A stretch of 51,109 bases of DNA from Saprospiraceae bacterium. GTDB taxonomy: Bacteria; Bacteroidota; Bacteroidia; Chitinophagales; Saprospiraceae. Under the pieces are notes generated by a model. The model ran no database searches and was not told the origin of the DNA. It worked only from the letters and a program-made list of their open reading frames with translations. The stretch lies in the NCBI GenBank assembly GCA_036846745.1, contig DAIUBI010000001.1, forward strand, positions 1 through 51,109. The letters are read 5' to 3'. The position numbers and the translations under genes are program-made. This document shows positions 1-51,109 of this stretch, piece after piece (position 1 is the stretch's first letter; each line of letters opens with the position of its first letter).

Positions 1-1341
1 GAAGAGTTTATTGATGGTTTCCTGTTTAGGGTAGCCGGCTCCCCGCATCCGATCCCGGCCGGAACGTTGACAAAAATCTTCGAAGTCTGCAAGCGTATAT
101 TTTTTCTCGTTTCCGTAGCTGAACAAAACGTCTTGAGGTTTAGACGGCTCCGGATTCCACTCAAAGGTATGAAAAACCGTGTCGGTTTGTTTGGCAGACC
201 ATGCTGCCAATACTTTGGTGTTTTCCGTGAACAGACCTTCTTTTTTGATACGGCTGATCATGGATTGGCGGGCGGTTTCACTTCGACCATCACGTTTAAC
301 TCGCTCAGTCAAACCACGTTTTAATTGGTCAAAAGTGCCAATTGCGCGGCGACTTTTACGTTGGATAATATGGAAACCGAGGGTTGTTTCTACTACTTTT
401 GTAAAGTCGCCATCATTTTGCAGCGCAAAAGAGGCATCTTCAAATGCCTTTTGATAGCGGTTGATGCCGAAAAAGCCGAGGTATCCACTTTTTGCGGCAG
501 TAGTTTTGTCTTCAGAATATTTTTGACAAACCACATCCCATTTTTCACCAGCCAAAAGAGCATTGTAAGCGCTATCTGCCCGCATTTTCTTCTGATCATG
601 TTTTTCCGGTGTGTCGCCTTTGCGAATCAGGATTTGATTCACTTCCACTTCGCCACGGGCAGGACGTGTTCCATTGACACGAAGCAGGTGGTAACCGGCA
701 TTGGATCGCACAGGGCCAATAACATCACCGACTTTGGCTGAGTAGATAGCGCGTTCAATATCGTAATATCCATCCGGCAACATGGCTGTGATAAAGCCCA
801 GATTGCCTCCATTTTCTTTTACAAATTTATCTTCTGAGCTGTCTCTTGCGATGGTATTGAAATCGGCGCCTTTCTGGATCATTTTGAGCCAGTTGGCAGC
901 TCGTGTGTAAGCTTTGAGTGTATCGGCAGCAGGACGATTACGATCGCAATTAACCACCATATGGCTGACATCGATATCCAGAAGCATCCGATCATATGCT
1001 TCCCGTATAAGCTTCTCAGTCAACTCCTTGTCCTCCAGATAGGACTTTGCTAATTGTTTTTTATAGCCATCCAGTTCGCTCTTCAGAGAAGCGATGGTAT
1101 CCAATTGCATATCCCGGGCTTTTTGCACCTTGAGCTTAAAGTTGGTATACAACTCCAGATATTCCCTCAGGCTTTTTTCCGTGAAGTCGGCCTTATCCTG
1201 ATTGGTTTTAGCATAAATGTATTTAAATTCAGACACAGGTACCGGCCTGCCTTTTACCGTAAATAGCGTTGGATCGGTTTGGGCTTGAATGGAACAAGTC
1301 AGCAGTAAAACAGACGCTGCAGTAATCAAAAATTTGACCAT
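1..1341 (-). CDS. Peptidyl-prolyl cis-trans isomerase, SurA/PpiC (parvulin) type; C-terminus cut off by window edge
   Basis: This ORF is absent from the supplied track because it runs off the window. My reverse-complement translation from the ATG at 1339-1341 gives MVKFLITAASVLLLTCSIQAQ, a signal peptide. It is followed by two parvulin-like segments, GGNLGFITAMLPDGYYD...GYHLLRV and SGYLGFFGINRYQKAFEDA...LGFHIIQR. The frame stays open to nt 1 (447 codons). Confidence 0.85.
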   Translation of the reverse strand, partial: MVKFLITAASVLLLTCSIQAQTDPTLFTVKGRPVPVSEFKYIYAKTNQDKADFTEKSLREYLELYTNFKLKVQKARDMQLDTIASLKSELDGYKKQLAKSYLEDKELTEKLIREAYDRMLLDIDVSHMVVNCDRNRPAADTLKAYTRAANWLKMIQKGADFNTIARDSSEDKFVKENGGNLGFITAMLPDGYYDIERAIYSAKVGDVIGPVRSNAGYHLLRVNGTRPARGEVEVNQILIRKGDTPEKHDQKKMRADSAYNALLAGEKWDVVCQKYSEDKTTAAKSGYLGFFGINRYQKAFEDASFALQNDGDFTKVVETTLGFHIIQRKSRRAIGTFDQLKRGLTERVKRDGRSETARQSMISRIKKEGLFTENTKVLAAWSAKQTDTVFHTFEWNPEPSKPQDVLFSYGNEKKYTLADFEDFCQRSGRDRMRGAGYPKQETINKLF

Positions 1342-1477
1342 ATTAGAGGAATGAATTGGTGTTTTTGCGTTAAAAAAGTGGGCAAAAGTAGGAAAGCCAA
1401 ACGGAACGAACACGTCGCGTGTGCATTTTTAAAAATGTTAACATGGATTAGACGGCCATTGGCATTTACAGGTAGAA

Positions 1478-1510
1478 TAAAAAACGCAGCCCGGTCGTGG
1501 GTGACCGGGC
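1478..1510 (-). terminator. Rho-independent terminator downstream of hpf
   Basis: On the minus strand the sequence reads GCCCGGTC-ACCCAC-GACCGGGC. That is an 8-bp GC-rich stem (1489-1496 pairing with 1503-1510) followed by TGCGTTTTTTATT. It lies 114 nt after the hpf stop codon. Confidence 0.6.
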
Positions 1511-1623
1511 TTCCAGCCTTGTATTGTGGCTGTAATAGTCAGGATTCCTCCTGAGGCGTGTATTGATAATCAGGTGCTGAGTCAATGATGTGCTTAAAAG
1601 AGTGGCACTAAATTGGCTCACCA

Positions 1624-1956
1624 CTAGTCTGCAATTTTAATATGTTCGTGCGTTGTAACTCTGTCTTTGTGCCGGAGTAATTGTCGTTTCAAGGTATCAG
1701 TAGAAGCCGTTACGGCAGATTCAAAGGTGCGCCCGGTCTTTTTGTCGATAACCCAGCCACCTGGTACATGTAGTTTAATCTCGATGACCTTTTCCTGAAT
1801 TTGTCGTCCTGTATCTTGTAGTTTGAGGTGAACTTCTGCCTCAATTGGCCTTTTTTTATCAAAATATCGATCAAGTCGCATCAGTTTTTTCTCAATAAAC
1901 TCAATCAACTTGGCATCAGCATTAAAATGAATGGACTGCACACTTACTTTCATCAT
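1624..1956 (-). CDS. hpf: Ribosome hibernation promoting factor (short HPF/RaiA/YfiA family)
   Basis: The 110-aa product MKVSVQSIHFNADAKLIEFIEKKLMRLDRYF...VEIKLHVPG...ESAVTASTDTLKRQL has the typical HPF length and beta-alpha-beta-beta-beta-alpha sequence pattern. Two adjacent ATGs make a start at 1953 equally possible. Confidence 0.88.
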   Translation of the reverse strand: MMKVSVQSIHFNADAKLIEFIEKKLMRLDRYFDKKRPIEAEVHLKLQDTGRQIQEKVIEIKLHVPGGWVIDKKTGRTFESAVTASTDTLKRQLLRHKDRVTTHEHIKIAD

Positions 1957-2329
1957 GGTATTGCGAACTTTAAGTGGTTAAAAATTAGAAAGAACTGTTT
2001 CAAAGGGTTAGGGTAATACTTTTCAGGTCTTGATGCAGAACAACTTTTTAGGGTTGCATGTTTAAGTTTAAAATTCACATCCTCTGCATTTTTAAAACAA
2101 TGTTATAACCAAGAAACGGGATTGGCAAAAAATTTAACTAAATTCCATGTCATTTTTATTTTACGGATTATTATGCGGGTAAATATATGTTATTCAGGCA
2201 TTTTGATCGGTAATTTATTATTGTGCAAACAGTGTTAAATTTTTTAAAAAAACTGCATTTGCCTGATCCAAAGGAAATAAGTCATCTTTGCGGGCCTTTG
2301 GTTTATTCCATTTTTCCTGTCTTATTACC

Positions 2330-3781
2330 ATGATCAAAGATCAACCTTTCTTTTCCCTGAATCCTGATTTAAAAGCTGAAATCCACCGTGTTTTTGCATT
2401 GCAAAAAGAACATCAATGGGAGATTGGACGAACAAATTCCAGGCAGCGCATTGCTAAACTGAAAAGATTGCATCAAACAATCCTGGAATATCGGTTACAA
2501 CTGGAAAAGGCCTTGTGGGCAGACTTGCGTAAAAGCCCTTCAGAGGTAAGTATTTCTGAATTAGGTGTTGTACTGCATGAGATTCGCTTTGCAATGGATC
2601 ATTTGGCCTCCTGGATGACTCCCAAAAAGGTAGGCGCCTCGCTTCCATTGTTCCGTTCGCATAACGAGATTCAATACGAGCCCAAAGGGCTATGCCTGAT
2701 CATTTCTCCGTGGAACTTTCCATTCAACCTGAGTTTCGATCCAATAGTGTCGGCTATAGCAGCCGGAAATTGTGTGATACTCAAACCTTCCGAATTTTCA
2801 CCAAATACCAATAGCGTAATGCGTGAAATCCTGGATAAGTGTTTCCCTCCGGGAGAAGTGAGTATTTTTGAAGGCGATGCCAGTGTGTCGCAGGAGCTAT
2901 TGTCCTTGCCCTTCAACCACATATTTTTCACAGGCAACAATTCCGTTGGGAAGGTTGTAATGCGCGCTGCGGCTGAACACCTTAGTTCTGTTACCCTTGA
3001 ACTGGGTGGCAAAAGCCCGGTTATTGTAGATAAAACGGCCGATCTTGACACAGCAGCCGCCAAAATTGCCTGGCTGAAAGTGATCAATGCGGGACAAACC
3101 TGCATCGCTCCGGACTATGTAATGGTACATGAAGACTGTTATGACCAGCTCCTTGACAAGCTCCGCTATCATTTAAAGGCTTTTTATGGTAATACCCCTG
3201 AAGAGGTCAAATCATCACCGGATATATGCAGGATTGTTAGCAGCCGACATTTTCAGCGGGTAAAATTTTTACTGGATGATGCCTTACAGCAAGGAGCAAC
3301 ATTAGAATACGGAGGAGAATCAGATTTTCTGGATCTGTATATTGCTCCCACCATACTCAGCAAGGTTCCGGAAACAGCTAAAATCTGGGAAGAGGAAATT
3401 TTTGGGCCCATTATGCCAATACGCACCTACAAGCATACAGCAGAAGCCATTGCTTATGTAAATGCCAGACCCAAGCCGCTGTCGATGTACTTTTTCTCAA
3501 AATCTGACCGTGAAATTCGGCTAATGCTTGCAGAAACCCGTTGTGGCGGCGTTACTGTGAATGATTGCGGCCCTCACTTTTACAATCCTGAGCTGCCTTT
3601 CGGTGGCAGCAACAGCAGCGGAATTGGAAAATGCCATGGTGAATTCGGTTTTTTGGAATTCTCCAACGCCAAAGGGGTACTATATCAGGCTAAATATTTA
3701 CCCGTTTCCAAATTTTTCCTGCCGCCATATGGCGGAAAATTACGCAACTTATTGCTAGAGGGTCTGGTTAAGTGGTTCTGA
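2330..3781 (+). CDS. NAD(P)+-dependent aldehyde dehydrogenase (ALDH3-like/coniferyl-aldehyde dehydrogenase-like)
   Basis: It carries the ALDH motifs FTGNNSVGKVV, the catalytic Glu in LELGGKSP, the catalytic Cys in NAGQTCIAPDY, and EEIFGP. The track ORF starts at TTG 2288. I prefer ATG 2330 (MIKDQPFF) because the 14 preceding residues look non-conserved. Confidence 0.9.
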   Translation: MIKDQPFFSLNPDLKAEIHRVFALQKEHQWEIGRTNSRQRIAKLKRLHQTILEYRLQLEKALWADLRKSPSEVSISELGVVLHEIRFAMDHLASWMTPKKVGASLPLFRSHNEIQYEPKGLCLIISPWNFPFNLSFDPIVSAIAAGNCVILKPSEFSPNTNSVMREILDKCFPPGEVSIFEGDASVSQELLSLPFNHIFFTGNNSVGKVVMRAAAEHLSSVTLELGGKSPVIVDKTADLDTAAAKIAWLKVINAGQTCIAPDYVMVHEDCYDQLLDKLRYHLKAFYGNTPEEVKSSPDICRIVSSRHFQRVKFLLDDALQQGATLEYGGESDFLDLYIAPTILSKVPETAKIWEEEIFGPIMPIRTYKHTAEAIAYVNARPKPLSMYFFSKSDREIRLMLAETRCGGVTVNDCGPHFYNPELPFGGSNSSGIGKCHGEFGFLEFSNAKGVLYQAKYLPVSKFFLPPYGGKLRNLLLEGLVKWF

Positions 3782-3783
3782 TC

Positions 3784-5979
3784 TTACCAGGCCAGTATTG
3801 CTGCCATTGCCTCGGCTACCTTTTCAATAGATGGAATCATGGTTTGTTCCAGGGTAGTGTTTAACGGTACAGCAGGCATATTTTCTGCGCCAATGGTTCT
3901 GACCGGCGCATCCAGAAACTTGAAACAATTTTCTTGTATTCGGGCGGCAAGTGTTTGTGCAAACGACCCGTTTACCTGTTCTTCGGTAACTACCAAAACC
4001 CGGCCATGTTGGCGGGCTGCCGCGTACATGGCCTCTTCGTCCAAGGGGTACAGGGTGCGCAAATCCATAATTTCAATACGGCCTGGGAATTGCTCTGCAG
4101 CATTGAGCGCCCAATGGACGCCCATCCCATAGGTAATCACCGCGAGGGTTTCTCCCTTTTGAATACTGGCAGGTGCGGCAGTTAAAGCCAGACGGGCCTT
4201 CCCAAAAGGTACCACATAATCGGCATCCGGTTCAATGGTTCGGGCAGCCTCGGTACCACGTACTTTGCTCCAATAAAGCCCTTTATGTTCAAAGATAACA
4301 ACCGGATTTGGATCATGCCAGGCTGCTTTAAGCAGCCCTTTGAGGTCTGCGCCATTGCTTGGGTAAGCAATTTTCACTCCCCGAATCTGCGTTACCACAC
4401 TTTCAACGCTGCTACTGTGATAAGGGCCTCCGCTGCCGTAAGCTCCAATGGGTACCCTTAGCACACAACTCACAGGCCACTTCCCGTTGCTGAGGTAACA
4501 ACTGCGTGCCACTTCTGTGAACAACTGGTTCAATCCAGGCCAGATGTAATCGGCAAATTGTACTTCTACGATTGGTTTTAATCCTACGGCACTCATACCG
4601 GCGGTACTTCCAACAATAAAGGCTTCCTGAATTGGCGTATTAAATACCCGATGATCACCAAATTTTTCGGCCAGCGTTGCGGCTTCTCTGAATACCCCAC
4701 CGAGTCTGCGACCCACATCCTGGCCATAGAGCAGACATTCCGGATACCTGCGCATCAATTCTTCAATGGCAAACAAGGCGCAGTCCACCATGACCTTGGT
4801 TTCGCCATTTTGAGGCGATCTGTTGCCGGCCTCTTCCGTAATAGGCGTTGGGGCAAAATCATGGGTAAAGATATCTTCAGGCCGTGGATCTTCAGCTTCC
4901 CTGGATGCATCGAAATCTTGCTGTACTGTATGGGTGGCTTGCGTTTCCAGGTCCATCAAATCTTTTTCTGTAAAGCCGTTTTCCAGTAACAGCTTGCGCA
5001 GGATGGGGTAGGGGTCTCGCTTGGCATGCTCTTCCAGATCGTCGCGATACCATTCTTTTCGTACGCCAGAGGTATGGTGATTCAACAGAGGAACCCTGGC
5101 ATGAACTAAAAAAGGCCTTCGTTCACGTCGTATCGTGTCCATAACCTGAAGGATGGTGTTCCAGCATTGGGTAAAATCATTGCCTTCAATGCTCACAGTT
5201 TCCAGGCCAGGAAACCCTTTGGCATATTCGGCAGCATTGGCCACGCGTGTTTCAGCAGCATTGGCAGAAATATCCCAACCATTATCCTGAACCAGGTAAA
5301 GGATGGGTAGTTGCTTTAAAACCGCCATTTGAAAGGCCTCCGCCACTTCCCCTTCTGTTACTGAGGCGTCTCCCAGGGAGCAAACAACAAGGCCTGGCCT
5401 GGCGTGTGCCTTGCCATTATTTGCTTTAAAATGATATGGGTATGGGTTTTCCAGATCCACGGTCCTGCCATTGGAATGGGAGCTCTGGGTCTCCTGCTCA
5501 TTGGCTCGTTGCATTGCCTCCTGATACCAAAAACCCAGGGCAGCTCCTGTTGCAGGAATAGCCTGCATCCCGGTTGCGCTACTTTGGTGGGGTATCTTGG
5601 GGAATTGATCTTCCCTGAGGGATGGGTGGCAATAGTATGACCTTCCCCCGGAGAAGGGGTCGTCTCTTTTAGCCATGAGTTGTAGCATGAGATGGAAGGG
5701 GCGTAATCCCATACCAAGCAGCATACTGTCATCACGATAATATGGATACGCAAAATCCTGGGGCATCAACTGCATGCCTACTGCGAGTTGAATGGCTTCA
5801 TGCCCACGTGAAGTAGCATGTACATATTTACTGACAAATTTAAAATTTGCTTCGTATATATCCGTCATAGCTTTGGCCGTAGCCATTAGCCTGAAGGCTT
5901 TTTCCAGAATATTTTTGTCTGGAGTGGCATTATAGCGATTTTTTTGATCTTTTTTTGTGGTGGCTGTTCTATTAGGCAC
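3784..5979 (-). CDS. Fused alpha/beta E1 component of a 2-oxoacid (branched-chain alpha-keto acid type) dehydrogenase, TPP-dependent
   Basis: The N-terminal half has a TPP-binding E1-alpha motif (GDASVTEGEVAEAFQMA...LYLVQDNGW). The C-terminal half is a transketolase-like E1-beta (YGQDVG..GGVF, FNTPIQE, SSSVES). The start is GTG at 5979; an alternative ATG lies 31 codons downstream. Confidence 0.85.
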   Translation of the reverse strand: MPNRTATTKKDQKNRYNATPDKNILEKAFRLMATAKAMTDIYEANFKFVSKYVHATSRGHEAIQLAVGMQLMPQDFAYPYYRDDSMLLGMGLRPFHLMLQLMAKRDDPFSGGRSYYCHPSLREDQFPKIPHQSSATGMQAIPATGAALGFWYQEAMQRANEQETQSSHSNGRTVDLENPYPYHFKANNGKAHARPGLVVCSLGDASVTEGEVAEAFQMAVLKQLPILYLVQDNGWDISANAAETRVANAAEYAKGFPGLETVSIEGNDFTQCWNTILQVMDTIRRERRPFLVHARVPLLNHHTSGVRKEWYRDDLEEHAKRDPYPILRKLLLENGFTEKDLMDLETQATHTVQQDFDASREAEDPRPEDIFTHDFAPTPITEEAGNRSPQNGETKVMVDCALFAIEELMRRYPECLLYGQDVGRRLGGVFREAATLAEKFGDHRVFNTPIQEAFIVGSTAGMSAVGLKPIVEVQFADYIWPGLNQLFTEVARSCYLSNGKWPVSCVLRVPIGAYGSGGPYHSSSVESVVTQIRGVKIAYPSNGADLKGLLKAAWHDPNPVVIFEHKGLYWSKVRGTEAARTIEPDADYVVPFGKARLALTAAPASIQKGETLAVITYGMGVHWALNAAEQFPGRIEIMDLRTLYPLDEEAMYAAARQHGRVLVVTEEQVNGSFAQTLAARIQENCFKFLDAPVRTIGAENMPAVPLNTTLEQTMIPSIEKVAEAMAAILAW

Positions 5980-6077
5980 GTGACGGAAATTTAAAGGGCA
6001 CTTTTTCTGTAAAGGGAAAAGCCAAAATGTAGTCAGAGCAGTTACTGAAAGGTTTGGCTGCGCAAAAGTACATAAAC

Positions 6078-7031
6078 ATGAAGCAAGGTTTTATTCTGGG
6101 AAAATTTGATCCATTACATCGGGGGCATGAGGCCTTGGTTGCAGAAGCCCGCCTACACAGTGATCGGCTTAGTACTTTAGTTCTGGGAGACCCTAAAACC
6201 GAAAACCCCGGATGGCAACGATATCAATGGGTGAAAACCACCTGGCCTGACCTACAGGTGGTTCAGTTAGCGGGTGGTCTTGACCAAGCAATACCATTTA
6301 TGGAGCGCCATCCAGGAGAGAGGAATGTATTATTGTATGGTTTAGGGAAGTTGAAAATGCTGAATCTGCCGCCATGGGGGTATTATATCTGCCTGTTTAA
6401 GGAAGTAACGCCTGATTTACCGTCAACGGAAGATATCAGATGGCAACCGTATCATCATCTGGATTTGTTACTTCCCAATGCAAGAGCTGCATTTGTATGT
6501 AGAATTGCGCTGGTTGGACCTGAAAGTTGTGGCAAAAGTTTTCTTGCGGAAAAACTGGCTGCACATTTTAATACGGTGTTTGTAGAAGAATATGGGCGAA
6601 CCTATTGTGAAAAATTTGGAATGGATTCAACCGAGCTGGATTTTGCCCATGTTGCAGGTGGACAATTGTACCGGGAGGATGAAATGGCCTTGGAGGCAAA
6701 CAAGGTGCTTTTTTGTGATACGGAGCTATTGGTAACCCAAATTTGGAGCGAAATCTACTTCAAAGGAAAATGTCAGCCATGGATCTATTGGGCTAATCAT
6801 GAGCGGAAGTATACCCACTTTCTGCTTTGTGCTCCGGATATTCCATGGGTAAATGACGGGCTCAGGAAGTATGAGTATGCCAGGACATGGATGTTTGAGC
6901 GGCTGAAAGAGGAGTTGGAATGTCGAAATTTGCCCTTCACCGTGATACAGGGCAGTTTTGAGGAACGTTGGACGGATGCATTGGTGGCAGTTGAACTGGT
7001 AATGGCCGCCATGCAAGACAGGATTGGATGA
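6078..7031 (+). CDS. NadR-like bifunctional NMN adenylyltransferase / ribosylnicotinamide kinase (no N-terminal HTH)
   Basis: It has the nucleotidyltransferase HxGH motif (GKFDPLHRGHEAL), an ISSTxxR-like motif (PSTEDIR) and a P-loop (GPESCGKSFLAEKLA). I take ATG 6078 (MKQGFILGKF) as the start rather than the track start at 6054. Confidence 0.75.
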   Translation: MKQGFILGKFDPLHRGHEALVAEARLHSDRLSTLVLGDPKTENPGWQRYQWVKTTWPDLQVVQLAGGLDQAIPFMERHPGERNVLLYGLGKLKMLNLPPWGYYICLFKEVTPDLPSTEDIRWQPYHHLDLLLPNARAAFVCRIALVGPESCGKSFLAEKLAAHFNTVFVEEYGRTYCEKFGMDSTELDFAHVAGGQLYREDEMALEANKVLFCDTELLVTQIWSEIYFKGKCQPWIYWANHERKYTHFLLCAPDIPWVNDGLRKYEYARTWMFERLKEELECRNLPFTVIQGSFEERWTDALVAVELVMAAMQDRIG

Positions 7032-7114
7032 GTGGAGATAGTTAAACTTTCCTGATTGACTGTTTTGAGCATTTATTTTGTCGACAGGAATGAATTAATA
7101 GGATAGTAATTTCT

Positions 7115-7122
7115 TAACTTTG
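7115..7122 (+). promoter_or_regulatory. Possible Bacteroidetes sigma-A -7 box (TAnnTTTG) upstream of the SusC-like gene
   Basis: TAACTTTG matches the TAnnTTTG consensus exactly. It sits in an AT-rich intergenic region 182 nt upstream of the susC-like ATG. The motif is short and expected often by chance, and I found no convincing -33 element. Confidence 0.25.
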
Positions 7123-7303
7123 AAATAATATTTTTTGTACCAAAAGATACATTCAAGTGAAAATGTCGCTTTATTTGCTCCGAAATCAAGATGTTCGATT
7201 TGTATAATCCCTTGATTTAGAATGTTATATGCCCCAATAGCTCAAGTGTATTACTATTATTTTTTTGACATTTACTAATTTTAACCAAATCAAATTTCAT
7301 TGT

Positions 7304-10300
7304 ATGAAGCAATTCCTACTCGGGCTTGCCTTGCTCTTACTGAGCGCTTCGCAAGTTTTGTCACAGCGCGTTGTGACGGGAAAAGTCTCCGATGATCAGG
7401 GTGAACCGCTCATCGGTGCAACGGTTACCGCACCTGGTACCTCTTCAGGTACATCAACAGATGCAAATGGTATGTTCCGTTTTTCAGTTTCTTCTGGTTC
7501 GACACTTTTAAAGGTGTCTTACACCGGCTATCTCACACAGGATGTGCCGCTCACTTCTGCATCAGACTACAACGTTGTAATGCAGGTGAATCCGAACACC
7601 CTGCAGGAAGTGGTCGTGGTGGGTTATGGTACCCAGCAAAAACGAGCCATTACAGGTAGTATTTCCTCCATTAAAGGGGATGATATTGCCCAGTTGCCAG
7701 CGCAGAGCTTTGACCAGTTGCTGCAAGGCCGTGCAGCCGGTGTGAACGTAAGCCTGCCAAACGGTGTGTTGAACAACCCTCCGGTATTCCGCGTACGTGG
7801 TATCAACTCCATCAACCTGAGCTCCTTCCCGCTTGTAGTGATTGATGGTGTGCCAACGTTTACCGGTTCTTTTGGTAACAATGCCGCGAACAACCCGCTA
7901 TCCAACCTGAACCCTGCCGATATTGAGAGCATCGACATCCTGAAAGATGCCTCTGCTACGGCTATTTATGGTTCTCGTGCATCTGCCGGTGTAGTGCTGA
8001 TTACCACCAAGCGTGGTCAAAAAGGCAAAACTCGTGTAAACTACGATCTTTGGACCGGCTGGACACAAGCTACTCGCGTACCAGAGGTATTGAATGCCCA
8101 ACAGTACGTTGAAGTTAAAAATGAGGCAGCTGCAAATGCAGGCCTGTCTGGCCCACAATACTTCCTGGATACGATCAATGGCCAACAGGTAGATACCCGC
8201 TGGGCAGATTACATTTACCGCAATGCTTTCCAGCAAAGCCACGCATTAAGCTTCTCCGGCGGATCTGATCAAACCACCTATTTCATGGCATTGGGTTATA
8301 CCCGCCAGGAAGGTATGATCGTGAACAACGAGTTTGAGCGTCTTTCAGGCCGTATCAACCTCGATCACAAACTGACAGATCGTATTAAAATTGGCGGAAA
8401 CATTGCCTATGGAAAAAATAACAATGCCGCACCAAACACCGGATCTCTCCCTGGCGAAGCTTTCGCTACCTCAGGTATTGGTCGTTTGGCCTTTGTATTG
8501 TCTCCAGTGGTAGACCCATATCGTTACGATGCCAGCGGCAATCGTCTTACCGGTACAGCACAATATAATATCACTTCAACAAACCAACTTGGACTCGGCA
8601 AAAACAAGCAAACTACCGGCTTTATCAACCCGATTCCATTGATTGATTTGAACAGAGCCACTTCTGAAGCCAACCAAATCCAGGCCTCCGTATATGGAGA
8701 ACTCGAAATAATCAAGGATTTGAAAGTAAAATCCATTTATGGTATTGACAATGTAGGATTTGAAAACCAGACTTTCTGGACTCCGATCCACGGCGATGGT
8801 TTTGGCCAAAACGGTTTGGCTGCCAATGTTTTCGTTCGCAACAATCGCTGGAACTGGCAAAACCTTTTGTCTTACGACCTGAATCTTCAGGACAAGCATA
8901 AAATCGGACTTCTTGCCGGTAACGAACAACAGTATACCAAGACAGAAGGCTGGGGTGCACAACGTACTGCCATCGCAGACCCATTCTTCTCCACTTACCA
9001 GGGTAACTTTACAACGATCAATCCAAGTGGTAATTTCCAGGGTGAGAACTACCTCCTTTCTTACTTCGGTCGTGCGACGTATGAATTCAACCGCCGTTAC
9101 TTCCTGACCGCTAACATCCGTCAGGATGAATACTCCGCTTATGCTCCTGGCAATAAAAAAGGTACATTCTGGGGTGCTTCTGCAGGCTGGAATATCTCTG
9201 AAGAAGATTTCTGGAAAAACAGCATTGGCAAAACCGTGAACTACTTCAAAATTCGTGGTAGCTACGGTACAGTAGGTAATGCTAACGGTATTGGTGATTT
9301 TGCATCCTTGAGCCTTTATAATTCAGGCTTGTATGGCGCAGCTCCAACCTTCTTCTTTAGCCAGGCGGGTAACCCTCTGTTGTCATGGGAATCCAGTAAA
9401 AAACTGGATGTTGGTGTCGTATTCGGCTTGTTTAACGATCGTATCCAGGGTGAATATACCTATTTCACTAACCTGATCGACGGACTGATTTTGGCTGCTC
9501 CACAGGCTCCTTCCAAAGGTATCCCTGGAAACTCCATCAATATCAACGTTGGATCTATGGAAAACGTTGGCCATGAATTTGGATTAAGTGCAACCATTCT
9601 GCGTAAAGGTAAATTCAGCTGGACTACCAACGCTAATATTACCTTCATGAGAAACGAAATCCTTGAATTGGCTGAAGGCAACTCAGACATTCTGGCACAA
9701 ACTTCCGGTCTGGAAACCACCAGCATTATCCGTGTAGGAGAATCTATTGGTTCTATCTATGCTGTTGAAACGCAAGGTGTTAATCCGGCGAATGGCCAGC
9801 GCATTTTTGTGAAATATGAATACGATGGCGATGGCAACCGTATTGGTTCCTACCAGGTTCAATACAACCACGCTGCACCTGCTGGTCAGCGCTGGACTCG
9901 TATTGACAACGGTGCATTTGTGTCTGCTCCTTCACAAATTAACGATGGTAATGTTTATGGACCAACCCTTCCAAAATGGTTTGGCGGTTGGGACAACACC
10001 TTTACTTATGGTGCGTTTGATTTGAACATTCAGATGAACTACGCCGGTGGCAATTATATCTACAACGGTAGTAAAGCCGGTTTGCGCGACCAGCGTTTCT
10101 GGAACAACCATGTGGATGTATTGGATCGCTGGACTGAAAACAACACAGACGGTTCTATTCCACGCGTAGTGTTTGGCGACAACGTTTCCAACGGTTCGGC
10201 TATTACGATGTCTGAAAACGTGGAAAAAGGCGACTTCCTCCGTATCCGGAATCTTACTCTGGGCTACCGTCTGCCAGCCAGCGTTTTGGACAAGGCTAAA

Positions 10301-10474
10301 ATCTCGAATCTGCGTGTGTATGGCTCTGTTAACAACGCATTCTTGTTCACCAACTATTCCGGTACAGACCCTGAGGTTTCTACCAATGGTAACAGCAACT
10401 CTGCTCCAGGTGTTGACCGTAACACAGTGCCTATGGCACGTACCTTTGTGGTTGGCCTGAATCTCGGTTTCTAA
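7304..10474 (+). CDS. SusC/RagA family TonB-dependent outer-membrane receptor
   Basis: The signal peptide MKQFLLGLALLLLSASQVLSQ is followed by a carboxypeptidase-regulatory-like domain (VVTGKVSDDQGEPLIGATV). There is a plug region (GYGTQQKRAITGSISSI, AAGV). The long barrel ends in the terminal Phe motif (VVGLNLGF). It is immediately followed by a SusD-like gene. Confidence 0.95.
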   Translation: MKQFLLGLALLLLSASQVLSQRVVTGKVSDDQGEPLIGATVTAPGTSSGTSTDANGMFRFSVSSGSTLLKVSYTGYLTQDVPLTSASDYNVVMQVNPNTLQEVVVVGYGTQQKRAITGSISSIKGDDIAQLPAQSFDQLLQGRAAGVNVSLPNGVLNNPPVFRVRGINSINLSSFPLVVIDGVPTFTGSFGNNAANNPLSNLNPADIESIDILKDASATAIYGSRASAGVVLITTKRGQKGKTRVNYDLWTGWTQATRVPEVLNAQQYVEVKNEAAANAGLSGPQYFLDTINGQQVDTRWADYIYRNAFQQSHALSFSGGSDQTTYFMALGYTRQEGMIVNNEFERLSGRINLDHKLTDRIKIGGNIAYGKNNNAAPNTGSLPGEAFATSGIGRLAFVLSPVVDPYRYDASGNRLTGTAQYNITSTNQLGLGKNKQTTGFINPIPLIDLNRATSEANQIQASVYGELEIIKDLKVKSIYGIDNVGFENQTFWTPIHGDGFGQNGLAANVFVRNNRWNWQNLLSYDLNLQDKHKIGLLAGNEQQYTKTEGWGAQRTAIADPFFSTYQGNFTTINPSGNFQGENYLLSYFGRATYEFNRRYFLTANIRQDEYSAYAPGNKKGTFWGASAGWNISEEDFWKNSIGKTVNYFKIRGSYGTVGNANGIGDFASLSLYNSGLYGAAPTFFFSQAGNPLLSWESSKKLDVGVVFGLFNDRIQGEYTYFTNLIDGLILAAPQAPSKGIPGNSININVGSMENVGHEFGLSATILRKGKFSWTTNANITFMRNEILELAEGNSDILAQTSGLETTSIIRVGESIGSIYAVETQGVNPANGQRIFVKYEYDGDGNRIGSYQVQYNHAAPAGQRWTRIDNGAFVSAPSQINDGNVYGPTLPKWFGGWDNTFTYGAFDLNIQMNYAGGNYIYNGSKAGLRDQRFWNNHVDVLDRWTENNTDGSIPRVVFGDNVSNGSAITMSENVEKGDFLRIRNLTLGYRLPASVLDKAKISNLRVYGSVNNAFLFTNYSGTDPEVSTNGNSNSAPGVDRNTVPMARTFVVGLNLGF

Positions 10475-10508
10475 TTCCAATTTCTAACCATTCATTTTGA
10501 CAAATATC

Positions 10509-11984
10509 ATGCAAGCATATAAAAAACTTTCCATCTTGCTCATTGCATTGGGTGCATTGATGGTGCCAAATGCATGCCAGAAAGATCTGCTGGACCCGGC
10601 TCCACTGGCCAGTCTTTCCTCTGCTACCGCATTTGCTACTCCTGACCGTTTTGTGAGCCAGTTAAACGGTTTGTACGACAACGTTAAAGCTGGCGCATTC
10701 TACGCTGGCCGTTTTAGCGTATATGGCGAGATTCGTGCAGAAGAATTTCTGAATGAAACGACTAATAACGTAACAGGTTTCTCTGTTTGGAACCACACCG
10801 TTGCTGAAACCAATATCAACGATGTAAACAACCTTTGGAATGCTGTTTACTACGCCATCAATAGCTGCAACCTCTTCATTGAAGGCGCCGATGCTAACCG
10901 TGCAGTGGTAAATGACAATGCTAAAGTAGATGGATACATTGCTGAAGCAAAGTTCATCCGTGCACTTTGCTACCACAGCCTTCTTTCGCTGTACTGCCGT
11001 CCGTACGCAGATGGCAATGGCTCTCAGCTCGGCGTGCCTCTGCGCTTGCGCGCTGAAATTGGACCAGGTAACAATGACCTGGCCCGCAGCACCGTAGCAC
11101 AGGTTTACGCACAGATCCTTTCTGACCTGAATGATGCAGAAGCTGGTCTGCCAGCAACACAAGGAAGTGCTTTATTGAACACTACCCGTGCCCACAAAAA
11201 CACGGCTATTGCCTTTAAGACCCGTGTTTATTTGAACATGCAGCGTTATGCAGATGTCATCACAGAAGCAAACAAGATTGTTTCTGCAGGCGCTCCTTTC
11301 AAAGCAAGCAGCGGTGTGGCTCACGAGCTTCAGGCTAATGTGAAAAACGTGTTCAGCACGCCTTACACAACCTCGGAGAGCATTTTCTCCATGCCATTTA
11401 CGGTAAATGACTTGCCTGGCACCCAAAATGGTCTAGGCAGCTACTACAATCCTGGTCCTCGCGGTATTGGTGATTACTCCATGAACAAGGCTGGTATTAT
11501 TGGCGACTCTGTTAATTTCACCGTTACTGATGCCCGCCGTCAGTTTGTATTCTTCAATAGTGCCAACAGCAAGTGGTATCTCAACAAGTTCCCTGCCGGC
11601 CCGGAACACCTGGACTATGCTCCGGTGATCCGTTATGCAGAGGTGTTGTTGAATCTTGCAGAAGCAGAAGCTCGCTTGAATTGGGGAACTAACGGCCAAC
11701 GCGCTGTAGACCTCCTGAATGCTGTTCACGGTCGTTCTGAACCAACCAAAGTTTATGCTTTGGCTGACTTCGCAGATGCAGCTGCTTTCATCAGCCAGTT
11801 ATTGACCGAACGTCGCATTGAGTTACTGGGTGAAGGTTTCCGTAATCAGGATTGCCAGCGTTTGTTGGCGCCACTGCCTGGAAAGGGCACCATTGGCGCA
11901 GTGGATGCGAATAACCCAGACTACATCTGGCCAATTCCATCCGGTGAACGTGCGGTGAACAAATTGTGCGAACCAAATCCATAA
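10509..11984 (+). CDS. SusD/RagB family nutrient-binding outer-membrane lipoprotein
   Basis: It has a lipoprotein signal with a lipobox Cys (LIALGALMVPNAC). SusD-like TPR helices are present (RALCYHSLLSLY, YAEVLLNLAEAEARL, ERRIELLGEG). It lies 35 nt after the SusC-like stop codon. Confidence 0.95.
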   Translation: MQAYKKLSILLIALGALMVPNACQKDLLDPAPLASLSSATAFATPDRFVSQLNGLYDNVKAGAFYAGRFSVYGEIRAEEFLNETTNNVTGFSVWNHTVAETNINDVNNLWNAVYYAINSCNLFIEGADANRAVVNDNAKVDGYIAEAKFIRALCYHSLLSLYCRPYADGNGSQLGVPLRLRAEIGPGNNDLARSTVAQVYAQILSDLNDAEAGLPATQGSALLNTTRAHKNTAIAFKTRVYLNMQRYADVITEANKIVSAGAPFKASSGVAHELQANVKNVFSTPYTTSESIFSMPFTVNDLPGTQNGLGSYYNPGPRGIGDYSMNKAGIIGDSVNFTVTDARRQFVFFNSANSKWYLNKFPAGPEHLDYAPVIRYAEVLLNLAEAEARLNWGTNGQRAVDLLNAVHGRSEPTKVYALADFADAAAFISQLLTERRIELLGEGFRNQDCQRLLAPLPGKGTIGAVDANNPDYIWPIPSGERAVNKLCEPNP

Positions 11985-12002
11985 GATTCATTGTAGCGTG
12001 AT

Positions 12003-12046
12003 AAACATGAGTCGTTCCGAATTTCGGGGCGGCTCATGTTTCGTTT
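12003..12046 (+). terminator. Hairpin terminator after the SusD-like gene
   Basis: AAACATGAGTCG (12003-12014) pairs with CGGCTCATGTTT (12030-12041), a 12-bp stem with one G-U pair. An inner CCGA/TCGG helix is possible. The stem is followed by TCGTTT, and the hairpin begins 19 nt after the susD-like stop codon. Confidence 0.55.
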
Positions 12047-12052
12047 AGGGAT

Positions 12053-12386
12053 GTTGCTACAAAGGTGGGACCTCTTGCGAGGTCCGTCGGGTGTATCTTC
12101 GGGTTGTTTTGTTGCTACAAAGGTGTGACCTCTTGCGAGGTCCGTTGGGTGTATTCCCGGGTTGTTTTGTTGCTACAAAGGTGGGACCTCTTGCGAGGTC
12201 CGTCGGGTGTATCTTCGGGTTGTTTTGTTGCTACAAAGGTGTGACCTCTTGCGAGGTCCGTTGGGTGTATTCCCGGGTTGTTTTGTTGCTACAAAGGTGG
12301 GACCTCTTGCGAGGTCCGTCGGGTGTATTCCCGGGCGTTTTTGTTGCTACAAAGGTGAGACCTCTTGCGAGGTCTGTTGGGTTAGA
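12053..12386. repeat. Tandem array of six 58-bp units, each carrying a 7-bp-stem hairpin (GGACCTC-TTGC-GAGGTCC)
   Basis: Units start at 12053, 12111, 12169, 12227, 12285 and 12343, an exact 58-nt period. Units 1 and 3 are identical, and so are units 2 and 4, so 12053-12168 and 12169-12284 form a perfect 116-bp duplication. Unit 5 is an A/B hybrid and unit 6 is truncated. The array lies between the convergent susD-like gene and the 213-aa gene. Confidence 0.95.
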
Positions 12387-12393
12387 TAGTAGA

Positions 12394-13035
12394 TTAAAAT
12401 TCTGACTTTAATGCAGGGAGATTCAGATGACTCCGGGTTTGATGGATACCATCCTCAACCGCCAGTTTAAACCTTTCAGGATCTGTAACATATGCCCTTA
12501 ACATGGATGCATGTCGTGCAATCTCTGCATCAAAGGCACTTTCAGGTTTCAAGGATATAAGTTTGTTGAAATACCTGATGGCAGATGCAGCATCCTGGTT
12601 CAGGCCTGATATAACTCCTTTATGAAAACTTCCCCACAATTCTTCACTGGTAAATTGATGCGCTAGAATGGCTTTATAATCCGTTTCAAGATTAGAAAAG
12701 TCTGATTGATATTTCAGGACCTTGGTTTGTGCTGTATGAATCAGCTTGGTCACTTCTGATTCGAATTGTGTTTCAGACTCATAGGGGGTAATATTACTTT
12801 CTCTATGGCCTATATCAAAACTGAAATAATCTTTTGGATACCATAATAGTCCGACTCCAACATTTAGCACCACTGCATTGTAACCACTGATTGGTTGAAA
12901 CTCAACAAAAATCAGGCTCCAATTACGGTCTTCAAACCAGTGAACAGATGACTTCCAGCGCTTTAATCCAAGCGCTGGAAAAATGGCGGCTGGAAGTCTT
13001 TTAAGTATTCTTTGTTTTACGTCTTTGGCAAGCAT
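12394..13035 (-). CDS. Hypothetical cytoplasmic protein, 213 aa (no signal peptide)
   Basis: This is a clean ORF 52 nt downstream of the giant type-B T9SS gene on the same strand. I recognise no catalytic motif. The N-terminal half has a faint resemblance to DUF4304-type small proteins (LGLKRWKSSVHWFEDRNWSLIFVEFQ...VLNVGVGLLW); that is from memory only. Confidence 0.6.
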   Translation of the reverse strand: MLAKDVKQRILKRLPAAIFPALGLKRWKSSVHWFEDRNWSLIFVEFQPISGYNAVVLNVGVGLLWYPKDYFSFDIGHRESNITPYESETQFESEVTKLIHTAQTKVLKYQSDFSNLETDYKAILAHQFTSEELWGSFHKGVISGLNQDAASAIRYFNKLISLKPESAFDAEIARHASMLRAYVTDPERFKLAVEDGIHQTRSHLNLPALKSEF

Positions 13036-13087
13036 CAGAATGGGTTAGGAAATGTCCAGTATTCTGGTGACAAGGCGAGGTTACTGT

Positions 13088-16000
13088 TTAGCGAACCACC
13101 GTTACATCTCCCTTGAACAATACCCGTTCTCCATCAATAAACCGGACCATTGCCGCATAAACATAAACGCCAGGGTTCACCTGCTGACCTTTAAAGGTTC
13201 CATCCCAGCCATTTGCAGGATCATTCGGCTGAAAAAATTTATGTTCCATAACGGCTTCCCCCCAACGGTCGAAAATCAGGAAGGATTCAATAACTTCCAC
13301 ATCCCGATCTGCATAAATATGAAGAATCGGGTTAATATCACCATCAGGTTTGAAAACATTTGGAATATATACCTTATAAGGGCGGTTTACCTGGACTAAA
13401 ATACGATCCTGGCCAATACACCCATTACTGTCTGTGACTGTTACAGCCACTTGAACAGATCTCCAGGGTAAAAAATGCTGGAACGGTTGGCCAACTGCAG
13501 ACTCGTCCAACAGCGGCTCCCAAACGATATCCAAATCGTCCGTAGGTACACTGGTTTGCAGTAAAATATGGGCTGAATCGGCCAGTTGAAGCAGCAGATT
13601 AGCTCCTAAAGAGGTTATTATGGCCGGAGGTTCTGTTACGGTAAGCGTATCAGTAGTGCTTTCACAACCATTCGCATCCTGTAACGTAATCGTGTACTCA
13701 CCGGCAGCTAATCCGCTGAAAACCGGGCTGGAGCTGAAGGTAACGCCATCCAGCGAATACAGCACCGGCGGATTAGAGGTTTGTACCCCTGTTACTGCTA
13801 CAGAACCATTCTCCTCGCCATTACAACGAATATTTCTGGATACAGCACCTGTTGCCACTGGTACCTCGGTGTCTTCTAAAACGGTTACGATGTCTGTGTC
13901 GGTGCATCCTTCAGGGCTTGTAACCTGAAGGGTATAATTTCCACCTTCCTTTACCTGGAAGAGGCGATCTGTACTAACTGTATCCCCATTTAGTATCCAG
14001 AGGTAGACGCCTGTACTGGTACCGGGCCCGCCAATATTTACGGCAGGCAGATTACAGTTCAGGGTTTGATCTGAGCCGGCATCTGCATTTGGTTGCGGAT
14101 GAATGGTGATGTTTACGGATGCTTCATCGTTTGCACAAGGGGCAGCGCCTGTAACCACATACCGAAAGGTATACACACCGGCATTTTGATTTCCGGGCTG
14201 GAAAGTGCCATTCAAGGCACTAAAAGCTCCTCCCTGTGAAGGGGTTGCGGAAGTCTCCTGCCAGGAGCCTCCGGTATCAGCGCCAATGAGCAGGCTGGAC
14301 AGGTTGACAAGATTGGCTGTGCCTTTGCAAAAGGCAAGTGCCGGACCCGGAGTGCCGGCTTCAACCGGTTGATTTACCACAACGGTTGCCATATCCGTTA
14401 TTGCAGACTGGCAAGTGGGTAAAGTGCCATCCGTTACCTGTACCAAGGTGTAAGTACTTGTGACAGAAGGACTAACGGCTACTGTAACAATTTGAGGGCC
14501 TGTAAGTACGAGGTTATTGACGGTATTGTTTTCCTGATAAGTTACTGTAAGCGGATACGTGCCTGTTCCCTGAAAAGAAAGTGTGCTGCTTTCTCCGAGA
14601 CAAATGGTGGCATCGCCGGTAAGTGAAGCGTCCGGAAGCGGTTTCCATTGAACCGGAGCGCCTGGAGTAACGGATAAACACATGTCATTCAGGTCTACAT
14701 TGCCTCCGTTGTTATTGCCGGCGATGGCAGATATATAATAAGTAACGCCCGTTTGCAGACCAGGAACAAAATTGAATACCGGTTGACTATTTGTAGCATA
14801 AACAGTGCCTAATACAGCTCCGGAACCGTTATGCAGAATAAACTGTACCAAATCATTGGCATCTAATGTGGCATCATTATTCCAGCTGGCAGTAGCAGGA
14901 CTACCTGCGCAGAATATGGCAGGGTTGGTAGTCATGGTGCCTGCACTGGTGGCGCAATCACAATTTTCCACCCCGGAAACCAACGGACTTTCACAGCCGT
15001 TTGCATCTGAAAGTACGAAGGAGTAGGTGGAGTTGTTAGGCAATGGGAAGGAACTGAAATTATTCCCGTTGAATATTCCGGTCAGGCCACTTACGGAATA
15101 AGGTGCCAAACCATTGCTTGCCATAAAGTTTACTACGTATTCTGTGTTGGTCCCATCGCAAAGTTCATTGATCTGGTTAACCTGCGGCAGTGCGTTGAAT
15201 TGAATACTTACCTGGTCGGCGGCCGTACAGTTTCCATTGGCAAGCACCCACTCATAAATATAAATTCCAGTTGCAGAAACATTAACCGTGCTGCCTGGGT
15301 CTGTATTTTGTTGAAAGGTGGAGACTCCGGGGCCTGAAACTTGAGACCATATTCCATTAAATGGACTGTTTCCGGCTTGTAAGTCAATTGTTTGTCCACA
15401 TATGGTTGCATCAGTACCTGCATTTGGAGCGGGGTTTTCCAGCCACACTACCGGCTGACCCGGAGCCACGGAGAAACAGGGATCGTTGGGATCAGGAAAC
15501 CCGGCAAGCGGGTTACCTGCAACCAGTGAGATATAATAGGTAACGCCAAATTGCATTTGGCCAGCCTGGAAGGAGAATTGCCCGGTTGTATTTTGGGCAA
15601 ATACCTGGCCTAAAGTAGGCCCGGTACCGTTGTGCAATACATAGGCAGTAATATCATTACCATCCAAAGTTGCATTTCCGGATGCTGTTGCGATAGCAGC
15701 CTGACCTTGGCAAACCGTTAGGGCTTGGGCAGCCATAGTTCCTGCATCTGTGGCACAATTACAACTAAATGCCCCGTTTATCTGAGGTATGGAACATCCA
15801 TTGGCATCCACCACAGCAAAGGAATAGGAACTACCATTTGCGAAACTGGCTGATGTGAAACTTGAGCCTGGAATGCTCTGTCCATTCACTTCATATGGCG
15901 CCGTGCCTCCGGATATCTCTAAAGTGACAGTAAAGTTTTGATTGCTGGCATCGCAGATTCGGGTGAGATCGTCAAGCACCGGAGATTCATGGAATTGCAA

Positions 16001-19000
16001 CACAACCTGATCTGTGCCGATACACCCATTTTGAGCAAGCGTCCAGGTAAGGGTATAATCGCCAAAGGTACTGGCCGTGGCTGAAGTAACAGGAAGCTGA
16101 TTGTTGCCAAGTGAAAGAGAACCACCCGGAGGCATAGTGTTTACGGTCCATTGGCCGCTGCTTCCTGCAGGTAAGTTTGCCAATAAACCCAATATGGCGC
16201 CACAAGTGGATTGATCCAGGCCGGCATCGGCTACCGGGTTTTCATAAAAAATCACCGGCTGCCCGGAAGCCACTGCCAAACAGGGATCCTGAAGATTCAA
16301 ATTTCCAGCTACTTCATTGCCTACCACAAATGATATGTAATAGGTGGTTCCGTAGGTCATACCAGGTAAAAAACTGAACGAACCGCTTGTGTTTTGATCC
16401 AATACCTGCCCCAAGGTTGTGCCAGACAGCGTATGCAACACATAAGCAGCAGTATCATTGCCGTCCAATATTTGTCCGCCTAAATGGATGGCATTAATAC
16501 TGCCACCTTCGCAGGTGGTTAACGTGGTGCTTTCCATTTGCCCGGCGACAGAAGAGCACAAACAGGCGAAAGTGCCGGTCAGCGGCGCAGAAGTGCAGCC
16601 TGCGCTGTCGGTTACCAGATAAGAATAGTTGTCATTGTTTGGGATAAAAACAGACTGGTAATTCGCGCCTGACCCTGAGCCAGCCGGCGTTCCGCTGATG
16701 GTGTATCCAGGTGTGCCGCCGGAAATATTGAATGAGACACTGAAGTTCTCGTTAGCTGTATCACAGGTATGTAGCAGGTTGAGCGTTTGAGGTGTGGCAT
16801 TGAAATCCAGCACCAGGGTATCGCTATCTGTACATCCATTGTTATTCAGGTTCCAGCTAAGGGTATAAATGCCATAGCCGGAAGCAGTAACGGCGGTGTT
16901 TGGATTTTGGCTGCCGCTGATGAGCAGGGTATCCGGAAGGGGCGTATTCAGAATGCTCCATTGACCAAGTCCAACACCCTGATTGGCTGATAGCAATAAG
17001 GAAAGGCCGCAGGTGTCTTGATCCAGACCTGCATTCGCAACTGGATTTTCCATAAATACTACAGGTTGACCCTGTGAAACGGATAAACAAGGGTCAGAGG
17101 GGTCAGGAAAGCCCCCGATATTATTGCCGGCAACCAATGAGATATAATAAGTCTGACCGTACACCATTCCAGATTGGAATCCGAATGTGCCGGTTTGATT
17201 TTGAGCCACAACAGGTGGAACGAGCGTTGTGCCTGATCCACTATGTAGAACATAAGCGGTAACATCGTTCCCATCGAGTGTTTGTCCGCCCAGGTGTGTA
17301 GCCGTAACCGTTTGGTCTTCACAGGCTTGCAAAGGGGTCAATTCCATTTGGCCGGCGCCTGTAGCACAGCTGCAATTGAAAGAACCCACAAGTGTATCAG
17401 AAATGCATCCAAGGCTATCGGTAATTTGGAAATTAAACAGGTTGCCACTTGGAATCGGGAGTGAATTAAACACGCCATTGGTAACCAGGCCGCCAGGAAT
17501 GCTGTATGGTGGCGCCCCGCCGTTGATAGGAATGCTGATGGTATAATTGGTGTTGGTACTATCACAAACGTGTGTCAGTTGCCCAAATGCCGGCTGAGAA
17601 ACACCAACTTGCTTACATAGGTAAGGCGACGTGCCACAAGGATTTACAGAAGCAGCACAGACTTGTCCGGGTATATTGCTGTTCCATACTACCAAAATGG
17701 AACTTCCGGTGTTACTGCCGATAATGGTAACCCCCTGAGGCACTGTCCAAGTATAGGAACTGGCTCCGGTTACCAGCGCTGCTGAAAATGGTATGGTATC
17801 ACCCAGACAAACGGTTGAGGGGCCATTAATGGACGCAGGAGCCAATGGTGGGGCGCCATTGTCTATAATAGACACGGAGGTTGAGTCACAGCAAAAGGCT
17901 CCACCTCCACTTCTGCACACCCTCAATGTGTAGGTTCCGGCTTCGTCTACTATTACATTAATATTGGTGTTTGAGCCCACAATATGGCCCCCATTAGATG
18001 CTGTCCATAAATAGGTAACGGTTCCACCGGTACTGGATCCGGCACCTGTAATGGAAATGGAGGTAGTATTGCAATCCAGCTGCCCGTTTGGAGTTGCTGC
18101 GGCCACTACAGGTAAAACCTGAAGATTAAGGATCACCAGACTGTCGCATCCAAATTCAGTTTGCAAGTTCTCCTGATAAACACCTGGGGAACAACGATCT
18201 TCAAAGCCAGGAGTTGTAGCGCAATCCCCGTCACATATAACTTCATTCAAGTTGGTAAGTGCGGGCTGGTGAACGGTTAAAAATAGTGTAGCTGTATATT
18301 GACAACCTTGTGCAGTGGTAATAGTTCTTACATAAGTTCCTGATTGACAGTAACTTATATTAAAAAAGGAGTAGCATTCCGGAGCACATATTTCCACGTA
18401 CTCTTCCACATCTGGTGGCGCAGTATTGATGGTTACCTGAACACAATTTCCACTCACATCACCACAAAATGGCGGACTACCGCTTTCCAGTTGGTTGGAA
18501 AGTTGTGTTGTGGTTAGTGATCCATTCGGCGCAGGAATATCTCCTTCCTGCGCTGTAAAGTAGGATAGTCCGCAAACGTTGTAGGTTCCAGGGTCATATC
18601 CGGACAGATCCGGGCCTGGTTCATATGCAAGAATTACTCCTCCTGTTCCACTAACAATATAGGTATAAGAGTATTCCCCTGCTGGTGGCGCAACCAGGGG
18701 GGGAGTGTAAGTAGGAGGTAGATTCAAATTCAGGTTAATGCTGCCCTGGCAGGCTGTAACATTTGGTTGTTCAAGATTGCCAGCCTGGGCTGCGCAGGAA
18801 AAGCAAGAAATACCTGAAGGGTCGCAAAAAATGATCTCATAATCGTAAAAGTTACCAACGTCGTTACCCTGACCATCCACAACGGTTAGGGTCCAGGTTC
18901 CGTCTACCGGGCCGGAGTTGAAGTTCTCGAGGCATCCGGCATTGGGATAATAACTTCCGGAATAGAAATTACCTATACCCCAGTTTTGGTTGTTATCCCA

Positions 19001-19393
19001 CTGGTCAGTAAATCCCGGGTCCGGGTTCGCCTGGTCATTACACGGAACAAATGAAATGTCCCATTCTGTACCATCAGTTGCACCAAAAAAACCTATTGGC
19101 CCCACTAGTGTAACCGATTGGCCGGCCGGCGAAGTAAGGGTGATGGAAAGGTCGCCAATATATTCGTGGTCCAGGTGCATGGTTACTCCACACACTCCCT
19201 GGCCATTTTGTCCCAAGGTAGGATTGTCGGCGCCCATTACATTAATCAGAAAATCCCCCTGAAAGTTATCCGGCATAAACTGAGGGCAATTGGTGCAACC
19301 ACAGCCCTGAGCAATCAATATACTTGTTTGACTCCCCCAAAAAATCAGTCCGACAAGTGTAATTCCTTTGATAATGGTTCTCCCTTTGCGCAT
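13088..19393 (-). CDS. Giant secreted repeat protein with N-terminal proprotein-convertase P-domain, SprB-type repeat and T9SS type-B (gliding-motility-associated, CHU_C-like) C-terminal domain
   Basis: The likely start is ATG 19393 (MRKGRTIIKGITLVGLIFWGSQTSILIAQ, a signal peptide); the track start at 19483 adds 30 implausible residues. A P-domain lies at about 18824-19261 (GDLSITLTSPAGQSVTLV...GTWTLTVVDGQGNDVGNFYDYEIIF). An SprB-like repeat is present (IRCNGEENGSVAV...YTITLQDANGCES). The type-B CTD is the last ~90 aa (VYIPNVFKPDGDINPILHIY...FDRWGEAV...GWDGTFKGQQVNPGVYVY...KGDVTVVR). Confidence 0.9.
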   Translation of the reverse strand: MRKGRTIIKGITLVGLIFWGSQTSILIAQGCGCTNCPQFMPDNFQGDFLINVMGADNPTLGQNGQGVCGVTMHLDHEYIGDLSITLTSPAGQSVTLVGPIGFFGATDGTEWDISFVPCNDQANPDPGFTDQWDNNQNWGIGNFYSGSYYPNAGCLENFNSGPVDGTWTLTVVDGQGNDVGNFYDYEIIFCDPSGISCFSCAAQAGNLEQPNVTACQGSINLNLNLPPTYTPPLVAPPAGEYSYTYIVSGTGGVILAYEPGPDLSGYDPGTYNVCGLSYFTAQEGDIPAPNGSLTTTQLSNQLESGSPPFCGDVSGNCVQVTINTAPPDVEEYVEICAPECYSFFNISYCQSGTYVRTITTAQGCQYTATLFLTVHQPALTNLNEVICDGDCATTPGFEDRCSPGVYQENLQTEFGCDSLVILNLQVLPVVAAATPNGQLDCNTTSISITGAGSSTGGTVTYLWTASNGGHIVGSNTNINVIVDEAGTYTLRVCRSGGGAFCCDSTSVSIIDNGAPPLAPASINGPSTVCLGDTIPFSAALVTGASSYTWTVPQGVTIIGSNTGSSILVVWNSNIPGQVCAASVNPCGTSPYLCKQVGVSQPAFGQLTHVCDSTNTNYTISIPINGGAPPYSIPGGLVTNGVFNSLPIPSGNLFNFQITDSLGCISDTLVGSFNCSCATGAGQMELTPLQACEDQTVTATHLGGQTLDGNDVTAYVLHSGSGTTLVPPVVAQNQTGTFGFQSGMVYGQTYYISLVAGNNIGGFPDPSDPCLSVSQGQPVVFMENPVANAGLDQDTCGLSLLLSANQGVGLGQWSILNTPLPDTLLISGSQNPNTAVTASGYGIYTLSWNLNNNGCTDSDTLVLDFNATPQTLNLLHTCDTANENFSVSFNISGGTPGYTISGTPAGSGSGANYQSVFIPNNDNYSYLVTDSAGCTSAPLTGTFACLCSSVAGQMESTTLTTCEGGSINAIHLGGQILDGNDTAAYVLHTLSGTTLGQVLDQNTSGSFSFLPGMTYGTTYYISFVVGNEVAGNLNLQDPCLAVASGQPVIFYENPVADAGLDQSTCGAILGLLANLPAGSSGQWTVNTMPPGGSLSLGNNQLPVTSATASTFGDYTLTWTLAQNGCIGTDQVVLQFHESPVLDDLTRICDASNQNFTVTLEISGGTAPYEVNGQSIPGSSFTSASFANGSSYSFAVVDANGCSIPQINGAFSCNCATDAGTMAAQALTVCQGQAAIATASGNATLDGNDITAYVLHNGTGPTLGQVFAQNTTGQFSFQAGQMQFGVTYYISLVAGNPLAGFPDPNDPCFSVAPGQPVVWLENPAPNAGTDATICGQTIDLQAGNSPFNGIWSQVSGPGVSTFQQNTDPGSTVNVSATGIYIYEWVLANGNCTAADQVSIQFNALPQVNQINELCDGTNTEYVVNFMASNGLAPYSVSGLTGIFNGNNFSSFPLPNNSTYSFVLSDANGCESPLVSGVENCDCATSAGTMTTNPAIFCAGSPATASWNNDATLDANDLVQFILHNGSGAVLGTVYATNSQPVFNFVPGLQTGVTYYISAIAGNNNGGNVDLNDMCLSVTPGAPVQWKPLPDASLTGDATICLGESSTLSFQGTGTYPLTVTYQENNTVNNLVLTGPQIVTVAVSPSVTSTYTLVQVTDGTLPTCQSAITDMATVVVNQPVEAGTPGPALAFCKGTANLVNLSSLLIGADTGGSWQETSATPSQGGAFSALNGTFQPGNQNAGVYTFRYVVTGAAPCANDEASVNITIHPQPNADAGSDQTLNCNLPAVNIGGPGTSTGVYLWILNGDTVSTDRLFQVKEGGNYTLQVTSPEGCTDTDIVTVLEDTEVPVATGAVSRNIRCNGEENGSVAVTGVQTSNPPVLYSLDGVTFSSSPVFSGLAAGEYTITLQDANGCESTTDTLTVTEPPAIITSLGANLLLQLADSAHILLQTSVPTDDLDIVWEPLLDESAVGQPFQHFLPWRSVQVAVTVTDSNGCIGQDRILVQVNRPYKVYIPNVFKPDGDINPILHIYADRDVEVIESFLIFDRWGEAVMEHKFFQPNDPANGWDGTFKGQQVNPGVYVYAAMVRFIDGERVLFKGDVTVVR
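14639..17590 (-). repeat. 3.7 tandem copies of a ~0.8-kb (266-269 codon) coding module inside the type-B giant gene
   Basis: I located module boundaries on the DNA at 17047, 16240 and 15436 (each starting NP[VA][AP][ND]AG[LT]D) and an end at about 14639. A partial copy lies at 17048-~17590. Each module has a leading Ig-like segment, then a C-x-C-A-T-x-AG-x-M segment, then ...LDGND.TAYVLH...TYYIS.VAGN...DPC. Confidence 0.85.
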
Positions 19394-19653
19394 GTAATGA
19401 TGTATCATCCAAATAAAGTTTGCAGATTGAAGGTTTTTTTGAATAATATTTTTCAATTGTGGCAATAGGATCTCATTAACCAATATTTTATTGGCAGATC
19501 ATATTGCTTTGATCGATCACAAGATATTCAGGTTGTTGAATTTATGAATCAAAAGGTGTGTTTAATCTTTAAGAGGCTAATCTGTACTTTATCGCTGCCT
19601 TCCATCCATACGTTAGTGCAGGTATTGAACAAGCGTATGTTGGGCATTTGAAA

Positions 19654-21015
19654 TCACATCTTTGGGTTACCTTTTATAGTAAGTTTTTGATCGTAAGGAG
19701 ATCTTAAAAAAGGATTCAATACCAATGCAAGGAGCAGTAGTGTGAGAGGATATGCGAGCCCGACGAAAGGCATTAATGTTGCATGGACTAACAAATGGGT
19801 TTTAAGAAATTCAGTAAGCAGGGGGGTAACGCCACCAAGTACACCATTGCCAACATTATGGGTAAATCCCATACTGGTGTATCGTGTTCTGCCCGAAAAA
19901 AACTCCATGACATAGATGCCCATAGGCCCGTATACCAACGCACTTGCTATGGTGTTAATCCAGGTTAGTCCTATAAATAAAAGTAAAATTGCTCCATCGA
20001 TTCCATGTGGAGTACTCAAATGGTTTGGGTTTCCGTAATGATAGAAAATCCAAAATGAACCGGGGATGGATATAGCACCCAGGCAAAGACCAGCGTAGAT
20101 TACTTTTCTTCTGCCATAACGGTCACTCCACTTACCTGCCCATTGGAAAAAAGGCGCTCCCAGTAGCAAAGCCGTGGCCAATATGATCAGACTGACATGT
20201 TCTTCAAGCCTGACGGTGCGTTGAAGAAAATACAACGTCACAAATTGAGCGGTTTGCATCAGGGTACTTTGCGCTGCGTTCCCTCCAAATATGATACCCA
20301 GAATGGTCCGCCAGTTCCGGAAGGAGCCTAAGGATTCTTTAACTGGCGCTTTTGATAGGCCTCCACTGGATTTAAGCTGAGTAAACTCAGGGGTTTCTTC
20401 CATTTTTCTCCGGATCAGATAAGAAAATACCACCAGCACAGCACTGGTCAAAAAAGGAATTCGCCAACCCCAGGCCTGGAAATCGGCCGGTTCCATCAGC
20501 GATTGTATTCCTATGACTACGGAAAGGCAGAGCAGCAGGCCTATGGGAACTGTGGCTTGAATGAATCCGGTATAATACCCCTTCTTATCCTCAGGAGCAT
20601 TTTCTGCTACATAAATAATGGCTCCGGAGTATTCTCCACTTAACGCGAATCCTTGTATAAGTCTTAGCGCCAGCAGAAAAAATGGAGCCCACCAGCCTAT
20701 TTGTTCAAAAGTTGGCAGTAATCCGATTAAAAAAGTGGCTCCACCCATCAACAGCAAAGACAACAGGAAGGAACGTTTCCGCCCCTTCCTGTCGCCTAAA
20801 CTTCCAAAAAATAATGATCCAAGTGGACGTACAAAAAAGGAAGAGCCTACTATAGCCAGTGTTTCCAGAAAGTAAACGCTTTCCCCACCAGGAAACAACT
20901 GGTTGCTCAATACTTTGGCTAAAATAATGGCCAGATAAAGATCATACCATTCCAGCAACGTGCCTACGGCTGAGGCCGCAAGGGCCAAACGCATCTTCCT
21001 GGTATCCTGACTCAT
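19654..21015 (-). CDS. MFS transporter (metabolite:H+ symporter / ProP-like family)
   Basis: The 453-aa product looks like a 12-TM protein and has the MFS loop motif GSLGDRKGRKRSF between TM2 and TM3. Its start is 5 nt after the stop of the upstream permease-M1 gene. Confidence 0.85.
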   Translation of the reverse strand: MSQDTRKMRLALAASAVGTLLEWYDLYLAIILAKVLSNQLFPGGESVYFLETLAIVGSSFFVRPLGSLFFGSLGDRKGRKRSFLLSLLLMGGATFLIGLLPTFEQIGWWAPFFLLALRLIQGFALSGEYSGAIIYVAENAPEDKKGYYTGFIQATVPIGLLLCLSVVIGIQSLMEPADFQAWGWRIPFLTSAVLVVFSYLIRRKMEETPEFTQLKSSGGLSKAPVKESLGSFRNWRTILGIIFGGNAAQSTLMQTAQFVTLYFLQRTVRLEEHVSLIILATALLLGAPFFQWAGKWSDRYGRRKVIYAGLCLGAISIPGSFWIFYHYGNPNHLSTPHGIDGAILLLFIGLTWINTIASALVYGPMGIYVMEFFSGRTRYTSMGFTHNVGNGVLGGVTPLLTEFLKTHLLVHATLMPFVGLAYPLTLLLLALVLNPFLRSPYDQKLTIKGNPKM

Positions 21016-21020
21016 GATCC

Positions 21021-24000
21021 TTAAAATTCCACTTCTTTGCGGTTATCCTCCGGCACCCTGTCAATGAGCTTATTGTACGGATCAATGCCTGCTTTTTCAG
21101 GCTTTTTGTTCACTTTGATCGTAATAGTGTGATCTCCGGCGGTCAGTTTGTGCTTTTTCAGATAAAGCGGAACGGTCAGTTTTTTGCCATTTGCTTCCAC
21201 TTTGTCTGGTGCAAATACACCAATGTCTATATAGTCATCCATGTTAGTGGCATCCGTTTCAGCACCCTTTTCATCTGCATAGCGTTTATTAGCCTTGACA
21301 GTTAGGGTGACTTCATACTCCTCGTTACCTATGGATTTTGCTTTCGCAGTGACCACCCGGTTCTCATACAGGGCTAATTTGTGCCAGCTGTCTTCCATGT
21401 AGTATTGCAGGGAGTCAGGCACAACTGTTTGAATAAAATCATGTAGGTCGTAACTGCCCGCAAACGGAGGGTTTTCCTTCATGCCAAAACTGTCGCGAAA
21501 CGCTTTAATAGCGCTGTTCAAGCGTTCTTCACCAATATAATCCTGAAGGCCATACAGAATGATACTGCCTTTTTGATACCACTGATAAGAACGATTGCAG
21601 TTGATAAAAACATTTTCCTTCTTGCTCTCGCTCGCCCGCCCGCGGAGGTAACCGTCCAGATCGTATTTAAGGAACTGCTGGACATTGTCCGGGCCATATT
21701 TTTGCTTGGCGATCATCAATGCGCTGTATTCAGCCAATGATTCGGAAACCAGATTGGAGCCCCGGGTAAAGTTTGGCACAACCTGGTGCCCCCACCATTG
21801 GTGAGCCAACTCATGTGCAGTTACATAATACCCATAGTCGTAGTCATTCGGGTCACTAAAATCTGCATACCAGCCGAAATCTTCTGAATATGGAATTGTG
21901 TTGGGGAAGGATTGAGCGAAGGCTGCATACCTCGGAAACTCCAGGATACGCACCTGCCTGAACTGATAAGGGCCAAAATTTTGATGGAAATAGGAAAGAC
22001 CATCTTTGAGTGCCGCCACAAACCGATCCAGGTTGTAATGATGTTCTTGATGATAAAATATCTCAATATTCACATCTTCCCCTTTAGGTGAAGTCCATTT
22101 GTCGCGAAGTACTGAATACCGGCCGGAAACTACATTGAAGAAGTAGTCGATTTTGCTGTCCTGCTTGTAGTGGAAATAACGCCGCCCGTTTTCTGTCCAT
22201 TCCCGTTGCAGATATCCCGGGGCCACCGCAATCTGATCCGGAACGGTGCTGACAATACATTCGAAGTTGATAAGGTCTGCATCATCATTAAAGAGCATGG
22301 TCTTCTCTCCATATGGATCACGGTGTGGCGGCAAATCATCCGGTTTTTCCACTAAACCATATTTTTTACGATCCTCGTCGCTCTCAAGCTCACCATTTGG
22401 ATCGTATCCGATGCTGGGTATGCCAGCACTGGTGAAGGTTCCGTTGTACAAGATTTCTCTTCGGTATCCATTGTTGACAAAACCGGGATTAGTCAGACTC
22501 GTTTTTATTTCCAGGGTTGCGGAATCGCCCGGCATAAGTGGTTTGGGCAGGGCAAAAATTCGGTATCCTGCCGTGTCCTGGTCGGTGAACCAACTCAACA
22601 CCGGGTTTGGCAGCAGGTCAAATTTAGTTACACTTACCGGTTGTTGATCAACGCTCAGGCTGAATTTCTGGCCATCTGAAGCCAGGATGTGGAGTGAATC
22701 AATGCGTTGATCCGTTTTGTTCTTCACTTTGATTATGGCACGCATTTCAAGTCGCCTTTCCTCCGGATGCACATCGGCATATAAAAACAGACTGGTCACT
22801 TTGGGTTGGGCAATGCGTTCGTATTTTTTATAACGCTTTTCATAGTCTGCCTGCAGCTTTTTGCCCTCATCCGGTCCTCTGTATTTGTTTACCACACTGA
22901 CATTGTAGTAGATAAATCCTCCGGACCCCAGCCATACAAGGGCAAGTGCCAACATACCCAACGAAAATTTGGTATTCCAGCGCTGTTTAAGCGCCTGCCA
23001 TCTCGTTTTGAAACGCTGTTCTGATCCTCTGGACCATAACAAGGAAGCTAACAGCAATAAAATAAATCCAAAGGCTGTCCAGTATATATTGAACCAAAAT
23101 AAAGGCTCCGCAAAATGCCCGAAGTCGTTCATATCTGAAATCAAATATCCCGGCTTATAGCTGTAAAGTGCCAGGTTATAGTTGAAGTTCATGAAACTTT
23201 GCAATATGAACATAGTAATCCAAACGCCTAATCCCACAAAGTGTCCGATGAATTTATTGTTGATCAGCGCATGAACAAAAAAGGCCAGAAGCGCCATTTG
23301 CAAATAATCCCAGAAAGTGATCAGATACAGATCGATGAGATAATAATGCAGTTTGATATGGAAGAATCCCCGTAATACCTGTACCGTCAATCCAACCAGC
23401 ATGGGCACTGTTGCCAGCATCAGGCATATCCCTACAATAGCCAGGAATTTTGAACCCAGTTGAACCCAGTTGGGAACCGGAAGGGTATCTGCAATGTTTG
23501 CAAATCGGGTTGCTTTGTCGCGATGGACTGTTTCACCCGTGTAAAACATGATCAAAATGAATACAAACAAGCCGTAATTGTAGGTTTTAAACAACAGCAT
23601 GTTCATGGTGACCGGGAGATCAGGAACGCCATATTGCAGATTTCCGATCCAATCATCCAAAAACAGGAATATGACAGCGCCAAGCATGATCGCAATGAAG
23701 TAGGCATCCCGCACAATGTTGCTGAATTCCAGCTTCCCAAGGTTAATCAGATTACTCCAAAGCGTTTTTTGGGTAAACTGCCGAAGGGAAAGGGGGAGTG
23801 CAACGCGGTTTGGTGCAGGAGCTTTTTCATCCTTACGCACTTTTCTTCCACTGGGCCTGTCTGTTGCAAATTTTTGCAGACTGAAACGGGTGTAAACCAC
23901 CACCAGCAGCAATAATCCGATACCCATCCAGATCAGTCTGTTCCATAACAGGTTGCCGGCAAACGGCAATAACTGCGTATTCTGTTCGGCAGGCGTCAGG

Positions 24001-24668
24001 TATTTGGTAGCATTGGTATAGGTATTGAGGGCAAAAGGATCTAATAAATCCACCAGATCCCTGTTTTCCAGATCCCGAACTAAAAAGTTGGAAAGCAGGT
24101 AAAGGATAAAAAGCAAAATGGATGCTGAATATAGCACACGGTTGCTTCTGGTGAGGGCTACCAATCCAAAAAAGATGGCGCTCGTGAACAGAAGACTGGG
24201 TAAGAATATCGTCAGGAATGGCCAGAAATAGAATTGGAATACATTTGGCCCGAAACGTTCAGGCTTTTCCCAGTCAAAGGCCGGCCCCAGCCAGGTACCC
24301 AAAACATACCCAACCAATGCTCCGGTGCTTATTCCCAGCAATATGAGAAAGGAACCCCAGAACCGGCCCCAGTAATAGGCGCCACGGGTAATAGGCGTGG
24401 CCAGCAAATACTCTCGCGTTTGATGCTCGATATCGCGGTATAAGGGAACCCCCATGACTGCCGAGCTGATCAGTACACAATAAATGCCCAGAATGGTCAT
24501 GTACAAGCCTATGGTTGTCGGCGCATTGTAATAAACTTTTTCACTGATACCGAGGCCTCCATTGGCTATGATAAGCGCGGTTAAGGCCAGCAATACCGCA
24601 AAGTAAATATAGGTGGCAGGCCTGCGAAGCCTGTATTGGATTTCAAAAGAAAAAACAGACCAAAACAT
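21021..24668 (-). CDS. Fusion protein: multi-pass ABC-2-type permease (N-terminal ~590 aa) + M1-family (gluzincin) metallopeptidase domain (C-terminal ~620 aa)
   Basis: The N-terminal part is strongly hydrophobic and multi-pass. The C-terminal part carries HELAHQWWGHQV-x18-ESLAEY, the HEXXH-18-E zinc site, with HELAH encoded at 21801-21815. The gene starts 11 nt after the ABC ATPase gene. Confidence 0.85.
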   Translation of the reverse strand: MFWSVFSFEIQYRLRRPATYIYFAVLLALTALIIANGGLGISEKVYYNAPTTIGLYMTILGIYCVLISSAVMGVPLYRDIEHQTREYLLATPITRGAYYWGRFWGSFLILLGISTGALVGYVLGTWLGPAFDWEKPERFGPNVFQFYFWPFLTIFLPSLLFTSAIFFGLVALTRSNRVLYSASILLFILYLLSNFLVRDLENRDLVDLLDPFALNTYTNATKYLTPAEQNTQLLPFAGNLLWNRLIWMGIGLLLLVVVYTRFSLQKFATDRPSGRKVRKDEKAPAPNRVALPLSLRQFTQKTLWSNLINLGKLEFSNIVRDAYFIAIMLGAVIFLFLDDWIGNLQYGVPDLPVTMNMLLFKTYNYGLFVFILIMFYTGETVHRDKATRFANIADTLPVPNWVQLGSKFLAIVGICLMLATVPMLVGLTVQVLRGFFHIKLHYYLIDLYLITFWDYLQMALLAFFVHALINNKFIGHFVGLGVWITMFILQSFMNFNYNLALYSYKPGYLISDMNDFGHFAEPLFWFNIYWTAFGFILLLLASLLWSRGSEQRFKTRWQALKQRWNTKFSLGMLALALVWLGSGGFIYYNVSVVNKYRGPDEGKKLQADYEKRYKKYERIAQPKVTSLFLYADVHPEERRLEMRAIIKVKNKTDQRIDSLHILASDGQKFSLSVDQQPVSVTKFDLLPNPVLSWFTDQDTAGYRIFALPKPLMPGDSATLEIKTSLTNPGFVNNGYRREILYNGTFTSAGIPSIGYDPNGELESDEDRKKYGLVEKPDDLPPHRDPYGEKTMLFNDDADLINFECIVSTVPDQIAVAPGYLQREWTENGRRYFHYKQDSKIDYFFNVVSGRYSVLRDKWTSPKGEDVNIEIFYHQEHHYNLDRFVAALKDGLSYFHQNFGPYQFRQVRILEFPRYAAFAQSFPNTIPYSEDFGWYADFSDPNDYDYGYYVTAHELAHQWWGHQVVPNFTRGSNLVSESLAEYSALMIAKQKYGPDNVQQFLKYDLDGYLRGRASESKKENVFINCNRSYQWYQKGSIILYGLQDYIGEERLNSAIKAFRDSFGMKENPPFAGSYDLHDFIQTVVPDSLQYYMEDSWHKLALYENRVVTAKAKSIGNEEYEVTLTVKANKRYADEKGAETDATNMDDYIDIGVFAPDKVEANGKKLTVPLYLKKHKLTAGDHTITIKVNKKPEKAGIDPYNKLIDRVPEDNRKEVEF

Positions 24669-24679
24669 AGGAATCAGGT

Positions 24680-25567
24680 TTAGAGGTTGACGAGGTCCAT
24701 TTTCTCAGATATGGCACGGAAGTACACGTCTTCCAGGGTTGGTTTTGCTGGCGCAAAGCCATTGCCAGGGTTTTCATCCGATGCTACACGGATGTACAGC
24801 ATACCCTCACTCAGGTTGGTGGCTATGACCCGATACTGCTCCCGGTAAGCGTCCATCTCTTGCTTGGGGATAGATTTAGCCCATACCTTGCCATCCATCA
24901 TATGAATGGCTTCATGGGGAGTACCAACATACATCACCTCTCCTCCGCAAATAATAGCGAATCGCTTGCAAAGGGTTTGTACGTCTTCCACGATATGGGT
25001 ACTGAGGATTACGATAGTGCTTTCACCGATCTCACTCAACAGATTGTAAAATCGGTTGCGTTCTGCGGGGTCCAAACCTGCAGTAGGCTCATCCACGATC
25101 AGAAGTTTTGGGTTGCCCAGTAATGCCTGAGCAATGCCGAACCGCTGTTTCATTCCACCGGAGTAAGTACCCAGGGAGCGTTTTCTGGCATCCCAAAGAT
25201 TTACTTTTTGCAGGAGCGCCTCAACAGCATGCTTGCGCTCACTATTATCAGCAATGCCTTTCAACCGGGCAATGTGATCCAGCATAACTTCTGCACTGAT
25301 TCTGGGATATACCCCAAACTCCTGTGGCAGATAACCCAATTGCCTTCTGACGGCATTGTGCTCTTTCAGAACGTCCAGATCGCCCAGCCGGATGGAGCCG
25401 CTTGAGGCATCCTGCAATGTGGCGATGGTACGCATAAGCGTTGATTTGCCAGCCCCGTTGGGGCCAAGGAGTCCAAACATGCCTTGCGGAATGGTGAGCG
25501 AAACACCATTCAATGCATGTACGCCGTTTCCATAGGTTTTGCTGAGGTTTTCAATGATCAGTTCCAT
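24680..25567 (-). CDS. ABC transporter ATP-binding protein
   Basis: It has Walker A (GPNGAGKST), a Q-loop, the ABC signature (YSGGMKQR), Walker B (LLIVDEPTAGLD) and an H-loop (LSTH). Confidence 0.95.
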   Translation of the reverse strand: MELIIENLSKTYGNGVHALNGVSLTIPQGMFGLLGPNGAGKSTLMRTIATLQDASSGSIRLGDLDVLKEHNAVRRQLGYLPQEFGVYPRISAEVMLDHIARLKGIADNSERKHAVEALLQKVNLWDARKRSLGTYSGGMKQRFGIAQALLGNPKLLIVDEPTAGLDPAERNRFYNLLSEIGESTIVILSTHIVEDVQTLCKRFAIICGGEVMYVGTPHEAIHMMDGKVWAKSIPKQEMDAYREQYRVIATNLSEGMLYIRVASDENPGNGFAPAKPTLEDVYFRAISEKMDLVNL

Positions 25568-25634
25568 AATTGTAAAAATGAGCCAATGGTTATTGTCTGA
25601 TATTATTTTTCATTTGGTCAATAGAGGATTGGGC

Positions 25635-25642
25635 CAAAAGTA
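25635..25642 (-). promoter_or_regulatory. Possible -7 box (TAnnTTTG) for the ABC ATPase/permease-M1/MFS operon
   Basis: The minus strand reads TACTTTTG, 68-75 nt upstream of the ATPase ATG at 25567. This is a motif match only, and I saw no -33 element at proper spacing. Confidence 0.25.
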
Positions 25643-25704
25643 AAACTAATGGCCAATAAAAATGAGAAATATTCAAATAGGAAATTGGGTGTCGTCTGAA
25701 AATA

Positions 25705-26673
25705 TTAGCCCTGGATGATTGCCCAATACAAAGGAAGGCCAATGGTAATATTGAATGGGAAAGTGACGCCAAGTGCCATTGGAATATATAAACCAGGGTC
25801 CGCTTTAGGCACGGCAAACCTCATAGCTGCAGGCACGGCAATGTAGGAAGCACTGGCGGCAAGTACACTTAACATGAAACGGTTACCGGGTTCAAATCCA
25901 AATACACCACTTAACCAGGCTGCAGCCAGGCCATTTAACAGCGGGATAATCAAGCCAAAAGCAGTTACGAACATTCCATAGCTTAGAAATGCTTTGAAGC
26001 GACGTGCGGCCAACATGCCCATATCAAGGAGAAAAACAGCCAGAAATCCCTTGAAAATATCGGATGTGAAGGGCTTAATTCCTTCTGCTTGTTTACTATC
26101 CGCTACCAAACCGATGATTAATGAGCCCATAACCATCAAAACGGAGCCATTAGTGAGGGACTCTCTTACCCATTTCCAAATGTGGCCTTTGGTTGGATTT
26201 TCGGGATCATGTGGCGCATACCGACCAATTAATAACAATCCTATGATAATTGCAGGAGCTTCCATCAGGGCCATTGCAGCTACGGTATGTCCACCATAAT
26301 GGATTTTAAGATTGTCGAGGAAAGCTGCTGCTGAAATAAAGGTGACGGCACTTACTGAACCATATGTGGCTGCAACTGCTCCCGCATCATAAATACTAAG
26401 CTTGCGTTTTAACAGGAAAAACGAATAAACAGGAATGATAACAGCCATGCCCATTGCGAAGGCAAGGGTTGAAAACAATTCAAGATCAAAAGCTTCATGA
26501 GCCAACTCCTGACCTCCACGAAAGCCAATAGAAAAGAGCAAATAAAGGGAGATGAATTTAACGGAACCAGGAGGAACCTCCAAATCACTTTTTAACATTG
26601 CCGCAGCTACTCCAAGAATGAAAAAGAGTAAGGTGGGGTTGGTAAGATTTGAAATAAGTATGCTGTTATCCAT
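25705..26673 (-). CDS. Sodium-dependent bicarbonate transporter family permease (SbtA-like, Sbt_1 family)
   Basis: MDNSILISNLTNPTLLFFILGVAAAMLKSDLEVPPGSVKFISLYLLFSIGFRGGQEL matches my recollection of the SbtA-family N-terminus, and the protein looks like a ~10-TM permease. I prefer ATG 26673; the track start at 26772 adds 33 Cys/Phe-rich residues. Confidence 0.75.
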   Translation of the reverse strand: MDNSILISNLTNPTLLFFILGVAAAMLKSDLEVPPGSVKFISLYLLFSIGFRGGQELAHEAFDLELFSTLAFAMGMAVIIPVYSFFLLKRKLSIYDAGAVAATYGSVSAVTFISAAAFLDNLKIHYGGHTVAAMALMEAPAIIIGLLLIGRYAPHDPENPTKGHIWKWVRESLTNGSVLMVMGSLIIGLVADSKQAEGIKPFTSDIFKGFLAVFLLDMGMLAARRFKAFLSYGMFVTAFGLIIPLLNGLAAAWLSGVFGFEPGNRFMLSVLAASASYIAVPAAMRFAVPKADPGLYIPMALGVTFPFNITIGLPLYWAIIQG

Positions 26674-26785
26674 GATGAAATTTGATGCAAAAAAACAATA
26701 CTTACAATAAATGGTTATTAGAATCATGTCAAAACAGCCATACTGCTGGATATTTTGCTTTAAAAGAATCATGTTTTATTCTTAA

Positions 26786-26846
26786 CGCAGAGGCGGAGAG
26801 CGTTTGACAATCAATTTTTACACCTCTGCGTCTCTACGCCTCTGCG
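26786..26846. promoter_or_regulatory. 15-bp inverted repeat (14/15 matches) with a 31-nt spacer in a divergent promoter region
   Basis: CGCAGAGGCGGAGAG (26786-26800) faces CTCTACGCCTCTGCG (26832-26846). The spacer holds a second copy of the right-arm core (CCTCTGCGT, 26823-26831), which is also an exact complement of 26785-26793. The site lies between the divergently transcribed SbtA-like and S8 peptidase genes. Confidence 0.4.
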
Positions 26847-26854
26847 GTAAAAAT

Positions 26855-26862
26855 TACTTTTG
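26855..26862 (+). promoter_or_regulatory. Possible -7 box (TAnnTTTG) for the S8 peptidase gene
   Basis: TACTTTTG lies 9 nt downstream of the inverted repeat and 140 nt upstream of ATG 27002. This is a motif match only. Confidence 0.25.
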
Positions 26863-27001
26863 AAACAGCCTCTTTTAAACCAAAATGTCCAGTACTAAGC
26901 AAAACAGCAAATCTGGTGGAGCAGGATTCTTTTTGTCCATATTTTACTTCATGCCTTTTAGGTCGGATTGCCCATTTGAACATATATTATCTTTGCTCCG
27001 G

Positions 27002-29671
27002 ATGAGAAAGAAATGTAGTTACACACTCGTTTTTATTGGATTACTGTTGCACGGAAACGCCATTTCTCAAGCGCTGACTTTTGTGAAAGGAGCGTATTTG
27101 GTTTCATTATCTCCAGGAATAGATATCCCCGCTTTCTATGACGAGTCAGGTAAAAAACTTCAGTCGAGTAAAGTGGCTGACATGATGAATATCTGGTTGG
27201 TTCAAATTCCTGACAAGCCTGCTCCCGAAGCCCTTGTTTTTTTGCGCAGACAGCCAGGTGTACGTAATGCACAGTTAAATCACATAGTCGAACAAAGGAC
27301 CCATTTGGAGGCCATTCCAAACGATCCCCTGTTTGAAAAACAATGGCATTTGCTTAACGATGGCTCTACGGGCGGACTTGCAGATGCCGATCTGGATGCT
27401 GAGCTGGCCTGGGACCTGAGCACAGGTGGTTTGACAGCCGCCGGCGACACGATTGTTCTGGCAGTAATTGATGGAGGGATAGATGCTGATCATCCGGATC
27501 TAATGTCCAGGCTATGGCATAATTGGCTGGAAATACCTGATAATGGCCTCGATGATGACCAAAATGGTTTTATTGATGATCACCGGGGCTGGAATGTGTT
27601 TTCTGATAATGACGATATTGAAGGTGTGATTACCACCCATGGTACTCCTGTGAGCGGATTACTAGGCGCTGCCGGTAATAATGGCCTTGGCGTAAGCGGT
27701 GTAAACTGGAATAGTCAGATGATGTTTGTGTCGGCGCCTGGAACGGAGGCTGAGATCCTGGCAGCATATGATTATGTCTGGAAAATGCGTACCTTATACA
27801 ACGACACAGATGGCGAAAAAGGAGCATTTGTGGTTGCGGTTAACTGCTCCTGGGGCATAAACTTCGGTCAACCTGCCGAATCTCCCCTTTGGTGCGAAGC
27901 TTTTGATATACTGGGCGAAGCTGGAATACTGAGTGTTGCCGCCACAGCTAATCTGCCCGTAAATGTAGACGAAGCGGGGGATTTGCCAACTACCTGTCCG
28001 AGTATCTATCTGTTAAGTGTAACCAGCTTAAACCGATGGGATAACAAAGCCGAAAATGCTGCCTGGGGGCCAGAAAACGTTGATATTGGCGCCTATGGCC
28101 ATGAGGTGTTCTCTACTGCTACTGGCAACAATTACAGTGTTTTCTCCGGCACTTCTTTTGCAGCGCCTCAGGTAACCGGCGCAGTTGGGCTGTTGTATGC
28201 CATGGACTGCCCCAATCTGATAACCACAGCTAAAACCAACCCTTCAGGAGCAGCATATTGGTCTAAATCAATGATCCTGGATGCCCATACTCCGAATGAG
28301 GATATGCAAGACAAGACAGTTTCCGGGGGGCGATTAAATCTCTATCAAGCATTGGACCTGTATCAAGGTAATTGCAGTGACTGTCCTATGCCATTTGCAT
28401 TAAAAATATTGGAAGGAACGGATACCTCTGCTATGTTGGGGTGGATTGAACCTGTTAACGTTGGTAAGGTGAATCTGAGGTGGAGAAGGGTAGGGCAGAG
28501 TACCTGGAATATGCTTCAACAGGTTTCTGAGCCTTTTCAGCTCGCAGGGTTGTGGGCATGTACGGCCTATGAATTTGAAATGCAGTCTATTTGTTCCGAT
28601 AGCATGGTAAGTGGCTGGTCAGCGCCTTTTGTTTTTGAAACAAAAGGATGTTGTGCAGCGCCTGCATTTATCTGGACCGAGCAAATTGGTGAGGAAACCG
28701 TAACCATTGCCTGGCCACCAGATATATTCAATAATACGTTCAGGATCAGGCTGGAATCGGTTAATGGTTCCGGTGGTCAATTAATTGAAGCAGATTCTAA
28801 TGTTTGGGTCTTTGAAAACCTCCTTCCATGTACGGAATATATCGTTAAGGTTCAAACCAGATGTGAAGATTGGCTGACAGCTTTTTCACAACCTTTTTCT
28901 TTTAAAACCAAAGGATGTGGCGCCTGCAATGAGATTTCTTATTGCAGTGTAAACGGGATAAGTGCTACTCAGGAATGGATCAGTTCCGTGCAGTTAGGAT
29001 CATGGATACATGAATCAGGATCAGGGGGTAATGGATATCAAAATTTTTCCAACAGCCAAATTGTTGCTCCGGTATTGGTTGCCCATTCGACCGTGCCAAT
29101 AACCATTACCAATGGTTATTTCGGTACATCATCGAAGCATTATTACCGCGTCTTTATTGATTATAATCAGGATGGTGAATTTATGGACGAAGTTGAACAA
29201 GCCTATGATCCTGGTTTTGCTTTTGAAGGACCGGCCTCCGGACAGATAATAGTACCTGATTTTGAACAGGAAGGATTAACCCGCATGCGGGTTATGATGC
29301 AATATAGCACGCCAAACGATCCTCCTCCCTCTCCATGTGAGCCATTTGATTTTGGACAAGTTGAAGACTATTGTATTTGGCTTCAAAAAAGCTCCTTAAG
29401 CTCGGAAAATCAGCATACTTTTCAAGGGTTAAAGATATTTCCGGTGCCGGCTACCGACTGGCTGCTGGTAGAATGGCCAGACGGGCCAGGGATGCAGGAA
29501 GATGTCACGCTTCGGATAATGGATATTGCCGGCCGCGAGGTAGAGGCGTCCAGGGTTTTGCCTATGGATTGCAGGTATAAACAACATACAGCCTTATGGC
29601 ATCCAGGCATTTACATCATGGAGATTCGCAGTGGTAAAAAATGCCTTGTTACAAAAATTATAAAGCAATAA
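27002..29671 (+). CDS. Secreted S8 (subtilisin-like) serine peptidase with two FN3-like domains, a GEVED domain and a T9SS type-A C-terminal sorting domain
   Basis: The signal peptide is MRKKCSYTLVFIGLLLHGNAISQ. The catalytic triad contexts are VIDGGID (Asp), HGTPVSGLLGAAGNN (His) and GTSFAAPQVTG (Ser). The GEVED-type ending is FDFGQVEDYCIWL. The CTD reads LKIFPVPATDWLLVEW...GIYIMEIRSGKKCLVTKIIKQ. The track start at 26885 is less likely. Confidence 0.92.
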   Translation: MRKKCSYTLVFIGLLLHGNAISQALTFVKGAYLVSLSPGIDIPAFYDESGKKLQSSKVADMMNIWLVQIPDKPAPEALVFLRRQPGVRNAQLNHIVEQRTHLEAIPNDPLFEKQWHLLNDGSTGGLADADLDAELAWDLSTGGLTAAGDTIVLAVIDGGIDADHPDLMSRLWHNWLEIPDNGLDDDQNGFIDDHRGWNVFSDNDDIEGVITTHGTPVSGLLGAAGNNGLGVSGVNWNSQMMFVSAPGTEAEILAAYDYVWKMRTLYNDTDGEKGAFVVAVNCSWGINFGQPAESPLWCEAFDILGEAGILSVAATANLPVNVDEAGDLPTTCPSIYLLSVTSLNRWDNKAENAAWGPENVDIGAYGHEVFSTATGNNYSVFSGTSFAAPQVTGAVGLLYAMDCPNLITTAKTNPSGAAYWSKSMILDAHTPNEDMQDKTVSGGRLNLYQALDLYQGNCSDCPMPFALKILEGTDTSAMLGWIEPVNVGKVNLRWRRVGQSTWNMLQQVSEPFQLAGLWACTAYEFEMQSICSDSMVSGWSAPFVFETKGCCAAPAFIWTEQIGEETVTIAWPPDIFNNTFRIRLESVNGSGGQLIEADSNVWVFENLLPCTEYIVKVQTRCEDWLTAFSQPFSFKTKGCGACNEISYCSVNGISATQEWISSVQLGSWIHESGSGGNGYQNFSNSQIVAPVLVAHSTVPITITNGYFGTSSKHYYRVFIDYNQDGEFMDEVEQAYDPGFAFEGPASGQIIVPDFEQEGLTRMRVMMQYSTPNDPPPSPCEPFDFGQVEDYCIWLQKSSLSSENQHTFQGLKIFPVPATDWLLVEWPDGPGMQEDVTLRIMDIAGREVEASRVLPMDCRYKQHTALWHPGIYIMEIRSGKKCLVTKIIKQ

Positions 29672-29676
29672 AAAAA

Positions 29677-29701
29677 GCAGGACGACAGTTCGTCGCCCTG
29701 C
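29677..29701 (+). terminator. Hairpin just after the S8 peptidase stop codon
   Basis: GCAGGACGAC-AGTT-CGTCGCCCTGC forms a 10-bp stem with one mismatch, starting 6 nt after the stop codon. There is no downstream U-tract. Confidence 0.4.
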
Positions 29702-29742
29702 TATGCAATTTAACCAATCCCGTCTTTCTGTATTGTTGCAAT

Positions 29743-29763
29743 CTGCTGTTAGCAGTTTTTTTT
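29743..29763 (+). terminator. Small hairpin plus T8 tract (second candidate terminator for the S8 gene)
   Basis: CTGCT-GTT-AGCAG is followed by TTTTTTTT. The stem is short (5 bp), so this is weak. Confidence 0.4.
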
Positions 29764-29990
29764 CATATACAAAGGTGGCCCAGATTACCCTGTGGGTGCC
29801 AGCGTGAAATGACGTGTTTTCTTCAATCAGGTATTTTTACGGGGGGCAAGGCAGACTTTAGACCTCATATTTGCTGGAGAATTTAACTATTTAGAGTCAA
29901 TTCTGGCAAAATGACTTCATTCATTAGTCGTCTATTGTTTCAGCCGATTGAAGATTGATACCTTTACCCCTTCTTTTACTCCACTTGGAT

Positions 29991-30764
29991 ATGTTATTAT
30001 TTGGCTTGACCTTCCTTATACTAATCGCATTGTTTCTCATTTGGATGATTGTTCAACAAAGGGGAAAATTAAACCTACAAGCCAGACAGCTTGGAGAAAA
30101 TGCCAGGGAATTGAAACATCAGCATGACCTTTGGGAAGGGAATTTGCTTGCACAGGAAAATGAACGTCAACGTATTGCAGCTCAGTTGCACGACGATGTA
30201 TGCACCAAATTGGGTGTTTTGCATCTCACATTTCATCGTTTACGCCGTATGTCGCCAGATCAGGAAGAATATGCAGAAATGTGCACCGAAATCAATGATT
30301 TGATCGGTGAAACGCTGGGGATTACCCGGAAAATTTCTCATGATCTGGTTCCGCCGACGCTCGAAGGATTTGGTCTGATTGAGGCGCTGGAAGAACTATG
30401 CGAACAGATCAGAAATACCGGAACAGCTGATGTCCGTTTACAACATAATCTTGGAAGAAATGACCTTGGAGATGTTAACACAGAGTTGAATCTTTTCAGG
30501 ATCGTCCAGGAGTTGACCAATAATACCCTTAAGCACGCAGAGGCTAGCTTCATTACCATTGAGCTTCAAAAAGAGGAAGGTGTTGTCCTTTTTAATTATT
30601 GTGATAATGGAATAGGCTATGACCAGGATAATGAAACGGCGAAGGGGTTGGGATTAAAAAATATATTTAACCGGGCCAGAATGATCGGAGCCAAAGTTGA
30701 AATCAGTACAGCTCCTGATCAGGGCTTTGAAATTCGATTTGCCATTCCTGTTTCCAAGGATTAA
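29991..30764 (+). CDS. Sensor histidine kinase, NarL-class (HisKA_3 + HATPase_c), single N-terminal TM, no obvious sensor domain
   Basis: It has a TM segment (MLLFGLTFLILIALFLIWMIV), a coiled stretch and an H-box (ERQRIAAQLHDDVCTKL). The ATPase N, G1 and G2 boxes are present (ELTNNTLKHA, DNGIGYD, GLGLKNI). I prefer ATG 29991 to the track TTG at 29955. Confidence 0.88.
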   Translation: MLLFGLTFLILIALFLIWMIVQQRGKLNLQARQLGENARELKHQHDLWEGNLLAQENERQRIAAQLHDDVCTKLGVLHLTFHRLRRMSPDQEEYAEMCTEINDLIGETLGITRKISHDLVPPTLEGFGLIEALEELCEQIRNTGTADVRLQHNLGRNDLGDVNTELNLFRIVQELTNNTLKHAEASFITIELQKEEGVVLFNYCDNGIGYDQDNETAKGLGLKNIFNRARMIGAKVEISTAPDQGFEIRFAIPVSKD

Positions 30765-30777
30765 CTGAGTAAAACAA

Positions 30778-31449
30778 ATGACTAAGATACCTAAAATTTT
30801 AATAGCCATTGCCGATGATGAGGCTCTGTTTCGGAAAGGCATGCGATTGATTCTGGAAGACTATCCGGATATGGAGGTTATGCTGGAGGCCGAGAATGGG
30901 GAATCCTTACTGCAAAACATTCGGCAATCTGCAGAGCTGCCGGATGTACTCTTGCTGGATTTGAAAATGCCTGGAATGACCGGGATTGAAGCGGCGGAAA
31001 TTATTCGGCAGGAATTTCCTTCCATATCTATCGTGGTGGTATCTTCCCATATATCCAAAGCATTCATTTTGAACATGATAGAAATCGGTGCGGCCGCATA
31101 TCTTGGAAAAAATGCCGATCCCGATGAGGTGGTGGAAACGATTCGTATGGTTTGTGAAAAAGGCTTCTTTTATAATCAAATGGTGATGGAGGTCATACGT
31201 GATAATATGACTGGCAGAAATCCAATCAAACCTCAAAGAAGTTTTGATGTAGAATTAACTATCAGAGAAAAAGAGGTGCTTCAATTGATTTGTCAGGAAT
31301 TGACCACTCAGGAAATCGGAGAAAAGTTGTTTATCAGTAACCGAACGGTTGAAGGTCACCGGAATAACATGTTAGCAAAGCTTGGATGTCGGAATACCGC
31401 AGGCCTGGTGGTGTATGCCATCCGAAATGGCCTGGTTGAATTAAAATAA
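30778..31449 (+). CDS. Response regulator, NarL/LuxR family (REC + LuxR-type HTH)
   Basis: The REC motifs are IADDE, the phospho-acceptor in LLDLKMPGMTG, and VVVSS...AYLGK. The C-terminal LuxR HTH reads LTIREKEVLQLICQELTTQEIGEKLFISNRTVEGHRNNMLAKLG. The gene starts 13 nt after the kinase. Confidence 0.93.
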   Translation: MTKIPKILIAIADDEALFRKGMRLILEDYPDMEVMLEAENGESLLQNIRQSAELPDVLLLDLKMPGMTGIEAAEIIRQEFPSISIVVVSSHISKAFILNMIEIGAAAYLGKNADPDEVVETIRMVCEKGFFYNQMVMEVIRDNMTGRNPIKPQRSFDVELTIREKEVLQLICQELTTQEIGEKLFISNRTVEGHRNNMLAKLGCRNTAGLVVYAIRNGLVELK

Positions 31450-31482
31450 AAAATCCCCCGATGATCTTCCAATCATCGGGGG
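31445..31482 (-). terminator. Strong intrinsic terminator closing the giant-protein operon (it may also stop the convergent LuxR-type regulator gene)
   Basis: There is a perfect 11-bp stem, CCCCCGATGAT (31455-31465) pairing with ATCATCGGGGG (31472-31482), with a 6-nt loop. On the minus strand it is followed by ATTTTTTATTTT. It sits 30 nt after the stop of the 2,468-aa gene. Confidence 0.75.
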
Positions 31483-31511
31483 GACTTCCTGTCGTATATC
31501 TATTGATGACG

Positions 31512-34500
31512 TTAATGCTGTATCAATAATCGTTTAACGGAACGTAGCGGGGCTGAGGTACATTCGAGTAAATAAAGCCCGGAAGGTACTTTTCGTACAT
31601 CGAGATACATACTATTTCTGCCTTTTAAGCCAGTTCGATGTTCTTCCAGAATTAACCGTCCCGTTATATCGTGGATATTTAATCGGAACATTTGTTCATC
31701 CGGAAGTTCAAAGTCTACCCACAGTGCGCCTGATGTCGGATTGGGATAAACATTCAGCTGAAGGGCGTCAGACTCACTGTTTGTTACGTTAACAATGCTA
31801 TCTTCTTCATCTCTTACCGGACTATTCTGATTTACCGTTACTACCGAAACGCAGGTTGCTGTATTGCCGCTCCAGTCGCTTACGGTTATGACCAGATTAT
31901 AAATGCCTGCCGAATTGTAAGTTTTGGCTGCAGGGAGGTACCCGGTTACAGAGCAGTTGTCAAAACTTGAATCTGCCAGTATGGATGGATAAACGGTGAC
32001 GTTGCCGTTGGAACCCAGGGTTACAACAGTATTCTTACATATCGGAGTTGGAGCAATGTTGTCTTTCACTGTAACCAATGCTGAGCAGGTTGAGGTGTTC
32101 CCGGAGGGGTCTTTTACCGTCAGCAAATTATTTACAGGAGCGCCAATATCACTGCAGTTGTAATCCGTTTGCAACAGAGATCTGGTACTAATGCTGCAGT
32201 TGTCGGTACTGCCATTGTCCAAATCAATTGCGTTTATGCTTTTCTTACCCACGTCATTCAGGAAAATCGTAATGTTTTTACACAATGCGGTTGGAGCAGT
32301 TACGTCTCTAACAGTTACCCTTGCAGTGCAGGTTCTGGTATTGCCTCCGGCATCGGTTACTGTCAATGTTACCACATTTACGCCCAGTTGATTACAGTTG
32401 AAGGTATTGGGCGCAAGGCTAAGTGTAAAACTACAGTTATCACTGCTGCCATTGTTAATGGCACTTGGAGCTACCGTTACGGTGCCATTCGCGCCCAGAT
32501 TAGCAATGGTATTTTTGCACAGTGCAACCGGCAGAATCAAATCCCGAACTGTAACAATAGCTGTGCAGGATCCAGCATTATTGCTCTGATCGCGACCGGA
32601 AAGCGTAACCGTGTTGTCGCCAATATCAGCACAAGTGAACTGGGTTTTGCTAAGGTTAAAGACTACAATAGTACAATTGTCAAAACTTCCATTGTTCACA
32701 TCTGCAACGGTAAGTGTAGCCTGACCCTGGGCATTCAGATTTAATGTTGCATTTCGGCACAACATGGTTGGCGGGATGTTGTCTATCACTGTAACCGTTG
32801 CCTGACAGGTCGCGGTGTTGCCACTCTGGTCTGTACCGGTTAGCGTTACCGTATTTGCCCCTAAATTACTACAAGTAAAGAAGTTGGGTGTAAGGGAGAG
32901 GTTGGTCAATGTACAGTTGTCAGTACTTCCGTTGTTGATATCAGCGGTAGATACGGAAGCTGAACCGGCAGCATTCAAGGCCACCGTATGATTTTTACAC
33001 ATCATAGTGGGTGGAATCTGATCAACAACCGTTACTGTCGCATTACAGGAGGAGGTATTGCCATTGCCATCATTAACCGTTAGTACCACCACATTTGCCC
33101 CTAACTGACTGCAATTAAAGGTATTCGGTACCACGGAAACCAAATTGACAACACCACAATTGTCTGATCCGCTTCCATACACGTCACTTGGCAAAACCGT
33201 CACCATCCCTGCGGCATTCAAGGCCGCTGTGAATGGCTTACACACAACTACCGGTGGAGTAACATCTTTAAGGGTTACCGTAAACGTGCAGAATTGGGTG
33301 TTTCCGTTGCCGTCATCAGCTGTAAGCGTTACCACCTCCACATCATTGTGACCGCTCAATACGGTACTTGCCGCCGGGCTTTGTGTCACCGTAGGATTAG
33401 GATTACAGTTATCGCTAACAGAAACCGCTGAGTAAGCGCCCAACAAACTGCTGCAGTTGGCGTCTGCATTCAAGGTTACATTTGGCGGACAAGTAATAGT
33501 AGGCTTCGTAACATCTTTCAATGTAACGGTCAGGCTACATGAAGCCGTATTACCATTTCCATCGTTGGCTGTAAGTGTAACCACCTCAAAGTCATTGTGT
33601 CCGATCAATACCGTACCTGGTACCGGACTTTGTGTAACAGTAGGATTGGCGTTACAATTATCGCTGACAGATACCGGATTGCGTACGCCAACCAAGCCAG
33701 AGCAATTGGCATCCGCATTTACTGTTGCATCCGGTGGACAAACGATAGAAGGTGGGGTAACATCCTTCAGGGTTACGGTAAAACTACAACTGTTCGAGTT
33801 TCCATTGCCATCGTTAGCCGTAAGCGTAACGGTTTCTACATCGTTGTGTCCGGTTAACACCGTGTTTGCTGCCGGACTTTGGGTAACGGTTGGGTTTGGA
33901 TTGCAGTTATCACTCAAGGAAACCGGCGACCAGGATCCTACTACATTGGAACAATTGGCGTCTGCTGCAAGTGTTGTGTTTGCCGGGCAAATGATGCTTG
34001 GTGGGGTAACATCTTTTAAGGTTACCACAAAAGAACAGGACTCTGTATTTCCATTCCCGTCGTCGGCTGTAAGTGTTACCGTTTCCGTATCATTATGACC
34101 GCTCAACACGGTGGTTGAAGCGGGACTTTGGGTAACGGTTGGGTTGGCATTGCAATTGTCGCTCACCGAAACCGGATTGTAAGTGCCTAACAAGCTGCTG
34201 CAATTAGCGTCAGCGTTAAGGGTTTGAGGTCCAGGGCAAGTGATAGTGGGTTTGGTTACATCCTTCAGGGTCACCGTGAAATTACAAGTATTGGTATTCC
34301 CATTGCCATCGTCGGCCGTAAGTGTAACTGTTTCTACATCATTGTGTCCACTTAACACAGTACCTGCTGCCGGGCTTTGGCTGAAGCTTGGATTGGCAGC
34401 GCAGTTGTCGGCAAGTTGAGTGGGCATATAGCTGCCAAGACTGCCGTTGCAATTCGCGTCCGCTTCAATGGTAGTATTACCCGGGCAGATAATAGTGGGC

Positions 34501-37500
34501 GGGGTCACGTCTTTAAGTGTAACGGTAAAAGAGCAATCGCTGGAATTGCCGTTGCCATCATTAGCGGTTAAGGTCACCGTTTCTACGTCATTGTGGCCGC
34601 TCAGCGCAGTTGAAGCCAACGGACTTTGGGTAAAGCTTGGATTGACAGCGCAATTATCGCTTAATGAAGCGGGCGACCAGGAGCCCACAACCCCGTTACA
34701 GTTGGCGTCTGCCGCCACAGTCTGGTTGGGTGGACAACTCAGCAACGGAGGGGTAACATCTTTTAAGGTAAGGGTAAAGTTGCAGGAACTATTGTTACCA
34801 TTGCCATCGTTGGCCGTAAGTGTGATGGTTTCCACATCGTTATGGCCACTCAAAATAGTATTTGCTGCCGGCGTTTGAGTCACTGACGGAGAAGGATTGC
34901 AATTATCACTTACCGACAAGGGAGCCCAGGTGCCCACCTGTCCGCTGCACTGGCCATCTGCGGCCAGAGTTGTATTGGCCGGACAGGTAATAGTTGGAGG
35001 AATGGCATCCGCTACAGATGCTGTTACTGTGGCCGAGTTGACACATCCGTTATCATTAACGGTTACGGAATACGTGCCGCTTGCCGCCGGGGTGGCATTC
35101 GGGATAGTTGGGTTAACAGCGCCTGATGTAAAATTATTAGGCCCAACCCATGAATAGGTTACACCACTGCCACTGGGGCCACCTGAATTCAATTGCAGGG
35201 TAGCGCCGGGGCAAACCGGACTATTGGTTGTAGGTGCAAGTGCCGGACCAAATACGCTTACATTGACCGAAGCAGTTCCTTTGCAATTCTTGGTATCTGT
35301 AACGGTTACCGTATAGATACCTGCGCCGTTCAGGAATACAATAAATGGAGTTGGGTCTTCCATATTAGAAGAATATCCGTTAGGGCCTGACCAGGAGAAT
35401 GCATTATATGGAGGTGATCCAGCATTTGGGGTTGAAGTCAGGACCAATTGATTTCCTGCACAAATCGGACTATTGCTGGCAGCTGAAATGGTTGGAGCAT
35501 TATTGGTTGAAATCGACAAGGTGGTTGAAGATGTTCCGGTGCACCCGGCATTGTCCGTTACTGTAACGGTGTAGGTGCCTGCATGAACCAATGCAATGTT
35601 GTTAATCTTTGGATTCTCTAAGCCAGAAGAAAAACTATTTGGTCCTGCCCAGTTGAAACTGGTATAGTTTCCGGATCCGCCGGATGGATTTGTTTTCAAA
35701 TCCAGGGTTGCACCCAGGCATAGCGGGCCGTTATTGGTGGCCAAGGCAATTGGTTTTGGGTTTACTACCAGGTTAGTAGTGGCAGTAGCGGTGCAGCCTT
35801 TTGAATCGGTCACTTTTACGGTATAAATGCCCGAGGAAGCCACGGTGCCGGTAAATGGAGCAGGATCTTCGGCGGAAGCACCAAAGAAGTCGGGGCCTGT
35901 CCAGCTAAAGGTGTAACCAGGAGTGCCTCCGGAAGGGGAGGAAGTTAACACTACCTGAGCGCCAGAGCAGATAGGGCCGTTATTCTGTGCGGTGATGGAT
36001 GGATTCGGATGAATGGTAACAGAAACACTGGCTGTTGATACACAACCCAATGCATCTGTAACACTCACGGTATAAGTACCCGCAGCCTGCATATTAGCTA
36101 CAAATGGCGCCGGATCTTCTACATTGGCACTATAGTTATTCGGGCCTGCCCACGCAAAAGCAGTATAAGGTAACGCGCCGCCAATTGGAGCAGAGGTAAG
36201 GGTAATCGTTCCGCCATCACAAACTGCTCCGCTTACACTTGCCGTAATCGTTGGACATGCTACCACTGAGACGCTGGTGGTTGCAGTGCTGGTACAACCA
36301 TTGCCATCTGTAAGTGTAACGCTGTAAACGCCGGCTGCTGCCATAGTGGCCGGAAAGCCTGCAGGTTGTGCATCACTAGAACTGTAGCTGTTTGGGCCAG
36401 ACCATACATAGGTGTAGCCAGATCCAGACCCGCCACTTGCAGTTGAACTCAATTGAATGGTTCCTCCCTCACTCACCGGGCTATTGCTTGAAGCGGTGAT
36501 TATTGGAAGGGCATGAACAGTTACCGAGGTGGTATTGGAACCGCTACATCCGGCATTGTCCGTTACGGTAACCGAATAGGTTCCTGCAGCAGCCAGGGTG
36601 GCAATAAATGGCGCCGGGTTTTGACTGGTGGAGCCAAATCTGTTCGGACCAGCCCAAAGGAAAGTGTATCCCTGGCCAGATCCACCGGTTGGGGTACTGT
36701 TCAACGTCAGGTTAGCGCCGGAACAAACAGGACTGTTACTTCCTGCGGTGATGGTAGGCGCCGGGTTGGAGGAAACACTAATGCTGACCGTGCCTGAAGC
36801 AGTACAGCCAGGGGTATCTGTTACTACTACGGTGTAAGTCCCGCCAGAGTTGGCTGTTGCCGGAAAAGCTGTTGGATCTTCCAGATTGGATTGGTAATTA
36901 TCTGGTCCGGTCCAGGAAAAACTTGCATAAGGCGGGGTTCCTCCTGTTGGCGTGGAGTTCAGGGTAATGTTGGAGCCCAGGCATACTACCCCTATATTAC
37001 CGCTGGCGCTAATGGTTGGCGGTGGAGCTATAACTATACTTGCCGTGGCGGTGCAGGAACCCGTGCTGGTTCCGGTTACGGTGTAAGTACCCGGAGTGGT
37101 TACTGTGATTTGGGGTTGCGTAGATCCGGTACTCCAAACATAGCTTACAGCGCCGGAGGCAGTCAGGTTTACGCTTGCATTGGTACAAATCAGATTGGTG
37201 CCTCCATTGATACTTACGGCAAATGGTTCATTGGCCTGATTAGTCACCGTGACAACCAAAGTGATCACATCCGACTGATTTCCTGCATTGGTAACCTTAA
37301 TGTTTACCACATATTGGTTGTTGACATCGGCATCCTGAGGGTTCTCAAAGTCCGGAGAAAAACCTGCAGCCCAACTCAGCACACCATTTTGGGTATTGAT
37401 ACTGAATTTACCTGCGTCAGCGCCACCATCCAGGGCATAAGTGAGGCCGTTACCTTCGCTGTTGTTAGGGTCGGATGTTTGGGTATCATACAGTACATAA

Positions 37501-38918
37501 CAGGCGTTTTCCTCAAAATTCACCGTTGTGGGCGAGGTAATATTAGGCCTGATATCGGTTTGAATGCTAAAAATGACCTGGTGTGTATCTCTGCGGATAT
37601 CCGGATAGTCACAATCAATAGCAATGAAGTCTACCGGAAAATTGCCTGTCCAGCTTGGATCATCAATGCTTACTTGCACCACATTTCCCGGACCAATACT
37701 AGGTACCAAAGGGGAAAGCTGGAGCAGATACGGATTGGAAACTGTACCAATGGAACCACCAGCCACAAAAGTCAGGTTGGAACTTTCTTCATACAGATAT
37801 TGATTGCTGGCATCATAAAACTCAAAACTGATATTTCCAGCTCCTACATTTTTCAGGCTGAGTTGATACGTCACATTGGGAGGTGTTCCAGTGGCTGTTG
37901 CCCAGGCAGCCCGTGTGCCATTTACATAGGCAGCTAATTTGGAGCCTCCGCCGGCCAGTTGAATGTCGACAAACAAGGGCCGTGCAATGATAGTCATGGG
38001 CTGATTTCCAGGCGTAATGGCTGGCCAGGCAGGATCGGGGGTAGTACCATCAAACGGATAAACCGCTAAATCGTATTCAATACAATCACCGTTGAAATTC
38101 AGGTAATCATCCAGATCAAAATCTGTGAAGTCATCCCCCTGGAAAATGGTCTGATCCGGAATGTCTTGCCATTCCGGCGCACCATAATCCGGCAGCACGG
38201 TAAACCACCCTGTGATGGTATCCGCCAATTGGTTTGGTGTGTTTTCCGTGACAATAATGCGTACGGAGTCCGTTCCGATCCATTGATTGGATACTGGCGT
38301 TACGGTCATCACCCCATTTATTAAAGTCACAGTGAGGTTTGGCCCCGGTTGTGCGCTCCAGATAACCGGATCGCCGTCCAGACTGAACAGGTAATCATTC
38401 AGGTCTACGGACTCGAACGGTATGTTTACCAGGGTGGTGTCTGCCAACAAAGGCTCCAGTTCCGGAGGAAAATCAGCATTTGGGTCAATATTGATCCAGA
38501 AAGGCAGCTCAGATGTGCCGATAGAACCATTATGCACAAAGGTGACCTCCTCAAAAGCCGGGTAAATAGCATCATCAGGTTGGTAATACACTTTAAAGTT
38601 CACGGTTTCTCCGAAATACTGATTGGAAAAATACGTGATGAAATAATATGCATCTGCGCCGAAGAAAAGCGGTGTCGCTACCCCTCGCAGTTCATTACCA
38701 ACAAATGCACCAAGCAGATTGCCGGCCTGATTAGCCGGATTGCCCACGTAATTTACCCGGATTACGGCATTCATATTGAATTCGTAATCAGCAGGATCTA
38801 CTGACCAGTTGGGCGGTGGCTGGATGGTTGGATTGGCGTTTGCTGCGTGCACGCACAATATCAGGCATGCGAACAGATAAAACTGAAAACGCCGTTTGGA
38901 AATATATAGCCGATTCAT
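31512..38918 (-). CDS. Giant T9SS cargo protein: unnamed N-terminal module, cadherin-like domain, 9 Ig-like repeats, 7 + 6 HYR-type repeats, type-A C-terminal sorting domain
   Basis: The likely start is ATG 38918 (MNRLYISKRRFQFYLFACLILCVHAANA, a signal peptide); the track start is 38951. A cadherin-like segment is present (LTYALDGGADAGKFSINTQNGVLSW...YVVNIKVTNAGNQSDVITLVVTVTNQANEP). HYR units read DVTPPxIxCPxNxTxxADANCxxxxG...SDNC...GHNDxETVTLTAxDGNGN...C.FTVTLK. The CTD is LNVYPNPTSGALWVDF...GLYLLECTS...KRLLIQH. Confidence 0.92.
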   Translation of the reverse strand: MNRLYISKRRFQFYLFACLILCVHAANANPTIQPPPNWSVDPADYEFNMNAVIRVNYVGNPANQAGNLLGAFVGNELRGVATPLFFGADAYYFITYFSNQYFGETVNFKVYYQPDDAIYPAFEEVTFVHNGSIGTSELPFWINIDPNADFPPELEPLLADTTLVNIPFESVDLNDYLFSLDGDPVIWSAQPGPNLTVTLINGVMTVTPVSNQWIGTDSVRIIVTENTPNQLADTITGWFTVLPDYGAPEWQDIPDQTIFQGDDFTDFDLDDYLNFNGDCIEYDLAVYPFDGTTPDPAWPAITPGNQPMTIIARPLFVDIQLAGGGSKLAAYVNGTRAAWATATGTPPNVTYQLSLKNVGAGNISFEFYDASNQYLYEESSNLTFVAGGSIGTVSNPYLLQLSPLVPSIGPGNVVQVSIDDPSWTGNFPVDFIAIDCDYPDIRRDTHQVIFSIQTDIRPNITSPTTVNFEENACYVLYDTQTSDPNNSEGNGLTYALDGGADAGKFSINTQNGVLSWAAGFSPDFENPQDADVNNQYVVNIKVTNAGNQSDVITLVVTVTNQANEPFAVSINGGTNLICTNASVNLTASGAVSYVWSTGSTQPQITVTTPGTYTVTGTSTGSCTATASIVIAPPPTISASGNIGVVCLGSNITLNSTPTGGTPPYASFSWTGPDNYQSNLEDPTAFPATANSGGTYTVVVTDTPGCTASGTVSISVSSNPAPTITAGSNSPVCSGANLTLNSTPTGGSGQGYTFLWAGPNRFGSTSQNPAPFIATLAAAGTYSVTVTDNAGCSGSNTTSVTVHALPIITASSNSPVSEGGTIQLSSTASGGSGSGYTYVWSGPNSYSSSDAQPAGFPATMAAAGVYSVTLTDGNGCTSTATTSVSVVACPTITASVSGAVCDGGTITLTSAPIGGALPYTAFAWAGPNNYSANVEDPAPFVANMQAAGTYTVSVTDALGCVSTASVSVTIHPNPSITAQNNGPICSGAQVVLTSSPSGGTPGYTFSWTGPDFFGASAEDPAPFTGTVASSGIYTVKVTDSKGCTATATTNLVVNPKPIALATNNGPLCLGATLDLKTNPSGGSGNYTSFNWAGPNSFSSGLENPKINNIALVHAGTYTVTVTDNAGCTGTSSTTLSISTNNAPTISAASNSPICAGNQLVLTSTPNAGSPPYNAFSWSGPNGYSSNMEDPTPFIVFLNGAGIYTVTVTDTKNCKGTASVNVSVFGPALAPTTNSPVCPGATLQLNSGGPSGSGVTYSWVGPNNFTSGAVNPTIPNATPAASGTYSVTVNDNGCVNSATVTASVADAIPPTITCPANTTLAADGQCSGQVGTWAPLSVSDNCNPSPSVTQTPAANTILSGHNDVETITLTANDGNGNNSSCNFTLTLKDVTPPLLSCPPNQTVAADANCNGVVGSWSPASLSDNCAVNPSFTQSPLASTALSGHNDVETVTLTANDGNGNSSDCSFTVTLKDVTPPTIICPGNTTIEADANCNGSLGSYMPTQLADNCAANPSFSQSPAAGTVLSGHNDVETVTLTADDGNGNTNTCNFTVTLKDVTKPTITCPGPQTLNADANCSSLLGTYNPVSVSDNCNANPTVTQSPASTTVLSGHNDTETVTLTADDGNGNTESCSFVVTLKDVTPPSIICPANTTLAADANCSNVVGSWSPVSLSDNCNPNPTVTQSPAANTVLTGHNDVETVTLTANDGNGNSNSCSFTVTLKDVTPPSIVCPPDATVNADANCSGLVGVRNPVSVSDNCNANPTVTQSPVPGTVLIGHNDFEVVTLTANDGNGNTASCSLTVTLKDVTKPTITCPPNVTLNADANCSSLLGAYSAVSVSDNCNPNPTVTQSPAASTVLSGHNDVEVVTLTADDGNGNTQFCTFTVTLKDVTPPVVVCKPFTAALNAAGMVTVLPSDVYGSGSDNCGVVNLVSVVPNTFNCSQLGANVVVLTVNDGNGNTSSCNATVTVVDQIPPTMMCKNHTVALNAAGSASVSTADINNGSTDNCTLTNLSLTPNFFTCSNLGANTVTLTGTDQSGNTATCQATVTVIDNIPPTMLCRNATLNLNAQGQATLTVADVNNGSFDNCTIVVFNLSKTQFTCADIGDNTVTLSGRDQSNNAGSCTAIVTVRDLILPVALCKNTIANLGANGTVTVAPSAINNGSSDNCSFTLSLAPNTFNCNQLGVNVVTLTVTDAGGNTRTCTARVTVRDVTAPTALCKNITIFLNDVGKKSINAIDLDNGSTDNCSISTRSLLQTDYNCSDIGAPVNNLLTVKDPSGNTSTCSALVTVKDNIAPTPICKNTVVTLGSNGNVTVYPSILADSSFDNCSVTGYLPAAKTYNSAGIYNLVITVSDWSGNTATCVSVVTVNQNSPVRDEEDSIVNVTNSESDALQLNVYPNPTSGALWVDFELPDEQMFRLNIHDITGRLILEEHRTGLKGRNSMYLDVRKVPSGLYLLECTSAPLRSVKRLLIQH
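31833..33266 (-). repeat. Six tandem ~80-codon HYR-like units (second subtype) within the giant gene
   Basis: Each unit has the pattern D-x-[IT]-[PA]-P-T-x-x-C-[KR]-N...N-[NG]-GS-x-DNC...[NT]-C-x-x-[LI]-G-x-N...T-[VG]-x-D-x-[SAG]-GN-T-x-[ST]-C-x-A-x-VTV. I located the boundaries on the DNA. Confidence 0.85.
33267..35009 (-). repeat. Seven tandem HYR units of exactly 83 codons (249 bp) each
   Basis: The first Asp codon of unit 1 is at 35007-35009, and the first Asp codon of the next repeat class is at 33264-33266. The span is 1,743 nt, which equals 7 x 249 with no indels between units. Confidence 0.9.
35010..37223 (-). repeat. Nine tandem ~80-codon Ig-like units (x-C-x-G-x-x-[ILV]-x-L-x-S-x-P-x-GG...Y-x-[FW]-x-W-x-GP-[ND]...G-x-Y-x-V-x-V-T-D-x-x-GC)
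   Basis: I read the units from the translation. Their cores are LICTNASVNL, VVCLGSNITL, PVCSGANLTL, PVSEGGTIQL, AVCDGGTITL, PICSGAQVVL, PLCLGATLDL, PICAGNQLVL and PVCPGATLQL. Confidence 0.8.
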
Positions 38919-38937
38919 TGTTGTTAAGTTTAAGGTC

Positions 38938-41900
38938 TTATTGCAAAACAATTTTCTTCACGACACTTCCCGATTCTGTTTGTAGCCGAACAAAGTACAC
39001 GCCTTTTGCCAGCGCTGCGCCTTGTTCAGACTGTGCCTTCCAGGAAAGGGAGTTGATACCCTCTTTGCCTGAGGTATTGATTTCAGCCACTTGTTTACCG
39101 CTCATGTCTGTAACGGTAATGCGCAAGTCCTGACTTTTTAGCAACGCAAATCGTAAAGTAGTTTCCTGCTGGAACGGATTGGGTTGCACATCAAAAGATT
39201 GGACAGCCGAGATTTCCTCGGTGCCGCTGCTCAGTAATGTGAAGGGCAACGGAGCATCTATGCTTCCCTGATGCCATTCGGGCGAGAAGAACATGACTTC
39301 CTTGAGTTCCTGAATACCGCCGGTGCTGCTGTCAAACAATTGATAGCGGATCTGCTCCCCGGCTGAGTTGGCATATACCGTAAGGAAGAACAGATAAGAT
39401 TGCAGAGGTGGAATATAAATGGCTGTGGAAGAGCCCCGTACCTGAGCGTTGGCAAATGCGCCAAGTTCCATGGTAGCAGTCGTTGCATTTTGCTCATTCA
39501 CCTTCAACATACCTATCAGCGTCATGCTATGCTCAAACTGCGTCGGATCTACGGTCCAGAAGTTTTGACCGGGTGCTTCACCTGGCCCCCGGTCTCCGCT
39601 TCCAGGTTTGCCTTTATAATCAGCTCCTCCATTCGTTAATTGGCTGGACAATGGAGGATAGATCAATGTGCCAGGTGCAGAAACCTTCAGTTGATATCCA
39701 TTTGGTGGACTCATGTACCCCAGGTTTCCGATCCAGCCAAATGTTGGGTTGATATATTGAGCAAAAGAAATTTGGCTCTTAATCAAATCACCTGTTTGGG
39801 CAGATACAGACGACAAGGCTTCATTTACCGGAAGTGAGTAGTTTGGAATATAGCTGATCCAGTTCCAGCCTGGTACCACTTGTATAGGTGTATTTGCCGG
39901 ATCCAGAACACTTCCCTGCATCATAAGGGTATCAGCGATATTAGCCCTGTAGACATACATGGATGTGTTTCCAAGGTTTTGCAGTGTGCCCAACCAGCCG
40001 CCACCATTAAAATAGGTAGAGAACTGGTTTTGACTCTTCATCAAATCGTTCTGCGGATGACTTAAAGATGCCAGGGCCTCATTGATGTCTGAGTCAGGGA
40101 AACCGAGGTTGAAGGAAAGCCAGTTCCATCCAAAGCCGAGAGGCACTTCCCGAAGTACTAAGTTGAAGGTGTGAATCACCTGTGGGTTCAATGGATCGCC
40201 TATAACATCATCCGGTTGGAATAAGAAATCATCCTCCAATACAGCATAACGAAGACAGGCAGATGCGTCCCAGATTTCTAACCGAATTGGTTGTAGCACA
40301 TGGTTCGGATTGCCGTAAATGGTCAGGTATGCTAAGTATTTATTCACCTGAGGTACATACTGAACATTGGCCCGACCTACTAAGGTGTCGCCGATGAAAG
40401 CTACTACCATGTCTTCCACATCGGTAGAAACCTCACCCTCAATATTCAGTTCGAGCACCAAATTTTCGGTGTTTTCATACAGACTGCCATTGATTTCCCA
40501 GGCTGGTGGCCGACAAACAACGCGTACGCCGAACGGAAGACGTTCGTCTCCACCCATAAAGAATGGATTTTGGCCAATCTCGGTGTGAAGTGTGATGGAA
40601 TCACTCCAAAGTCCAAAGGCCAGGTTAGAATCAACGGTAAAACTGATAGGTCTGATTTCATTTGGGGCCAATGTGCCCTGTGTAGGCACCACGTGCACAT
40701 ACGTAGGTATATCCTCTATGGTAAAGGGTACCGGATACCCGCCGCGATTATGGATGCTGGCCGTTATGGTTTTGGTTTGATCTTCATATTTAGTCATACC
40801 AATACTGTCGGTCAGCCAGGCCAGCTCATTGCGGTCTACATAAAATTCCCACTGTTCATAGACCAGCTTGTTGCCGGTTTTATCCTCAATATCATGCAGT
40901 TCTGCGCGCAGGATACGATTTTCGAAGAATTTATTCTGGAAGGTAGGATCCAGAATAATCTTGTTTTCGTAACACGTAATGTTGATGTCCAGTAGCTGGT
41001 TGGTGGTAGCGTCGAACAATTGAACATTGTCAACCGCATTGATTTTAGCGCAGTTGATGGCTTTGTTGAAGGAGAAGGAGATCTCGTCGCCCACGTTGTA
41101 TACACCATCAGCTGGCTCCGGCACGCCAATCAGACTTGGCGGCTGACGTTCAATGCGACCAGTGATGATGTGAGATATGCCAGGTTTGTCTAAAAGATCT
41201 CCTGTACATACCGCGATTGCCCGAATTTCATAAGGCCCGTCAGCGAGGCCTACAGTATTCCAGAAGAATTGGGTAAAAACAGAGCCTAAGTTAGTCTTCA
41301 GTATCTCCGCTCCTGGTTGTATCAAATTAATCAGGGAGTCATCCGGTGGTACGATATTAATCCAGGCTCCATCGCCGTCGGAAGGCCGGTATTGAACCCT
41401 GATTTTTTCAAATTCCTGCACAGATTTATCATACCCTGAGACGGTGATACGCATAACGTCATCAGGCCCCTGGGTGATCGGATCAGGGAATATTACCCAG
41501 TTTTGTTGAGGTGCATTGATGTCTACCTCACTGCAGGGCTTAATGAAATGTGCGCTCAGATAAACACTGGAATAGGCAATCGTATCTGCGCTCGACTGTA
41601 ATCCCAGTAATCCTGCCCGATCATCTTCGCACTCGCTGTAAAAGGCAATTTCCAGACTGTCGTAGTCGTATTTTTCCGGACCCCGTTCTATCGTAAGGGT
41701 AATGGGCACAGAGGTTCCGTATTCAATCTGATATCCAATCGGGCCATCCAGTACTGCACCATTAAGCCTGATCACAGCTCCATCAGGATTACTATTTACC
41801 CCGGCGTTTATTACGTAGGTTCGGGTTTCATTGGTTTCACTTTGATTACCAAGTACCAGTTTGTAAACGGCAGCATCATTGGATGGGATATCCACTGCAA

Positions 41901-44900
41901 CCGGTCCACTTCCATCTCTGAAGGTAATGCCTGTGCCGTCACGGTGAGCTGTATTGGGCTCCCACGGACAACTGGACTGACCTGTTACGGTGTTAAATAC
42001 CGGAGTATTATAAATGGTATCCATGGCAACATCCACTGTAAAGGCGTCGCCAGGGTCATTATCAGAAAGGACATATCCGGTGGTAATACCTTGGGAGGTT
42101 CCATTTTCGGTAGTCTTGCTGGTGGTTTTGCTTGTGCCAGTATTAATGGTTACACCCCCGCCGGCACCCTGAATAAAAATTTGAATATCAAATGCGAAAT
42201 TGAAATCGCTGGTATTTTCCACTGAAGTGATGCTGGTAGCACTGGTGTCGCTGGTTTCGGAGTATTCATAAGAAACTCCAGATTCAAAGGACACATTTCG
42301 CAAAAATTTGGCCGACTCCTTTTGTTGCTCATTGTTGGCCAAAATAGCATTCCAAAGGTTTATGGAATTGAGACAGGTGTCTCGTTTTTCCGGTGTAGTA
42401 TTCGGATCATCAGCAATGGCCTGAAGGTACTTGATGGTATAGTTTCGGATGTAGTTATCCGAATACATATAGGTGGTACCAAAGTTTTTAGGCGCCACAG
42501 AAATAACGGTTTCTACCGCGCCACCACAAAGCAAGGTGTCGAAACTTACTTTATCAGAGAACCCAAACTCAACATTCAGGCCTGATCCAACGAATACATC
42601 TCCACCCTGTACAATACCTTGCCCCGGAACATTCACTGCAGGCCCAACAATGTTTTCTTCAGCACTGGTGGAAATGGTTTCACTAAAGCTGCTGCAAACC
42701 TGCAAGCTGTTCTCTGAGGACTTTGTGACCGTATTGGAAGTGGTAATGGTTGGGCCGATATTGAATTCGGTGGTCAAAACGATCCCAAAGACCAAAAATT
42801 CAAAATCTGGCACAAAGTCGATAACCACATCAAGGCCGTTCGTTTCTGATGTGTCTCCTGCAAAGGATACGGTTTGGCAAACGCTCTGGTTTTTTTCAAA
42901 ATAAGCATAGCTGCCGTCGCCTGGCGGATCGCGAAGTACCAGCGAAGGCGTAGCAGGGAGTTGTGTGGTAAAGGTGCTGGATTTGGAGAACAGGCCCGTC
43001 ACCAATGCCTGCCGAATCTCCGTAGATTCGTTTCCGCTGATGGAGGAGCCTACAATTTGGATGGTTTGCAGGAATGGCGGGCTTGGATTGGGCACCTTTG
43101 CTCTGAATTTGTAAAAAAGAATGGAACTGCTCAGAACAGTATCCTTTACCTCACCTGAAATTTCATTGATGATGCGAATATTGCCGGTATCCAATAAACA
43201 GGCTTCGCCGAGATAATATTCTTTTAAGGAAATCCCCAGGGTGTAAGACTTGCCTTGTTCAAATACCACAGTCTGGCAAGTTGGACTGTATGGATCCATG
43301 CCACTTACGATTTCCACCTGTGGTGGTGCGTAGTAAATAAAGTCAACAATGGTGTCGACTTTTCTCAAATCTACCTGCTTACCGCCTAAAACCTGAAAAG
43401 CCGTTTTAATGGTTGGGTCTGAGTGTTCCACCACCGCAATGGTCATTTCAATGGGCGGGAGATTGGCAAATTCATATTCGCCTTCTATATTGTCAATTTC
43501 AATGATGCGTTCAAAGCAATCATCAATCGAGCGAACTTTTACGATACACACCGTACCACTTGGCGTTCCCGGATTACTGATAATGGGTAATTTACAATCA
43601 CCTCCGGCTACAAAACCACTGATTTTCCTGGTGGTAATGTCATTAAATACAATTCCCGCAATTGGGCTGGTGAGGTTGGTTACCTGCCAGGTAGCCGGGA
43701 AAAATTCATGGTCTTCAAAGACCGGCTTCAGGGTAACGGTAGCTCCAGGCTCCAGGTCAATGATGAATTTGCCGGTGGAGTCGGTAAAAATCCGTGGAAC
43801 AAACGATTCATTATTGACCAGGATTTCAACATTTTTGGCGAAACAATCCGTATTTTGGTATCGCACAAATCCTGTAACCGGAATGGTAGACCGATCTGTA
43901 AAATCTACCTGGTCAACTGAAGTGACACTGGGATTTAAGGTTACCTGTCGGGTAGAAGGCGCAAACTCATGAGGCGTTGTAGATTGGTTAGGCGCCATAG
44001 TCGTCCATTCCGTTTGGAAGGTGGTTCCCTGTTGAGTTAGCAGTAAGGACCCCGAGTTGGTAAGCACGGATCCTGTCCCCTCATCCATGGCAAAATATAT
44101 ACGCAGCCCTGCTTCCTGTGGATCTCTGGAGGCAGCGGCATGAGCTGAAATGAGCGCGGGAGTTAGGATGTTACCATATACTGCCACCTCGTCAATCAGC
44201 CCACCATAAAAATCAACGAAATCAGTGCCTGATTTCCTCGCACCCAGTACCCAGGGTTCTGCAGGCTCTTCCCAGGTTCCGGTGTAGGCCGGCATCATAA
44301 CGGTTCCCAGCAGGGTGCCATTCTTATAGCCTGTTACCTGTGTGCCGGCTCCTGTGCTATCAATGGTGAAAGCCAAGTGGTGATACCCAAGCCCTAATGG
44401 CCCGAAATCATGTACCTGGTTGTTCAGCTTGAAGATAATATGGTTATTTATACCATTTGCCTGCAGTTGAAGCTGAAAACTGTTGCTTCCGTTCCATCTT
44501 TTGGATAATACCGTTTGGATACCGTCAGGGCCGGCGCTATTAATCCAGGTTTCCAGTGTTGTTTGTGATGTTAAGGGAAAATCTGGCAGCGTGGCATAGT
44601 CCATCTCCTGCCGGTTGAATTTAAGGGCGCGGTGCTTGTAGAAGAACTTTTCCGGCTTTGCCAGGAAAGTAATGCCGGTGCCATAGTTGGCAGATTCAAT
44701 TCTGTAATAGCCATCCTCGTTTGTTTTGCCTGAGGTGCGAACCGGAGGCCGGTCAGCATCGAAAATGGCGCCGCAAAAGAAGAACCGATTGCGCTGCAAG
44801 AGGTCAAAGGATTTGGAGCCTTTTTCCTCGTCCATTTTCCAATAGTATTTTAATCCCGGTGTAAGGGTGGAAGCGGTGCCCTCCATCACCTCTGCCAGAT

Positions 44901-45999
44901 CCAGCTCATTTAAACTTTTGTGGTAAATTCTTAATTCATCCAGTCTGCCAACCCAGGGGGTACTGCCGCTAATGCGTTTGCCTACACGCAGCGAAGTAGT
45001 ATTCAGAATTGCAGTGCCATTTTTTTGATCCTTAAGAACACCATCTAAATATAACCGATAAGCGCCGGAGCTATAACTGAGGCTAATGTGGTGCCATCCA
45101 TTTGGATTTGCATCAAAACTGCCGGTGAGATTGGCCGTTCCAGCCAACATCTGCACGCCACCGCTGTTCAGAGATTTGACTACCAATCCTTGATTCACTC
45201 CATTGGGCGTAATATCCAACATCGTCGGATTGTTTAAAGCCTCTGTGTTTTTGATCCAGTAGCACAGGGTCCAATCTGTATCTGTGGTAGGCAGAAAATT
45301 TTCGTTGGTAGATGAATCCGGCTCGGCATAGGCTCCGTCATGGGGGCCAAAGTAAGCCGAAAAGCCCTGCATGGGCATGAGCGTAACGAGGGCATCCGGC
45401 ACCGGACTATCATTTATGGTACGCACCCATCCCGTTACTACACCGTTTGGAACCTGAAACCCTAGTGCTTTACCAGGAGATCCTTCACCATAGGCATTTA
45501 TTCCTCTCACTTCGTATAGATAGGGTCGTCCTGCAATCACATTAAAATCGTTGTAATTGCGGGTACTCTTGTCTACCTGTGCGAGATAAACCCCGTCGCG
45601 GTATATTTTGAACCCTCCGACAGCGAAAGGGCCAAGTGGATTTGGCCCCCAGGAAATCTGGATGCGATCCAGCAATTCTCCCTGACTGGCGGTTACAAAA
45701 GGAGGGAAAGGCGCCACCAGAAAGCCTGACCAATAGCCAAACTCCATATTGTAATCATCTCCCAAAGCAGAACCCACCACCAATTGTCCAACGGTGAGTT
45801 TCATGCGACGGCTGGTGTTTTTCATCCGTACTCCATTGCCGTAATTAATGAAGGCGGAACGTACCATAGTGTCCTGAACGGCTGCCGAAAAACACCCGGG
45901 ATCCCATGGCTGGCTGGGTTGCTGGGCCCATATCCCTTCCAGGCCAAAGGAAAGACACATCAGTACGGCGAATAGCCGACTAAAAAATATATGTTTCAT
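38938..45999 (-). CDS. Giant (2,353 aa) T9SS cargo protein: FN3-like domain, two LamG/ConA-like domains, large unassigned core, two copies of the module shared with the downstream giant, type-A C-terminal sorting domain
   Basis: The signal peptide is MKHIFFSRLFAVLMCLSFGLEGIWAQ. An FN3-like segment is present (IQISWGPNP...FKIYRDG...YLYEVRGINAYGEG). LamG signatures are WHHISLSYSSGAYRLYLDG...GRLDELRIYHKSL (about 44900-45330) and HHLAFTID...GYKNGTL...GGLIDEVAVYGNIL (about 44150-44600). The CTD is FDVQPNPFQQETTLRF...KGVYFVRLQTESGSVVKKIVLQ. Confidence 0.9.
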   Translation of the reverse strand: MKHIFFSRLFAVLMCLSFGLEGIWAQQPSQPWDPGCFSAAVQDTMVRSAFINYGNGVRMKNTSRRMKLTVGQLVVGSALGDDYNMEFGYWSGFLVAPFPPFVTASQGELLDRIQISWGPNPLGPFAVGGFKIYRDGVYLAQVDKSTRNYNDFNVIAGRPYLYEVRGINAYGEGSPGKALGFQVPNGVVTGWVRTINDSPVPDALVTLMPMQGFSAYFGPHDGAYAEPDSSTNENFLPTTDTDWTLCYWIKNTEALNNPTMLDITPNGVNQGLVVKSLNSGGVQMLAGTANLTGSFDANPNGWHHISLSYSSGAYRLYLDGVLKDQKNGTAILNTTSLRVGKRISGSTPWVGRLDELRIYHKSLNELDLAEVMEGTASTLTPGLKYYWKMDEEKGSKSFDLLQRNRFFFCGAIFDADRPPVRTSGKTNEDGYYRIESANYGTGITFLAKPEKFFYKHRALKFNRQEMDYATLPDFPLTSQTTLETWINSAGPDGIQTVLSKRWNGSNSFQLQLQANGINNHIIFKLNNQVHDFGPLGLGYHHLAFTIDSTGAGTQVTGYKNGTLLGTVMMPAYTGTWEEPAEPWVLGARKSGTDFVDFYGGLIDEVAVYGNILTPALISAHAAASRDPQEAGLRIYFAMDEGTGSVLTNSGSLLLTQQGTTFQTEWTTMAPNQSTTPHEFAPSTRQVTLNPSVTSVDQVDFTDRSTIPVTGFVRYQNTDCFAKNVEILVNNESFVPRIFTDSTGKFIIDLEPGATVTLKPVFEDHEFFPATWQVTNLTSPIAGIVFNDITTRKISGFVAGGDCKLPIISNPGTPSGTVCIVKVRSIDDCFERIIEIDNIEGEYEFANLPPIEMTIAVVEHSDPTIKTAFQVLGGKQVDLRKVDTIVDFIYYAPPQVEIVSGMDPYSPTCQTVVFEQGKSYTLGISLKEYYLGEACLLDTGNIRIINEISGEVKDTVLSSSILFYKFRAKVPNPSPPFLQTIQIVGSSISGNESTEIRQALVTGLFSKSSTFTTQLPATPSLVLRDPPGDGSYAYFEKNQSVCQTVSFAGDTSETNGLDVVIDFVPDFEFLVFGIVLTTEFNIGPTITTSNTVTKSSENSLQVCSSFSETISTSAEENIVGPAVNVPGQGIVQGGDVFVGSGLNVEFGFSDKVSFDTLLCGGAVETVISVAPKNFGTTYMYSDNYIRNYTIKYLQAIADDPNTTPEKRDTCLNSINLWNAILANNEQQKESAKFLRNVSFESGVSYEYSETSDTSATSITSVENTSDFNFAFDIQIFIQGAGGGVTINTGTSKTTSKTTENGTSQGITTGYVLSDNDPGDAFTVDVAMDTIYNTPVFNTVTGQSSCPWEPNTAHRDGTGITFRDGSGPVAVDIPSNDAAVYKLVLGNQSETNETRTYVINAGVNSNPDGAVIRLNGAVLDGPIGYQIEYGTSVPITLTIERGPEKYDYDSLEIAFYSECEDDRAGLLGLQSSADTIAYSSVYLSAHFIKPCSEVDINAPQQNWVIFPDPITQGPDDVMRITVSGYDKSVQEFEKIRVQYRPSDGDGAWINIVPPDDSLINLIQPGAEILKTNLGSVFTQFFWNTVGLADGPYEIRAIAVCTGDLLDKPGISHIITGRIERQPPSLIGVPEPADGVYNVGDEISFSFNKAINCAKINAVDNVQLFDATTNQLLDINITCYENKIILDPTFQNKFFENRILRAELHDIEDKTGNKLVYEQWEFYVDRNELAWLTDSIGMTKYEDQTKTITASIHNRGGYPVPFTIEDIPTYVHVVPTQGTLAPNEIRPISFTVDSNLAFGLWSDSITLHTEIGQNPFFMGGDERLPFGVRVVCRPPAWEINGSLYENTENLVLELNIEGEVSTDVEDMVVAFIGDTLVGRANVQYVPQVNKYLAYLTIYGNPNHVLQPIRLEIWDASACLRYAVLEDDFLFQPDDVIGDPLNPQVIHTFNLVLREVPLGFGWNWLSFNLGFPDSDINEALASLSHPQNDLMKSQNQFSTYFNGGGWLGTLQNLGNTSMYVYRANIADTLMMQGSVLDPANTPIQVVPGWNWISYIPNYSLPVNEALSSVSAQTGDLIKSQISFAQYINPTFGWIGNLGYMSPPNGYQLKVSAPGTLIYPPLSSQLTNGGADYKGKPGSGDRGPGEAPGQNFWTVDPTQFEHSMTLIGMLKVNEQNATTATMELGAFANAQVRGSSTAIYIPPLQSYLFFLTVYANSAGEQIRYQLFDSSTGGIQELKEVMFFSPEWHQGSIDAPLPFTLLSSGTEEISAVQSFDVQPNPFQQETTLRFALLKSQDLRITVTDMSGKQVAEINTSGKEGINSLSWKAQSEQGAALAKGVYFVRLQTESGSVVKKIVLQ

Positions 46000-46053
46000 G
46001 AAAAGAGTCGTTGAGTGAATGGAAGGTTTGACAAACGGGAATGATCAATGGCC

Positions 46054-47631
46054 CTATTTCCCGGTACTCGAGGACTCTAATGCCTGAATTCGTCTTAACA
46101 GATTTTCCAATTGACCGGAAAAAGCGTTTTGTTGCTTGCTCAAATCAGCATTGGCAGTTTGCAAACTGCTGTTTTGAGCTTTCAATCCGTTGTTTTCAGC
46201 TTGTAGAGCAGCAATTTCTGCCTTCATTTTTTCAATTTCCAATTCATGATCTTTCACTACCTCATTAAGGTAAATGGAAACTTTTTTATAGTTAACCCCC
46301 GTGATTTCGCCACTTCCATTGTAGTGTACCAATCTGGTCAGACCTATACTGTCGAACTCTTCAGCAATGTAACCAAGCTCTACACGCTCATCAGGATAGC
46401 CAATACGATTGTATAATTTCGGTTGAGCCTTTAAGATTAGCCTGTAGTTGTCGGTAAGCGGATTAATGTTGCGTTTGAGGCGGCGACTGGAGTTGTCGAC
46501 TTGCAAGTGTCCTGTTTGTTCATCCCATTCTACTTCAGGATTGTCCGGACCTTTTTGAATGCCATAAAGTTTAATAGCAGAAAGAGTATTGCAACATTGA
46601 TTGGTATATCCTTGTGGAGGAGAGAATTCTGCTACAACTGAACCGTTAGATCTGATTTGCACAATACCGTCCTGCTTTCCAAATAATCCCGAATCAGTAT
46701 CGTCAATGCCACCTTGCAGCGTATAATTGAAGGTAAAACCAGAATTGTCGAACCAGCTCGCAGCCCTGTTAAATCCTTTGGTAAAGGAGCTGCCGTTGAC
46801 AGTCTGATTGGCCCCGATGGTAGAAAATCCGGTAACTTCCTGATTAGCATTAATTTTTGAAAACCCATTGACAGTATGCCAACCCTGTACGGTTTGGTGT
46901 AATGAAATGTTAGAGCTGCCGTTTATCTGCTGGTTGCCATTTATCGTTAAATCATTGCTGATAAACGGGCCAAAGTTGACTGTTTGACCATAAAGTTCAT
47001 TCTGAGCGTTGTTTAATTGCATTCTTTCTTGTCCGCCAGCCCACAATTCAATGTTATTTGCCCCTCTGGAGAACATGCCCCCTCCTTCATCACCACCTGG
47101 TTTAAATGAAAACCCATTTCCGTCTGGTCCCTGGCCACCGATGGGGTCGCCGCCTCTTGCCCGAAAAGCATCACCAATAACCGGTCCTGTGCTCGGGAAA
47201 GTATTGTTCTGGCCAACCAATCCCAATGCATATGGTGCATGGGTAAGACGCGGACGTGGAAGTAGCTCAATGGAGGAAGTGCCTACACTTACCCCAAGCC
47301 AATATGTTTTGTTAAAAGCAGCATTAAGTGGCTGTGTATCATCAAGCCCCAGTACCACACTGTAGACCCCGCCTACAACGGTAATGTTCTCAATAAGCTC
47401 CTGGTGTACCTTATGTATATTGTCTGTGCTGGATGCATCATCCCACAAACGAAAGGTGAGTTTATAATCATTCCCATCATCTACAGCTGTGCCGTCTGAT
47501 TTGGTTAATACTCCCTGTACAGAGAGCGTTGCTTTGTTGGCCTGTGCAAAAGCTACAGAGGCTGTTCCCAGCAAGGCAAATAGGAGAAGAAAATGCTTTA
47601 GGCTGATAAAGGAGTAAAAAACGCTTTTCAT
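46054..47631 (-). CDS. Secreted tail-fibre-like protein with C-terminal intramolecular-chaperone auto-processing (Peptidase S74-type) domain and terminal coiled coil
   Basis: The signal peptide is MKSVFYSFISLKHFLLLFALLGTASVAFAQ. The central part has degenerate N/Q/G-rich short repeats. The C-terminal 145 aa (46057-46491) read SSRRLKRNINPL...ELGYIAEEFDSIGLTRLV...GVNYKKVSIYLNEVVKDHELEIEKMKAEIAALQAEN. That matches the S/D-x-R-x-K-x-N-I ... GFIAQE ... V.Y..L pattern of tail-spike/endosialidase chaperone domains. Confidence 0.82.
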   Translation of the reverse strand: MKSVFYSFISLKHFLLLFALLGTASVAFAQANKATLSVQGVLTKSDGTAVDDGNDYKLTFRLWDDASSTDNIHKVHQELIENITVVGGVYSVVLGLDDTQPLNAAFNKTYWLGVSVGTSSIELLPRPRLTHAPYALGLVGQNNTFPSTGPVIGDAFRARGGDPIGGQGPDGNGFSFKPGGDEGGGMFSRGANNIELWAGGQERMQLNNAQNELYGQTVNFGPFISNDLTINGNQQINGSSNISLHQTVQGWHTVNGFSKINANQEVTGFSTIGANQTVNGSSFTKGFNRAASWFDNSGFTFNYTLQGGIDDTDSGLFGKQDGIVQIRSNGSVVAEFSPPQGYTNQCCNTLSAIKLYGIQKGPDNPEVEWDEQTGHLQVDNSSRRLKRNINPLTDNYRLILKAQPKLYNRIGYPDERVELGYIAEEFDSIGLTRLVHYNGSGEITGVNYKKVSIYLNEVVKDHELEIEKMKAEIAALQAENNGLKAQNSSLQTANADLSKQQNAFSGQLENLLRRIQALESSSTGK

Positions 47632-47794
47632 GATGTGAGGAAATTAATTTGTGCAATGAAATAACCTGCCCAACGCACCAGGCGTCAGGGTTTACGGGAT
47701 GCCAGCAAGGTAAGCAGGATATACTAAGAAAGTTGTAATGGAATCAGGGAAGCACAAGTTTTTACCAGTAAGGCCCTTTAAAATTTCAGGGAAG

Positions 47795-48157
47795 CTAATG
47801 GCCTCTTACTTCAAACCAATGTCCCAGGTGATCTTTAAGTTGTACACGTGTAAATGGCTTATTCAAAACCGGGAAGGAAAATGCCTTGTTTACAGGGGGG
47901 GCAGCGGCTCCCGTGATGAAAAAAACCGGGATGCAGAAGGTGTTTTGAAGTTGTGCGCCAAAGGCCCAGCCATCCCAGCCAGTCGGGCTTTTGACGTTCA
48001 TAATCAAGCCTTTAGGACTTTTTTTCAGACATAGCTCTGTTAGCTGATCCATTTATGTTACATCAATAACTTCCATATGCAGTTATTCCAGATGCCATCG
48101 TACATCCAGCGCTATGACCGGATCATCTTCTGCCAGTAATACAACAGGGCGCAACAT
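47795..48157 (-). pseudogene. Stand-alone CheY-like receiver (REC) gene interrupted by two in-frame TAA codons
   Basis: My codon-by-codon reverse-complement translation from ATG 48157 (preceded by GGAGGTGAA) gives MLRPVVLLAEDDPVIALDVRWHLE*LHMEVIDVT*MDQLTELCLKKSPKGLIMNVKSPTGWDGW...IPVFFITGAAAP...NKPFTRVQL. This is a full-length 118-residue REC in a single frame. The stop codons lie at 48083-48085 and 48053-48055. The track shows only the last 85 codons (47795-48052). Confidence 0.75.
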
Positions 48158-48267
48158 TTCACCTCCAAAATGCTCTATATGGGTGGGATCAGGAATGAAA
48201 TATCAGTGAAAAGGTGTTTTTTTACAGTGGAGGTATGTTATAAACCAGTTTGCGAACCTTAGCTGCG

Positions 48268-49854
48268 TTAATGGAGAGCCAAATCAAACAAGATCTCCGT
48301 GGCATATCCATTTTCATCAGCCTTCACTTCCACCTTTCCTTTCCATTTATTGCTGAGCATTTTGATAAGTCTGGAGCCAAATCCGGTGCCAGTGTTTGGT
48401 GTCCCGGACGTTCCTACACCATTGTCGGATACCCGAAGGTACAATTTCCTGTTTTCGGTTTTATGCAGCTCAATGTTGATTTGCCCTTTTCGCCCGCCAG
48501 GAAACGCGTATTTCAAAGAATTGGCAAGTAATTCGTTGACAATCAGGCCAATAGGTATGGCTGTGTCAACATCCAACTCCAACTTGTTTTGGGGATAACG
48601 TATTTCCACGCTGCCATCATCTAAGCCAAATGAATCAAGCATGGTTCGCCCAAACTGTTCAAGGTAATCTTTCATTTCCACCTGTGCCACGTTGGCGCCC
48701 AGGTACAGTTTCTGGTGGATCAAGCCCATGGCATCCACCCGGTTTTGACCCTCCCGGATGGCGTCTAGCGCTGCGTCATCCTTAACCTGGCGGGATTGCA
48801 GATGCAGAAGACTGGAGAGTATTTGCAGGTTATTTTTTACCCTGTGGTGTACTTCTTTAATCAAAAACTCTTTTTCCCTATTGCGCTTTTTCAGGCTTCT
48901 GACCAGGATAAATAACACCACGCCAACAGCCAGCGCAAATGCCAATCCTCCCAGTAATAATTGTTGTTTCAAGTGTTCTGTTTCCAGTTGTTTTGCCTGA
49001 GTAGCTATTTGGGTTTCTTTTTTCTCGTTTTCATACTGTGCCTTCAAAGCTTCTACCTCCTGTAGTCTTTCCTTGGCCATGAGGGTGTCCTGATAGTATT
49101 CCATGTAGCTCCATAATGCAGCATAGGATTTTTCGTGATTGCCCAAAGCAGCTTCAATCATGGCTCTGTATTTGAGCGCCGCGGAATACTCTAAAGATCT
49201 GCCGTGTTTTTGAGATAATGCAATAACAATATCGTTGTGAAACCTGGCTTTTGATGGATTATCGAGGTACAGGTAATTGCCTGTCAGGTAGATATTGGCG
49301 GTTAGATAGGCAAAGTCATCCTTCTTGTTCAACGCAGCCTGATAATAATCCAGATAGTAACGATTTGCGCCTTGATAATCGCCTTTCACCTCCACTACGT
49401 TTCCAATTTTCGCCATGGCATTTGCGGCACCCATGGTATCCCTGATTGCCAAATAAGTGGCAACTGCGGTTTTTAGTATTTGAATGGACGTGTCCAGTTG
49501 ATTTTCTTTAATGAAATATATCCCTTTTCGGAATAAGATCCTGGCTACGTTTAGTGTGTCCTGGCAGGCACGGCAAAGTTTTTCACCTTTTTCAATAGAG
49601 ATAGCAAGTGCTGGCTGATTTTCTGTTACAATGGCAAGCTTACTCAACAACATTTGAACTTTGCATTGCAATTCCAGATTATTCTCCTGTTCAGCTAATT
49701 TTTGTGCCTGAACGAGATGATAAACTGCACTGTCCCAATTTCCTCTTTCTACATATTTATAACCATTATTGTATGATTCTTTCAAGTCGTCAGACTGTGC
49801 AAATCCATTACCGGAGATCAAGATGCAGATGAAAACAAAAAGAAGGTGTTTCAT
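48268..49854 (-). CDS. TPR-repeat sensor histidine kinase (signal peptide, extracytoplasmic TPRs, coiled coil, one TM, HisKA_2 + HATPase_c)
   Basis: The signal peptide is MKHLLFVFICILISGNGFAQ. Multiple TPR-like helices follow, then a TM segment (LLLGGLAFALAVGVVLFILV). The H-box is EVHHRVKNNLQILSSLLHLQ (HisKA_2 type). The ATPase motifs are NELLANSLKYAF, SDNGVG and GFGSRLI. Confidence 0.9.
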   Translation of the reverse strand: MKHLLFVFICILISGNGFAQSDDLKESYNNGYKYVERGNWDSAVYHLVQAQKLAEQENNLELQCKVQMLLSKLAIVTENQPALAISIEKGEKLCRACQDTLNVARILFRKGIYFIKENQLDTSIQILKTAVATYLAIRDTMGAANAMAKIGNVVEVKGDYQGANRYYLDYYQAALNKKDDFAYLTANIYLTGNYLYLDNPSKARFHNDIVIALSQKHGRSLEYSAALKYRAMIEAALGNHEKSYAALWSYMEYYQDTLMAKERLQEVEALKAQYENEKKETQIATQAKQLETEHLKQQLLLGGLAFALAVGVVLFILVRSLKKRNREKEFLIKEVHHRVKNNLQILSSLLHLQSRQVKDDAALDAIREGQNRVDAMGLIHQKLYLGANVAQVEMKDYLEQFGRTMLDSFGLDDGSVEIRYPQNKLELDVDTAIPIGLIVNELLANSLKYAFPGGRKGQINIELHKTENRKLYLRVSDNGVGTSGTPNTGTGFGSRLIKMLSNKWKGKVEVKADENGYATEILFDLALH

Positions 49855-50591
49855 ATTTTTATGAGCCAGGCTGTTAGCTCCTCTTTTGCCGATTTACTGA
49901 TGGGAATTTGTTTTTTATGGATTACCACAAAGAGGTCGCCAATTTCTTCTATGTGGTTGCTGTTGACAATATATGACCTGTGTATCCTCAAAAAGCCGGG
50001 AACCACTGCCAACGTTTCTCCCAATTGTTTTAAGGTTTGTGTGATGAGATACTCTTTATCGAGGGTAATTAATCTGCAGTAGTAATCATCTGCTTCGATC
50101 CAGAGGATATCTGCCAGAAAAATCCGGATCATCCGGTCTTTGAATTTGATGAAAACTCTGTCGCCGAACCAATTGCTTGAACCTATTTCTACTTTTGTTT
50201 CAGGAATATCAGGTTCGGGCTCACTTCTGGAAATCGCCAGTTCAATACTATGCTGCAGATCTTTTCCACGGAAGGGCTTCGTCAGGAAAGCTGCAGGGTG
50301 AGTTTTTTTTGCCCTTGCAAAGGTCAGCGGATCAGCGTTGCTGGTTAGAAATACCAGGGGAACCGACCTGATCTCCTGTATTTTATACGCAGTTTCCACG
50401 CCATCCATTTGGCCAGACAACTGAATGTCCATCAGAACAATATCCACATTGTTCATACTGAACCACTCCACAGCCTCTTCTCCATAACTGAAAGGTCCGG
50501 CGGTTTCATAGCCCATTTCATGGAGCCGATCCTCCAAATCAGCTGCAATGATAGGCTCGTCTTCTATGATTAAAACAGATATTTTTTTCAC
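49851..50591 (-). CDS. LytR/AlgR (LytTR) family response regulator
   Basis: The REC domain reads ISVLIIEDEP, phospho-acceptor in IVLMDIQLSG, LVFLTS and LTKPF. The C-terminal LytTR domain reads IFIKFKDRMIRIFLADILWIEADDYYCRLIT...FLRIHRSYIVN. Its TGA overlaps the kinase ATG (ATGA, 49851-49854). Confidence 0.92.
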   Translation of the reverse strand: MKKISVLIIEDEPIIAADLEDRLHEMGYETAGPFSYGEEAVEWFSMNNVDIVLMDIQLSGQMDGVETAYKIQEIRSVPLVFLTSNADPLTFARAKKTHPAAFLTKPFRGKDLQHSIELAISRSEPEPDIPETKVEIGSSNWFGDRVFIKFKDRMIRIFLADILWIEADDYYCRLITLDKEYLITQTLKQLGETLAVVPGFLRIHRSYIVNSNHIEEIGDLFVVIHKKQIPISKSAKEELTAWLIKI

Positions 50592-50681
50592 GATGCGTAA
50601 ATGTATTACGAATATAGATTACGGTCCAAGCCTTCAGGCCTATTATCTTTCCGCCAAATATTTTCGGGTCAATTAAATATC

Positions 50682-51109
50682 ATGGGGAAAGTCAAATCCT
50701 TGTTTTTTTCGTTTTCAGGGGCCCTTTTTGGTGTTGTTACCCTGCTATTAAACAAGTTGGCACATGGACATTCTGCACTCGTAGAAACATGGTATAGTCG
50801 GGGATTGTTTATAAGGGTGCGGCATTTCTGGGAGGTTCTGCTTAGTTACTCCAGTGTTCCCGGGTTTTACTTTTTTTGGACCGGAGTGGTTGCTTACTGG
50901 ATTTGGGTGTGGTGGCGGCGACCCAAACAGGTGCAGTCTCGCCTGTCAACAGTGAAGTATTGGTTGGGGAGAATATTAGGCTTTTCCGGTTTTTTAGCGG
51001 GCAGTTTTTTCTGGCTTTGGGGCTTTAATTATGCCAGGGTTCCTATTCAGGAGCAACTGCAGTTCTCACCAGAGCCTTTGGACTCTGTTCGGCTTTGGAC
51101 GGCACTTGA
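50682..51109 (+). CDS. Membrane protein, DUF3810-like; C-terminus cut off by window edge
   Basis: This ORF is not in the track because it is open at the edge. My translation from ATG 50682 is MGKVKSLFFSFSGALFGVVTLLLNKLAHGHSALVETWYSRGLFIRVRHFWEVLLSYSSVPGFYFFW.... The ...VE.WYS.G.. N-terminus recalls DUF3810 proteins. The family assignment is from memory only. Confidence 0.5.
   Translation, partial: MGKVKSLFFSFSGALFGVVTLLLNKLAHGHSALVETWYSRGLFIRVRHFWEVLLSYSSVPGFYFFWTGVVAYWIWVWWRRPKQVQSRLSTVKYWLGRILGFSGFLAGSFFWLWGFNYARVPIQEQLQFSPEPLDSVRLWTAL

Follow-up and report, generated by a model that had tools for sequence, protein, structure and literature searches.

Organization of the cassette

The window (the whole stretch of DNA analysed, 51,109 nucleotides) originates from a Saprospirales MAG, and all carriers of the cassette described here are uncultured MAGs. 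Its minus strand carries six co-directional, closely spaced genes, i.e. five intact genes and one receiver pseudogene, where the sequence-only reading had counted seven. The genes and the signals that accompany them are, in the direction of transcription:

49851..50591 (minus strand): LytTR-family response regulator, 246 aa, GTG start; Response_reg 72.6 bits and LytTR 69.8 bits (Pfam)
48268..49854 (minus strand): sensor histidine kinase, 528 aa; HisKA_2 89.7 bits, HATPase_c 36.3 bits and a weak TPR_12 match (Pfam)
48204..48231 (minus strand): LytTR-box-like repeat pair (TCCACTG ... TTCACTG, 21-bp period) upstream of the receiver pseudogene
47795..48157 (minus strand): single-domain aspartate-less receiver, here a pseudogene with two in-frame TAA stops
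47745..47793 (minus strand): three direct repeats with a period of exactly 21 bp, putative LytTR regulator sites
47706..47713 (minus strand): site of the -7 box of the fibre promoter (Bacteroidota type), which follows the start of the last repeat by 38 bp
47669..47689 (minus strand): stem-loop in the fibre 5' UTR with a T-rich tract after it, weaker than the terminal hairpin
46054..47631 (minus strand): predicted MAT-like trimeric fibre precursor, 525 aa; Peptidase_S74 and coiled coil
38938..45999 (minus strand): LamG giant, 2,353 aa, T9SS type-A cargo; two Laminin_G_3 domains and Por_Secre_tail
31512..38918 (minus strand): HYR/cadherin/PKD giant, ~2,468 aa from ATG 38918, T9SS type-A cargo; HYR 192.7 bits and Por_Secre_tail 51.3 bits
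31455..31482 (minus strand): strong intrinsic terminator that ends the cassette; 12-bp stem with 7 G-C pairs, T-run

The spacings given earlier hold: the regulator and kinase genes overlap by 4 nt (ATGA), and the following gaps measure 110, 163, 54 and 19 nt. The last value, between the LamG giant and the HYR giant, presumes that the HYR giant starts at ATG 38918, a start that gives a normal signal peptide. The three structural genes (fibre, LamG giant and HYR giant) are intact. The strong terminator that had been placed at the end of the cassette was recovered as the sole strong one (31455-31482), and it is common to the cassette and a convergent NarL-type regulator gene. In several relatives a hairpin of different sequence occupies the position equivalent to 47669-47689. 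At the other end, a plus-strand ORF lies upstream of the regulator gene and diverges from it from ~50683.

The set of related loci used for synteny comprised L001-L005 and 56 genome loci (L006-L061) on the fibre side, together with two loci (L062 and L063) on the LamG side.

The two-component system and the fibre promoter

The receiver domain of the regulator contains the canonical acceptor Asp (LMDIQ). The kinase is composed of a signal peptide, a predicted extracytoplasmic TPR region of ~280 aa, a single TM helix (aa 299-318, from hydropathy), HisKA_2 and HATPase_c. A regulator with an acceptor Asp and a LytTR domain thus adjoins an overlapping histidine kinase gene, which is the composition of a LytTR two-component system. 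In most related loci the regulator gene precedes the fibre gene, as does the LytTR system together with the aspartate-less receiver; in two loci the regulator is swapped, for a hybrid kinase-AraC protein or a TPR-CHAT/sigma pair.

The receiver is intact in relatives (120-131 aa), which match PF00072. Its acceptor Asp is replaced by Asn in the window copy and in 22/22 aligned relatives, while the Thr and Lys positions are retained, i.e. the protein has a receiver fold without the phospho-acceptor Asp, as expected of a pseudo-receiver. The "broken receiver" noted previously is correct as regards the stops of the window copy; the acceptor Asp is absent in every relative too, so that "broken" stands for two separate things, the missing Asp and the stops.

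The repeats upstream of the fibre gene read TTCCCTG at 47793, a degenerate CTTACTG at 47772 and TTCCCTG at 47751. In relatives the fibre gene is preceded by an equivalent array, with the consensus cTTCCCTGa and two or three copies (usually three). It was found in 16 of the 23 loci with a LytTR system and in none of the seven loci without one, and the repeat spacing was exactly 21 bp in 26/35 cases. The geometry of these putative sites is that of LytTR targets, which are direct repeats of ~9 bp with spacers of 12-13 bp, and the same geometry is seen in ComE boxes, which are 9-bp repeats with a 12-mer linker (PMC4005675). The -7 box is TAnnTTTG in relatives and degenerate in the window (TTACCTTG), and its 38-bp offset from the repeats is constant in at least 12 loci. 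LytTR-box-like pairs gave two matches in the window (0.31 expected by chance). Across loci, 30 such pairs precede the fibre gene, 7 precede the receiver gene (related loci with equivalents of the window pair) and one lies on the opposite strand.

The two-component switch appears, from this arrangement, to control the fibre cassette. The regulatory coupling proposed earlier is independently supported by the 21-bp repeats, which occur at a fixed promoter distance and in LytTR loci only, but has to be relaxed in that the regulator is not universal. In the MAG itself the regulatory side looks partly decayed: the dead receiver, the degenerate middle repeat and the degenerate -7 box mean that the window cassette may be poorly expressed or mis-regulated.

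The fibre protein

The fibre precursor contains the following parts: (i) a Sec signal (aa 1-30); (ii) a conserved, beta-rich N-domain (aa 31-155; nt 47167-47541); (iii) a hypervariable middle (aa 156-375); (iv) an S74 intramolecular chaperone (aa 376-447); and (v) a coiled coil (aa 448-525). The match to Peptidase_S74 (PF13884) spans aa 381-431 and scores 27.5 bits, above the 22-bit cut-off. The Ser and Lys five positions apart that are typical of S74 domains are Ser381 (nt 46489-46491) and Lys386 (nt 46474-46476); both, together with Arg383, are invariant in 50 aligned fibre sequences, and the second position of the motif is Ser, not Asp, in this fibre class. A profile search against the PDB matched 6f45 (E = 1.2e-5), aligning SSRRxK to SSDRRIK, and in BFVD there were 145 matches to tail fibres of phages. 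In the AF2 model of the monomer (pLDDT 77.6), N-domain strands are found at aa 36-116. Neither a T9SS CTD (Pfam and TIGR04183) nor a lipobox was detected in the fibre.

The description of this protein as tail-fibre-like in the sequence-only reading agrees with these matches but missed its closest described relatives, the MAT fibres of Bdellovibrio (PMC10769870). The model NF053851 (Bdello_MAT_N) is matched by 47 of the 50 members of the fibre family, with a best E-value of 1.2e-5 and all scores below the 60-bit cut-off; the window fibre matches it at E = 2e-3 with 18 bits, likewise under this curated cut-off. The position of the N-domain and its modelled strands agree with a MAT N-domain. Pairwise identity averages 0.59 in the N-domain vs. 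0.23 in the middle, and three distal classes, including a second S74 class and non-S74 tips, share one N-domain. The chimeric design of MATs, i.e. a constant N-domain with swapped distal tips and with S74 and non-S74 subgroups, is therefore present in this family as well, and the fibre is, judging by these similarities, a distant relative of the Bdellovibrio MAT fibres.

The S74 chaperone and the overall fold, which resemble phage tail fibres, would also fit a prophage or tailocin remnant, that is, a leftover tail-fibre gene among unrelated surface-protein genes. We consider such an origin extremely improbable, since phage genes are absent from the 51-kb window and from related loci, the fibre combines a Sec signal peptide with a non-phage N-domain, a viral scan (IMG/VR) gave one matching contig, in the S74 region alone, and the gene order is kept across genera, down to 32% fibre identity.

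The giant T9SS cargo proteins

The N-terminal part of the LamG giant consists of a signal peptide, an Fn3-like domain, two LamG domains and CarboxypepD_reg-like sandwiches. It is followed by an unannotated core of 516 aa (aa 985-1500; nt 41500-43047) and, beyond it, by Big_5/Ig domains, two copies of a ~110-aa module shared with the HYR giant, and a CTD (nt 38941-39183). The full ORF of the HYR giant (31512-38951) encodes nine HYR domains, cadherin, PKD and Ig_7 domains and a Por_Secre_tail (Pfam); the shared module directly follows the signal peptide (nt 38493-38807) and the CTD is encoded at nt 31515-31751. The existence of a module common to both giants, suggested earlier, was borne out by the similarity of HYR giant aa 49-153 to LamG giant aa 2148-2255 (29% identity, E = 1e-8), and the same segment also matches LamG giant aa 1831-1877.

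Both giants carry the marks of predicted type-A cargo, a signal peptide and a C-terminal TIGR04183/PF18962 match above the cut-off (TIGR04183: 49.2 bits for the LamG giant and 40.0 bits for the HYR giant, cut-off 23 bits). Type-A cargo can be released instead of surface-anchored. No T9SS machinery genes were found within the window, and another giant encoded in it carries a CHU_C/type-B sorting model.

For the LamG giant, 340 homologues were identified, the best 120 of which are 1,991-2,477 aa long (most of them 2,320-2,380 aa) and at least 52% identical. The giant has no PDB sequence match; for the core, Pfam gave nothing at E <= 1 and PDB sequence matches were no better than E = 0.59. The core module occurs in ~2,590 cluster representatives with many architectures. 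Its AF2 model (pLDDT 65) contains strands of 20-34 residues arranged in long hairpins, two of which have variable tips of alternating hydrophobic and polar residues, flanked by Ser/Thr-rich tracts.

Another reading makes the cassette a contact-dependent killing or permeabilising device, in which the LamG giant contributes a membrane-inserting, aerolysin- or lysenin-like beta-hairpin module and the fibre directs it to prey. Besides the long hairpins with their hydrophobic/polar tips, Foldseek places the lysenin pore 5ec5 among its best matches (E ~3e-4), and some Saprospirales are predators (10.1101/2024.01.29.577165). We nevertheless regard a killing device as unlikely: the TM-score is only 0.10-0.16 for 5ec5 and 0.10-0.20 for the hits overall, with an RMSD of ~27 Å, the pLDDT of the model falls below 50 precisely at the hairpin tips, and the core has the lack of Pfam and PDB matches described above.

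Giant, Ig-rich T9SS cargo in Saprospirales may also belong to a gliding-motility or grappling-hook filament related to SprB or to GhpA of Aureispira, the latter being a T9SS substrate as well and serving to catch prey. SprB-type adhesins use type-B domains, whereas both giants match type-A TIGR04183 and not CHU_C/type-B. No PorP/PorE-like (ghpB/ghpC) or sprC/D/F neighbours are present in the window or in related loci, and the missing PDB sequence match of the LamG giant likewise argues against a filament of this kind. GhpA has 5,898 aa and is encoded beside the PorP/PorE homologues ghpB/ghpC (10.1101/2024.01.29.577165). Judged by neighbouring genes, CTD type and the published description of GhpA, the giants show no sign of homology to GhpA or SprB, which leaves a filament of either type very unlikely.

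Synteny and co-inheritance

The LamG giant is encoded directly downstream in every N-domain fibre locus (~37 distinct loci and two reached from the giant), so that the adjacency of the two genes, for which conserved synteny had been proposed as a check, holds in every locus and from either side. The LamG giants downstream of N-domain fibres are 51-77% identical, and the LamG giant is still the next gene where the N-domain carries the second S74 class or non-S74 tips. A HYR-type giant follows in ~16 of the 21 loci with enough downstream sequence and is absent from one sub-clade (L011, L019, L025 and L032). The cassette is chromosomal and specific to the Saprospirales lineage, and no published description of it was found.

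N-domain identity correlates with LamG identity (rho 0.79 and 0.72), the two LamG parts correlate with each other (0.84), and the fibre middle and S74/coiled-coil parts give rho values of 0-0.19 against LamG; all these values are based on identity to a single reference and on non-independent loci. As far as can be judged from these comparisons, the N-domain and the LamG giant are inherited together, whereas the distal part of the fibre is shuffled between cassettes. The co-inheritance could reflect recombination breakpoints instead of physical contact.

It is possible, though doubtful, that the cassette encodes co-regulated but physically independent adhesins or binding proteins, and that the fibre N-domain has its partner elsewhere in the envelope (LPS, an outer-membrane protein or peptidoglycan) and does not bind the LamG giant. 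Such independence is equally compatible with the synteny and the shared promoter. Moreover, the surface element bound by MAT N-domains is explicitly unknown in Bdellovibrio, where no LamG giant is implicated (PMC10769870), and the ~2,590 representatives of the LamG core give no sign of having fibres. Against independence, the fibre and LamG genes are adjacent in 100% of cases in both directions, despite replacement of the regulator or the tip, and the N-domain follows the divergence of the LamG giant, which the intervening part of the fibre gene does not.

Proposed working of the apparatus

We consider it somewhat more likely than not that the cassette encodes a transcriptionally switched cell-surface attachment apparatus, in which the display and docking of the fibre are inferred. 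The extracytoplasmic TPR kinase would sense an envelope or external cue and phosphorylate the LytTR regulator, which would bind the repeats and drive one transcript encoding the fibre, the LamG giant and any HYR giant that follows; the gene for the aspartate-less receiver would also be driven by this regulator. The fibre would enter the periplasm via Sec, trimerise from its C-terminal chaperone and coiled coil, and undergo self-cleavage at Ser381, by which the hypervariable part would be exposed as the distal end that binds ligands. Both giants would be exported by the T9SS and then held at the surface or released. Docking of the fibre N-domain on the LamG giant would combine a constant platform with exchangeable tips, which may serve contact with other cells, prey or particles.

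The best support for a possible display of the fibre with or on the giants is that its N-domain is inherited along with the LamG giant and its remainder is exchanged. More specifically, and only tentatively, we suggest that the LamG giant is the surface platform for a MAT-type N-domain, i.e. a constant, T9SS-delivered stalk of 2,350 aa bearing a CTD-less, phage-like trimeric tip that is swapped by recombination. The strict linkage of the fibre and LamG genes provides a concrete candidate for the anchor of the fibre. If this platform exists, it would be the first candidate for the "surface element" of MAT N-domains and a case of T9SS cargo that carries or anchors a partner without a sorting domain. 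In addition, the unannotated core of the giant might insert beta hairpins into a target membrane.

Activated sludge and fresh water are rich in Saprospiraceae and Lewinellaceae, which live attached or as predators, and little is known of how they recognize partners or prey, besides the Aureispira grappling hook. The design of the cassette is clear and testable, combining a sensor and a defined promoter element with an exchangeable recognition fibre and a giant partner that stays constant. Several cassette copies that differ in their tips are present in some genomes and point to a repertoire of specificities. The ~500-aa core, for its part, marks a large family of giant T9SS proteins (the ~2,590 representatives mentioned above) and matches no Pfam family or solved structure.

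Comparison with known systems

With GhpA of Aureispira (10.1101/2024.01.29.577165), which is used for contact with other cells, the cassette shares a giant T9SS substrate and its occurrence in Saprospirales. It differs in the size of the protein and in the accessory genes (ghpB/ghpC), and GhpA has no associated fibre or two-component system. The giants resemble T9SS type-A adhesins of Bacteroidota in having a signal peptide, a Por_Secre_tail and Ig/HYR/cadherin/PKD/LamG modules. Unlike other such adhesins, the LamG giant varies unusually little in length, is conserved in sequence (at least 52% identity among the best 120 homologues), contains the 516-aa core without Pfam or PDB match, and is obligately paired with a CTD-less fibre gene.

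The regulatory part is similar to the LytTR activators AgrA, ComE and PlnC/D, with which it shares the combination of Response_reg and LytTR domains and repeats of 21-bp period just upstream of the promoter. The sites of these activators have two repeats, whereas usually three are found here, with a TTCCCTG core and a Bacteroidota-type -7 box (TAnnTTTG). In place of an AgrC/ComD-type peptide receptor there is a HisKA_2/HWE-like kinase with a predicted periplasmic TPR sensor, and the aspartate-less receiver is an extra component.

The S74 domain with its Ser-Lys pair and a predicted C-terminal helical trimerisation element are shared by the cassette fibre and phage fibres and tailspikes such as K1F endosialidase (3gw6), S16 gp37 (6f45) and the T5 L-shaped fibre. 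In contrast to these, the cassette fibre is encoded by a cellular gene without phage neighbours and has a Sec signal peptide and no virion-attachment domain.

The closest likeness is to the S74 subgroup of the mosaic adhesive trimer (MAT) fibres of Bdellovibrio bacteriovorus (Caulton et al., 2024; PMC10769870). In both, a signal peptide is directly followed by a conserved N-domain of ~125-130 aa, which in the cassette fibre is predicted to be beta-rich like that of MATs. Next come a fibre region, tips that can be exchanged and, at the C-terminus, an S74 chaperone/protease bearing an S-x4-K motif. Tips of the S74 and non-S74 classes occur on one N-domain, and several copies per genome are possible. 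The cassette fibres are shorter (~500 aa, vs. ~1,000 aa for MATs), occur in Bacteroidota and not in Bdellovibrionota, and have the motif SSRRxK instead of SDxxxK, and the similarity of their N-domain to that of MATs is sub-threshold (best ~1e-5, below the 60-bit cut-off). Unlike the described MATs, the cassette fibre always has a giant T9SS LamG protein encoded beside it and, in most loci, a LytTR system upstream, and it widens the idea of MAT-type chimeric fibres from Bdellovibrio to Bacteroidota.

Gene organization of the fibre cassette

Six co-directional genes on the minus strand, and not seven as counted in the sequence-only reading, were distinguished in the cassette region of the window. 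The features of the region and of the neighbouring genes are as follows.

Genes and elements of the cassette and its surroundings in the window
7265-11984, plus strand: SusC-like TonB-dependent receptor and SusD-like pair
13088-19483, minus strand: third giant, 2,131 aa, with proprotein-convertase P-domain, PKD_6 and CHU_C (type-B) T9SS domain
26885-29671, plus strand: S8 subtilase with fn3, GEVED and a weak T9SS type-A tail
29955-31449, plus strand: NarL-type pair (HisKA_3 kinase and Response_reg/GerE regulator)
31455-31482: strong intrinsic terminator
31512-38951, minus strand: HYR giant (ATG 38918 is the more probable start)
38938-45999, minus strand: LamG giant, 2,353 aa
46054-47631, minus strand: fibre protein, 525 aa
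47669-47689, minus strand: stem-loop and T-rich tract in the fibre 5' UTR
47751, 47772 (degenerate) and 47793: repeat units upstream of the fibre gene
47795-48157, minus strand: receiver remnant
48204-48231: further repeat pair before the receiver remnant
48268-49854, minus strand: histidine kinase
49851-50591, minus strand: LytTR response regulator (ORF and domain calls)

Other details of the earlier reading were confirmed: the spacings of 110, 163, 54 and 19 nt, the ATGA overlap of the regulator and kinase genes, the sole strong terminator at the cassette end, and a ~110-aa module common to both giants (HYR aa 49-153 versus LamG aa 2148-2255, E = 1e-8), of which the LamG giant carries a second copy (aa 1831-1877). 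A plus-strand membrane-protein ORF diverges upstream of the regulator gene, and thus the cassette begins at the regulator.

The NarL-type pair converges on the cassette and shares its terminator; no link between the two was seen in relatives. The S8 subtilase is another T9SS cargo near the cassette, and the SusC/SusD-like pair represents an ordinary polysaccharide-utilization-type module. The core module of the LamG giant was looked for in the third giant and was absent. The window scan revealed neither phage genes nor genes of the T9SS machinery in the cassette surroundings, which are ordinary chromosome; a prophage reading was rejected on the lack of phage genes in the window and around the cassette, and on a viral-genome scan (IMG/VR) that gave a single contig, matching in the S74 part only.

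Conservation of the cassette

Five fibre homologues (75, 56, 43, 42 and 36% identity) were looked up on their contigs, and all five showed the same gene order: LytTR regulator, TPR kinase, single receiver, fibre, LamG giant and HYR-type giant (the 56%-identity contig stops inside the kinase gene, the regulator position lying beyond its end). Scanning the GTDB species, each represented by one genome, gave 56 loci, carried exclusively by Saprospiraceae, Lewinellaceae or unclassified Bacteroidota MAGs. The LamG giant lies directly downstream at every locus with a fibre matching in the N-domain (L001-L039, ~37 distinct loci), and is absent at loci matching in the S74 part only (L040-L061). It is more conserved than the fibre (51-77% identity over ~2,350 aa versus 32-75%). 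At two loci reached from the LamG giant, L062 and L063, the giant is preceded by a 510-aa S74 fibre and followed by an HYR protein, but the regulators are of other kinds: L062 and L063 have, one each, a hybrid kinase-AraC protein and a pair of TPR-CHAT protein and sigma factor. Of the 21 loci whose downstream sequence is long enough, ~16 have an HYR-type third gene, which one sub-clade lacks.

The synteny anticipated in the sequence-only reading therefore held for the fibre and LamG giant, adjacent in all N-domain loci and from the LamG side, and only in part for the remaining genes, which are frequent, with the HYR giant missing from a sub-clade and the regulators replaced at L062 and L063. 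Synteny from both sides thus defines the fibre and LamG giant as the obligate unit, with the HYR giant and the LytTR system as frequent but replaceable components.

Several genomes and contigs contain two or three cassettes. Loci L002, L004 and L032 come from activated-sludge MAGs of Danish WWTPs. In tandem cassettes, stand-alone LytTR-domain proteins (~131 aa, without a receiver) are encoded after a LamG giant and before the regulator or fibre gene that comes next:
L005, 5545-5940: small LytTR-domain protein
L037, 9362-9709: small LytTR-domain protein
L038, 9171-9539: small LytTR-domain protein

The LamG giant

The LamG giant has 340 homologues; the 120 listed are 1,991-2,477 aa long (most 2,320-2,380 aa) and at least 52% identical, and variable patches comprise the first LamG domain (aa 251-350), aa 1051-1100 and aa 1251-1300. 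The whole protein matched no PDB sequence. Its core (aa 985-1500; 516 aa, 41500-43047, minus strand), with the invariant motifs LRDPPGDGS, DDDPGDAF and GQSSCPWE, had no Pfam match at E ≤ 1, and the core profile found only noise among PDB sequences (nothing better than E = 0.59). An AF2 model of the core (pLDDT 65) contains very long beta hairpins and two long helices; a Foldseek search of this model against the PDB gave low-TM matches only (among them CEP192, ciliary proteins, lysenin pore and fusexin), which were taken as non-diagnostic, and the apparent lysenin-pore resemblance is a lead and nothing more.

The core profile finds 2,590 cluster representatives, 1,314 of them at E ≤ 1e-30, in proteins reaching ~3,800 aa (shorter entries may be fragments). 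All three sampled core-module proteins are type-A T9SS cargo, with varying lectin-like heads (LamG, PA14, FG-GAP, fn3). This spread, together with the sampled architectures, places the LamG giant in a large, uncharacterised T9SS family, and the core looks like an unnamed domain family.

The regulatory module

In the kinase, a signal peptide and a TPR stretch of ~280 aa lying outside the membrane are followed by a single TM helix and the HisKA_2-type kinase part. Its TPR sensor (aa 21-300; 48955-49794) is 24-53% identical to relatives, whereas the kinase core is 50-67% identical; this fast divergence of an extracytoplasmic sensor hints at lineage-specific signals. The single-domain receiver encoded between kinase and fibre in relatives (e.g., L001 9439-9828) is of the aspartate-less type, with Asn at the acceptor site in 22 of 22 aligned relatives and Thr and Lys kept, which excludes a phosphate-sink role by the usual chemistry. 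In the window, the receiver gene contains two in-frame TAA stops and no frameshift, and is therefore a true pseudogene and not an indel error.

In relatives, two or three direct repeats (consensus cTTCCCTGa) precede the fibre gene. Of 35 repeat spacings, 26 are exactly 21 bp, and the last repeat begins 38 bp ahead of a TAnnTTTG box, the Bacteroidota −7 consensus. Across ~36 loci, repeat pairs are almost confined to the stretches preceding the fibre gene (30) and the receiver gene (7), with one more on the opposite strand. Of the 23 loci with a LytTR system, 16 have the repeats, as against none of the 7 without one. The window has two repeat-pair matches (0.31 expected by chance) and a degenerate −7 box, TTACCTTG; together with the receiver nonsense codons, the latter suggests ongoing erosion of the regulatory part in this MAG. 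A sigma-70 promoter scan (29 sites, 30.4 expected) was uninformative, this being the wrong promoter type for Bacteroidota. The repeat spacing matches the 21-bp period of ComE boxes (PMC4005675).

The 5'-UTR stem-loop lies downstream of the −7 box and ahead of the ATG, and hairpins of different sequence recur at equivalent positions in L001, L003, L007, L008, L014, L015 and L022; the element may serve as an attenuator or have a stabilising role.

Modular structure and mosaicism of the fibre

The window fibre is 100% identical to a protein of a Saprospirales MAG. An alignment of 50 homologues defined five parts of the fibre.

Parts of the fibre protein and their mean pairwise identity
aa 1-30: signal peptide, 0.33
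aa 31-155: conserved N-domain, 0.59
aa 156-375: hypervariable middle of variable length, 0.23
aa 376-447: S74 domain (Ser381, Arg383 and Lys386 invariant), 0.54
aa 448-525: coiled coil, 0.43

The window fibre scores above the Pfam Peptidase_S74 threshold, and the family profile hits phage S16 gp37 (6f45) in its chaperone region, SSRRxK aligning with SSDRRIK. An AF2 model of the fibre (pLDDT 77.6; beta-sandwich N-domain and long C-terminal helix) finds 145 viral proteins of tail-fibre or S74 type; a Foldseek search against the PDB gave no match below 1e-3, and the endosialidase chaperone 3gw6 gave no more than a weak signal, the monomer model being extended. ZapB, GpsB, TolA-binding and similar matches were dismissed as coiled-coil noise.

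Three distal classes share one N-domain: (i) SSRRxK (window), (ii) SDRRIK with a larger chaperone, found by motif and Pfam after a narrow in-house S74 HMM had missed it, and (iii) non-S74 tips. The LamG giant adjoins fibres of all three. Fibres with the same N-domain and non-S74 ends are encoded in L030 (227-1543) and L039 (9866-11101); the C-terminus of one resembles, by eye, a DUF1566/Lcl-type lectin domain.

Region-by-region identity of each locus, calculated against the window as single reference for related, non-independent loci, showed that the N-domain follows the LamG giant (Spearman 0.79 for its N-terminal and 0.72 for its C-terminal part; 0.84 between these parts). Neither the middle of the fibre nor its S74/coiled-coil part shows a relation to LamG (0-0.19), and both are little related to their own N-domain (0.27). 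In L015 and L027, the LamG C-terminal part is 88% and the N-domain 79% identical to the window, with an unrecognisable middle, while in L001 the middle is 81% and the N-domain just 66% identical. These patterns indicate exchange of a block inside the fibre gene, with the flanks of this block, the N-domain and the giant, staying together. The main rival explanation is co-regulation of the genes without any physical complex of their products; the co-inheritance is the pattern expected if the N-domain must match the giant, and with a single reference and non-independent loci it is not proof of such a match.

Proposed mechanism and comparison with known systems

The sequences themselves show the gene content, the linkage, the catalytic motif, the sorting domains and a cis element that is associated with the regulator. 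In the mechanism that we propose, the regulator would activate the fibre cassette, whose genes would be co-transcribed, and the fibre would cleave itself, be displayed on the surface and dock on the LamG giant. The weakest step is outer-membrane crossing by a fibre without a sorting domain. All cassette carriers are uncultured, and the functional statements made here are predictions.

The sequence-only reading knew of no described system with such genes, and literature searches likewise yielded no description of the cassette. Each part is of a known kind (S74/MAT-like fibre, type-A T9SS cargo, LytTR system); new are the obligate combination, the defined promoter element, and the tip exchange with co-inheritance of N-domain and giant. 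A relationship to GhpA/SprB was rejected, as neighbour genes and CTD type do not fit. The closest parallel is offered by the mosaic adhesive trimer (MAT) fibres of Bdellovibrio bacteriovorus, which have a ~130-aa beta-rich domain after the signal peptide, chimeric tips, and subgroups with and without S74 (SDxxxK); what the N-domain binds at the surface is described there as unknown (PMC10769870). NCBIfam Bdello_MAT_N matches 47 of the 50 family members, every score being below its cut-off. The Saprospirales fibre has the same layout as the MATs, with an N-domain after the signal peptide and several tip classes, and the non-S74 MATs are paralleled by the non-S74 fibres of L030 and L039.

Follow-up and report, generated by a model that had tools for sequence, protein, structure and literature searches.

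A probable Sec-exported MAT-type fibre gene linked to two T9SS giants and a LytTR two-component system in Saprospiraceae

Introduction

The window analysed here is a 51,109-nt stretch of DNA from a freshwater bacterium of the Saprospiraceae (Saprospirales), taken from a contig of 57.7 kb. It carries a gene that the initial annotation described as encoding a phage-tail-fibre-like protein with an S74 chaperone domain, Sec-exported and cellular, and without a prophage around it. The locus raises the question of whether the product is the tail fibre of a particle or a fibre that the cell exports and uses itself. [quoted passage not shown]

Fibre gene, export signal and domain organisation

The fibre gene and the parts of its product were located as follows.

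46054 to 47631, reverse strand: fibre gene (P0001) with a 525-aa product, from the ORF list and translation
47545 to 47631, reverse strand: signal peptide, aa 1–29, with the predicted signal peptidase I cut between A-F-A and Q30, from sequence features and the invariant Q30
47212 to 47544, reverse strand: MAT_N-like beta-sandwich N-domain, aa 30–140, from the NF053851 match, the AF2 model and structure matches
47032 to 47211, reverse strand: conserved Gly-rich linker and first strands, aa 141–200, where the strain-constant part ends, from the family alignment and sister-strain comparison
46762 to 46950, reverse strand: hexapeptide-repeat shaft, aa 228–290, a predicted triple beta-helix, from period-6 autocorrelation and the trimer model
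46492 to 46761, reverse strand: variable tip, aa 291–380, with a D-x-D-S-G-L-F ... D-G-I-V-Q-I motif, which aligns with the distal tip of phage S16 gp37
46267 to 46491, reverse strand: S74 intramolecular chaperone core, aa 381–455, with predicted self-cleavage before Ser381 and Lys386 as the base, from PF13884 and invariant residues
46069 to 46266, reverse strand: C-terminal coiled coil, aa 456–521, within the predicted 16.3-kDa released fragment, from the structure and trimer models and its retention in the family

More than 100 full-length homologues were found in MAGs of Saprospiraceae and Lewinellaceae. The N-terminus showed a basic n-region and a hydrophobic core, followed by A-F-A and Gln30. 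Gln30 was invariant in the alignment of 46 homologues, and its position after A-F-A fits the Q-rule of Bacteroidetes signal peptidase I sites (PMC5837995).

The shaft consisted of about 11 hexads of the x-x-[IV]-x-G-x type. BLOSUM autocorrelation of the shaft gave z = 4.7, 5.5, 6.5 and 5.1 at lags 6, 12, 18 and 24, and z of 0.2 or less at the remaining lags tried. The tip was the least conserved section of the fibre family in the alignment of 46 homologues.

Pfam searches with the T9SS C-terminal domains Por_Secre_tail and CHU_C gave no match at E ≤ 1. The C-terminus was a coiled coil, with neither the type A (PF18962) nor the type B (PF13585) sorting domain that defines T9SS cargo. No T9SS tag, lipid anchor or barrel that would explain outer-membrane crossing was found in the fibre, and the folded trimer could remain periplasmic. 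The signal peptide, the short degenerate repeats in the centre and the lack of a T9SS C-terminal domain, all proposed in the initial annotation, were confirmed by these analyses.

S74 chaperone domain and predicted self-cleavage

Pfam analysis with Peptidase_S74 (PF13884), the search proposed in the initial annotation, gave 27.5 bits for aa 381–431 against a gathering cut-off of 22, and the genome search gave 31.6 bits for nt 46336–46491. The score was low beside those of the other S74 proteins of the genome (54–65 bits). Ser381, Arg383 and Lys386 were invariant in the 46 homologues, with the Lys base five residues after the Ser nucleophile, and the match and the dyad together upheld the S74 assignment. 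PHROG tail-fibre and tail families matched the fibre at 3e-13 and 2e-10, and the fibre-family profile matched the tip and chaperone of phage S16 gp37 (6f45) with an E value of 1.7e-5.

The Ser381/Lys386 dyad is predicted to cut before Ser381, which would yield a 16.3-kDa fragment and a 37.5-kDa mature chain. The computed mass of the C-terminal fragment (aa 381–525, 145 aa) agreed with the earlier estimate of about 16 kDa. The motif of the subfamily was S-S-R-R-x-K instead of the consensus S-D-x-x-x-K, with the Asp replaced by Ser throughout (by Thr in a few members), while the other four S74 proteins of the genome had S-D at that motif. Since Ser or Thr takes the place of the consensus Asp after the nucleophile, cleavage of the fibre is not certain.

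The structure model had a single helix over aa 448–521, and the coiled coil was kept across the fibre family. It had earlier been described as an unusual addition behind the chaperone domain. Its presence was confirmed, but the PHROG tail-fibre profiles of phages extended to residues 485–489 or so, and the coiled coil is therefore only partly additional, overrunning the end of the phage profiles by about the last 40 residues. The S74 paralogues of the genome had tails of roughly 28–55 aa. Matches to ZapB, GpsB, CpoB-trimerisation and Lpp were below cut-off and restricted to the coiled coil; they were taken as composition effects.

Structure and trimer models

The trimer model of three copies of aa 216–525 scored 0.86, and the best of three controls scored 0.00. 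Of proteins with solved structures, 20 of 30 same-chain pairs and 1 of 23 single chains had reached the pass mark. The model runs shared at least 93% of contacts, with a partner pLDDT of at least 87. Inter-chain contacts were shifted by 6 residues over 229–292, and a/d-type contacts ran from 452 to 515. The fibre thus passed the trimer prediction that had been proposed for it; because S74 trimers have already been solved, the pass may reflect structures learned by the predictor and shows likeness to such complexes, not binding of this particular copy. In the model, the S74 chaperone is predicted to drive homotrimer formation of the preceding beta-helix.

In a Foldseek comparison of the full monomer model with the PDB, nothing was found at E ≤ 0.001, and only generic beta-sandwiches appeared. 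In a VIA-align comparison of the N-domain with 48,161 chains, the best Z was 6.9, for Ig/FN3-like folds; this is within the background of the tool and points to no specific solved relative.

Gene cluster and synteny

The following features lie around the fibre gene.

31455 to 31482, reverse strand: intrinsic terminator directly following the HYR gene, the strongest one in the region, with a 12-bp stem, 7 G-C pairs and a T tail
31512 to 38951, reverse strand: HYR/Ig giant, 2,479 aa, with a T9SS C-terminal domain (Pfam), overlapping the end of the LamG gene
38938 to 45999, reverse strand: Laminin_G_3 (LamG) giant, 2,353 aa, with a type-A T9SS C-terminal domain (Pfam), 54 nt downstream of the fibre gene
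47744 to 47794, reverse strand: a pair of exact CTTCCCTGA direct repeats at a distance of 42 nt (47786–47794 and 47744–47752), a candidate LytTR operator
47795 to 48157, reverse strand: receiver-like gene interrupted by two in-frame TAA (codons 25 and 35), from sister-strain and orthologue comparison
48268 to 49854, reverse strand: TPR/HisKA_2 histidine kinase (Pfam), preceding the fibre gene at most orthologous loci
49851 to 50591, reverse strand: response regulator with a LytTR DNA-binding domain (Pfam), conserved upstream of the fibre

Comparison of orthologous loci revealed a conserved order of LytTR regulator, kinase, pseudo-receiver, fibre, LamG T9SS cargo and usually the HYR giant cargo, and these cellular neighbours recurred in more than 40 loci of different MAGs. 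A LamG orthologue (49–77% identity) was present at every locus that kept the fibre N-domain. In nearly all of them it directly followed the fibre gene; at four loci (L025, L051, L053 and L054) it lay some kilobases farther off or on the opposite side. The HYR giant was downstream in many, not all, orthologous loci. Among 100 sampled genera, the fibre N-domain occurred in 5, and all 7 fibre copies adjoined a LamG giant. The distribution was patchy, with the N-domain not found in a same-genus genome (G008). That genome was too diverged (about 65% DNA identity, scattered matches) to give the insertion borders of the cluster.

The 54 nt that separate the fibre gene from the LamG gene contained no terminator-like site. 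As the only strong terminator lies past the HYR gene, we infer a fibre-LamG-HYR operon. A relationship of the two giants to the GhpA grappling hooks of Aureispira was also considered; GhpA is a 5,898-aa heptameric T9SS substrate with PorP/PorE-like partners.

Candidate LytTR operator upstream of the fibre

Matches to the TTCCCTGA direct repeats numbered 32 across 21 orthologous upstream regions, against 2.6 ± 1.6 in shuffles and a single match on the reverse strand. Twelve of these regions had repeats spaced by precisely 21 or 42 nt, and one further region had spacings of 25 and then 21 nt. The three loci with sufficient flank and no two-component system (L035, L038 and L040) were without TTCCCTGA repeats. 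On this pattern, the phased repeats are likely to be the operator of the adjacent LytTR two-component system.

ComE sites consist of 9-bp repeats with a 12-mer linker (PMC4005675). As in the ComE and AgrA promoters, the direct repeats of the fibre loci are about 9 bp long, follow a 21-bp period and immediately precede the promoter; compared with the LytTR sites of Firmicutes, the TTCCCTGA sequence is unrelated, and two or three repeats stand at 21 or 42 nt. The fibre promoter had an imperfect -7 box. The receiver-like gene was intact in the sister strain (L081), with Ser and Asp at codons 25 and 35, and in other orthologous loci. Given the two stops in this gene and the imperfect -7 box, the locus may be less active in the genome analysed here.

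Replacement of the distal fibre part in a sister strain

Alignment of the fibre with that of the sister strain showed that aa 1–200 were 90–100% identical and aa 201–525 were 26–56% identical, with 26–40% for the tip. The match of at least 90% between the two contigs ended at nt 47036, at about aa 198. The neighbouring genes of the sister strain were highly similar (response regulator 94%, histidine kinase 99.6%, LamG 91% identical). Seven loci had only the N-terminal part of the fibre in common. The distal part of the fibre is an exchangeable cassette on a constant N-terminal part, and such exchangeable mosaic distal parts are shared with the MAT fibres of Bdellovibrio.

These comparisons also bear on another role, in which the fibre serves the LamG giant as a dedicated subunit for its structure or assembly (a trimeric base, a tether or a periplasmic scaffold) and not an adhesin of its own. 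The constant company of LamG, the joint conservation of LamG and the N-terminal part while the distal part varies, and an export signal for Sec alone would all suit such a subunit. Against it, a hypervariable distal cassette is the pattern of an outward recognition part and not of an internal scaffold, and the fibre has the same architecture as MAT fibres, which act as adhesins on the cell surface; we consider the subunit role unlikely.

Relationship to MAT fibres

MAT proteins are defined by a signal peptide, a beta-rich N-domain of about 130 aa and a trimeric fibre, with S74 in 13 of 21 members (Caulton et al. 2024, PMC10769870). MAT fibres are surface adhesins in Bdellovibrio, self-cleavage has been demonstrated for Bd3182 of Bdellovibrio bacteriovorus (at S782 of 922 aa), and Table S3 of the same paper includes Saprospiraceae and Dokdonia members (PMC10769870).

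In the Saprospiraceae fibre, the signal peptide was directly followed by a conserved beta-rich N-domain corresponding to that of MAT proteins in position and fold. NCBIfam analysis with NF053851 (Bdello_MAT_N) gave an E value of 0.002 and 18 bits, below the cut-off of 60 bits. Matches at E ≤ 0.01 were obtained for 41 of the 46 homologues (best 6e-6), all of them under that cut-off. Since NF053851 models a Bdellovibrio subfamily and its cut-off was not reached, the fibre is named MAT-like and not a member of the subfamily. In the AF2 model, the core of the N-domain had a pLDDT above 90. Its structure matches in the atlas (TM 0.63–0.74) were N-domains of proteins tipped with S74, Collar, Fibrinogen_C or YadA_head from several phyla.

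The fibre resembles the S74 subgroup of Bdellovibrio MAT proteins in its signal peptide, the N-domain straight after it, the predicted trimeric beta-helical fibre and the S74 domain with a Ser/Lys dyad. The released fragments would also be similar in size, as S381 of 525 in the fibre (145 aa) compares with S782 of 922 in Bd3182. The fibre differs from Bd3182 in being about half as long and in having S-S-R-R-x-K at the cleavage motif. It further differs from the Bdellovibrio fibres in the weak similarity of its N-domain, in its T9SS-bearing Bacteroidota host, and in the fixed position of its gene in a predicted operon with a LamG T9SS giant, with a LytTR two-component system as the likely regulator.

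Sequence comparison indicates that the architecture matches that of Bdellovibrio MAT fibres, and precedents exist, since cells are already known to encode self-cleaving fibres of the phage type among their own genes. New here are the conserved LamG/LytTR cluster, the phased repeats upstream and the distal replacement in the sister strain. To our knowledge, MAT fibres have been studied in Bdellovibrio only.

Release of the fibre as a soluble trimeric lectin, depolymerase or bacteriocin-like agent was also considered. The tip is variable, no recognisable anchor is present and the phage relatives include tailspike enzymes, as would be expected of such an agent; yet Pfam, NCBIfam and PHROG profile searches found no enzymatic domain in aa 291–380, the conserved N-domain common to surface-held MAT fibres argues for attachment, and co-transcription with surface proteins is predicted. 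A soluble agent is accordingly judged very improbable.

Proposed mechanism and partner docking

For the favoured reading, a cellular MAT-type fibre, the following mechanism is proposed. The precursor would be exported via Sec and cut before Gln30, as the conserved sequence features suggest. The C-terminal 145 residues (S74 and the long coiled coil) would then align three chains and template the triple beta-helix and tip, as homology and the trimer model indicate. A cut before Ser381 by the invariant dyad would free the 16.3-kDa fragment and leave the 37.5-kDa chain with an exposed tip. The N-terminal part (aa 30–200) would anchor the fibre at the cell envelope, and the distal part would serve as the exchangeable specificity cassette seen in the strain comparison. 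Judging from sequence and synteny, the fibre would be the first gene of the operon, followed by the LamG and HYR T9SS cargoes, with a promoter behind the 21-nt-phased TTCCCTGA repeats. Together with both giant surface proteins, the fibre probably mediates regulated attachment to surfaces or to other cells.

As for the crossing of the outer membrane, we tentatively suggest, with more doubt than confidence, that the MAT_N-type N-domain may dock on a short "T-I-G-[EQ] ... G-[FY]" module of a T9SS cargo. The cargo would supply the sorting domain that the fibre is missing, and the fibre would be carried through SprA or tethered at the surface. The partner would be the LamG giant here and proteins of 166–168 aa at the other MAT_N fibre loci of the genome. 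These mini-proteins contained little beyond the module and a T9SS C-terminal domain. All three of them in the genome were directly upstream of MAT_N fibres, and three of three distant homologues were also directly upstream of such fibres, one of them beside a non-S74 fibre. Alignment of the LamG N-terminus with the mini-protein module by hhalign gave a probability of 74% (E 2.7e-5). Against docking, a plain HMM of the LamG N-terminal motif did not retrieve the mini-proteins from all ORFs of the genome, and profile-profile comparison alone links them. The conservation of the N-terminal part and the LamG giant while the tip changes is consistent with docking. The genome encodes SprA, and at least 150 ORFs, out of 393 candidates, have a T9SS sorting domain. 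This high frequency also counts against docking, and because of it the T9SS neighbours of the S74 paralogues were dropped as evidence.

The Saprospirales hosts of this subfamily are common in fresh water and wastewater plants. The subfamily offers a compact 525-aa member with a clear genetic partner in the LamG T9SS cargo, a defined candidate regulator and candidate operator, and natural variants differing only in the distal cassette. Display, control and recognition target of the fibre thereby become directly testable questions in Saprospirales bacteria.

Phage likeness and cellular context

The fibre resembles phage fibres (K1F endosialidase, T5 pb1 and S16/T2 gp37, 6f45) in its homologous tip and chaperone and in its repeats of the triple-beta-helix type. 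Self-cleavage at Ser by a Ser/Lys dyad is established for the phage chaperone proteins (as cited in PMC10769870). Unlike phage fibres, it has a Sec signal peptide, no virion-attachment domain and a cellular operon.

Pfam analysis covered every ORF of 150 aa or more in the window, together with the rest of the 57.7-kb contig, and gave cellular families only, with no phage families. No capsid, terminase, tail, baseplate or integrase genes were found beside the fibre or at the orthologous loci inspected. The absence of a prophage context claimed earlier therefore also held for the rest of the contig. The initial description of a tail-fibre-like, S74-bearing, Sec-exported cellular protein as a whole was borne out by the HMM matches, the invariant dyad, the conserved signal peptide and the synteny. 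An origin as a true particle tail fibre, either as a remnant of a prophage, tailocin or contractile injection system or as a moron of one, is suggested by the PHROG tail-fibre matches, the homology to phage S16 gp37 and a sub-threshold sheath-like ORF on a separate contig (C307), but is extremely unlikely in view of a conserved Sec signal peptide incompatible with cytoplasmic particle assembly, the lack of phage families among the Pfam matches of the contig and the same cellular neighbours in different MAGs.

Of four further S74 proteins encoded in the genome, three shared the N-domain type of the fibre. Several homologues of the fibre bear the NCBI name "tail fiber domain-containing protein" used in Bacteroidota, which is an annotation label only. 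One Tannerella protein of this name was reported in an outer-membrane-vesicle proteome (PMC10682907). What distinguishes the fibre subfamily from the other Bacteroidota proteins of this kind is a divergent N-domain and a LamG gene in a fixed neighbouring position.

Parts of the fibre protein

46054..47631, (-) strand: fibre gene, an ORF with a translation of 525 aa

The initial annotation described this product as a Sec-secreted cellular protein resembling phage tail fibres, with no prophage context. Its ORF, signal peptide, short repeats, S74 domain and helical tail were all confirmed. The N-terminus was a typical signal peptide ending in A-F-A and followed by Gln30, which was invariant in the alignment of 46 full-length homologues. 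By the Bacteroidetes Q-rule, Gln is expected right after the signal peptide cut, and the invariance of Gln30 fits this expectation. Residues 30–200 formed a conserved N-part, followed by a variable middle and a conserved C-terminus; the degenerate repeats proved to be about 11 hexads at aa 228–290 (period-6 autocorrelation z 4.7–6.5).

Pfam analysis placed Peptidase_S74 (PF13884) at aa 381–431 with 27.5 bits, above the cut-off of 22. PHROG tail and tail-fibre families matched aa ~202–489 (E 3e-13 and 2e-10), and the fibre family profile matched the tip plus chaperone of phage S16 gp37 (6f45) with E 1.7e-5. These matches were among the evidence that supported the reading as a cellular, exported tail-fibre-like S74 protein. 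Ser381, Arg383 and Lys386 were invariant in the 46 homologues. The Asp of the usual S74 motif S-D-x-x-x-K was replaced by Ser or Thr throughout the subfamily. The predicted C-terminal release fragment was 145 aa (16.3 kDa). In the model, the tail (448–521) was a single helix; the coiled coil had been called extra compared with phage proteins, which held for about the last 40 residues that exceeded the phage profiles and not for the remainder.

Modelling of three copies of aa 216–525 gave a score of 0.86, against 0.00 for the best of three controls; of 30 proteins with structures solved as one-chain pairs, 20 passed the mark applied, compared with 1 of 23 single-chain structures. Contact overlap between the runs was ≥93%, and pLDDT was ≥87. 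Inter-chain contacts showed a six-residue offset across the hexad region and lay at heptad positions in the tail. Because S74 trimers have already been solved, the predicted trimer indicates likeness to them and is not proof.

Genomic context

Pfam, run on every window ORF of 150 aa or longer and on the other 6.6 kb of the contig, returned no phage family. All families identified were cellular, among them housekeeping enzymes, SusC/SusD, transporters, two-component systems and T9SS cargo, which agreed with the lack of prophage context, and the conserved signal peptide also argued against fibre assembly on a cytoplasmic particle. Elsewhere in the genome, a contractile phage sheath family matched with 23.5 bits, below its cut-off of 31.4:

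Contig C307 4566-4823, (-) strand: sheath-like match within a 537-aa ORF

This ORF may be part of a contractile injection or type VI-like system.

The seven homologous fibre loci examined (36–75% identity) had the same gene order: LytTR regulator, TPR/HisKA_2 kinase, small receiver-like protein, fibre, a ~2,350-aa Laminin_G_3 protein with a T9SS C-terminal domain (LamG giant) and usually a HYR giant. The species-genome scan returned 58 fibre-related loci, all but one from MAGs; their labels were almost exclusively Saprospiraceae, Lewinellaceae, Saprospirales or plain Bacteroidota, with one Chlorobiota. Every locus matching the N-part had a LamG orthologue (49–77% identity), nearly always directly downstream of the fibre, including seven loci with an unrelated fibre distal part; the LamG giant was absent from scanned loci matching the S74 part only. 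In a sample of 100 genera from the family, 5 had the N-domain and 7 the LamG giant, and all 7 fibre copies adjoined a LamG gene; therefore, the module was patchy but tightly linked. In some genomes the cluster had an additional LamG giant upstream (L017 1-5362 and L025 15-6314), and in several MAGs the fibre-LamG pair was present two or three times, on separate contigs.

Comparison with the sister strain

A sister strain (locus L081) was found in an independent freshwater metagenome. Protein identity was 94% for the regulator, 99.6% for the kinase, 91% for the receiver-like protein and an even 91% over 1,997 aa of LamG. In the fibre, aa 1–200 were 90–100% identical and aa 201–525 only 26–56%, the DNA match ending at about nt 47036 (aa ~198); thus, shaft, tip and chaperone were exchanged as a unit. 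By sequence comparison, such exchange of a distal unit on a constant base is the pattern of receptor-binding proteins.

47795-48157, (-) strand: receiver-like gene with two in-frame TAA, at codons 25 and 35

The sister strain had TCC (Ser) and GAT (Asp) at these codons and an intact gene of 120 aa. The phospho-acceptor Asp position was Asn in all receiver-like orthologues, intact ones included.

Putative promoter region and transcription

Two exact CTTCCCTGA repeats, 42 nt apart, were located 120 and 162 nt upstream of the fibre start codon. With at most one mismatch, the 8-mer occurred 32 times in 21 orthologous upstream regions (2.6 ± 1.6 in shuffles) and once on the opposite strand. Twelve of these regions had spacings of 21 or 42 nt, and one further region had 25 followed by 21 nt; at most loci the repeats were upstream of TAnnTTTG-type boxes. 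They were missing from the three loci with enough flank but without the two-component system. Known LytTR target sites are 9-bp direct repeats separated by a 12-mer linker (PMC4005675), and the repeats upstream of the fibre gene are a candidate LytTR operator.

Terminator search found no terminator-like site in the 54-nt fibre-LamG gap; the strongest terminator of the region came after the HYR gene. The leader contained a stem-loop, some 40 nt upstream of the fibre start codon, that was identical in the sister strain:

47669-47689, (-) strand: 8-bp stem-loop, then a T-rich stretch

Relationship to MAT fibres

Bdellovibrio MAT fibres, which have the same architecture as the Saprospiraceae fibre, consist of a signal peptide, a ~130-aa beta-rich N-domain and a trimeric fibre, with S74 in 13 of 21 members (PMC10769870). 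Bd3182, a protein of 922 residues, was shown to cleave itself at S782, and the released fragment is of the same size as the predicted 145 aa; Saprospiraceae and Dokdonia members are already in Table S3 of that paper (PMC10769870). The NCBIfam Bdello_MAT_N model matched the fibre N-domain weakly (E 0.002). It also matched 41 of the 46 homologues, the best with E 6e-6, and no score reached the 60-bit cut-off. The modelled N-domain had pLDDT >90 in the core. Structure comparison of this model found no specific solved relative; its matches, at TM 0.63–0.74, were the N-domains of predicted proteins that have S74, Collar, Fibrinogen_C or YadA_head tips and belong to Bacteroidota, Myxococcota and Verrucomicrobiota. 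The Saprospiraceae fibre is a member of a known, MAT-like kind; its locus adds an operon that is well defined, a candidate operator and a natural exchange of the distal cassette.

The genome contained four further S74 ORFs, and five proteins in all had a MAT_N-type N-domain. Two further fibres combined this domain with collagen triple-helix repeats and S74, resembling a 704-aa collagen-like Saprospiraceae protein in MAT Table S3 (PMC10769870). The 752-aa S74 protein and its adjoining FG-GAP protein had in common a different N-terminal motif, V-G-I-N-x-x-G-A-T-P-H-P-S-A-M-L-E-V.

L013 (contig C180) 8386-10518, (-) strand: collagen-type fibre with MAT_N-type domain, collagen repeats and S74
L015 (contig C274) 2955-4811, (+) strand: collagen-type fibre with the same three parts
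L014 (contig C259) 3159-6897, (-) strand: 752-aa S74 protein without MAT_N domain, with its FG-GAP neighbour

Route to the surface

Pfam search found no T9SS domain in the fibre. The genome encoded SprA, and T9SS cargo was unusually abundant, with at least 150 ORFs above the Por_Secre_tail cut-off (393 candidates in a first pass over 5.3 Mb). Three proteins of 166–168 aa were built from a T9SS domain preceded by a signal peptide and a short module. Each was encoded directly upstream of another MAT_N fibre; one pair lay on the same contig:

Contig C1 56091-56591 (L012:5092-5592), outside the window: 166-aa protein with signal peptide, short module and T9SS C-terminal domain
Contig C1 56615-57689 (L012:5616-6689), 24 nt after the preceding gene: second MAT_N-type fibre gene, cut by the contig end

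Contigs C53 and C274 and three further MAGs carried the same pair. Three distant homologues of the small proteins were likewise directly upstream of a fibre, one of them a non-S74 fibre. It is hypothesized that the fibre N-domain docks on a T9SS-tagged partner. Plain HMM comparison gave no link between the LamG N-terminus and the 166–168-aa proteins; hhalign matched it to their module with a probability of 74% (E 2.7e-5).
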